A stretch of DNA of 38,436 bases, taken from the NCBI GenBank assembly GCA_004524535.1, contig SDNY01000023.1, forward strand, positions 1 through 38,436, read 5' to 3'. Below are positions 1 to 38,436 of the stretch, piece by piece. The translations under genes were made by a program, and so were the position numbers. Origin of the DNA: Promethearchaeota archaeon. Lineage in GTDB: Archaea > Asgardarchaeota > Lokiarchaeia > Sigyniarchaeales > SOKP01. How positions within the stretch are numbered: the first letter of the stretch is position 1; each line of letters starts with the position of its first letter. The notes beneath the pieces are model-generated. The model did not search any database. It had not been told where the DNA came from and was given only the letters and a program-made list of their open reading frames with translations.

Positions 1-116
1 ATACCTGTTATAAAGGCGAGCGCCCAGCATGTGGAAAATGCTTTGCTTGCGAATTACGTCTCAAAGGTTTTAAGGAGGCGGGCTTGAAAGATCCTTTAGA
101 ATATAAATCTCTTTAG
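1..116 (+). CDS. queC: 7-cyano-7-deazaguanine synthase, C-terminal fragment (5' end outside window)
   Basis: Own translation from nt 3: [37 protein letters not shown]. This is the QueC Zn-binding C-x(8)-CGxCxxC motif and DP tail; queD and queE are nearby. Confidence 0.9.
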
Positions 117-152
117 ATAAACCAACTCTAAAATAGATATAACCTGTTAGAA

Positions 153-168
153 TTTTTTTTTTTTTTTT
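153..168 (+). terminator. Oligo-T tract (T16), putative archaeal terminator of queC
   Basis: T16 run ~36 nt after the queC stop. Confidence 0.45.
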
Positions 169-289
169 CAAAAAATGATTATTAATCAATTATTTATAGG
201 TAGATTTATATATAACGAATTCAAAATATTCATATAAAAATACGATTAGAATAAAATCTAATAAATTTAATAAAATAAAGTGTGAATTT

Positions 290-853
290 ATGAATACTGG
301 GCAAAAATTATGTATTATAGCAGCAATAATAACCCTCGTAGCTAGTTATCTCTTTTATTGGTATTCTTATGAATATATCGATATTTATAATGTTGGTGGT
401 ATGGGGCTTTTAGAAAGATACCTTGATTTGTGGTTTAATACTAATTGGAATGCGGTAGTATTGGGTTTACCTTTAGTTTTTTATTACGGTCTTGTCGGTA
501 TTTTCACTCTCTTTCTATTATCACCTATCTTAATTGCACTAGGTACAAAGAAACGTAGTTTAGCACTCTTAGGTTCTATTATGCCTTTAGTAATTGGAAT
601 AATGGTCTTACTTTATGCGGCAAACATCCATAAATTACTTTATCCGTATCTTAATTCTGTTCCGACCTTTATGGGCTTTCTCACGGTATTTCGGGATGCT
701 GAACCCTTATTTCGAGGAATACCAATTATTGGAGAAATACCAATGCTAATACCATATAAATCTCATTTCGAATTCATCGGATCATATATATTATTAGGAG
801 GAGGCGTAATGGGATTGATTGCGTGGAAAAATAGTAGCACGGCTAGATTCTAA
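290..853 (+). CDS. Hypothetical integral membrane protein (~4 TM)
   Basis: 187-aa ORF with several long hydrophobic segments; no family recognised. Confidence 0.7.
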   Translation: MNTGQKLCIIAAIITLVASYLFYWYSYEYIDIYNVGGMGLLERYLDLWFNTNWNAVVLGLPLVFYYGLVGIFTLFLLSPILIALGTKKRSLALLGSIMPLVIGIMVLLYAANIHKLLYPYLNSVPTFMGFLTVFRDAEPLFRGIPIIGEIPMLIPYKSHFEFIGSYILLGGGVMGLIAWKNSSTARF

Positions 854-898
854 ATCTTTTTTTTCTTTCTTTTTTATTTTATAATATTTTAGTACAGC

Positions 899-1357
899 TT
901 ATTCACTATAGGAAGCCATAGAACTCTTACTTTCTCCAACCTTTACTTCTATTTTCTTATTTTTATAAATTTTTTTCAATTTATCGTGAATGTACTTAGC
1001 TAAAAGTTCGCTGGTTGTAGCTTGTAATGGAAGAAAACATACATCTGATCTCGGAAATACATATTTTTTAGTAGGAGTTAATATTTCAATTGATTCTTTC
1101 TCTTCATTTATTTTAATGTCTTTTGATTGTGTTGGAATTAGAATAGTATGGTCCATAGGCTCAACAATATCTTTTAATTTTTCGTTTAATTCCATAAAAT
1201 CTACTACGAAATAATTATTGTCTAGTTTATCGGAAATAATTTCAACCGAAACATAATAATTATGCCCATGGAGTCTCGAGCATTTAAAGTGCTCTTTTAA
1301 AAAATGACAAGCACTAAATTTTACATTTGACTCGTTTATGATAACTTTAAAACCCAT
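899..1357 (-). CDS. queD: 6-carboxytetrahydropterin synthase
   Basis: FSACH...CSRLHGHNY motif, MDHT, TSELLA; lies in que cluster. Confidence 0.9.
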   Translation of the reverse strand: MGFKVIINESNVKFSACHFLKEHFKCSRLHGHNYYVSVEIISDKLDNNYFVVDFMELNEKLKDIVEPMDHTILIPTQSKDIKINEEKESIEILTPTKKYVFPRSDVCFLPLQATTSELLAKYIHDKLKKIYKNKKIEVKVGESKSSMASYSE

Positions 1358-1514
1358 ATAAAGAAAAATGATTTTTTTTTTGAAATTCTTCTACTAATCT
1401 TATTTAATAGAAGCTATTTATGATTGTTATATTTTTCGCTTAAAATAAATGAACTGAAGATTAAACTTTAATCAAATTATCTGCAGTTTAATAAAAATAA
1501 TTTGATAGAAATGT

Positions 1515-2363
1515 TTAAAGTAATTTTAGATATTTATGTGCTTGAATAGATAAAGTTAGATTTTCTGGATTCAAGTATTCTGCTGATGTATGGAAGATTT
1601 CATTTAGATGAGATATGGAAATAGAATATTTATCTTTTAAATCCTCATTTTCAAGACTGACAGGTTGGATAGCTAAACCTACAATTTCACCATTAGAATA
1701 TTTGATTTCAGAAAGTTTTTTACTTATCCATTGAATATCTTGAATTTGAGTTTGAGAAGTTACCACGATTTTAGCAAATGTTTCAACACCATAATGAATC
1801 ATTTTAGATATAAATTCTAATTCATTATTTACTAAATTTTCCCAATTAAATAGAAGTGCTGCCATTGAACTTTTATCTTTTATATCACAACAACAATATT
1901 TAATGTATTTTGCGAGTTCTTTTAAGTCATTCTCAAAAGGAATTATTGATCCATTAGTCTCTAAATATAATGGATAATTCAATGCTTTTATTAATTCACT
2001 AATAAATTCTAATTGATAAAGAGGTTCGCCTCCAGTAAGGCTTATCGAATGAAGATCCGGCGTTATTAAATTTTCTACAATTTGAATGATTTCAGAGATC
2101 TTTACAGGATTTTTCATTCTTTCGAATTCTTGTGAACATGGTTTTTGTTCATAGTTAAGATACTCCGTTTCCATGATTTGAGCTTGAGGTGTATCACACC
2201 AAAAACATCCCGTAGATTTAAATGCCCCATTAGCAATATTACATCCAGAAAATCGAATAAATATCTGTCTCTTTCCAAAACAGCTGCCTCTAACTGTACC
2301 ACCTTCTCCTTGTATAGATGAGAATATTTCTGCTATATATCCTTCTAAATCTGGATTATTCAT
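1515..2363 (-). CDS. queE: 7-carboxy-7-deazaguanine synthase (radical SAM)
   Basis: EIFSSIQGEG, FIRFSGC, CFWCDT, SLTGGEP, LETNG, C-terminal QAHKYL. Confidence 0.9.
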   Translation of the reverse strand: MNNPDLEGYIAEIFSSIQGEGGTVRGSCFGKRQIFIRFSGCNIANGAFKSTGCFWCDTPQAQIMETEYLNYEQKPCSQEFERMKNPVKISEIIQIVENLITPDLHSISLTGGEPLYQLEFISELIKALNYPLYLETNGSIIPFENDLKELAKYIKYCCCDIKDKSSMAALLFNWENLVNNELEFISKMIHYGVETFAKIVVTSQTQIQDIQWISKKLSEIKYSNGEIVGLAIQPVSLENEDLKDKYSISISHLNEIFHTSAEYLNPENLTLSIQAHKYLKLL

Positions 2364-3042
2364 AGTTTGATTTTCTTTGATATCCTTCCATCAATTTTTC
2401 AATATCAATTGGCCCATTAATATTAATGAAACTAATAAATTTCTTATCTATAGCCTTAATAGAACTTTGAGAAATATAATTAATTTTCCAATTATTATCT
2501 AGTATCTTAGTCAATTTATATTGTTCACTCTTTAGACATTCTTCAACCCTATCAAATGCCTTTTTCACAGGATAAATCGCGAATAAAGGTTCTAAGAATC
2601 CATTATTCCACCGTGGAATACAACAGTCAAATCCTTCAGATTGTTCTATTAATAATTCTATTAAATCATATTTAATTAAAGGTGCGTCACAAGATAAAAT
2701 AAATACCTTTTCATAATCTAATTTCCTTAGCTCTTTAAATGCTGTATAGAGTCCAATCATTGGTGTTCTTAAATTTTCATTTGAAATTAGATCAATATCA
2801 TCTAAAAAAAATTCCTTGATATTATCGGTTTCAATTTTTATCTTATATGTTTGAACTTGCTTTTGAGAATGCGCAACTAAAAAAATTTCCTTGTTAAATT
2901 TCACTATTGTCTCAATCTGATATGATATTAATGGTTTTCCAAGGAATTCAAAAATCCCTTTATCACTTCCAAAACGAGTGCTCTTGCCACCAATTAAAAT
3001 AACGAAGGCAAGAGATTTATCTTTATAGGTTATCTTTGACAC
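2356..3042 (-). CDS. mobA: Molybdenum cofactor guanylyltransferase
   Basis: ILIGGKSTRFGSDKG, SCDAP, EPLFAIY, FININGP motifs. Confidence 0.85.
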   Translation of the reverse strand: MSKITYKDKSLAFVILIGGKSTRFGSDKGIFEFLGKPLISYQIETIVKFNKEIFLVAHSQKQVQTYKIKIETDNIKEFFLDDIDLISNENLRTPMIGLYTAFKELRKLDYEKVFILSCDAPLIKYDLIELLIEQSEGFDCCIPRWNNGFLEPLFAIYPVKKAFDRVEECLKSEQYKLTKILDNNWKINYISQSSIKAIDKKFISFININGPIDIEKLMEGYQRKSNYE

Positions 3043-3050
3043 ATTCTTTA

Positions 3051-4475
3051 TTAATTAGTTATTTCCAAGGTTAAGTACTTTTCTACACCATCCCAACAAT
3101 ATGTGCACAGCTTTTCCTTTGGTAAACCAATAGCTTTTACCAGATCTTCGAGTTTCTGGTATTTCAATGACGTTAATTGCAACTTTTTACGAATGACTTC
3201 AACCATGGCTTTATAATTTTCAGAATCTGGATCCGTATATTCAGCAGGATCGTCGATATCTCTTCCAATTAGATCTTTAATTGCCCATCTTCCTGCTAGA
3301 TCTAACTCCGAACGGGAACGCGAGAAGTTAAGGAATTTACAACGATAAACAAGGGGCGGGCAAGCAGGTCTCATATGAACCTCCTTTGCCCCTGATTCAA
3401 ATAGCCTTTTAATTTGTCTTCGAAGTTGGGTTCCTCTAACGATTGAATCCTCGCAGAAAAGTAAACGCTTACCTTCAATGAGTTCTTTAATCGGTATGAG
3501 CTTCATCTTCGCAACTTTGTCCCTAACGTTTTGATCATGAGGCATGAAACTACGAGGCCAAGTTGGCGTATATTTCACATATGGCCGAGAATAAGGAATC
3601 TTTGCTTCATTAGCATAACCTACACCATGTGCTGTGCCAGAATCTGGAATACCTGCAACGAGATCGATCTCAATATCATCATTCTTTGCTAGAAGTGAGC
3701 CACATTTATAGCGAACAGCTTCCACATTAATCCCCTCATAATTCGATGCCGGATATCCATAATATACCCATAAGAAAGCACATATTTGCATCTTATCTCC
3801 TGGTGCAATTTTCACCTCACAACCATTTTCTCCTAGATAAACTACTTCTCCAGGCCCTAAGTATTTCACTATTTCATAACCGAGGTTTGGGAAAGCACAA
3901 GTTTCCATCGCTACAGCATAAGATCCGTTTTTTGCTCCTATGATGAGGGGTGTTCTCCCAAGCTTATCTCGTGCACAATAAATCCCATCTTTAGTCAAAA
4001 TTAGCATTGTACAAGATCCATCAATTATAGCATTAGCTTTTTTTATTCCCTCCTCAAAAGAAAGACATTGGCTAATTATTGTTGCAACCATTTCTGTGGG
4101 ATTAATCTCCCCTCCATGCATTTCTGAGAAATGTGTCCCTCTTTTTCTAGCGTCATTCGCAAGAGATTCAATATTATTTATTTTTCCTACCGTGGCGATC
4201 GCGAATACACCCAAGTTAGAGCTGATTATTAAGGGCTGATCATCGTAATCACTGATTACACCTATTCCTTTATTCCCATGCATCTGTAATATTTCTTTTT
4301 CAAATTTGGACTTGAATTGAGAAGTCGTGATATCCTTAATATACCTTTGAAAACCACCCGAGTTTTTTACAGCTAATCCCCCTCGCATAGTTCCTAGATG
4401 GGAATGGTAATCAGTCCCATAAAAAAGATCTTCTACACAATCTGAATTTGAAAATACTCCGAATAGACCACCCAT
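3051..4475 (-). CDS. purF: Amidophosphoribosyltransferase (variant lacking the N-terminal catalytic Cys)
   Basis: RDKLGRTPL, GIPDSG, EDSIVRGT PRPP loop, C-terminal CTYC Fe-S ligands; starts MGGLFG. Confidence 0.88.
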   Translation of the reverse strand: MGGLFGVFSNSDCVEDLFYGTDYHSHLGTMRGGLAVKNSGGFQRYIKDITTSQFKSKFEKEILQMHGNKGIGVISDYDDQPLIISSNLGVFAIATVGKINNIESLANDARKRGTHFSEMHGGEINPTEMVATIISQCLSFEEGIKKANAIIDGSCTMLILTKDGIYCARDKLGRTPLIIGAKNGSYAVAMETCAFPNLGYEIVKYLGPGEVVYLGENGCEVKIAPGDKMQICAFLWVYYGYPASNYEGINVEAVRYKCGSLLAKNDDIEIDLVAGIPDSGTAHGVGYANEAKIPYSRPYVKYTPTWPRSFMPHDQNVRDKVAKMKLIPIKELIEGKRLLFCEDSIVRGTQLRRQIKRLFESGAKEVHMRPACPPLVYRCKFLNFSRSRSELDLAGRWAIKDLIGRDIDDPAEYTDPDSENYKAMVEVIRKKLQLTSLKYQKLEDLVKAIGLPKEKLCTYCWDGVEKYLTLEITN

Positions 4476-4537
4476 AACTTGTTCACTATGTTTTATACGG
4501 AATTATCTCATATAAATAAAATTATTAATCCATTATA

Positions 4538-5167
4538 TTATTTACGACAATAATTTATAAAGTTCTTATAAATCTGAATTCCATACTTACTTGATTTTTC
4601 TGGATGGAACTGAGTTGCGACAATATTGTCTTTACCAATAATGGAGCAATATTCAACATCTCCATATGTGGTTAGACCTATAATTTCATCCTTATTTTTA
4701 GGATTTGAGTAAAAACTATGAACAAAATAGAAATAAGAATGATTAGGAATTCCTTCAACTAAAAAATTATCACTATCTAATAATCGAACACTATTCCAGC
4801 CAATCTGGGGTATTTTTTCTACTTTTGAGATCTCGAATGGAATGACTTCTCCTTCAACAAGACTTAAACCCTTATGCTCTCCCATTTCACTACTTCTTGA
4901 GAATAATAATTGTTGACCTAAACAAATACCAAATAGCGGTTTTTTCTTAATTACTATTTGATTTAGCACAGGGATAAGGTTTTTTTCTTTTAAATGTTTC
5001 ATTGCATCACCGAATGCTCCAACTCCAGGTAAAATCACTCCATCAGCTTCTAATATCTCCTTGAGATCATCAGTTATAATGGCATCTGCATTTAAGTGCT
5101 TGATACATTTAAAGATGCTTTTTAAATTACCCATTTCGTAGTCTATTATCGCTATATAAAAAGGCAT
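4538..5167 (-). CDS. hisH: Imidazole glycerol phosphate synthase glutaminase subunit
   Basis: IDYEMGNL, LPGVGAF, GICLG, YFVHSF, QFHPEKS. Confidence 0.95.
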   Translation of the reverse strand: MPFYIAIIDYEMGNLKSIFKCIKHLNADAIITDDLKEILEADGVILPGVGAFGDAMKHLKEKNLIPVLNQIVIKKKPLFGICLGQQLLFSRSSEMGEHKGLSLVEGEVIPFEISKVEKIPQIGWNSVRLLDSDNFLVEGIPNHSYFYFVHSFYSNPKNKDEIIGLTTYGDVEYCSIIGKDNIVATQFHPEKSSKYGIQIYKNFINYCRK

Positions 5168-5169
5168 AA

Positions 5170-5997
5170 TTATAACCTCATTGGGATTCCTGATTTCTTA
5201 CATTCTTCTTTAACAATTCCTATTGGATATTCGTTATAATGAAAAATTGAAGCGGCCAGAGCAGCATCTGCCTTTCCCAACTTAAATACATCAATTATAT
5301 GTTGTGGGTCTCCTGCCCCTCCGCTCGCGATAATAGGAATAGTTAACTTTTCGCTAAATATATGAGTAAGCTCTAGATCATAACCAAGATGAGTCCCATC
5401 TTTATCCATACTTGTCAAAAGTATTTCGCCACTCCCAAGATTCTGTGCTTCTATACCCCATAAAATTGCGTCTATTCCAGTGGGCGTCCGACCACCGTGT
5501 ATATAAACTTCCCACCAACAATATTTTTCTCCAATTTGAATTATGATATTATTTTTCGCTACTTCTGGAGATTTCACATAAACTCTTTTCGCATCGATAG
5601 CTGTAACAATACATTGAGAACCAAAAATTTTAGCGCTATCTTTAATAAGATTAGGATTTTGTATAGCTGCAGTGTTTAATGATATTTTATCAGCTCCAGC
5701 TCTCAAAATTTCTTTAATATCCTCAACAGTCCTTAGACCTCCTCCTACAGTAAAAGGTATGAATACTTGTTCTCCTGTCTTTTCAACCATATCAATAAGA
5801 ATATTTCTATCATCTGAAGATGCTGTGATATCGAGAAAAACTAACTCATCAGCCCTTTGCTCATCATAAAATGCCCCTAACTCAACGGGATCTCCCGCAT
5901 CTCTTAAATTTATGAATTTAGTACCTTTTACAACTCTCGCAACACCTTCTCTTGTTGTGACATCCAAACAAGGTATTATACGTTTTGTAAGGGGCAT
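5170..5997 (-). CDS. hisF: Imidazole glycerol phosphate synthase cyclase subunit
   Basis: [48 protein letters not shown]; 2 nt from hisH. Confidence 0.95.
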
Positions 5998-6111
5998 AAT
6001 TCTAAATTAATAAATCGTGCAAATTATTTAGGATTTTCTATGTTTCCTAATAAATTATACCGCCTTAATTAATATAATCTAAAAAAAGTTAGGGAATTTT
6101 TTTTTATTATT

Positions 6112-6927
6112 TTATAATCTCATAGGAACTCCATTTTCTATGCAATATTTTTTTACTTCTCGTATAGTTATCTCTCTAAAATGAAATATTGAGGCTGCTA
6201 GGGCAGCTGCAGCTTTACCAATTGTAAATGCTTCAAGCATATGTTGTTTTGTACCCGCTCCTCCACTTGCGGTCACAGGGAGTCCAGTCGCTTCAGCTAT
6301 ACCTCTTGTCATTATTAGATCAAAACCTTTTTTAGTGCCGTCAAATTTCTTGCTCGTAGGTAAGATCCCACCTGCACCAAGCTCCTTTACTTCTTTCGCC
6401 CATTTTATAGCATCCATTCCAGTTGATTTTGAACCACTATGCGTCATGACATCAAACCAACAAAATTTATCTTCCACTTCAAATAATGTTTTATTGGGTG
6501 CTTCTTCTTCAGAATTCACATACACTCTATTACCGTCGATCGCACACACGACTCTTTCATGACCGTATTCTTTTGAGATTTCTCCTAATAAGTCTGGATT
6601 TCGAACAGCAGCACTATTCAAAGATACTTTATCTGCGCCAGCATCCAGTATTGCTTGTACATCCTTCATTGAAGCAATACCTCCTCCCACAGCAAACGGA
6701 ATTGAGATTTCATCAGCAACTTTTTTTATTAAATTTACAACTGTTTTTCTTTTCTCTACTGTAGCTGTGATATCTAGAAAAATAAGCTCATCAGCCCCTT
6801 CATCTTCATAAAATTTCCCAAATTCCACAGGATCACCAGCATCTCTGAGATTAACAAATTTAATACCTTTTACAACTCTGCCATCTTTTACATCCAAACA
6901 AGGAACTATCTTTTTATAATCAGTCAT
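6112..6927 (-). CDS. hisF: Second HisF paralog
   Basis: [46 protein letters not shown]. Confidence 0.9.
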   Translation of the reverse strand: MTDYKKIVPCLDVKDGRVVKGIKFVNLRDAGDPVEFGKFYEDEGADELIFLDITATVEKRKTVVNLIKKVADEISIPFAVGGGIASMKDVQAILDAGADKVSLNSAAVRNPDLLGEISKEYGHERVVCAIDGNRVYVNSEEEAPNKTLFEVEDKFCWFDVMTHSGSKSTGMDAIKWAKEVKELGAGGILPTSKKFDGTKKGFDLIMTRGIAEATGLPVTASGGAGTKQHMLEAFTIGKAAAALAASIFHFREITIREVKKYCIENGVPMRL

Positions 6928-6946
6928 ATTAATTCTTAATATTTTT

Positions 6947-9319
6947 TTAAATAATATAATTATTATATTTAAATATTCCTCCTATCAATTGACCTGTGCT
7001 AATACCCGCATCACCTGGAGCAACTTTATCATGTTCTAAGAAGATAAAATCTCTACTAATTACAACTTCCTTTAGTGCTTTTGAAAATGAATAATTATAA
7101 GCCACCCCTCCACTCAATCCAATTTTTTTAATATTATTCGCTTTAGCCACTTTCATTGCCACCTCTGCAAAAACTTTTCCAAATTCTATCTGAAATTTTG
7201 CTGCTATATCTTCTTTCCTAATCTGGGATTCTTCTAATAAATTATAAATATCAAGAATTAATTGAGTGGTGTCAATAATATAACTTCCATTTTTCTGTAT
7301 AAATCCAATCTCTAGTTTTACTTTATTGGGGTCTCCTTTAGAGGCTAGACTCTCTAATCTCATAGCAGGTTCTCCTCTATAAGTTTTAATTTTAGAAGCA
7401 CCTAATAAATAAGAAACAGTATCAAATATTCTTCCTGTCGAACTTGATAATGGAATATTTTCTTGCTTCTCAAATTGTGAGATTAATGCGTTTAATTCTG
7501 TGTTTTTATATTCTACGTCTTTTTCTAATCCAATTCTATTAAATATCTTAATTGATTCCTTTTTACCAAGTTTATTAAGTAATATTGAAGCCGCCATTCG
7601 TGCAGGATACTTAGTGCATCGATCCCCTCCAATCATAGGTTGATATTCTAAATGGCCAAGGCGTTTGTATCCCCTATAAGAACATAATAATATTTCTCCC
7701 CCCCAAACATTTTCATCGTCTCCAAAACCTACTCCATCAGTGCTAATTCCAATAATTTCCTCATCTTGACCTACTTTATTTTCTGCCATTAATCCTAATA
7801 TATGAGCGAAATGATGTTGTATAGGAAATATTGGGACTTTGAATTGCTCAGAAAGTTCTTTAGCAAACTTGGAAGTAATAAATTCTGGATGTGCATCACA
7901 AGAAATAAATTTTATTTCAGTATCTTTAATCTGTAGTAATTTTCTCATGTGAAAAATTGATTCCTTTAAAAATTCATATGTTTCAAGATGAGTCACATTA
8001 CCAATATGTTGTGTAGGGAAGATGCGATTTCTTCTTAAAATAGCACCTGTTACTGACAAATCGGGCCCTGTTGCAATAGCACCAGGTATATTCGCTTCGA
8101 ATGGAAGAGACAAATATTCTGGAACATATCCCCTTGATCTCCTTATTAATTTCACCTTATTATCATGTACCCTTAAAACACTATCATCTGCTCTTTGATG
8201 GATAGTTCTATTATGAAGGAGAAAAAAGTCTGCTAAATGTTCCAACTGTTTAATAATAATATCATTATCTAAACCCATTGGAATGTTTGATCTATTCCCG
8301 CTTGTATAAACAAGAGGTTTTTCTCCTATATAATCAAATAATAAATAATGAATTCCAGAATAAGGGAGCATAATGCCAATATTATTAAGACCTGGAGCTA
8401 CTTGCTCACCTATTATATTTTTATTTAATATCTTCTTTCTTTCTAAAAGTACAATAGGTCTTCTGAAAGATGTTAATAATTCTTTTTCTTTTGTAGATAT
8501 ATTTAAAGATTGTTCAATAATTCTCAGTTTAGGAACCATAAGAGCAAAAGGTTTGTATTTTCTTCCCCCTTTTCTATTTCTTAGTTTTAAGATAATATTA
8601 TCGTCGTCAGCTAAGCAAACTAAGTGAACCCCTCCGATTCCCTTTACAGCAGCAATCTCGCCTTCATTAATTCGGGTAGCTGCTTCTTTAAGAATATCAT
8701 CGATTGATTTCTTTTCAATTAATTTTCCTGACTTATCGTATAAATGATAACTTGGACCACATTTTGAACAAGCAAAAGTTTGGGCATGGAATCTACGATT
8801 GTCGAAATCTGAATATTCTTTAACACACGATACACAAAAAGGAAATTCATTCATCGTAGATCTAATACGATCATATGGCAGATCTATTACTGTTGTAAAT
8901 CTTGGACCACATACAGCACAAGCGATAAAGGGATATTTATTATATTTTTTTAAAGTATGGTCTCCCATTTCTTTTATACAATTATCACAAATAGCGATAT
9001 CTGGAGGAAGTGTTAAACTAATCCCTCTCCCAGGTTCACTTTTTTTAATTTCGAGATCACTAAATATTTCTTTGTCAAATAATTCTTTAACGTCTGAATT
9101 TTCAATAAAAGATATTTTAGGTCTTTTTATATCAACATCTATAATAAATTGGTCAATATCTTTAGATTCTCCTTGAAGTATTAATCTAACTCCTGCGTTC
9201 CCACGATTAAGAATATACCCTGTCAATCCTAAACTTCTTGCTAAATTAAATAAGAAAGGACGAAAACCTACACCTTGAACTATACCTGTAATATTGATTT
9301 CTACTGTTTTTTTATTCAT
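6947..9319 (-). CDS. hypF: Hydrogenase maturation carbamoyltransferase
   Basis: GIVQGVGFRPF acylphosphatase domain, two CxxC-x18-CxxCGP Zn fingers, KGIGG, QHHFAH, PGDAGIS. Confidence 0.95.
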   Translation of the reverse strand: MNKKTVEINITGIVQGVGFRPFLFNLARSLGLTGYILNRGNAGVRLILQGESKDIDQFIIDVDIKRPKISFIENSDVKELFDKEIFSDLEIKKSEPGRGISLTLPPDIAICDNCIKEMGDHTLKKYNKYPFIACAVCGPRFTTVIDLPYDRIRSTMNEFPFCVSCVKEYSDFDNRRFHAQTFACSKCGPSYHLYDKSGKLIEKKSIDDILKEAATRINEGEIAAVKGIGGVHLVCLADDDNIILKLRNRKGGRKYKPFALMVPKLRIIEQSLNISTKEKELLTSFRRPIVLLERKKILNKNIIGEQVAPGLNNIGIMLPYSGIHYLLFDYIGEKPLVYTSGNRSNIPMGLDNDIIIKQLEHLADFFLLHNRTIHQRADDSVLRVHDNKVKLIRRSRGYVPEYLSLPFEANIPGAIATGPDLSVTGAILRRNRIFPTQHIGNVTHLETYEFLKESIFHMRKLLQIKDTEIKFISCDAHPEFITSKFAKELSEQFKVPIFPIQHHFAHILGLMAENKVGQDEEIIGISTDGVGFGDDENVWGGEILLCSYRGYKRLGHLEYQPMIGGDRCTKYPARMAASILLNKLGKKESIKIFNRIGLEKDVEYKNTELNALISQFEKQENIPLSSSTGRIFDTVSYLLGASKIKTYRGEPAMRLESLASKGDPNKVKLEIGFIQKNGSYIIDTTQLILDIYNLLEESQIRKEDIAAKFQIEFGKVFAEVAMKVAKANNIKKIGLSGGVAYNYSFSKALKEVVISRDFIFLEHDKVAPGDAGISTGQLIGGIFKYNNYII

Positions 9320-9469
9320 TCAATTAAATTAAAACTCAAAAATTATTAAATCGAATGTTTTTTCAAATTAAGCGAAAGTAATAAGTTTCATAAAATGAAC
9401 TAAAATTATATTTAAAGTTTATATTTAATGACTCTTTAATGAAACAAAAAACAATAGTATCGTTAAAAT

Positions 9470-10285
9470 ATGAAATTAGCCGTAAATCAAGCAACTTTGA
9501 TGAAAACTCCTATGGATATTTTTTTTGATGCATTATCTAAAGCTGGTTTTAAAGGTGTTGAATTGAGACGAGATGAAACGTTTGTCTATTTAAAACATCA
9601 CACTGTTCAAGAATTGAAAGAATTATTGGAAAAAAACAATCTTGAATGTATAACTTTTAACGCAATTGAATTATTCTCTTTATGTCCTGATGATGAGTTC
9701 AAAAGCATTTTAGAATATACTGAAAGATTGATGGAAATAGGAAACCAAATCGAATGCGATATGATTATAGCGGTTCCAAGTTTTCTTGAAGATCCTAATA
9801 TAAACGATTCAAAAATGATTTCTCAAACCGTAGATCGATTGAAAATTCTTGCGAATTTGGCTGAAAAGTACGATTTCAAACTTGGATTTGAACCATTGGG
9901 ATTTCCAAATTGTTCTGTAAGGAAACTCGAGATGGCATTAAAGATTATCGAACATCAAGATTTACCGGAAATGGGATTGGTGATTGATACTTTTCATTAC
10001 TTCGTCGGCGAACATTCTGTTGAAGAATTAGAAACTATTGAGCTTGAAAAATTATGGCTAATCCATATTAATGATGCCATTGAGAAACCCTTTAATGAAT
10101 TAAAAGATTCTCATAGAGTTTTACCATGCCAAGGCTTTTTTAATCTTGAAATGTTTGTCGATAAATTAAAAGAAATAGGATATGATAAATGGATTTCTTT
10201 AGAATTGTTTAACGAAAAGATTTGGGAGAATGATCCTTATAAAGTAGCCATAGATTCAATGGCTTCTCTAAAAAAATTGATTTAA
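9470..10285 (+). CDS. Sugar phosphate isomerase/epimerase (xylose isomerase-like TIM barrel, IolI-like)
   Basis: GFKGVEL, GFEPLGF, IDTFHY, HIND, SLELFN metal-binding pattern. Confidence 0.85.
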   Translation: MKLAVNQATLMKTPMDIFFDALSKAGFKGVELRRDETFVYLKHHTVQELKELLEKNNLECITFNAIELFSLCPDDEFKSILEYTERLMEIGNQIECDMIIAVPSFLEDPNINDSKMISQTVDRLKILANLAEKYDFKLGFEPLGFPNCSVRKLEMALKIIEHQDLPEMGLVIDTFHYFVGEHSVEELETIELEKLWLIHINDAIEKPFNELKDSHRVLPCQGFFNLEMFVDKLKEIGYDKWISLELFNEKIWENDPYKVAIDSMASLKKLI

Positions 10286-10352
10286 TATTTTATATCACAA
10301 TCTTTTAATTTATCACACAAATTCTTTTAATTTCAAATTCTTTCATTTTATT

Positions 10353-11408
10353 ATGAGTGAGAAAAAAGAGAGCTCAAAATTTATCATCCGATTAGCGCAC
10401 GGAGCTGGTGGAGTTTTACAAGAAGAATTAATAAATTTCATTACAAAAGATATAGCGCTGAAAAATGTAAATAAAGGTATTGGTGTGGAAGAATTAGATG
10501 ATGGTGCAACAATCCCTTTAGAAAATTACGATAAAGAAATGGTTATAACTGCTGATGGACACACAGTATCTCCTTTATTCTTTCCGGGAGGTAATTTGGG
10601 GACATTAAGTATTTGCGGCACAGTAAATGATTTATTGATGATGGGTGCAGAGCCTTTGGCATTAACTTCTACGATTATTATTGAAGAGGGTTTTAAGTTC
10701 GAAATTTTAGAGAAGATTATAAAATCATTTAATGAAAAAGCAAAAGAAGCGAATATTGCGATCATTGCTGGTGATACTAAAATTATGCCTAGGGGAAGTT
10801 TAGATGAGATGATTATTGCCACATCTGGTATTGGAATTAAGGATAAGAACATTAAAATCGTAGATAATGGTTTAAAAGTAGGGGATAAAATAATAATTAC
10901 AGGGACGATCGGAGATCATGGAACCGCATTAATGGCAAGTCGTGAAGGTTTAAATATTTCCACTGATTTAGAATCTGATGTAAATTTGTTGCTTGAAATT
11001 AATGAATCTATTAAATCCGAAATTAAATCTAATTATATTCATGCAATGAAAGATCCAACCAGAGGAGGAATTGCTGGAGCTCTAAACGATTGGGCGTCAA
11101 AATCTAATGTAAGTATTTATCTAGAGGAAGAAAAAATACCTATTAAAAAACAGGTAAATGCTATATGCGATATGTTAGGATTAGATCCATTCAATATAGC
11201 CTGTGAAGGAAGAGCTCTCTTATCTGTTGATCCAGCTCAAGCGGAAAAGATTCTTCAAAAAATTAAATCCACTCAAATTGGAAAGGAAGCTGAAATTATT
11301 GGAGAGGTAAAAGCTGAAAATCCTAAGAAAGTATTTTTAAAAACAATTATAGGTGGTACAAGATTCGTAGATATGCCTCTAGGCGAACCTATACCTAGAA
11401 TTTGTTAA
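10353..11408 (+). CDS. hypE: Hydrogenase maturation protein HypE
   Basis: LAHGAGG, PLFFPGG, GTVNDL, AGDTK, MKDPTRGG, C-terminal PRIC. Confidence 0.96.
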   Translation: MSEKKESSKFIIRLAHGAGGVLQEELINFITKDIALKNVNKGIGVEELDDGATIPLENYDKEMVITADGHTVSPLFFPGGNLGTLSICGTVNDLLMMGAEPLALTSTIIIEEGFKFEILEKIIKSFNEKAKEANIAIIAGDTKIMPRGSLDEMIIATSGIGIKDKNIKIVDNGLKVGDKIIITGTIGDHGTALMASREGLNISTDLESDVNLLLEINESIKSEIKSNYIHAMKDPTRGGIAGALNDWASKSNVSIYLEEEKIPIKKQVNAICDMLGLDPFNIACEGRALLSVDPAQAEKILQKIKSTQIGKEAEIIGEVKAENPKKVFLKTIIGGTRFVDMPLGEPIPRIC

Positions 11409-11761
11409 TTATCTGTATTTTTTTCTTCCTTTTTAATTATTTCTTCAATATTTTTTTTTAAAATAGGAATATCTTTAACAATTACTTTCCAAACGATATC
11501 AATATCCACGTTAAAATATCCATGTATTATTTTATCCCTCATTCCAGCAATTTTTTTCCATGGAATCTCTATATATTTCTCTTTAAAAAATGGAGACACA
11601 TTTTTAACTGCTTCTCCAATAACTTCTATTCTTCTTATAACGGCATCTTGGACAATATTTTTAGAGCTAAAGCTTGACTTATTAAATTCTTTAGTATAAT
11701 CAAGAATTAATCCAATAGCATCTCTGATATGCTTTATATAAACAATGTCCTTTTTCTTCAA
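11405..11761 (-). CDS. hepT: HepT-like HEPN RNase toxin (DUF86)
   Basis: IGEA...IPWKKIAGMRDKIIHGY (RxxxxHxY motif). Confidence 0.9.
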   Translation of the reverse strand: MKKKDIVYIKHIRDAIGLILDYTKEFNKSSFSSKNIVQDAVIRRIEVIGEAVKNVSPFFKEKYIEIPWKKIAGMRDKIIHGYFNVDIDIVWKVIVKDIPILKKNIEEIIKKEEKNTDN

Positions 11762-12057
11762 TCATATATCACTTTTGCTTCTGCTAATACATCATCTATA
11801 ATGTAAGGACTAATAGATTTTTCTGTTAATAATTCAACTTTAATACCTAACAAATCAGATAAATCAAGTTCAAAACCTACTAAGTCTAATAGACTTATAC
11901 TTTTATTAAACTCAACAATAATATCTAAATCACTTTCAGAAGTAGCTTCTCCCCTTATATAAGATCCAAAAATTGATATCTTTTTTGCACCACATTCTTT
12001 TAGAAATGTTATAATTTGCTCTTCAATTTCTTTAGTTAATTTTAACTTACTTTCCAT
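11758..12057 (-). CDS. mntA: MntA-like minimal nucleotidyltransferase antitoxin
   Basis: FGSYIRGEATSESDLD (GSx10DxD); 4-bp overlap with the HEPN gene. Confidence 0.9.
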   Translation of the reverse strand: MESKLKLTKEIEEQIITFLKECGAKKISIFGSYIRGEATSESDLDIIVEFNKSISLLDLVGFELDLSDLLGIKVELLTEKSISPYIIDDVLAEAKVIYD

Positions 12058-12197
12058 TATAAAATACCGATTTTTTATAGGAAGAATATTTAAATTTTTT
12101 ATTTTTATTTCTAAAGTAATTCTAATAATTTAATATAATCCTCTGTTTTTTATTTTTTGTGATTTGAATAATAACAATAAACAAAAATATAATTAAA

Positions 12198-13292
12198 ATG
12201 GAAATCACTGATTTGAATATCCTAAGAAGTAAAGACTTTACTGATAAGATTATTAAATCAATCAATAAAATAATGAGAGAGCTAGATAAATCTATAAAAA
12301 TAATGCATGTATGTGGGACGCATGAGCATACTATCTCTAAATATGGGTTAAGATCACTTTTGCCAAAAGAAATAGAAGTAATATCTGGTCCTGGATGTCC
12401 CGTATGTGTGTGTCCAGCCGCAGATATAGATAAGGCAATCGAACTTGGAAGGCGAGAAGATATAATAATTACGACATTTGGAGATATGATACGTGTCCCC
12501 GCTTCAAATCTTTCTTTATCAGAATTAAAAGCGCAAGGTGCAGACGTACGTATCGTTTATGGTCCAAACGACGCTGTCAAAATTGCAAAGGATAATCCTA
12601 ACAAAGAAATAATATTTTTTGCTATTGGATTCGAAACTACTGTTCCATTAACTGGTTATGAGATAAAAAGCAATCCTCCTTCAAATTTTTCTGTAATCTG
12701 TGCTCATAAACTCATTCCTGCGGCTTTAGAATTATTAATGAGCATCGATCAATTAAGTATAGATGGATTTATATCACCTGGGCATGTGTCGACGATTATT
12801 GGTATAAAACCTTATAAATTATTTTCTGATGCTTATCACGTTCCAAATGTTATTACCGGCTTTGAACCTAATGATGTTCTACTCGCAATTCTTATGCTAC
12901 TTAAACAAATTAAAAATAAAAAATTCGAAACGCTTAATGAATATTCAAGAGTAGTTAAGCCTGAAGGAAATATTGTCGCTCAGAAAATTATTTCTGAAGT
13001 TTTTGAGTCTGTTTCTTCTCCATGGAGAGGAATTGGTAGAATTCTCGATGGAGGTTTGATGATTAAAGACAAATATGAAAAATACGATGCAGACAAAAAA
13101 TTTGATATAAAAATAGAAAAATCTACGGATATCCCCCCTGGATGCTCATGTCATTTGATAATGACCGGAAAATTGTCACCAAACGAATGTAAATTATTTA
13201 GAAAAACTTGCACCCCTCTTAATCCAGTGGGGCCCTGTATGGTTTCCATGGAAGGAACTTGTAGTATTTATTATAAATATTATAGTGAATAA
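12198..13292 (+). CDS. hypD: Hydrogenase maturation protein HypD
   Basis: CGTHEH, GPGCPVC, GFETT, PGHVS, C-terminal C...C...C...GPCMVSMEGTC. Confidence 0.96.
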   Translation: MEITDLNILRSKDFTDKIIKSINKIMRELDKSIKIMHVCGTHEHTISKYGLRSLLPKEIEVISGPGCPVCVCPAADIDKAIELGRREDIIITTFGDMIRVPASNLSLSELKAQGADVRIVYGPNDAVKIAKDNPNKEIIFFAIGFETTVPLTGYEIKSNPPSNFSVICAHKLIPAALELLMSIDQLSIDGFISPGHVSTIIGIKPYKLFSDAYHVPNVITGFEPNDVLLAILMLLKQIKNKKFETLNEYSRVVKPEGNIVAQKIISEVFESVSSPWRGIGRILDGGLMIKDKYEKYDADKKFDIKIEKSTDIPPGCSCHLIMTGKLSPNECKLFRKTCTPLNPVGPCMVSMEGTCSIYYKYYSE

Positions 13293-13307
13293 TTTTTATT
13301 CAATAGC

Positions 13308-14441
13308 ATGATTGATATTTACACAGTTTTTTTAAAAAAAACGGAATTATTATGTAAAGGCGTCTATTTAGACGGAACCCTAATTCAACATTATAAATCA
13401 CAAGGTATCAATATAAATTTTGGTCGAAAAGGTGGAGCGGGACCATTAGGTGGAAGATATTTTTTATTTGAAGATGGAACTTTGATAAATGTAGCTTTAT
13501 GGGATGATCCTAAAAAATCTAATCTAGTTTTAAAAGAAAATATAGATGGCTATTTTGAAGTCTATGATTCTAAAAAAAATGGAACTTTTGGAAAGATCAA
13601 ACTTATTGATGAGCCCCAATTTTACAACCAAAAAACATCTGAAGGAATTTTAATGAAAAAAATAGCATTAGTTCATGGAATTGATTGTTTATCAAGTACT
13701 ATATACCAAAAATGTAGGTATTGGGGCTGTGGAGAAGCTTGTAGTTTTTGTGGGATTGAACTTTCATTGAAATATAAAACAACAATATTAGAAAAAAATT
13801 ATAAACAAATGAATGAAGTAATAGCCGCTGCGAAGAAAGAAAAACGTTGTAATCACATGACCCTTACTAGTGGAACCGAGGATACCGTTGACAAAGGGGC
13901 TAACCGTTATATTGAGCTTTTAAAAGGTATTAAACATGAATATCCTGATCTTCCTTTACATATACAAATTGAACCACTAGAAGATTTATCTTATATTGAT
14001 AAGCTTAAAGATGCGGGAGCTGACACAATTGGCATTCATATCGAAATTCTCGACGATTCTCTAAGAAAAATTATAACTCCTGGGAAATTTAAGATACCAT
14101 ATAAATTATTTGAAGATAATTGGAAGCAAGCCCTTGAAGTTTTTGGCAAAAACCAAGTAGAAACTTATATTCTAATGGGCTTTGGAGAATCTCCCGAAGA
14201 ATTTATCGATGATCTTGAAAGAATAGTATCTTTAGGAGTTATACCGTATATAACTTCTGTAAGACCAATCCCAGATATGAGATCTACTATGCCTACTATG
14301 AATCCTGATGTTCTTTTAGATATTTATATTAAGGCTGCAAAAATGATGAAAGAATACGATGTCAATCCATTGGAGAATAAAGCGGGTTGCGTGAGATGTG
14401 GAGGATGTTCTGCTATTAGTGAAGCTTATAAAGCCTCATGA
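13308..14441 (+). CDS. Radical SAM protein, MSMEG_0568-like
   Basis: RKGGAGP N-terminal motif, IALVHGIDCLSST, CRYWGCGEACSFC, C-terminal KAGCVRCGGCS auxiliary Cys cluster. Confidence 0.75.
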   Translation: MIDIYTVFLKKTELLCKGVYLDGTLIQHYKSQGININFGRKGGAGPLGGRYFLFEDGTLINVALWDDPKKSNLVLKENIDGYFEVYDSKKNGTFGKIKLIDEPQFYNQKTSEGILMKKIALVHGIDCLSSTIYQKCRYWGCGEACSFCGIELSLKYKTTILEKNYKQMNEVIAAAKKEKRCNHMTLTSGTEDTVDKGANRYIELLKGIKHEYPDLPLHIQIEPLEDLSYIDKLKDAGADTIGIHIEILDDSLRKIITPGKFKIPYKLFEDNWKQALEVFGKNQVETYILMGFGESPEEFIDDLERIVSLGVIPYITSVRPIPDMRSTMPTMNPDVLLDIYIKAAKMMKEYDVNPLENKAGCVRCGGCSAISEAYKAS

Positions 14442-14474
14442 AAAAATTTTTAATTTATAACAAAACGAGAGATA

Positions 14475-15473
14475 ATGACTATAGAGAAAATTAGAGTTTC
14501 TATTGGAAGTGCATCTGTTTTAGGATTAAATTCAATAAAATTGAACGCTCCACCCACCACGTGTTATCTAATGACTTATAAAGAAGGTCATTGTATTGCG
14601 AATTGTGGCTTTTGTCCCCAAGCAAGGGATTCACATAGTTCAACTGAACAACTTTCACGTATTAATTGGCCTGTCTTTCCTTTTAAAGAATTTTTAACAA
14701 AATTAAAATATGTCTCTCCTCTAAAAAAATTTCAAAGGATATGCCTCCAAACGCTTAACTATCCTGAGAATTTTCATGATGTAATGGAGATTGCTACTCA
14801 AATTAGGAAAGTTTCAAATATTCCAATATCAGCAGCAATACCTCCAATGTCAAAAGAAAAATTGAAGCAAATAGAGGCTGTAGGCGTTCAAAGAGTAGGA
14901 ATCGCTTTAGATGCGTCGACACCTGAAATCTTTGAAAATATTAAAGGGATAGGAGTTTCAGGGCCATATAATTGGAATAATCATCTACAAAGTTTAAAAA
15001 ATGCTCTTGAAATTTTTTCTAAAGGTTTTGTAAGCACTCATCTCATCGTTGGATTAGGGGAAAATCAGAGAGATCTTTTAACACTTATTGAAAAATTGCA
15101 TAATTTAACCATTTTACCTTCATTATTTGCATTTATGCCAATAAAAGGAACTAAATTTGAAAATATAGAACAACCAACTCTAATTGATTTCAGAAAAGTA
15201 CAACTTGGAAGATATCTTATCATACATAAGAATAAAAAGTTAGAAGATTTTACTTTTAATTTAAAAGGAGATATAATTAACATTAATATAAATAAAGGAG
15301 ATTTAAGAAATATTGTTGATGAGGGCAATGCATTCTTGACTTCAGGATGTTCAGGATGTAATCGGCCTTATTATACTTCAAGACCTTCGGGACCGATCTA
15401 TAATTTTCCGAGAAAATTAACTGAGGAAGAAAAAGATGAGATTTATGATCAATTACAAAGATTTGTAAAATAA
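14475..15473 (+). CDS. lipS2: Lipoyl synthase subunit LipS2 (radical SAM)
   Basis: CIANCGFCPQAR; C-terminal TSGCSGCNRP matches LipS2 TxGCPxC(N/D)RP with P>S; adjacent to lipoate ligase. Confidence 0.8.
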   Translation: MTIEKIRVSIGSASVLGLNSIKLNAPPTTCYLMTYKEGHCIANCGFCPQARDSHSSTEQLSRINWPVFPFKEFLTKLKYVSPLKKFQRICLQTLNYPENFHDVMEIATQIRKVSNIPISAAIPPMSKEKLKQIEAVGVQRVGIALDASTPEIFENIKGIGVSGPYNWNNHLQSLKNALEIFSKGFVSTHLIVGLGENQRDLLTLIEKLHNLTILPSLFAFMPIKGTKFENIEQPTLIDFRKVQLGRYLIIHKNKKLEDFTFNLKGDIINININKGDLRNIVDEGNAFLTSGCSGCNRPYYTSRPSGPIYNFPRKLTEEEKDEIYDQLQRFVK

Positions 15474-15489
15474 TTTTTTTTATTAAATT

Positions 15490-16269
15490 ATGAAAACTTG
15501 GCGATTTATACCTTTAGAAACAAAAAATGGTTTTTGGAACATGGCTTTAGATGAAGCCATTCTAAATGCAGTTATAGAGAAGAAATCTCAGAATACATTA
15601 AGGTTTTATAAATGGAGTCCTTCTACAGCTAGTATTGGCAGAAATCAGAGTTTATCAGCTGAAATAGATATGAATTTTGCGAAAGAAAGAGGTTTTAATG
15701 TAGTAAGGAGAATCACGGGAGGTGGCGCAGTACTTCACGATAATGTAGGCGAAATCACATATTCTATTGTGTGTCCAATAAAATCTTTAGAGGATATAGG
15801 TGCTAAAAATGTATTAGAACAATTTGAGATTATAACTCAAGGAATTATTGCCGGATTGACCATATTTGGACTGAAACCTGAAAAAGGAATTATTCATTGT
15901 CCTGCAATTTTTTTGGATGGAAAAAAATTTTCTGGGAATGCACAGTTAAGAAAAAGAGGGCATCTCCTTCAGCATGGTACTATTTTATTAGAAATTGATC
16001 CTGAATTAATGTATTCAATTCTGAAAGCACCTGAAAATGTAGGTAAATCAAGGATGGTTAAATCTGTTAGAGCTAAATGTATAGGTCTTAAAGATGCGCT
16101 GCTTAATTATGATGAAAAGAAAATTCTTTCTTCATTGAAAAATGGCTTTGAAAAAATATTGGGAGTTAAATTAAAAAATGGTTCTTTTTCAGACTACGAA
16201 TTAAAACTAGCTAAAAGGTTAGTAATTGAGAAATATTCAAATATAAATTGGTTAAAAAAATATGAGTAA
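15490..16269 (+). CDS. Lipoate/octanoate-protein ligase catalytic domain (LplA-N / LipM-like)
   Basis: NMALDEA, RRITGGGAVLHD, KKFSGNAQ, LQHGT; no C-terminal accessory domain. Confidence 0.88.
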   Translation: MKTWRFIPLETKNGFWNMALDEAILNAVIEKKSQNTLRFYKWSPSTASIGRNQSLSAEIDMNFAKERGFNVVRRITGGGAVLHDNVGEITYSIVCPIKSLEDIGAKNVLEQFEIITQGIIAGLTIFGLKPEKGIIHCPAIFLDGKKFSGNAQLRKRGHLLQHGTILLEIDPELMYSILKAPENVGKSRMVKSVRAKCIGLKDALLNYDEKKILSSLKNGFEKILGVKLKNGSFSDYELKLAKRLVIEKYSNINWLKKYE

Positions 16270-17323
16270 ACCTAAAGAACTCTTAGATAGGATAAAATCT
16301 GGAAAGGCAACTTGGTCAGATTATTCTAAGTTTTTAGAATTGGGGGTGAATGATTTAGAACCATTTTTCAATCTTGCTTATAAAAAAACTTTGCAAAATT
16401 TTGGAAATCAATTAAAAATATACACTCCAAACAAGAGATTTCCAGCAATTAGTATAACTGGAAATGAATGTGCTTTAGGTTGTGAGCATTGCGATAAGAA
16501 GTACTTGAAGGGTATGAAATCACTTCAAAATAATGCAGATTTAGAAACTTATCTAATAGAACTTTCTAAAAATAATGGAGTTGGTGCCTTAATCTCTGGA
16601 GGCTGTGATCCTGAAGGAGCCGTCCCTTTAATAGGTTTTCTAGATACAATTAAAAAAATAAAAAATCAAACTAATTTAGTTATTAACGTCCACACAGGGT
16701 TATTAAATGAAGAAACCGCAAAGAAGCTGGCTGATGCTAAGGTAGATATAATTTCATTTGATATAAATATGGATAATGAAATTATTAAAGAGATATACCA
16801 TTTAAATAAAGATTTAGATGATTATAAAAGAGCTGTAAGTTTAATAAAAAAATATAACTTAAATTTTGTTCCGCATACTTGTATAGGATTGTTTTATGGA
16901 AGACTACATAAGGAATTGGAATCAATCAAATTTTTAAAAGAATTAAATCCATCTTTAATAGTATTAATCGCCTTAATCCCTCCAAAAAGTTCCAAAGATA
17001 ATAGCATTATTAAATTTGAGACTCCAAAGCCAGTTGATATAGCCAAAATAATTGCAGCGATTAGATTTCTATTTCCTTATACTGAAATTTCATTAGGTTG
17101 CATGAGACCACGAAAAAATATGAAAATTGACATCGAGAAATATGCTGTTAGAGCAGGAATTACGAGGATTGAAAATCCTTCAAAAAAAACGCTTAATTGG
17201 GTAAAAAAAAGAAATCCAGAGGTTTTATTCAAATTTTATTCTTCATGTTGTGCAATTCCGAATAAATTTGAGAAAGTTTCAGAAAGTTCTGAAAAAGAAA
17301 TTAAAAGATATTTAAATAATTAG
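16262..17323 (+). CDS. lipS1: Lipoyl synthase subunit LipS1 (radical SAM)
   Basis: SITGNECALGCEHC, LISGG, GCMRP and late CC motif, characteristic of LipS1. Confidence 0.8.
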   Translation: MSKPKELLDRIKSGKATWSDYSKFLELGVNDLEPFFNLAYKKTLQNFGNQLKIYTPNKRFPAISITGNECALGCEHCDKKYLKGMKSLQNNADLETYLIELSKNNGVGALISGGCDPEGAVPLIGFLDTIKKIKNQTNLVINVHTGLLNEETAKKLADAKVDIISFDINMDNEIIKEIYHLNKDLDDYKRAVSLIKKYNLNFVPHTCIGLFYGRLHKELESIKFLKELNPSLIVLIALIPPKSSKDNSIIKFETPKPVDIAKIIAAIRFLFPYTEISLGCMRPRKNMKIDIEKYAVRAGITRIENPSKKTLNWVKKRNPEVLFKFYSSCCAIPNKFEKVSESSEKEIKRYLNN

Positions 17324-17357
17324 ATCTTATCAATTCCTAAGAAATAAGGTATAATAA

Positions 17358-18338
17358 ATGAATGCAATTATAGCAAAAGATTTATCTAAATTTTTTAAAC
17401 AATCTAAAGGAAAAAAAAAAGAAAAAAAAAGTAAACAAGTTCAACAAAAAGAGACTAACTTAATTTGTGCTGTTGATAATATTAGTTTTAAAGTTAAATA
17501 TGGTGAGATATTTGGATTTTTAGGACCCAATGGCGCAGGAAAAACAACAACAATCCGAATGTTAACGGGTGTTTTAAAACCATCCAGTGGGAATATAACA
17601 ATTTTTGGTGAAAATGTCTGGAAACATCCTATCAGAGTAAAACAAATAATGGGTAATGTTCCTGAAATGGCAAATGTATATTTAGATCTAACAGGTATTC
17701 AAAACTTAGATTTCATCGGAGAAATTTATGGAATTCCAAAAAAAGAGAGAAACGAACTTGCCGAAAATTTACTTAAAAAATTTGAATTATTTGACAGACG
17801 TTATTCTAAAGCTAAAAAATATTCAAAAGGTATGAAACAGAGATTATTATTATGTATGGCATTGATGAGCAGCCCTAAAATCTTATTTTTAGACGAACCA
17901 ACTTCTGGTTTAGATGTCCAATCGGCACGAATTATAAAGCAACTCATAAGAGAATATAATAAATCGGGAATGACTATTTTCCTGACCACTCACGATATGG
18001 ACGTCGCTAATGAATTATGCAATCGTATTGCAATAATTAATAAAGGTAAAATCATTGGTTTAGATTCTCCGGAAAACTTGAGAAATTTAAAACAAGAGTA
18101 TCAAGCAATTGATCTATACCTGATAAATGATTTGAATCAGAAAGAGGTAGAAAAATTAAGTACCATAAAAGAAGTTAGAAAGATCGAAGATCATTATCAC
18201 ATAATAGTTCATGATATTAATAACGGTATTTTTGAAATTATTGAATACTTGAAATCAAACAATATTAAAGTAAAAAAAATAAATACTTATGAACCTCATT
18301 TAGAGGATGTTTTTGTAAAAATGGTTAATGGAGGGTGA
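17358..18338 (+). CDS. ABC-2 type exporter ATP-binding protein
   Basis: GPNGAGKTT, YSKGMKQR, LFLDEPT, TTH. Confidence 0.92.
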   Translation: MNAIIAKDLSKFFKQSKGKKKEKKSKQVQQKETNLICAVDNISFKVKYGEIFGFLGPNGAGKTTTIRMLTGVLKPSSGNITIFGENVWKHPIRVKQIMGNVPEMANVYLDLTGIQNLDFIGEIYGIPKKERNELAENLLKKFELFDRRYSKAKKYSKGMKQRLLLCMALMSSPKILFLDEPTSGLDVQSARIIKQLIREYNKSGMTIFLTTHDMDVANELCNRIAIINKGKIIGLDSPENLRNLKQEYQAIDLYLINDLNQKEVEKLSTIKEVRKIEDHYHIIVHDINNGIFEIIEYLKSNNIKVKKINTYEPHLEDVFVKMVNGG

Positions 18339-19135
18339 TTATAATTAGTAAAATAAATGAAAATTTTTTACAAAATTTAAAATCTAAGAGTTTTTTAACA
18401 CAAATTAAAAGATCTTTTGCGATAGCTAAGAAAGATTTAAGAATATATTATAATAAAGGACCTGTAGTAATTCAAGGAATATTGTTTCCAATCATGTTAT
18501 TTTTTGCTTTTACTGTTGGGAGAAATATTCTTCCGATTTATATAATTTCTGGGCTTATGGCAATGGTTTTATTCTTAACTTCAACATCTATTGGTCCAGT
18601 AGTTTTTCCATGGGAGACTCGACAAAAGACTTTAGAACGATTGATATCTTGTCCGATTTCAATAAAAACAATTTTACTTGGTAATGTGTGGAGCTCATTT
18701 ATTTTCGGTTGTATATTTTCTGCTATCCCGATGGTTTTAGGTGTGTTTATTTTTGGATTATGGTCATATATAAATATTTTAATCATAATCATCGGAATTA
18801 TAATAGCGGCTTTTGCATATTCAAGCTTCAGCTTAATATTATCAGTTCCTCCAACAGATACACCCGCAAATACTATGATTCTAACTATTTTAATAAAATT
18901 TCCAATTGTATTCATGAGTCCATTGTTTATGCCAATTTCATTAGCGCCATTAGCCTTAATATCCCCGCTTACATATTTCATTGATGTTATTAATATTGGT
19001 TTAGGTGAAGTTAGTGCTTTTGGAACTTATGGTGTAATTCTCGATTTTTTTATACTTATAATTTTTGGATTCGGATTTTTATTCTTAGCTTTTACATTGC
19101 ACACTATTACTTTGCAAAAAAGATTTCGAGGGTAA
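18335..19135 (+). CDS. ABC-2 type permease
   Basis: Six hydrophobic segments, WETRQKTLERL, SPLTY; overlaps the ATPase stop. Start codon uncertain. Confidence 0.88.
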   Translation: MIIISKINENFLQNLKSKSFLTQIKRSFAIAKKDLRIYYNKGPVVIQGILFPIMLFFAFTVGRNILPIYIISGLMAMVLFLTSTSIGPVVFPWETRQKTLERLISCPISIKTILLGNVWSSFIFGCIFSAIPMVLGVFIFGLWSYINILIIIIGIIIAAFAYSSFSLILSVPPTDTPANTMILTILIKFPIVFMSPLFMPISLAPLALISPLTYFIDVINIGLGEVSAFGTYGVILDFFILIIFGFGFLFLAFTLHTITLQKRFRG

Positions 19136-19286
19136 CCACAGTCTCAAATCTGGTTGCGATAATTTTCTTGTTTGCATTTTTAACTTTTTTAAGTCTTATA
19201 ATTTTAACTTGAACAATCGCAAGTAGATCGTCATCATCAAATGGTTTTGTAAGATAATCATCAACACCCAGCATTTTTCCAAAATA
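19107..19286 (-). pseudogene. Remnant of a response-regulator receiver domain (C-terminal part only)
   Basis: Own translation: *YFGKMLGVDDYLTKPFDDDDLLAIVQVKIIR... GxDDYLxKPF is the receiver beta5 motif; in-frame stop immediately upstream; phospho-Asp half absent. Confidence 0.7.
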
Positions 19287-19393
19287 TTATACACAAGAAA
19301 ACAATGCCGAAAAGGCTTTCAAGTACGCAAAAATTAAATAAAAAATGAAAAATTTAACTATTGAAAATATGAATTTAATGATTAAATAAATAT

Positions 19394-19407
19394 TGAATAA
19401 TCATTCA
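19394..19407. promoter_or_regulatory. Palindromic operator TGAATAATCATTCA (site 1)
   Basis: 13/14 match to palindrome TGAATAATTATTCA, upstream of DUF5320 gene. Confidence 0.75.
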
Positions 19408-19453
19408 GTTCATTCTCCTATTTTTTTGATAGCATAGAATGTGAGATCAATTA

Positions 19454-19467
19454 TGAATAATCATTCA
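19454..19467. promoter_or_regulatory. Palindromic operator TGAATAATCATTCA (site 2)
   Basis: 60 bp after site 1; followed directly by BRE/TATA-like AAAACTTAAATA. Confidence 0.78.
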
Positions 19468-19551
19468 ATAAAACTTAAATAATATAATAACTATTATTTA
19501 ATTAGAAACAAATTAAAAAAAATAAAAAAAAAAAGAGTTGAAAAAATTAAT

Positions 19552-19953
19552 ATGCCACGCGGAGATAGAACTGGACCAAGAGGATTAGGTCCGATGACTG
19601 GAAGAGGATTAGGCTATTGTGCTGGATATGATACTCCAGGCTATACCAAGGGCTTCGGCATGGGATTAGGGCGAGGACTCGGCTGGGGTAGAGGTGGAGG
19701 CTGGGGCAGAGGTGGCGGTTGGGGTAGAAGTGGAGGTTTTTGGGGATATAATGCTCCATATTACGGACCAAATGTAGTTCCGCCTCCCGCTTACGGAGTT
19801 GCACCTCCTGTTTATCCATCTACAACTACACCTGAAGCTCAATTAAATATGCTTAAGCAAGAAAAGCAATATTTAGAGTCTGAAATGGAAAACATTAAAA
19901 GCGCAATGGAAAATATCTCAAAAAGAATTAATGATTTAGAAAAATCTGAATAA
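19552..19953 (+). CDS. DUF5320 family protein (Gly/Arg-rich, C-terminal coiled coil)
   Basis: MPRGDRTGPRGLGPMTGRGLGYCAG signature; LKQEKQYLE...ISKRINDLE coiled coil. Confidence 0.88.
   Translation: MPRGDRTGPRGLGPMTGRGLGYCAGYDTPGYTKGFGMGLGRGLGWGRGGGWGRGGGWGRSGGFWGYNAPYYGPNVVPPPAYGVAPPVYPSTTTPEAQLNMLKQEKQYLESEMENIKSAMENISKRINDLEKSE
19681..19734 (+). repeat. 18-bp coding tandem repeat x3 (GWGRGG/GWGRSG)
   Basis: GGCTGGGGTAGAGGTGGA GGCTGGGGCAGAGGTGGC GGTTGGGGTAGAAGTGGA. Confidence 0.85.
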
Positions 19954-20122
19954 ATTTTTTTTTTATTTTTTATTTTTAAATAAATTCAAAATTCCTCCTA
20001 TAATTTTGAAATAATTTGAAATCGCTCTTATCATTATAACAAAGGAAATTTATATTTATAGACCTTCTAAAAATTAATTTTTAACAAAATTTTGATAAAA
20101 ATTAAAGATTCAATATTTTTGA

Positions 20123-22276
20123 TTAAAAAAAATTAGTAAAAAATACATAGCCCCAATATACCGCACCACCAATTAACAATGCTATAACAATCTCAGAGAG
20201 CGATATTGAAAGCGAATATCTCCAACTGGTCTGTTTAGCGATTATAATCGCGGTCGCGAGACAAGGAAAATATAACATAATTATTAAACAGAAAACAATC
20301 ATTTGTATCGGTGTCATCAGTTCTAATATAGTTACTCCCATTGAAGCTGCTAAAATGGCTAGAAGGACTAAAGTTAATTCTTTTCGTAAAATACCATAAA
20401 TTAAAAAGACACCAACAACAACAGGTAATCCTAACCAAAGAACGGTGATTGGAGATAACACGATATTAATTGGCTCCAAAAGATTGAAGATTAACATGAT
20501 TTCTAATAAGATTCCTAAGATGATAATAATTGGTAGAGCTTTAAATATAAATTCCTTACTTCTCATATACGTTTGTTTAACAATTACATTAGGGTTAGGA
20601 ACGCGATAATCGTGCATTTCCATAATTAATTCTGTACATTCACCAGGCATTATTTTTTTTAATATTCTTCCTACTAATAGAATTACAGAAAAATTTATAA
20701 TGAACAAAAATAAAACCCATAAAAGCCCTAAATAACGCCCAACTAAACCTAGAACTACCGTCATCACTGCTGCGCAAGGAACGAGTGAAGTTAACGCAAC
20801 TGATATCTTCTTTTCGCGTTCAGTCTCCATTATTCTACACCCAGCACATGCGGGGACATTACATCCAAAACCTAAGATCATTGGAATTATCGTCTTTCCA
20901 TGAACACCTATTACGTGCATTACTCTATCCATAAGGAAAGCTGCTCGTGGTAGGTATCCTGAATCTTGAAGTATTTCGATGATAAGAAAAAATGGTATGA
21001 CATATACAAGAACTCCTCCAACAGCTCCAAAAAATCCGCCCATTGCCCCATCCCACAGAAGTTTAACCCAAAAATTATCTTCACCGTAAGTAGCATATAT
21101 GGGTATGCTTAAATTCATAAATAAATCTTCTACTAATCCGCCTAAAAAATCGCCAACAATAAAGGTAAATGCATAGATTCCAACAATTACTAATACTAAT
21201 ATTACATAACCCCATATTGAATGCGTTGTAATGTGATCAATTTTTTCGGCCAATGTTTCCTTAATTGTTTCTGGATTATAATCTAGGACCGTTTTTTCAA
21301 TTATTTTATGGATATTGTTATAAATTTCGGAAGATATTATTGTATTAATGTCTTCACCATGAAGATCTTCCAATTCTTTACGATATTTTTCAGCTTTCTT
21401 AATAATATGTTTAGATTTATCATCAAAATCAAAAATATTAATTATTTCCTCATCATTTTCTAAAATTTTTATTGCTAAAAATCGTGAAGGATAGTTGAAT
21501 TGTAAAAAATACTCTCGATATTCATTAATCAATATGAGTAAGTCCTTTATCTTTAATTCAACTTCCTTACCATAGGAAAGTATTGATGATAAATCAGGAA
21601 ATTGAAAATATTTCTGTGCGGATCTCTCTTGAGCAATTTTAAGTTTACTTTCTTCCCTTAAATGATAATCATGACTAAGATGTTCATGTTTGTTTTTTCC
21701 ACCTTCAACATAATGAGAATGGGGATGATGAAATATGACTAATTCGATAGCCTCTTCTAATAATTGATGAACTCCTGTACCATGTACCGCAACAACAGGA
21801 AGAACTGGTAATTTAAAGATTTCTTCTAACCTTTTGAAATCTAAGTCAATTTTTCTTTTCCTGAGTATGTCCATTTGATTGATTGCCAGGATCATTGGAA
21901 CTTCTAATTCTAAAAGCTGAAATGTAAAAAATAAGTTACGCTCTAAATTAGTGGCGTCAATCACGTTTATAATAATATCTACCTCTTCAGAAACAATATA
22001 TTCTCGACTTACGATTTCTTCCAAAGAATAAGTAGATAAGCTATATATACCAGGTAGATCGACGATATTAAATTGGTAGCCTAAAAAATTAAGATGACCT
22101 TCCATTCTTTCTACAGTTTTGCCAGGCCAATTTCCGATTGTTTGCGAGAGACCAGTTAATTGGTTGAAAATTACTGATTTCCCTACATTTGGATTACCTG
22201 CTAAAGCTATATTAATTATATCCTTATATTTTCCATTATTTTTATTCGATTTCTTCTTTGGAGGATGACAGCTCAT
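20123..22276 (-). CDS. feoB: Ferrous iron transport protein B
   Basis: GNPNVGKS, GNWPGKT, DLPGIYSL, QDSGYLPR, GFGCNVPA, LYFPC. Confidence 0.95.
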   Translation of the reverse strand: MSCHPPKKKSNKNNGKYKDIINIALAGNPNVGKSVIFNQLTGLSQTIGNWPGKTVERMEGHLNFLGYQFNIVDLPGIYSLSTYSLEEIVSREYIVSEEVDIIINVIDATNLERNLFFTFQLLELEVPMILAINQMDILRKRKIDLDFKRLEEIFKLPVLPVVAVHGTGVHQLLEEAIELVIFHHPHSHYVEGGKNKHEHLSHDYHLREESKLKIAQERSAQKYFQFPDLSSILSYGKEVELKIKDLLILINEYREYFLQFNYPSRFLAIKILENDEEIINIFDFDDKSKHIIKKAEKYRKELEDLHGEDINTIISSEIYNNIHKIIEKTVLDYNPETIKETLAEKIDHITTHSIWGYVILVLVIVGIYAFTFIVGDFLGGLVEDLFMNLSIPIYATYGEDNFWVKLLWDGAMGGFFGAVGGVLVYVIPFFLIIEILQDSGYLPRAAFLMDRVMHVIGVHGKTIIPMILGFGCNVPACAGCRIMETEREKKISVALTSLVPCAAVMTVVLGLVGRYLGLLWVLFLFIINFSVILLVGRILKKIMPGECTELIMEMHDYRVPNPNVIVKQTYMRSKEFIFKALPIIIILGILLEIMLIFNLLEPINIVLSPITVLWLGLPVVVGVFLIYGILRKELTLVLLAILAASMGVTILELMTPIQMIVFCLIIMLYFPCLATAIIIAKQTSWRYSLSISLSEIVIALLIGGAVYWGYVFFTNFF

Positions 22277-22333
22277 AATTTTCTCTTATTTAAACTTATT
22301 AAATGAATACATAATTCATATTAAAAAAATTAG

Positions 22334-22633
22334 TTAAAGATCGCAAGTTTGATCACATTCAACAAGAATTTTTGATGCTAAACCTCTACCTATAGCTAAT
22401 GTTGAACCTTTTACAATAATTTCTAATGGTCCATGAAAAGGGGCTTCCCTTTTTTTCTTAATTATCGTTCCAGGAACTATTCCCAAATTCGCTAATCGTC
22501 TTTTTGCTCCGAATCCCGCATTAACACCTAAAACTTTTGTTTTTTCTCCTTTATCGCATTCAGTCAAACATTTAATTAATGGCGTTCCACGCTTTTTATG
22601 ATAATTATGATTTTTATATCTTGAACTTATCAT
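22334..22633 (-). CDS. feoA: FeoA family protein
   Basis: RRLANLGIVPG, APFHGP, LAIGRGLASKI. ATG at 22633 chosen by alignment to the paralog (ORF track starts at 22720). Confidence 0.85.
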   Translation of the reverse strand: MISSRYKNHNYHKKRGTPLIKCLTECDKGEKTKVLGVNAGFGAKRRLANLGIVPGTIIKKKREAPFHGPLEIIVKGSTLAIGRGLASKILVECDQTCDL

Positions 22634-22966
22634 TATTTTTATCTCCAAAAGAAACTTTGACTTTATTTGAAAAAAAGAAAAAATCATATTTAAGTTTTTA
22701 GATGCACCAAATTTAATCATTTTTATCTTGATTCTAATATATTATAAGAAAAAGATATTCAAAAATTATAACATATTAATTATACTTTAATATTATTTAA
22801 TATGATCTTTTATATTTAAGAAATTCTCTTTCAATTTAGATTATGAAGATATCATAAAAAAGTTTGAAACTTATTATTTTCATATTAAATGTTTAATTTA
22901 AATGAATCCGATTATTTTTAATTACTATAATATTCTAAATATTATTTAATCCATTATTTCTTCTAT

Positions 22967-22988
22967 ATATTTAGTTGGACTTAAATAT
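22967..22988. promoter_or_regulatory. Candidate DtxR/MntR-type box
   Basis: ATATTTAG-TTGGAC-TTAAATAT inverted repeat (7/8 arms, 6-bp spacer) upstream of feoA; resembles TTTAG-N6-CTAAA. Confidence 0.5.
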
Positions 22989-23021
22989 TAGGAATTCTTT
23001 TTTTTGTGTAAGGTAGTATTA

Positions 23022-23324
23022 ATGGTAAATAATATGAATAACTTTCATAAAAATCATTACAATCATCCTTCAAAACCATTAATAAAATGCTTAACTGATT
23101 GTGAATTAGGTTCAGAATTCACGGTTGTTGGGGTAAATGCTGGTCAGAAGGCAAAAAAACGTCTTGCTCATCTTGGAATTTTTCCTGGTGTGAAAATTAG
23201 CATGAAACATTGTGCACCTTTTCGAGGCCCCATAAATATTATTGTAAAGGGAACATCCATAGTTTTAGGTAGAGGTTTAGCATCTAGAATATTAGTTGAT
23301 TCTGTAAATATGCATAATCAATAG
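23022..23324 (+). CDS. feoA: FeoA family protein (second, divergent copy)
   Basis: KRLAHLGIFPG, APFRGP, LGRGLASRI. ATG 23022 follows AAGGT (ORF track starts at TTG 23004). Confidence 0.85.
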   Translation: MVNNMNNFHKNHYNHPSKPLIKCLTDCELGSEFTVVGVNAGQKAKKRLAHLGIFPGVKISMKHCAPFRGPINIIVKGTSIVLGRGLASRILVDSVNMHNQ

Positions 23325-23435
23325 AAGAATCTGGTTTTATTATCAACATTTTACTCATATTTTATATAACTCAAGAACTAAAACATCAAACTATTATTTA
23401 TCTTATATTTGCTATATTTCTTACGAATATGTTTA

Positions 23436-23449
23436 TGAATGATTATTCA
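23436..23449. promoter_or_regulatory. Palindromic operator TGAATGATTATTCA (site 3)
   Basis: 13/14 match upstream of the second DUF5320 gene. Confidence 0.75.
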
Positions 23450-23496
23450 ATAATTCAAACAGATATATTTTTATATGAAAAAAACTATTTATATTA

Positions 23497-23510
23497 TGAA
23501 TAATTATTCA
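23497..23510. promoter_or_regulatory. Palindromic operator TGAATAATTATTCA (site 4)
   Basis: Perfect palindrome 61 bp after site 3, just downstream of TATA-like TTTATA (23488-23493). Confidence 0.8.
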
Positions 23511-23564
23511 TTATAAGTTACAATATAACAAAACCAAAATTTAAAACCGAGGTGTAAAAAAAAA

Positions 23565-23945
23565 TTGCCTAGAGGTGATGGTACAGGACCTTGGGGTCAA
23601 GGTTCAATGACTGGTAGAGGTTTAGGCTATTGCGCAGGTTATAATACACCAGGATATACTAAGGGACCGGGTATGGGTCTTGGAAGAGGATGGAGTAGTA
23701 GAAGCAGGTTTGGAATTGGTAGAAATTTAGCTTGGCGTAGGGGTTGGGGCAGAGGAGTGGGTGGTTTTGGGAGTTATCGAACTCCTATTTATTTACCATC
23801 CACAATGCCTCAACCAATTGTTCCAGAGAATCAATTAAACATGCTAAAACAAGAAAAACAATTTTTACAATCTGAAATGGAGCGAATTAAAAACGGATTA
23901 GGCGATATTTCTAAAAGAATTGAGGAATTAGAAAAAACTGAATAA
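23565..23945 (+). CDS. DUF5320 family protein (second copy)
   Basis: TTG start after GAGGTG; MPRGDGTGPWGQGSMTGRGLGYCAG; coiled-coil tail. Confidence 0.88.
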   Translation: MPRGDGTGPWGQGSMTGRGLGYCAGYNTPGYTKGPGMGLGRGWSSRSRFGIGRNLAWRRGWGRGVGGFGSYRTPIYLPSTMPQPIVPENQLNMLKQEKQFLQSEMERIKNGLGDISKRIEELEKTE

Positions 23946-23990
23946 TTATTTTTTTTTAATTTAAAAGTCCTATTAAGAAGATGAAATAGA

Positions 23991-24377
23991 ATGAAACACT
24001 TAAATAAGAGTTATGAGGATTATATAAAAGCCATATATTTAATTTCAAAAGAAAATAAAGGTGGCTGGGTATCCAATTCAAAAATTTCAAATCTTTTAAA
24101 AGTTAAACCATCTTCAGTTACAAATATGTTGTATAAGTTAAAAGCGAAAGATCTAATAGATTGGAAGCCAAACAAATCTTTAAGATTAACCAAAAAGGGA
24201 AAAAAAATTGCCCTTAGCATTGTTAAAAACTATAATAGTTTATTTGATTTTTTTGTACATGTTTTAAAATTAAAAGACAATGATCAAGTGAAAAATTTAT
24301 GCTGTAATATTGAGCATTATATAACTCCAGAGATATCTGATGCTCTAGAAAATCTTATTCTTGAATTTCATTATTAA
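23991..24377 (+). CDS. DtxR/MntR family metal-dependent transcriptional regulator
   Basis: EDYIKAIY, LKVKPSSVTNML, LTKKG, CNIEH. Confidence 0.88.
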   Translation: MKHLNKSYEDYIKAIYLISKENKGGWVSNSKISNLLKVKPSSVTNMLYKLKAKDLIDWKPNKSLRLTKKGKKIALSIVKNYNSLFDFFVHVLKLKDNDQVKNLCCNIEHYITPEISDALENLILEFHY

Positions 24378-24444
24378 TAAACGATAAAATTATCCCCTAA
24401 AGAATAATTATTTTAAGTTCAATTGGACCATATAAATACCAACT

Positions 24445-25428
24445 TTACTGAAAATAAAATAAATAAGCAAAAAAGAAGAAATATGAACCTATATATATAC
24501 AAATGAATAGAATTCCAGACTTTTTATCTACTTTTTCTCTCCAAGCTATTACTGCTATTACGAGCATTGAAGCAAAAATAGTATATATAATCAAAGGAAT
24601 AATCAATTTCGCAGAAACTTCTTGGGGGAAAAAAAGTTGCCCTATCGTTATACTAATGGTTGCATCTATTATACATGAACCCAAAATATCTCCAATAGCC
24701 AAATTATAATTTTTTCTTTTAATTGCATTAATATCTACTGCTAATTCGGGGAGAGATGTTCCAATACTTAGAATAAAAAAACTAATGATTAATTCATTAG
24801 CATTAAACCTTAAGGAGAGCATTATTACTGCTGAAACAATAATAATTGAACTCAGAACCACTCCCAATAACCCTATAATCATTATTGTAGCATGATATTT
24901 TTTACTCTTGCACCTTTTTGAAATTAAAATCAATTCTACTTCTTTTAAGAGGTCACTTTTAGTCACGTTGTAAATTACCATTAAATAAAAGACTAAGCTA
25001 CAAATTATAAATATTGCATTTAAACGAGTAAAGTAGCCTTTTTCAATGACTGAATAAATTAAAATAAGCGATAATATGACGCAAGATCCTATAATTATAA
25101 TTTGTTTTCTTTTAACAACAAATCCTCCACATATTATGGGAAGTAACCCGAAAATCAGAGTTATTTGAGTTAGAACTGAACCAATGGAATCTCCTGCATC
25201 AATATCTCCATGCCCAATTGAACATGAAATAATGGAATTAATAATTTCAGCAATATCTGTACCTATCGCGACAATGGTAATTCCAATCACTAGATTTGAT
25301 ACTCCTAAAGCTGAAGCAAGCTTTGCAGCATGCTTAACTACTAAATTACTCATATATGCGATGAGCAGAATCCCTCCAATGAGCATAGTTATTGCTAAAG
25401 AAATAATCATCATTTCTTTATAATCCAC
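24445..25428 (-). CDS. Sodium:calcium antiporter family (CaCA) protein
   Basis: ~10 TM; alpha repeats IGTDIAE/GDSIGS and IGTSLPE/GDILGS. Confidence 0.85.
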   Translation of the reverse strand: MDYKEMMIISLAITMLIGGILLIAYMSNLVVKHAAKLASALGVSNLVIGITIVAIGTDIAEIINSIISCSIGHGDIDAGDSIGSVLTQITLIFGLLPIICGGFVVKRKQIIIIGSCVILSLILIYSVIEKGYFTRLNAIFIICSLVFYLMVIYNVTKSDLLKEVELILISKRCKSKKYHATIMIIGLLGVVLSSIIIVSAVIMLSLRFNANELIISFFILSIGTSLPELAVDINAIKRKNYNLAIGDILGSCIIDATISITIGQLFFPQEVSAKLIIPLIIYTIFASMLVIAVIAWREKVDKKSGILFICIYIGSYFFFFAYLFYFQ

Positions 25429-25659
25429 ATCCTATATCTTCTCTTTTTCAATTTTAATGGATTGATTATCTTCTTATAATTAACTCCAATTTCCTCTTAT
25501 TAAATGAACTTTAAATGAGGGATGTAGATAATCTCCAATTAATTTAATAATTAGATTAATCAATCCCTGTTATGTTCCATTTATATTTCTTCAATTATAC
25601 AATATAATTTCTCTACTAATGAATTGTCTTTTGATTTTAAACCATTGATCTAAAATTGA

Positions 25660-26154
25660 TTATACTTCCCCATAATTCGTTGGGTATTTAATTTCCATTC
25701 TTTTTTTCTTTTCACCTTTATAATTAACTTCAATTATCTTTTTCTTTATCAGACTTGATGAATTTAATCCATATTTATCGTAAGATCTGTTTAATCTCCT
25801 CACTTCAATATGCCCCAAACCTTTTCTTTTTAATGCTTTTTTTAAAATGTTTCCATCAAATTTTTGATCTGGACCTAATAAAATGATATCAGGATTAATT
25901 CCTGATACAGTTAATAATATTTCATTATCTTTCCTTCCTAATTTGGCTTGTTTAACATTTTTTAGACTTTTAACAACTTCTAACCTTTGTTCTTCAGGGA
26001 TAATTGGCAATTTTCCTGAAAATTTTTCTCGATTTATATCTGTAGCTACAATTATATAAACTTCTCCTAACTTTGCAGCTTCATTAATTAAAAAAATATG
26101 ACCTGGATGTAAAATATCAAAAGTACCTGCGATAAGTACTTTTTTAGTAATCAT
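25660..26154 (-). CDS. ribL: Archaeal FAD synthase (cytidylyltransferase-like)
   Basis: AGTFDILHPGH, EEQRLEVV, PDIILLGPDQ, SSSLIK. Confidence 0.8.
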   Translation of the reverse strand: MITKKVLIAGTFDILHPGHIFLINEAAKLGEVYIIVATDINREKFSGKLPIIPEEQRLEVVKSLKNVKQAKLGRKDNEILLTVSGINPDIILLGPDQKFDGNILKKALKRKGLGHIEVRRLNRSYDKYGLNSSSLIKKKIIEVNYKGEKKKRMEIKYPTNYGEV

Positions 26155-26211
26155 AGATAATCCCTCTATTAATATTTTTAAATATATTTATTATGATTTT
26201 AAAGGAGAAAT

Positions 26212-26556
26212 TTATATTTGCCTAATAATTTCTTTCAAAATCAATTCATTGAAAGCTCCAATCATAACTCCTTTTTTTACTAATACTTCTTCATTAATCT
26301 TAATATTTTTGTTTAAGAGCATACCATCCTTAAAAAATATTAAAGCTGGCACAGCATAGATATTCAATTCTCGAGCTAAATTGCTATTTTTATCAATATC
26401 AATTTCTTCTAATTTTAATATCCCATTATCTCTAAAATCTTCTAAAATAGTTGAAAGTAATTCACAAGATTTACACCATTTAGAACATAAAACTATAATA
26501 AATTTACCCTTGTTAGGACCATAGATTCCGAACTTTTTTAAATCTTCTATTTTCAT
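26212..26556 (-). CDS. Thioredoxin family protein
   Basis: WCKSC active site, IDID, cis-Pro AVP, FFKDG. Confidence 0.82.
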   Translation of the reverse strand: MKIEDLKKFGIYGPNKGKFIIVLCSKWCKSCELLSTILEDFRDNGILKLEEIDIDKNSNLARELNIYAVPALIFFKDGMLLNKNIKINEEVLVKKGVMIGAFNELILKEIIRQI

Positions 26557-26709
26557 ATAATGAATTATTTATTTATTATACTTTGAGATTAAATAAATGG
26601 CTTTTAGATAATATTCAATATTTTCATTGGCCATCAAAATTCAACCCTTTTATTTCATTTTTTTTAATAATATAACTTCTTTCATAAATTTCTAAAAAAA
26701 ATTTCAAAT

Positions 26710-26919
26710 TTATAAATTCTTTTGCTCACAATTGAGTAAAAATGTATATGGATATTCCAATAGGTCTAGCTTTTCGATTATTAAATTTTCAATATGTTTT
26801 TCTTTCTTAGATATAGAGATAATAGGTATTTTTGTTATGATATTTTCACCATTTAAATATATGTTATAGTAAATGACTTGTTTATCCTTATCGAAATCAA
26901 TAAATTTGTCTATATTCAT
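26710..26919 (-). CDS. Small hypothetical protein
   Basis: 69-aa ATG ORF co-oriented with neighbours; no motif recognised. Confidence 0.45.
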   Translation of the reverse strand: MNIDKFIDFDKDKQVIYYNIYLNGENIITKIPIISISKKEKHIENLIIEKLDLLEYPYTFLLNCEQKNL

Positions 26920-26999
26920 AAAGATTCCATATTTTTGTTTGATTTTTGGGAGATTTCATTTTTTTTCTAATTAATATTAAAAAAAAAAGAAAATGAAAC

Positions 27000-27191
27000 T
27001 TAATTCTTCAATTTCGCAAAGCAATCTTCACAAAAAAAAATCCTTCGCATTTTAGTAGTATCTCTGACCATATGACCTGATTTATATTTCTTTTCGCAAC
27101 CCCAACATATCTTAAATACTTTTGTATCAACAAGATATTCATCTTTCGGATCAAAATTATCATCCTTTATGATTTCTTTATAACTTGTCAA
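27000..27191 (-). CDS. Small CxxC...CxxC zinc-finger-like protein
   Basis: CWGC...FCEDC; TTG start; two operator palindromes directly upstream. Confidence 0.65.
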   Translation of the reverse strand: MTSYKEIIKDDNFDPKDEYLVDTKVFKICWGCEKKYKSGHMVRDTTKMRRIFFCEDCFAKLKN

Positions 27192-27222
27192 TTTTTTTTA
27201 CCAACTCAATTCTATATGTTTT

Positions 27223-27236
27223 TGAATGATTATTCA
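27223..27236. promoter_or_regulatory. Palindromic operator TGAATGATTATTCA (site 5)
   Basis: 13/14 match, ~31 bp upstream of the 27191 start. Confidence 0.75.
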
Positions 27237-27284
27237 TAAATCTAATACTATGTAATAAATATCACTATAGTAATTTAAATGTTC

Positions 27285-27298
27285 TGAATAATTATTCA
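27285..27298. promoter_or_regulatory. Palindromic operator TGAATAATTATTCA (site 6)
   Basis: Perfect palindrome 62 bp from site 5; TATA-like TTTAAA lies between the two. Confidence 0.8.
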
Positions 27299-27424
27299 TA
27301 AAATAAATAAATAGAAAGGTAAATTATAGCCTTGATATATTGAAATATTATTTTAATGGATTGGAATATTAAATTTCATCCTAATTACCATTATCAAATC
27401 TTTTCTCTATATATTGATCTCTCG

Positions 27425-28357
27425 TTAAATATCTAATTTCCAAAAGATTTCATTATTATAAATTATCCTTTGAATTCTTTTTCGATATTCAAGTGCTTTT
27501 AATCGCTTTAATATTTCTTTTTGGTTAAAATTTTCAGTAGAAAAAGTCTCTATAATTTGATCTTGTCTCATAGGATGTCTTTCAATTATTGACAAGACCT
27601 CTTTTTCAAAATCTAAAGAATAAAAATCGAAATTTCCCTTCTCTGGAAATGTGATATCATAAATATCACCAAAAATTGCCTTAACAAGAGGAATAATGCT
27701 TTTATCTGGAATTTTAACCCAATTTTCAGTAGGAGGTCTTGTTGGAACGTTTATATCAATTCTATCTGGTTTTATTAAATCAATTTTTTCTTTAATTTTT
27801 AATAAATTTTCATTTGAGTCGTTGACGCCCTTTATTATCATTATTTCTAACCATAACTTACCTTTAAATTTTCTTTTAAATTCAATTATACCCTGAATAA
27901 TGTCATTATATTTAAGAGAAGGGTGAGGCCGATTTATTTTGATAAAAAGCTGACTATCTCCCGCATCTAGGCTAGGTAAAACAACATCAGCAAGCATAAG
28001 GGCCTTGCTAACCTCGGAATTATACAATAATGCTCCATTTGTAATTACGCAAACGGGATTTTTTGATAACTCTTTTGCTTTTAAAATCAATTTTTCTAAA
28101 TCTTTATATAATGTGGGTTCACCGCTGCCAACAAAAGTTATATAATCTATTTTTTTTTCATTTTGTTCGATAGCTTCTCTCATTTCAGCAATAATGTCTT
28201 CCTTCGGATAATAATTTCTCCGTTCATTCGTAAAAAAAGTCGTTTTTCCTATTTGACAATATATGCATTGGAAATTACAAGTTTTTGAGGGAATAGGATC
28301 AATTCCCAAAGATCTACCTAATCTCCTACTCGGTACAGGCCCATAGATATATTTCAT
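27425..28357 (-). CDS. Radical SAM Fe-S oxidoreductase (COG0731-like)
   Basis: YGPVPSRRLGRSLGI, CNFQCIYC, GSGEPTL, VITNG, KINRP. Confidence 0.82.
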   Translation of the reverse strand: MKYIYGPVPSRRLGRSLGIDPIPSKTCNFQCIYCQIGKTTFFTNERRNYYPKEDIIAEMREAIEQNEKKIDYITFVGSGEPTLYKDLEKLILKAKELSKNPVCVITNGALLYNSEVSKALMLADVVLPSLDAGDSQLFIKINRPHPSLKYNDIIQGIIEFKRKFKGKLWLEIMIIKGVNDSNENLLKIKEKIDLIKPDRIDINVPTRPPTENWVKIPDKSIIPLVKAIFGDIYDITFPEKGNFDFYSLDFEKEVLSIIERHPMRQDQIIETFSTENFNQKEILKRLKALEYRKRIQRIIYNNEIFWKLDI

Positions 28358-28447
28358 ATAAACTTCTAAAAATAATATTAATGTATTAAAAAAAATAATT
28401 TAATAGTTCTTATTCACATAAAAAATAAAAGAACAATATAATCATAA

Positions 28448-28894
28448 CTATCCCTTTGTATGTTTGAATTTTTCAATCGACCGTTTTAAAGTTCTCGCAG
28501 CTAATTCTGCGCAATGTTTATGATCTTCTGGTAGCCCTCCTAAGGCATTTTCAATATCTTCTGGTCTTAAATTTTCAGCAAAATCTAAAGATTTACCCTC
28601 AATCAAAAGAGTTGTTTGGCTTCCTGCTGCTACTGTTGCTCCACAACCGTCTGTAATAAAGTTTGCTTTTTCGATTATATTATTATTATTATTAATTTTT
28701 AAAAAGAACTGCATCGTATCCCCACAAGGACCCTCATAAGCATGCCACACACTTATTTTATCAATGGGGGGTTTACCCCAATTTTTTGGATTATGGAATA
28801 ATTTAACAACGTATTGATTATATTCTTCTAATTCTTTATTTAGAATTTCTTTTTGAAGATTTTTTACAAATTCATCAAAATGCTCTTCGGCCAT
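28448..28894 (-). CDS. IscU/NifU-N type Fe-S scaffold
   Basis: HNPKN, GPCGD, DGC, LPEDHKHCA (three scaffold Cys). Confidence 0.88.
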   Translation of the reverse strand: MAEEHFDEFVKNLQKEILNKELEEYNQYVVKLFHNPKNWGKPPIDKISVWHAYEGPCGDTMQFFLKINNNNNIIEKANFITDGCGATVAAGSQTTLLIEGKSLDFAENLRPEDIENALGGLPEDHKHCAELAARTLKRSIEKFKHTKG

Positions 28895-28954
28895 GCTATC
28901 TTAAATTAGTTTTTTTATTAAATAAAATTTTAAATCTCAATTTAAAATTATGAA

Positions 28955-29827
28955 TTATTTTTCTAATATTTCTTGAATATTTTTTACAGCCTCCTTGAAA
29001 GCTTTCGCACTTTTACTATCAGTATATTTAATAATAAAAGGTAAACCTTTATCTCCTTGAATTCCTATTTCAACTTCAAAAGGTATTTTACCCAATAATC
29101 GAATATTGAAATCCTTCGCAGCTTTTTCAGCTCCTCCTGGAGGGTAAAGATCGATATGTTTACCACAATGAGGACAGGCAAATCCAGACATGTTTTCAAT
29201 GATCCCAAGAACATTTCTTTCCATTATTTGAGACATTTTTATTGTTTTTCGAGCATCCATAAGAGCAACTTCTTGAGGAGTAGAAACAACGACCACATTT
29301 TCATCAGGTATAAGTTGGAGAATGTCTAAAGTCTCATCAGAAGTTCCAGGTGGTAAATCACATACTAAATAATCAAGTTCGCCCCATATAGCATCGCCAA
29401 GAAATTGTCTTACAGCACCCATTTTCATTGGACCTCTCCAAATTACTGGTGAATCAGAATTCTCAAGAAGAAATGCCATACTCATAACTTTTATATTTAA
29501 AGGGCCATTAATTGGAAAAAATTTCCTAGCGTCTGGATCAACTCTTGGCTTTAATTCAGGGCTTATTCCTAACATTTTTGCAACATTAGGACCCGTAATG
29601 TCAACATCTAAGATTCCTACTCTTAATCCCACACTTGCTAAACTCATGGCAAGGTTAACAGCAACTGTTGATTTTCCAACACCTCCCTTTCCGGAGATCA
29701 CAACAATCTTATGTTTAATTTTTGCCATATTTTTTTTTATCTCTTCCATGCGTAGATCCATGGCTTCTTTTTTACCTTGTTCTACAGTATCTTTTAAGTT
29801 AATATCGGGTATCTCATCTTCAGTCAT
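28955..29827 (-). CDS. Mrp/ApbC/Nbp35 family Fe-S carrier ATPase
   Basis: SGKGGVGKST, DVDITGP, VIWRGP, DLPPGTSD, ENMSGFACPHC. Confidence 0.93.
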   Translation of the reverse strand: MTEDEIPDINLKDTVEQGKKEAMDLRMEEIKKNMAKIKHKIVVISGKGGVGKSTVAVNLAMSLASVGLRVGILDVDITGPNVAKMLGISPELKPRVDPDARKFFPINGPLNIKVMSMAFLLENSDSPVIWRGPMKMGAVRQFLGDAIWGELDYLVCDLPPGTSDETLDILQLIPDENVVVVSTPQEVALMDARKTIKMSQIMERNVLGIIENMSGFACPHCGKHIDLYPPGGAEKAAKDFNIRLLGKIPFEVEIGIQGDKGLPFIIKYTDSKSAKAFKEAVKNIQEILEK

Positions 29828-30014
29828 ATCATCACTTATTCTAATTTTTTTTCCTTATTTTTATCAAAATTAAAATCTTCTCTATTTAATTTAATGTTTA
29901 ATAATATTCTTAAATTGGTTTTTAATAATTTATAAAAATTTTAAGTTTTTCTCTAAAGTTTTTTTTTATTATGAGAAAACTTTTATAGAATTAATTTTTT
30001 TATTACTTAAACAA

Positions 30015-30032
30015 TATGAATAATTATTCATA
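30015..30032. promoter_or_regulatory. Palindromic operator TATGAATAATTATTCATA (site 7)
   Basis: Perfect 18-bp palindrome in the divergent mrp / nifX-like intergenic region, ~28 bp downstream of GAAAACTTTTATA (BRE/TATA-like). Confidence 0.85.
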
Positions 30033-30087
30033 ATTTAAAAAACTTATCAAATAATAAAAAGAAAAACATAAAGAGGTAAATATAAAT

Positions 30088-30558
30088 ATGGTTATAGTAG
30101 CAGTTCCATCTTTTGGAGAGGGTGGATTGAATGAAATTGTCAATCCCAGATTTGGTCGCTGTGACTCATTCACTTTTGTAACAATTGAAGATAACTCTAT
30201 AAAAGAAGTTAAAGCTGTATCTAATATGGCTGCAGGTGCTATGGGTGGTGCTGGAATCCAAGCAGCTCAAACTATAGGAAATCATGGAGCTACAATAGTA
30301 ATTGCTGGAAATTTAGGTCCTAATGCTGCCCAATCATTAATGGCCTTGAATTTAAAGATTTATCAAGCGCCAACTCAACAGCTAACGGTAAAACAAGCTG
30401 TAGAATTATTCATTGAGGGTAAATTACAAGAAATGGGCGGTTCAAATGTCGGCGCTCATTTTGGAATGGGTGGTGGTGGAATGGGTGGCGGCCGAGGAAT
30501 GGGCGGTGGTCGTGGAATGGGTGGTGGAGGAGGAATGGGCGGAGGCCGTAATTTCTAA
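30088..30558 (+). CDS. NifB/NifX family (orange-protein-like) protein with Gly/Met/Arg-rich tail
   Basis: VAVPS, RFGRCDSF, GAGIQAAQ, GNLGPNA. Confidence 0.88.
   Translation: MVIVAVPSFGEGGLNEIVNPRFGRCDSFTFVTIEDNSIKEVKAVSNMAAGAMGGAGIQAAQTIGNHGATIVIAGNLGPNAAQSLMALNLKIYQAPTQQLTVKQAVELFIEGKLQEMGGSNVGAHFGMGGGGMGGGRGMGGGRGMGGGGGMGGGRNF
30463..30549 (+). repeat. Coding tandem repeat GMGGG(R/G) x5
   Basis: GGAATGGG(T/C)GGNGGN units of 15-18 bp. Confidence 0.85.
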
Positions 30559-30598
30559 TTCATCATTTTAAATTGAAGGAAATAAAGTTAAATAAATA

Positions 30599-31519
30599 AT
30601 GTCAAAAAAACCTGTAGTAATTTGCGTAACGGGAGGTAAAGGCGGAACTGGCAAAACCTTGGTGGCAGTTAATTTAGCGACCATGTTTAAAAATATTGGA
30701 AAAAAGGTTTTGTTAATTGATGGTGACGTAGAAAATCCAAACACATATTTATTGTTAGGGGGAGAACTTGAAAATAAAGAATCTGTTCCTTTTTTCAAAC
30801 CAGAAATTATTGAAGAAAAATGTACTAAATGTGGTCTATGTGCGGAAAATTGCGCTCCACATGCTTTATTGCATATAAAAGATGCGTATCCAATACCAAT
30901 TTTACCAGTTTGTTCGGGATGTAAGTTATGTTATAAAATCTGCCCTGCAGAAGCTATTAAAGCAGGGCAAAAAACTATTGGTTGGACGTATTCAACAATC
31001 AAAAATGGCATCTCTCTCCTAATCGGTGAATTAAAACCATCTGAAGCGCGTTCTGCCGCCGTAGTTGAAGTTCTACTTGAGAAATTAGACGAGACCATCA
31101 AAACAGAACCAACTAAATATGATTATATTGTTCTAGATACCGCCCCTGGTGCTCATTGTGATGTTGAATTATTAATTAATAAAGCTGATTTTGTTGTACC
31201 TGTAACAGAGCCCACGAGATTTGGAAAATTAGATTTAATAAGGATAATTGAGTTGATTGAATTAATAAATAAAGATTCTCGAGCAATTGTTAATAGATCA
31301 TCATTGTTGGGTTATAGAGATCAATTCTTAAAGGAATTGGAAGAGAAAAATATAAAAATTTTAGGGGATATTCCTTTAGATGATGATATTGTCAATTCTT
31401 ACTGTCAAGGAATACCGTTAATGGACGAAAATAGCGAATTTAAAAGTGGCGAGGGTTATAAAGCATTTCAAGAAATATTTAATAATCTTATTGAATGGAT
31501 TGATACAAATAACACTTAA
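30599..31519 (+). CDS. MinD/ParA-type P-loop ATPase with inserted 2[4Fe-4S] ferredoxin domain (COG1149)
   Basis: GGKGGTGKT, DGDVENPN, CTKCGLCAENC and CSGCKLCYKIC, DTAPG, VTEPT. Confidence 0.9.
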   Translation: MSKKPVVICVTGGKGGTGKTLVAVNLATMFKNIGKKVLLIDGDVENPNTYLLLGGELENKESVPFFKPEIIEEKCTKCGLCAENCAPHALLHIKDAYPIPILPVCSGCKLCYKICPAEAIKAGQKTIGWTYSTIKNGISLLIGELKPSEARSAAVVEVLLEKLDETIKTEPTKYDYIVLDTAPGAHCDVELLINKADFVVPVTEPTRFGKLDLIRIIELIELINKDSRAIVNRSSLLGYRDQFLKELEEKNIKILGDIPLDDDIVNSYCQGIPLMDENSEFKSGEGYKAFQEIFNNLIEWIDTNNT

Positions 31520-31534
31520 AATAATAGGAAAAAA

Positions 31535-32461
31535 ATGAAGAGAAAAGCAATAGGAATAATATCTGGAAAAGGTGGTGTTGGAAAAACATCATTAACAGCA
31601 GCACTAGCAAGCATTGTAAGAACAGATAATGAAATAAATGCAATTATCTTAGATTGTGATGTAGATGCCCCTAATCTGGCTTTAATCCTTCCTGAAGAGC
31701 CAAATAGTAAAATAAAATCACTAGATACTTTTACAACACTAAAAGCTACTTTCTTAGAGGATAAATGCGTTCAATGCAGGCAATGTATTGATGATCACTT
31801 CTGTGAATTCAATGCGTTAAAATGGGACGAAGAAAATTCTATTCCAACTATTGATTATTTAGCATGTGAAGGCTGTGGAGCTTGCAAAGTTTTATGTCCT
31901 GAGCACGCTTTTGAAATAAATACTGTAAAAAGTGGCGAAATAATTTCTTATAAAACAAACATTACATTACCATTAATATATGGTAAAACTAGACTTGGTA
32001 GTACGACATCTGGAAAATTAGTTTCAGATGTCAAAGAATATGCTAAACAAGTTGATGAATTTGAAGATTGCAATTTAATTTTGATAGATGGACCACCTGG
32101 CATAGGTTGCCCTGTAATTGCCACGGTTTCTGGATTAGATTACATTATTACAATAACAGAGCCAACTCCCTCCGGTTTACATGATCTTGTAAGAGCAATC
32201 GAAGTAGTACAACAATTTGAAATTCCATTTGGGATAGTAATCAATAAATTTGATTTAAAAAGTCCTTTTCAAGATGATTTTAAAGAGTATATTGAGAATA
32301 CAGGATTTTATATTTTAGGAAAAATTCCTTTTGATCTGTCAATACCTAAAGCAATGTCCTATGCAGAATCCGTAGTGGATTTCGCACCAAACTCAGATGC
32401 AAGTTTAGCTATTAAGGCTATTTATAATAATCTCAAAAATGCTTTATGGAATAGTGAATAA
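31535..32461 (+). CDS. Second MinD/ParA-type ATPase with ferredoxin insert (COG1149)
   Basis: SGKGGVGKT, DCDVDAPN, CVQCRQC...C, CEGCGACKVLC, DGPPGIGCPV, TEPTPSG. Confidence 0.9.
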   Translation: MKRKAIGIISGKGGVGKTSLTAALASIVRTDNEINAIILDCDVDAPNLALILPEEPNSKIKSLDTFTTLKATFLEDKCVQCRQCIDDHFCEFNALKWDEENSIPTIDYLACEGCGACKVLCPEHAFEINTVKSGEIISYKTNITLPLIYGKTRLGSTTSGKLVSDVKEYAKQVDEFEDCNLILIDGPPGIGCPVIATVSGLDYIITITEPTPSGLHDLVRAIEVVQQFEIPFGIVINKFDLKSPFQDDFKEYIENTGFYILGKIPFDLSIPKAMSYAESVVDFAPNSDASLAIKAIYNNLKNALWNSE

Positions 32462-32583
32462 ATTTTAGCTATAAGTTAATTGAAAACATTAAAAAGAAGG
32501 AATTATATTCTCTATAATATTATTCTGAACTAATTCTAATTATTTAGTTAATTCTATCCCTGTGATTAAAAAAAAAAGTATTA

Positions 32584-33003
32584 TCAGATAGGTTCTCGTA
32601 TTAAATAATAAACATTATCCGAATCGCAATTAATACACTTAACTTTTTTATCTCTAGATGCGGATCTATCCTCCCATTCACTATCGCAATCCGCACATCC
32701 ATACCCAATGAAAGTTATTTTATAATCAACCTCCCCGCCGAATACCTTAATAGTTTTTCCTTCAATTAAAGCTTGAGTAACTTTTTGATGAGTTCTTTCT
32801 ATGATACGAGAAAATGTTGGTTGACTTATTCCCATCCATTCGGATGCCTGTTCCTGATTCAAATTCATATAATGTTTAAGGCGAAGAGCTTCAAATTCTG
32901 CTACAGTTAGAATAATATTTGCTTCCGTTGATGGGCTCTCGCGAGAGAAATAAAAATTATTTGGTGGTTGACCAACCCATCTGCGACGAATTCTTCTTCC
33001 CAT
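32584..33003 (-). CDS. DUF134 (UPF0251) predicted DNA-binding protein with C-terminal Zn ribbon
   Basis: MGRRIRRRWV, EFEALRL...LNQEQASEWMGISQPTFSRI HTH, CADC...CINC. Confidence 0.88.
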   Translation of the reverse strand: MGRRIRRRWVGQPPNNFYFSRESPSTEANIILTVAEFEALRLKHYMNLNQEQASEWMGISQPTFSRIIERTHQKVTQALIEGKTIKVFGGEVDYKITFIGYGCADCDSEWEDRSASRDKKVKCINCDSDNVYYLIREPI

Positions 33004-33132
33004 TTCGAATCAACTAGCAAGTTTTGAATGAAAAATATTTATAATATTATCATAAAAAAAAATTTCTCAAGATCTATAGAATTTTAATTTTTTTAGGGGA
33101 ATTAATTAAGTTTGATTAATGAGTTATTTCTT

Positions 33133-33540
33133 TTAATGATGATGATGATGATCATCATCTATATCATCAGCGTCAGTATGGATTTTTTCTACTCCAAAAC
33201 CCTTACCTATACCAGGAGAACATAAACTCTCTCCGCCTTCTAGTGTCCCATTTAATATTCTTTCAATAACATCATCAATAGAGCCAACAACCCCTACAAT
33301 TACTTCAATCCCATATTGGTTAAAAAATTGGACTGCTCGAGGTCCCATTCCCCCAGCAATCATAAAATTCGCACCTTGTTGACTTACAAATTGGGGGATA
33401 CTTCCTACGGAATGCCCTGGATTGGGAAGTACTTCTTTTTTAACTACTTTATTATCTTCAATTGTAACAAAAAGAAACTCTGGAGCTCTTCCAAAATGTG
33501 CACAAACTTTTCCCGATTCCATACTAATAGCTATTTTCAA
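33133..33540 (-). CDS. NifB/NifX family protein with acidic/His-rich tail
   Basis: KIAIS, HFGRAP, NPGH, GGMGPRA, tail DADDIDDDHHHHH. TTG 33540 follows AGGTG (ORF track starts at 33573). Confidence 0.88.
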   Translation of the reverse strand: MKIAISMESGKVCAHFGRAPEFLFVTIEDNKVVKKEVLPNPGHSVGSIPQFVSQQGANFMIAGGMGPRAVQFFNQYGIEVIVGVVGSIDDVIERILNGTLEGGESLCSPGIGKGFGVEKIHTDADDIDDDHHHHH

Positions 33541-33602
33541 TTTTATTATACACCTATTTATTTTTATATTCATATTTTAAGAATAAATTCAAGCATTTAA
33601 AT

Positions 33603-33624
33603 TTTATGAATAATTATTCATAAA
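33603..33624. promoter_or_regulatory. Palindromic operator TTTATGAATAATTATTCATAAA (site 8)
   Basis: Perfect 22-bp palindrome just downstream (minus strand) of TATA-like TTTTTATATAAAAA at 33631-33644; precedes nifX-like and DUF134 genes. Confidence 0.85.
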
Positions 33625-33710
33625 TAAACCTTTTTATATAAAAAGCTGGAATTCCTTTTTTACTGTAATTATATATTTTAAATAAATGTTATCCTTATAA
33701 TTTAGAATTC

Positions 33711-33920
33711 TTAATAATGAAGATTTTTCTTAATTTCTCCGTTAGGAAGCATATTATCAGGATGGTATTCACCATTTTCTTCCATTTGGTATCGAATACA
33801 TTCTTTATTTCCAATTAAGCAATAATCTTCAACCCATTTTGAATCGAGTTTTCCATGATCCACAAAATACTTGATTGGACAGACCATATACCATTTACAT
33901 ATTCTTTTTTTATTTGTCAA
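33711..33920 (-). CDS. Small four-Cys protein
   Basis: CKWYMVCP...YC...CIRY...HPDNMLPNG; TTG start with GAGGA upstream. Confidence 0.7.
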   Translation of the reverse strand: MTNKKRICKWYMVCPIKYFVDHGKLDSKWVEDYCLIGNKECIRYQMEENGEYHPDNMLPNGEIKKNLHY

Positions 33921-34174
33921 GTTGTAAATTTGATCCTCATTCTAATTTAATAATAATTGAAAATTAATAATTACCGATTAAATAAATTTTTTATTTTATT
34001 AAGATATATTGAATTCTATCCGATGTATTGGACTTTATCCGAATGATGTTCGATAGATTTAAATATGATAATTCATACATATATTATGGAAGATGAGTTA
34101 AAATATTTTAAATAAGAAAAAAAAATAAAACCGAATATTATTCGAATTATAATTAAAAAAAAAATTGAGGTGAT

Positions 34175-34462
34175 ATGGATATGATTGAAGCAAAAGTAAA
34201 TCTCGAAAAAAGAGATGATTTTGAATCAAAAATTAGGATTGAAGCATATAATCTAATGAATGCATGTTACCCCTACGATGTATTGTGTTGGGAACTCGCT
34301 GAATTTATACTACTTTATCAAAAAGGGCATGGAAAATATTCCGAACACGATCTTAGTAAGAAAAAAGAGATGATTTTTGATATTTCCCCTACTTATGAAC
34401 AAATCTGCTTACTAATTAGTACATATAAATGCTACCTTACGCAAGAACATCGTTATCCATAA
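34175..34462 (+). CDS. Hypothetical helical protein with internal repeat
   Basis: GAGGTG RBS; YDVLCWELAE and YEQICLLIS segments resemble each other. Confidence 0.7.
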   Translation: MDMIEAKVNLEKRDDFESKIRIEAYNLMNACYPYDVLCWELAEFILLYQKGHGKYSEHDLSKKKEMIFDISPTYEQICLLISTYKCYLTQEHRYP

Positions 34463-34488
34463 TTAATAAAAAATAATTAATATTAGAG

Positions 34489-34959
34489 GTGATTATTATT
34501 TATAAAAAAATATTACTCGGATTAGATGGATCCGAAAATTCTAATAGAGCAGCTAAGAAAGTGATTGAGCTTCAGAAAAAATGGAATTGTAATGTTGTTA
34601 TATTTCATTCGATTAAACATCCTAAGAAAATTTTTCTATATCCATTAGTACTGACAGCATCTTTTGGCTCATGTTATACAACTGAAATAAACTTCCTAAC
34701 TGAGTATGAAAAAGAAGCTAAGAAGATATTGAGAGACAATAAAAAAATATTTGACGAAGCACAAGTACCAGTTGAAAGTCGACTAATTAAAGATGAAAAT
34801 CCTGAAGATTATATCGAAAGAGTGGTAAAAGAAGAAGGATTTGATTTAGTCGTAGTAGGTATTAAAGGAGTCCATTCTAAATTAAGGCAAATCATTACGG
34901 GATCAGTAGCTCAAAAAGTGATTAAACACACTCCTTGTGATGTTTTAATCGTCAAATAA
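34489..34959 (+). CDS. Universal stress protein (UspA family)
   Basis: YKKILLGLDGSENS, DLVVVGIKG, GSVAQKVIKHTPCDVLIVK. Confidence 0.92.
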   Translation: MIIIYKKILLGLDGSENSNRAAKKVIELQKKWNCNVVIFHSIKHPKKIFLYPLVLTASFGSCYTTEINFLTEYEKEAKKILRDNKKIFDEAQVPVESRLIKDENPEDYIERVVKEEGFDLVVVGIKGVHSKLRQIITGSVAQKVIKHTPCDVLIVK

Positions 34960-34973
34960 TAATATTATATCTA

Positions 34974-35159
34974 TTGAAAATTCATGAGGTTAAAAGATTA
35001 ATGTCTAAAAGTAAAAAATATATCTCTCAAGAGCTCTCAAAAATAATAAGAGATACCAAAAATCTTAATGAAAGAGTAAAAACTATACCACACCTATATA
35101 AAATTTATGAAGTTCCAGATGCAAAGATTTTACATAAAAAACGTAGAGAAGGGGATTAA
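34974..35159 (+). CDS. Small basic hypothetical protein
   Basis: 61-aa ORF in the gap between USP and Mrp (alternative ATG at 35001 after GAGGT); no motif. Confidence 0.4.
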   Translation: MKIHEVKRLMSKSKKYISQELSKIIRDTKNLNERVKTIPHLYKIYEVPDAKILHKKRREGD

Positions 35160-35234
35160 TACTTTATAGATTTATTTAGTTTATTTAAAAATTATTAGTA
35201 TATTAGCAAATTCAACAAAAAGGAGGTTAAAATT

Positions 35235-36080
35235 ATGTCAAAAAGTGAAATGGAAGAAAAAATAAACAAGACGGATAAAATAGTAGATAAAATTCATAAA
35301 AATATGGCAAAAATTAAGCATAAGATTGTTGTGATCTCTGGAAAGGGAGGTGTTGGAAAAACTACAGTCGCTGTCAATCTCGCTGCAGCTCTAGCAAATG
35401 AAGGGCAGAAAGTTGGAATTCTAGATGTTGACATTACGGGTCCTAATGTAGCTAAAATGTTGGGAATTAGCCCTGAATTGAAACCTTGGGCAGATCCAAA
35501 ATCAAAGAAAATCTTTCCAGTTGATGGACCCTTAAATTTAAAGGTGTTGAGCATGGCACTTCTAACTAAAAATCCAGACTTACCCGTGATATGGAGGGGT
35601 CCAATGAAAATGAATGCTCTAAGACAGTTTTTAGGAGAGGTTGTATGGGGTGAACTCGATTATTTAGTATGTGATTTACCACCTGGTACTTCCGATGAAG
35701 TCTTAGATATATTGCAATTAATTCCAGACGAGACTGTAGTAGTAGTTTCAACACCTCAAGATGTAGCTATAATGGATGCTCGAAAAACAATTAAAATGAC
35801 GCAAATAATGAAAAGAAATCTCTTGGGAATCGTTGAAAATATGTCGGTATTTAAATGTCCAAAATGCGGCGAACTTATCGAAATTTTTGGAAGTGGTGGT
35901 GGAGAAAAGGCAGCGAAGGATTTTGGAATTAGAATGCTTGGAAAGATCCCTTTTGAAAAAGAAATAGGAAAACAAGGAGATCTAGGCCTACCATTTATCT
36001 TCAGATACCCAAATTCCGAGAGTTCGAAAGCTTTTAAATCTATAGTGAAAAAGATACGTGATATTAATGAGAAAAATTAA
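35235..36080 (+). CDS. Mrp/ApbC/Nbp35 family Fe-S carrier ATPase (second copy)
   Basis: AGGAGGT RBS; SGKGGVGKTT, VIWRGP, DLPPGTSD, ENMSVFKCPKC. Confidence 0.93.
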   Translation: MSKSEMEEKINKTDKIVDKIHKNMAKIKHKIVVISGKGGVGKTTVAVNLAAALANEGQKVGILDVDITGPNVAKMLGISPELKPWADPKSKKIFPVDGPLNLKVLSMALLTKNPDLPVIWRGPMKMNALRQFLGEVVWGELDYLVCDLPPGTSDEVLDILQLIPDETVVVVSTPQDVAIMDARKTIKMTQIMKRNLLGIVENMSVFKCPKCGELIEIFGSGGGEKAAKDFGIRMLGKIPFEKEIGKQGDLGLPFIFRYPNSESSKAFKSIVKKIRDINEKN

Positions 36081-36495
36081 ACAAAAAAAAGTTGAAAAAG
36101 AACTCTCAGAATATAATAAGTATATAATAGAATTATTTCACAATCCTAAGAATCTTGGCAAACCCAAGAAAGCCGATATTAGCGTATCTCAATCATATAC
36201 CGGACCATGTGGAGATACAATGCAGTTCTTTTTAAAAATTAATGATAATATAATCGAAAAGGCCAATTTTATCGCAGATGGTTGTGCTGCTTCTGTTACG
36301 ACAGCCAGCCAAACAACAATTCTCATTGAAGGTAAATCTTTAGATTTTGCAGAAAAATTAAAAGCAGAAGATATTGACGAAGCGTTGAAAGGCTTACCGG
36401 AAGATCATAAACATTGCGCAGAATTATCAATAAAAACTTTAAAATGGGCAATAAAAAAATATAAAGATAAAAGATTATTGGATATTTATGAATAA
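36067..36495 (+). CDS. IscU/NifU-N type Fe-S scaffold (second copy)
   Basis: HNPKN, GPCGD, DGC, LPEDHKHCA; overlaps the mrp stop; start uncertain (GTG 36058 or ATG 36067). Confidence 0.85.
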   Translation: MRKIKQKKVEKELSEYNKYIIELFHNPKNLGKPKKADISVSQSYTGPCGDTMQFFLKINDNIIEKANFIADGCAASVTTASQTTILIEGKSLDFAEKLKAEDIDEALKGLPEDHKHCAELSIKTLKWAIKKYKDKRLLDIYE

Positions 36496-36497
36496 TA

Positions 36498-36920
36498 ATG
36501 GAAAAATTATTTCCTATAAATATTAATCCGCAGTTATGTATTCGCTGTCAAAAATGTTCCTTTTCCTGTCCTACAAAGGCAATTTTTTTTAGAAATTCCT
36601 TAAGGTATGTAGATTATAATAAATGTAAAGGATGCCTTAAGTGTGTAGACGTTTGCGAACATAATGCTATTGAAGTAATTTCAATGGAAGAAGGACAATT
36701 AGTTAATTTTAAAATTGATAACGAGAGATGTAATCTTTGTAAAAAATGTTTAGAGGATGAATTTTGTTTTCAAAATTTATTTTCTCTTAGTATTGACTCA
36801 GAGATAGGTCAAGAGCTAATTACATTTAATAAAAAAAACATGTATCTCTGTCAAAATTGTTTGAAATGTGTTTCTACTTGTCCTAATAATGCAATAATTC
36901 CGATTATTGCTCTTGAATAA
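36498..36920 (+). CDS. Polyferredoxin (up to four [4Fe-4S])
   Basis: CIRCQKCSFSC, CKGCLKCVDVC, CNLCKKCLEDEFC, CQNCLKCVSTC. Confidence 0.88.
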   Translation: MEKLFPININPQLCIRCQKCSFSCPTKAIFFRNSLRYVDYNKCKGCLKCVDVCEHNAIEVISMEEGQLVNFKIDNERCNLCKKCLEDEFCFQNLFSLSIDSEIGQELITFNKKNMYLCQNCLKCVSTCPNNAIIPIIALE

Positions 36921-36976
36921 ATATCATGATTTTTATAAATAAATTTATTTAAGATTAATAAAATATAAGAAGTGTA

Positions 36977-38197
36977 ATGTCTGAAATAGATAAAAATTTA
37001 AAATTTTACAAGCAACCAGTTTTTATAAATCTTTTACTCTTACTTTTCAATACTATTTTTTTTATATTTAAACTAATTTTTGGTATTTTAACAAACAGTT
37101 TAGCAATCCAAGCAGATGCGTTTGACAACATGACTGATATTGTTATCTGTATTACTTCCTTTATTGGGATTTATTTTGCAAAAAAAAAGCCGAATGAAAA
37201 GTTCCCTTATGGATTTTTCAAAATAGAAAATATAATTTCTTTAATAATTTCTTTATTCATTTTTTTCACGGCATATATTATTATTAATCAATCTATTTTA
37301 GATATAATTACTTTCATAAATGGAAATCCAAAAATTGTTGATTTTTCGCTAATAGCTTTTTTTTTTCTAATCATTTCATTGTTAGCTTCCTTAATTTTAG
37401 CATTATATTTGAAATTAATAGCTAAACAAACTAATTCACCGATTATTAAATCAGAAGCACAGGAAAAAATGTTTGATATTTTTATTTCTTTATCTGTACT
37501 TGTTGGATTCATTTTTGTTTTATTAAAAATCTCTATTTTAGATTCAATAATAGGTTTAATTATTGCAATCCTCATAATTAAAGGAGGATATGAGATTTTT
37601 CTTACGTCCACAAAAACATTACTTGATGCTGTTATTGATTTTGATAACAGAACAGAACTTTATAACTTAATTCAAAATACTCCGAAAGTTAAAGAAATTG
37701 AAACTATGGAAATAAGGTCTTATGGCAGGTACATCTTTTTAGAGTTGGAAATCTATTTAAGTAAAAATTTTCCATTATCTCAGATAGATAACTTAAAAAA
37801 TAAGTTAAGTTCCGATATAAAAAAGAAGTTTCCGTCAATATTTAAAATTATAATAATTGTCAAAAGTCAGAAAAAAGAAATTACTATAATTGCTATTCCT
37901 TTAGAAAATAATCGAGGTTTAGATTCGAATCTTTCAAATCATTTTGGAGAAAGTCCCTATTTTGGGATCGTAGAATTTCAAGAAGGAACTCTCTTAAAAT
38001 TTGAGATTATTGTAAATAAATTTGCTCACGAAGAAAAAAGAAAAGGAATATTAGTTTCTGATTGGTTAATCTCTAAAAAAATTGATAAAATTTATTTAAA
38101 AGAACCTCTTAAAAAAGGGCCCTCCTTAATTTTTAATAATAACTTTGTGGATGTTGAGCTCAGTAATTTCAATTATTTAAATGAGATTATTAATTAA
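36977..38197 (+). CDS. Cation diffusion facilitator fused to a C-terminal NifB/NifX domain
   Basis: SLAIQADA, FPYGFFKIE, IRSYGRY dimerisation domain, then IAIPL...SNHFGESPYF. Confidence 0.88.
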   Translation: MSEIDKNLKFYKQPVFINLLLLLFNTIFFIFKLIFGILTNSLAIQADAFDNMTDIVICITSFIGIYFAKKKPNEKFPYGFFKIENIISLIISLFIFFTAYIIINQSILDIITFINGNPKIVDFSLIAFFFLIISLLASLILALYLKLIAKQTNSPIIKSEAQEKMFDIFISLSVLVGFIFVLLKISILDSIIGLIIAILIIKGGYEIFLTSTKTLLDAVIDFDNRTELYNLIQNTPKVKEIETMEIRSYGRYIFLELEIYLSKNFPLSQIDNLKNKLSSDIKKKFPSIFKIIIIVKSQKKEITIIAIPLENNRGLDSNLSNHFGESPYFGIVEFQEGTLLKFEIIVNKFAHEEKRKGILVSDWLISKKIDKIYLKEPLKKGPSLIFNNNFVDVELSNFNYLNEIIN

Positions 38198-38436
38198 GTT
38201 AAAGAACAACTAAAACCTTTATTCTTTTCTATTTTGAGATATCAAAAGTAAATTCAATTATTCCATACTCAATACTTTTTGATATTATTTTTTATTTTTT
38301 TTTTCCTTGTGTATTTTTTTAGACTATAACCTTTTAATGAAATAGTTCATTTAGGATCTTAATTATTAATGGCTATTCACCCATTCATTAACTTGCTCAT
38401 TTCTTAACTTTGGGTAATCCTTATTTAAGGAATAAT

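Follow-up and report, generated by a model that had tools for sequence, protein, structure and literature searches.

The palindrome TGAATNNNNATTCA, here called the TGAAT box, is probably the operator of the DUF134 protein in an Asgard archaeal gene island. DUF134 would autoregulate and would control, probably by repression, both an ORP/IssA-like set of Fe-S genes and an iron regulator, a reading to which we give a probability of about 0.72 on the sequence comparisons reported below. A sequence-only reading of the window (the whole stretch of 38,436 nucleotides analysed) had proposed an undescribed regulon, probably that of DUF134. This proposal is supported by conservation in 7/7 related Asgard loci, by a separate box at feoA and by palindromes at bacterial DUF134 genes. 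The island holds the following features (boxes without strand).

19394..19407, no strand: TGAAT box TGAATAATCATTCA, distal of the pair before DUF5320_1 (motif scan)
19454..19467, no strand: TGAAT box upstream of DUF5320_1, proximal partner of the box at 19394, spacing 60 bp (motif scan)
19552..19953, + strand: DUF5320_1 gene with Gly/Arg/Trp-rich repeats (Pfam PF17253, 82 bits)
20123..22720, - strand: feoA_1-feoB operon (Pfam)
22971..22984, no strand: DtxR/IdeR-type box TTAGTTGGACTTAA, 33 bp before feoA_2, outside the TGAAT regulon (2 mismatches to TTAGGNNNNCCTAA)
23004..23324, + strand: feoA_2, proposed target of the DtxR-like protein (Pfam FeoA)
23436..23449, no strand: TGAAT box, distal of the pair before DUF5320_2-dtxR (motif scan)
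23497..23510, no strand: TGAAT box, proximal, 61 bp from its partner and 68 bp upstream of the start of DUF5320_2 (motif scan)
23565..23945, + strand: DUF5320_2 gene (Pfam PF17253)
23991..24377, + strand: DtxR/MntR-family regulator, 128 aa (profile matches)
27000..27191, - strand: ZnRib63, 63-aa CxxC..CxxC ORF without Pfam family (Pfam scan, conservation)
27223..27236, no strand: TGAAT box, proximal, before ZnRib63 (motif scan)
27285..27298, no strand: TGAAT box, distal, before ZnRib63, 62 bp spacing (motif scan)
27425..29827, - strand: mrp_1-iscU_1-radical SAM (rSAM310) operon, divergent from nifX1 (Pfam)
30017..30030, no strand: TGAAT box between the divergent mrp and nifX1 genes, extending to a perfect 18-bp palindrome, 71 bp upstream of nifX1 (motif scan)
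30088..32461, + strand: nifX1 and two MinD/ParA-type ATPases, Orp3/4-like (Pfam)
32584..33003, - strand: DUF134 gene, proposed cognate factor (Pfam PF02001, 73.8 bits)
33133..33573, - strand: nifX2, coding for a NifX-like protein with a His tail; opens the nifX2-DUF134 unit of the window (Pfam)
33607..33620, no strand: TGAAT box extending to a perfect 22-bp palindrome, upstream of nifX2-DUF134; candidate site of autoregulation (motif scan)

The box is a 14-bp palindrome of 5-4-5 architecture with the extended form ATGAATAATTATTCAT. Its eight copies compare with 0.27 expected in the window, and none of 100 shuffles reached eight; TGAATAATTATTCA at ≤1 mismatch likewise gave eight matches against 0.11 expected (0/100 shuffles). 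In the non-ORF DNA of the window (5318 bases) eight boxes were observed against 0.07 expected, with a maximum of three in 500 resamples. At ≤3 mismatches the window holds 23 matches against 17.8 expected; a tail of weak sites is absent. The positions reported earlier (19394, 19454, 23436, 23497, 27223, 27285, 30017 and 33607) were recovered exactly, each copy lying between labelled genes as had been claimed. The scan agrees that the first 19 kb contain no box, and the sequence confirms that the copies at 30017 and 33607 extend to perfect palindromes of 18 and 22 bp, respectively. Pfam upheld the assigned genes, namely two DUF5320 genes, a 63-aa Cys-rich ORF, the mrp/nifX divergon and nifX-DUF134. 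The suggested repressor geometry, with the palindrome downstream of a TATA-like box, stands as one of two possible readings, since every palindrome also has a TATA-like element immediately after it.

We compared the window with seven related Asgard loci (DUF134 64-94% identical; 20-38 kb of sequence per genome, locus L005 being a 3-kb contig). The eight genomes hold 41 exact boxes; non-ORF DNA accounts for 38, where 0.28 would be expected. The box was found at matching promoters in 7/7 related loci. It precedes DUF134 in 8/8 genomes: nifX2 and DUF134 form a divergon around it in L002-L004, L006 and L007, both genes lie co-directionally behind it in the window and L001, and in L005 it lies upstream of DUF134. 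A single box marks the nifX1-COG1149/mrp-iscU divergon and a box pair precedes DUF5320-dtxR, each in 7/7 genomes. Pairs recur before DUF5320-dtxR and ZnRib63, and all 11 exact pairs are spaced 60-62 bp. In L002-L004 and L006, ZnRib63 is conserved (68-77% identity) and again associated with the box. Conservation alone cannot choose the regulator, because the DUF134 and dtxR genes both always lie behind the box.

The DUF134 protein belongs to PF02001 (73.8 bits, cut-off 27) and scores 55 bits with NCBIfam PRK04217, below the cut-off of 115. It consists of a sigma-70-region-4-like HTH followed by a C-terminal 4-Cys module. The HTH is modelled with pLDDT 88-93 over residues 31-80, and local fold comparison ranks sigma region 4 domains and the DNA-binding domain of DeoR highest (rmsd 0.5-0.8 A, E >= 0.014). 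Bacillus subtilis DeoR (SorC family; PDB 7bhy, 8r7y) is the closest solved DNA-bound HTH, with 35% identity over 40 residues and an rmsd of 0.7 A, a likeness confined to the HTH (E 0.015-0.06); the modelled core superposes on the operator-bound domain in 7bhy. Both proteins have a small sigma-4-like HTH, and DeoR recognises a palindromic operator as an oligomer. Unlike DeoR with its sugar-phosphate-binding effector domain, DUF134 carries the 4-Cys module or a NifX-like domain.

Evidence from outside the Asgard archaea comes from 11 bacterial DUF134 loci, which include two Oscillospiraceae and three gammaproteobacteria and are thus not phylogenetically independent. DUF134 is fused to NifX in 3/3 long forms scanned, adjoins NifX in Salinivibrio and in E. 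coli and Klebsiella plasmids, and is next to Mrp in Acetoanaerobium and Selenomonas. The Peptoclostridium DUF134 gene has DUF5320, an rSAM310 homologue and Mrp nearby; the radical SAM gene next to DUF5320 there shares 47% identity with the window rSAM310. The bacterial DUF134/NifX/Mrp promoters carry a related 14-bp palindrome, TTGRCATATGYCAA, with the Bacteroidota form TGAACATTTGTTCA. A leave-one-locus-out matrix placed its locus-wide top match within 130 nt upstream of DUF134/NifX/Mrp in 9/11 loci (P 3e-14) and failed in the other two; a generic test of palindrome richness gave a weak result (P 0.015). In Selenomonas, Salinivibrio, E. coli and Klebsiella the promoter has a box on either side. 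BLAST of seven of the loci detected no homologue of DtxR, and none is annotated in L015-L017. DUF134 is strengthened as the cognate factor, since in loci without DtxR a related palindrome precedes both its bacterial homologues and the NifX/Mrp genes next to them.

Three features of the bacterial box count against DUF134: its sequence differs from the Asgard box, it partly overlaps the sigma-70 -35 hexamer TTGACA, and it is similar to CRP/FNR-type 5-4-5 boxes. The Bacteroidota boxes TGAGCATTTGCTCA and TGAACATTTGTTCA have 5/7 half-site positions in common with the Asgard box. Bacterial DUF134 homologues match Pfam Sigma70_r4, and their recognition helix reads SRATVQQI-like as compared with SQPTFSRI in the Asgard proteins, where its residues are invariant. 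This difference appears to match that between the boxes, which we count for DUF134.

The sequence-only reading had named the DtxR-family protein as the alternative regulator. This alternative is weakened because feoA promoters have their own IdeR/DtxR-type box and lack the TGAAT box. The excerpts of PMC8464063 give TTAGGNNNNCCTAA as the one-dimer IdeR/DtxR site, and those of PMC10783522 give TTTAGGC-NNN-CCTAAA for TroR of Haloferax. The TGAAT box has the 5-4-5 layout in common with these sites, but not the TTAGG/CCTAA half-site. At 1 mismatch, 4/7 matches to TTAGGNNNNCCTAA fall within 150 nt upstream of feoA (0.93% of the DNA), at ≤2 mismatches 9/84 (P ~1e-7), and among intergenic matches 9/16 (P 2e-8). 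The window feoA_1-feoB promoter (22721-23003) gave neither a TGAAT nor a DtxR-type box at ≤2 mismatches. DtxR operators lie before metal-uptake genes such as feoAB; this was not found for the TGAAT box at 10 feoA starts, as in the preceding 150 nt its best match has 2-4 mismatches in 9/10. In L007 the sole feoA of the locus, ~14 kb from the DtxR-like gene, is preceded, at 47 bp, by a TGAAT-like box with 1 mismatch and has no DtxR-type box better than 2 mismatches. In the window and the five loci holding both side by side, feoA flanks the DtxR-like gene. The palindrome at feoA thus gives the DtxR-like protein a predicted box of its own, which favours DUF134 for the TGAAT box.

We consider it unlikely, though more probable than the other rivals, that the DtxR/MntR-like protein (23991-24377) binds the TGAAT box metal-dependently and autoregulates, with the TTAGG-type feoA boxes belonging to a paralogue elsewhere and DUF134 merely regulated. 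Its gene starts 45 bp past the second DUF5320 gene and is therefore also behind a box pair, a placement that the sequence-only reading overlooked. DUF5320-dtxR lies behind the pair in 7/7 genomes, which supports this explanation, and autoregulation fits the protein equally well. The regulon concerns iron and Fe-S, and DtxR-family sites have the same palindrome architecture. The protein itself is atypical: it has two domains without SH3, always follows DUF5320, matches MntR best but below cut-off, and has K and Y at the MntR ligand positions E11 and H77 (C105, E108 and H109 are invariant in 7/7 orthologues), so it need not recognise TTAGG. Several DtxR paralogues per genome are common in archaea according to the excerpts of PMC10783522, and one could own the TTAGG box; the L007 feoA box points the same way. 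Against this stand the canonical box specific to the feoA genes flanking this very regulator gene, the 9/10 feoA promoters without a TGAAT box at ≤1 mismatch, and the bacterial palindromes that accompany DUF134 without a DtxR gene. As far as the available descriptions of DtxR/IdeR/TroR regulons go, these resemble the island in 14-bp palindromes at metal-related promoters, often in more than one copy, and in a family member with a matching box at feoA; they differ in the half-site (TTAGG vs TGAAT), whereas the TGAAT box avoids feoA promoters, marks Fe-S/NifX-type genes and in its bacterial form tracks DUF134.

It is improbable that a third factor encoded elsewhere, for instance a global redox or Fe-S regulator, binds the box with DUF134 and DtxR as targets. 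The inspected 20-38 kb are a minor part of each genome, the bacterial box is similar in shape to CRP/FNR sites, and Pusillibacter has a Crp/Fnr gene next to DUF134. However, DUF134 is the sole gene that the 19 loci with a box, eight Asgard and 11 bacterial, all have in common, box and DUF134 recognition helix change in step across lineages, and the bacterial box has a strongly conserved central CATATG, unlike CRP/FNR sites, whose centre is free. That the palindrome is a promoter element, a small mobile repeat or an RNA hairpin is very improbable. It is AT-rich and lies beside TATA-like sequences, but it occurs at only about five promoter classes with a fixed 60-62 bp pairing and at none of the other ~40 promoters in the window scan. 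The core TGAAT/ATTCA is invariant in 41/41 copies while the flanks diverge between Asgard loci, the repeat scan found neither flanking repeats nor target-site duplications, and a loop-less perfect 14-nt palindrome would make only a weak hairpin.

The genes behind the DUF134-assigned boxes resemble the orp system of Desulfovibrio vulgaris, as described in excerpts of PMC8359166 and PMC6345978. Nitro_FeMo-Co domains (Pfam) at 30088-30558 and 33133-33573 identify single-domain NifX/'Di-Nase' (Orp8-like) proteins; NifX1 has a Gly/Arg-rich tail, and the NCBIfam MrpORP model aligns with NifX2 through its C-terminal domain (4e-27). The products of 30599-31519 and 31535-32461 match CbiA/ParA and Fer4 models, with 4Fe-4S ferredoxin motifs inserted in both MinD/ParA-type ATPases, which agrees with Orp3/4 described as MinD-like ATPases with two such motifs (excerpts of PMC6345978). 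An Mrp/NBP35 Fe-S carrier, divergent operons and one dedicated local regulator complete the likeness. The island Mrp lacks a fused NifX domain: Mrp_1 (290 aa) shows only the P-loop NUBPL/ParA domain (Pfam) and is no Orp9-type Mrp-Di-Nase fusion. IscU, a radical SAM protein, DUF5320, a zinc-ribbon ORF and the DtxR-like regulator are additional. The orp operons are controlled by OrpR, a sigma-54 enhancer-binding activator that senses redox via an Fe-S cluster (excerpts of PMC8359166, PMC6345978) and is described in the former as limited to deltaproteobacteria. No sigma-54-interacting or PAS-AAA+ protein was found among 26 island proteins scanned (Pfam); here a small sigma-4-like HTH protein is the candidate, probably a repressor, at archaeal TATA-type promoters. 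OrpR's Fe-S sensing makes a Cys-rich sensor plausible for DUF134.

IscR and SufR are Fe-S-cluster-sensing, autoregulated HTH repressors of Fe-S assembly genes with palindromic operators and a Cys-ligand sensor. The proposed DUF134 circuit would resemble them in logic (IscU and carriers, palindromic operators, candidate Cys ligands), without sequence relationship, their folds being of Rrf2 and ArsR type as opposed to the sigma-4-like DUF134.

DUF134 would bind the palindrome as a two-fold symmetric oligomer. At nifX2/DUF134 and nifX1-COG1149 a single operator would border the core promoter; at DUF5320(-dtxR) and ZnRib63 two operators 60-62 bp apart (~six helical turns) would bracket the TATA-to-start region, so that binding most likely represses. 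The regulon would comprise the NifX-like (ORP/IssA-type) proteins, the Orp3/4-like Fe-S ATPases, DUF5320, the small zinc-ribbon protein, DUF134 itself and the DtxR-like iron regulator, and probably Mrp-IscU-radical SAM. With the DtxR-like regulator among its members, iron-uptake control through the DtxR box at feoA would lie downstream of DUF134. We may guess that the signal is Fe-S, metal-cluster or redox status, perceived via the 4-Cys module or a NifX-like partner. If true, this would be the first proposed job for the widespread, uncharacterised DUF134 family.

The 14-bp palindrome for which the sequence-only reading had listed eight copies, here called the TGAAT box, was confirmed at those positions by pattern search and shuffling. 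At up to one mismatch, TGAATAATTATTCA matches eight times in the window (0.11 expected) and TGAATNNNNATTCA likewise eight times (0.27 expected), a number reached by 0 of 100 dinucleotide-preserving shuffles in either case. All eight copies (8/8) lie between labelled genes, as had been stated, and in the non-ORF DNA of the window (5318 bases, about 21% GC) they compare with 0.07 expected. The perfect extensions, 18 bp at 30017 and 22 bp at 33607, are also correct. Relaxing the pattern to 3 mismatches yields 23 matches in the window against 17.8 expected, i.e. a gain of background only; the box is therefore a sharp class rather than the extreme of a degenerate family of AT-rich sequences.

Features of the window
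19394, 19454, 23436, 23497, 27223, 27285, 30017 and 33607: copies of the TGAAT box, by pattern search
22971-22984: DtxR-type box TTAGTTGGACTTAA, before feoA_2
23991-24377: gene of the DtxR-like protein, the alternative regulator
32584-33003: DUF134, the proposed cognate factor
35235-38197: paralogous set of mrp_2, iscU_2, a polyferredoxin and a cation-efflux protein fused to a NifX-like domain
30454-30558: Gly/Arg(/Trp)-rich repeats, nifX1 tail
19649-19736 and 23722-23761: Gly/Arg(/Trp)-rich repeats, DUF5320 (repeat families D1, D2)
11405-12057: overlapping small gene pair resembling a HepT/MNT-type toxin-antitoxin system (DUF86 + nucleotidyltransferase), by eye from translations
5170-5997 and 6112-6927: tandem HisF-like paralogues adjoining a HisH-like gene, by eye from translations

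Pfam upheld the earlier gene calls, namely two DUF5320 genes, a 63-aa Cys-rich ORF, the mrp/nifX1 divergon and nifX2-DUF134. Moreover, it identified feoA-feoB, a second feoA and a 128-aa DtxR/MntR-family protein, as well as two MinD-type ATPases with inserted ferredoxin motifs and the mrp-iscU-radical SAM operon divergent from nifX1. The 63-aa ORF (ZnRib63) has no Pfam family. The tail of NifX1 is Gly/Arg-rich, and DUF5320 carries Gly/Arg/Trp repeats. The earlier reading had missed that the DtxR-like gene starts 45 bp after the end of DUF5320_2, so that it also stands behind the 23436/23497 pair. The paralogous mrp_2/iscU_2 set is without a TGAAT box, the sole nearby matrix match being weak and inside iscU_2; of the two Mrp-IscU sets, one alone appears to be under TGAAT-box control. 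The putative HepT/MNT-type pair sits amid the hydrogenase maturation genes hypF, hypE and hypD.

This wholly computational analysis covered at most 38 kb per genome. One DUF134 search of genome contigs led to seven related loci (L001-L007), all of them (7/7) from Asgard MAGs (Promethearchaeota, Hodarchaeota, Hermodarchaeota) with 28-31% GC and a DUF134 64-94% identical to that of the window. A methanogen origin of the window, to which gene content and 30% GC had pointed, was rejected on this ground. The 139-aa form, DUF134 plus four Cys, comprises 151 database clusters at E <= 1e-5, and all those with a named source are Asgard. Motif and DUF134 do co-occur in related genomes: the TGAAT box is present in 7/7 loci found through DUF134, with 5, 5, 6, 5, 1 (a 3-kb contig), 5 and 6 copies in L001 to L007. 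Together the eight Asgard genomes hold 41 exact boxes, and their non-ORF DNA contains 38 against 0.28 expected. Among 64 composition-matched palindromes TGAA-N6-TTCA ranks first, with 44 copies against 18 for the runner-up.

Conserved sites of the TGAAT box in the Asgard loci
Site (a): single box before DUF134, 8/8 genomes; in L002-L004, L006 and L007 (nifX2 inverted) it lies within the nifX2/DUF134 divergon, and in the window and L001 it stands ahead of nifX2-DUF134; the L005 contig is too short for nifX2 to be seen
Site (b): single box in the nifX1-COG1149/mrp-iscU-rSAM divergon, 7/7
Site (c): pair of boxes before DUF5320-dtxR, 7/7
Site (d): one or two boxes between ZnRib63 and a third nifX-like gene, L002-L004 and L006; in L007, two boxes before the third nifX-like gene

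Exact-exact pairs are spaced 60-62 bp apart in 11/11 cases. A matrix built from the 41 sites detects degenerate partners, e.g. TGGAT variants and a conserved TGAATAATTAATAA that follows site (a) by about 100 bp in the direction of DUF134, so several seemingly single sites are pairs too. Beyond the right edge of the window, L001 has one exact and three near-exact boxes at 1555-1948, flanked by an Oxidored_q6 (hydrogenase-small-subunit-like) gene and an OsmC-like gene. This cluster suggests that the regulon extends to redox or peroxide-defence genes. In five of the eight Asgard genomes (at 10001 in L002-L004 and L006, at 514 in L005) the first codon of the conserved DUF134 N-terminus is ATA, with a GGTGAT ribosome-binding motif ahead of it; in the window, L001 and L007 it is ATG. 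The ATA codon may be a non-canonical start limiting translation of the regulator.

Where promoters carry paired boxes in L002-L006, the distal palindrome runs directly into a conserved, TATA-box-like ATAATAYTTAAAT(A/T). The proximal palindrome starts about 47 bp past the distal end and lies 24-41 bp ahead of the start codon of DUF5320. The window and L001 have a TTTTTATATG about 25 nt ahead of the proximal site. With either reading of the TATA element the two operators would bracket the TATA-to-start region, the proximal one over or just past the start. In archaea, an operator over or just after the transcription start blocks polymerase recruitment. Single sites, too, directly adjoin a TATA-like element, which faces the regulated gene, and they could therefore occlude BRE/TATA or conceivably recruit factors; for this reason we regard repression by the box-bound factor as likely only. 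The spacing of about 61 bp is close to six helical turns, so that both sites would face the same side of the DNA, and suggests cooperative binding at paired operators.

Which protein binds the box is left undecided by conservation, because the DtxR-like gene always lies behind a TGAAT box, as DUF134 does. The feoA promoters bear on this question. The one-dimer IdeR/DtxR consensus is given as TTAGGNNNNCCTAA in PMC8464063, and the Haloferax TroR motif TTTAGGC-NNN-CCTAAA (PMC10783522) has the same form. We searched for the published TTAGGNNNNCCTAA in the 150 nt upstream of feoA starts, which make up 0.93% of the sequence. These regions contain 4/7 of the one-mismatch matches, 9/84 of those at <=2 mismatches (P ~1e-7) and, within non-ORF DNA, 9/16 (P 2e-8). 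A DtxR-type box is found in 8/10 feoA upstream windows, 33-127 bp before the gene. A pattern of our own, TTAGKNNNNMCTAA, has all four exact matches before feoA; it was discarded and replaced by the published consensus because it had been built from those very instances. The palindrome TTAG-N6-CTAA shows no overall enrichment (nine copies, 13th of 64 composition-matched palindromes) and is specific in position only.

DtxR-type boxes before feoA in the related Asgard loci
L001: 17183, 17001
L002: 16407, 17525
L003: 17742
L004: 17044
L006: 16452

A box typical of the DtxR family thus marks a target typical of that family, and the best TGAAT match in 9/10 feoA upstream windows carries 2-4 mismatches. 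The DtxR-type box is distinct from the TGAAT box and probably the site of the DtxR-like protein of the island. As feoA promoters carry the DtxR-type box, mostly without the TGAAT box, the island comprises two motifs and two regulators. The feoA_1-feoB promoter of the window has neither box, and no weak TGAAT site was found there (22721-23003) at <=3 mismatches. In L007, TAAATGATTATTCA at 2501-2514 differs from the TGAAT box at one position and stands 47 bp ahead of the sole feoA of the locus, where the DtxR-type box is no better than 2 mismatches. This could be cross-regulation, or it could favour the DtxR-like protein as owner of the TGAAT box.

Further evidence comes from bacteria. A tblastn search of DUF134 against plasmid records returned 167 records, 11 of which were examined (L008-L018). 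At least 153 enterobacterial plasmid records hold a DUF134 homologue (Klebsiella 66, Citrobacter 45, Escherichia 17, Enterobacter 14, Raoultella 11). A protein database search had given no longer fused forms, which is weak evidence, and the plasmid records later gave fusions. Pusillibacter, Roseburia and Selenomonas have DUF134 in fusion with a NifX-like domain (3/3 long forms scanned), and sequence alignment suggests the same for Subdoligranulum. On Salinivibrio, E. coli and Klebsiella plasmids a NifX-family gene follows DUF134; at the two enterobacterial loci examined (L015 2989-3872; L016 2989-3745) DUF134 overlaps the NifB/NifX-family gene, and on the Klebsiella plasmid PaaI thioesterase and Dps genes come after DUF134/NifX. 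Mrp adjoins DUF134 in Selenomonas and Acetoanaerobium. The Peptoclostridium neighbourhood (L009) contains DUF5320, Mrp, a Fur-family gene and a radical SAM protein 47% identical (E 3e-85) to rSAM310, the radical SAM protein of the mrp_1-iscU_1 operon; ZnRib63 shows no similarity to the 63-aa ORF beside Peptoclostridium DUF5320. No DtxR homologue was found in the seven loci blasted and none is annotated in L015-L017, L018 itself being unannotated.

The TGAAT box is absent from the first seven bacterial loci (L008-L014), so the Asgard box sequence is lineage-specific. Other 14-bp palindromes stand before the bacterial DUF134 and associated genes: TTGACATATGTCAA in Roseburia and Selenomonas, TTGACATATGCCAT in Pusillibacter and Subdoligranulum, a TTGGCATATGCCA-type before DUF134 on enterobacterial plasmids, a TTGCATATGCCA-type in Salinivibrio, and TGAGCATTTGCTCA and TGAACATTTGTTCA in Bacteroidota.

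Bacterial boxes matching TTGRCATATGYCAA or TGARCATTTGYTCA
L008: 4904
L010: 4912
L011: 4034, 4938, 4972
L013: 5941
L014: 6545, 6574
L015: 2935, 2963
L016: 2934, 2963
L017: 2861
L018: 2860

DUF134 genes preceded by a box occur in Firmicutes, gammaproteobacteria and Bacteroidota, often with two promoter-bracketing copies. In the first seven loci, 6/7 exact GRCATATGYC matches lie <=90 bp upstream of DUF134 or Mrp. Generic 14-bp palindrome richness before bacterial DUF134 is weak (P 0.015; gene starts of L013 and L017 are misplaced), and this test was replaced by a leave-one-locus-out matrix. In 9/11 cases the top 14-mer of the whole held-out locus lay in the 130 nt preceding DUF134, NifX or Mrp (P 3e-14 under uniform placement, the loci not all being independent). 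The misses are L018 and L009, whose best box, ATGGCATATGCCGC at 9964-9977, lies not before DUF134 but about 280 bp before the thioredoxin-dependent peroxiredoxin gene prxU. The core promoter is enclosed by two boxes in Selenomonas, Salinivibrio, E. coli and Klebsiella, the first at -35 and the second between -10 and the ribosome-binding site, in parallel to the Asgard pairs. In Bacteroidota the half-site is TGAACAT, which agrees at 5/7 positions with Asgard TGAATAA and also with Firmicutes TTGACAT; the Asgard and bacterial boxes thus make up a single graded family. The recognition helix of DUF134 shifts along with the box sequence, being SQPTFSRI in Asgard (invariant in 40/40) and SRATVQQI-like in bacteria.

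Two independent lines, the DtxR-type box at feoA and the related box at bacterial DUF134 loci, thus favour DUF134, and they support the earlier proposal of a regulon operator with DUF134 as its likely factor. From these sequence comparisons we put the probability that DUF134 is the cognate factor of the TGAAT box at about 0.7. Ownership by the DtxR-like protein, for which its constant place behind the box and the L007 feoA site may speak, appears unlikely given the published-type box at feoA and bacterial boxes found with no detected DtxR homologue; other explanations take the remainder.

The DUF134 model (mean pLDDT 79.7; 88-93 over the HTH) shows three helices and a small beta-rich C-terminal module with C103, C106, C123 and C126, invariant in 8/8 and 40/40 sequences. 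A fold search with it gave no match at E <= 0.001; locally it came closest to sigma-70 region 4 domains and to the operator-bound DNA-binding domain of B. subtilis DeoR (sequence match to DeoR, E 0.015). The DtxR-like protein keeps the equivalents of D8, E102 and H103 of B. subtilis MntR and has Cys at the E99 position, K for E11 and Y for H77; we take these aligned positions to be MntR ligands. Its C105, E108 and H109 are invariant in 7/7.

The gene set of the TGAAT regulon matches the Desulfovibrio ORP complex, in which, according to PMC6345978, Orp3/4 combine two 4Fe-4S motifs with a MinD-like helix, Orp8 is a single 'Di-Nase' (NifX-like) domain and Orp9 is Mrp fused to a Di-Nase domain. 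The same paper places P. furiosus IssA, which stores thioferrate via a cationic tail, in the Di-Nase/NifX-like domain family, and the NifX1 tail and DUF5320 Gly/Arg(/Trp) repeats recall this tail (PMC6345978). The ORP regulator OrpR is described in PMC8359166 as a redox-sensing Fe-S protein found in deltaproteobacteria only. By analogy, our guess is that DUF134 would signal Fe-S, metal-cluster or redox status; the L001 OsmC-like gene and the Peptoclostridium peroxiredoxin near a box point faintly to a redox connection. Literature searches for DUF134 (whole word), DUF5320, UPF0251 and COG1342 gave nothing on regulation or relevant function, and no description of the box 14-mers was found among the papers listed. 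A 2015 survey by Leyn and Rodionov reportedly groups archaeal DtxR motifs into ten classes; possibly that survey already lists a TGAAT-type motif, which limits the claim of novelty.

A tentative and still doubtful model would cast DUF134, in bacteria and archaea alike, as an autoregulated repressor that senses the status of metal-sulfur clusters. Cluster binding, as sensor or co-repressor, would fall to the NifX-like module, which is fused to DUF134 in Firmicutes and encoded alongside it in Proteobacteria and Asgard; a pair of operators would hold the core promoter in a clamp in both domains despite their unrelated transcription machineries. In Asgard, DUF134 would rank over the DtxR iron regulator, so that the master signal for iron uptake would be Fe-S demand.

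The prediction for DUF134 lends itself to direct testing, since short probes and small, readily expressed proteins would suffice. If true, it would provide the first function, operator and regulon for DUF134/UPF0251, a family ranging over Asgard archaea, Firmicutes, Bacteroidota, gammaproteobacteria and those enterobacterial plasmids. It suggests control of 'anaerobe-specific' ORP/NifX-like/Mrp genes outside deltaproteobacteria, where the sole known regulator OrpR is absent. A two-operator clamp shared by promoters of bacteria and archaea would, if true, be an instructive example of a regulatory logic carried across transcription systems.
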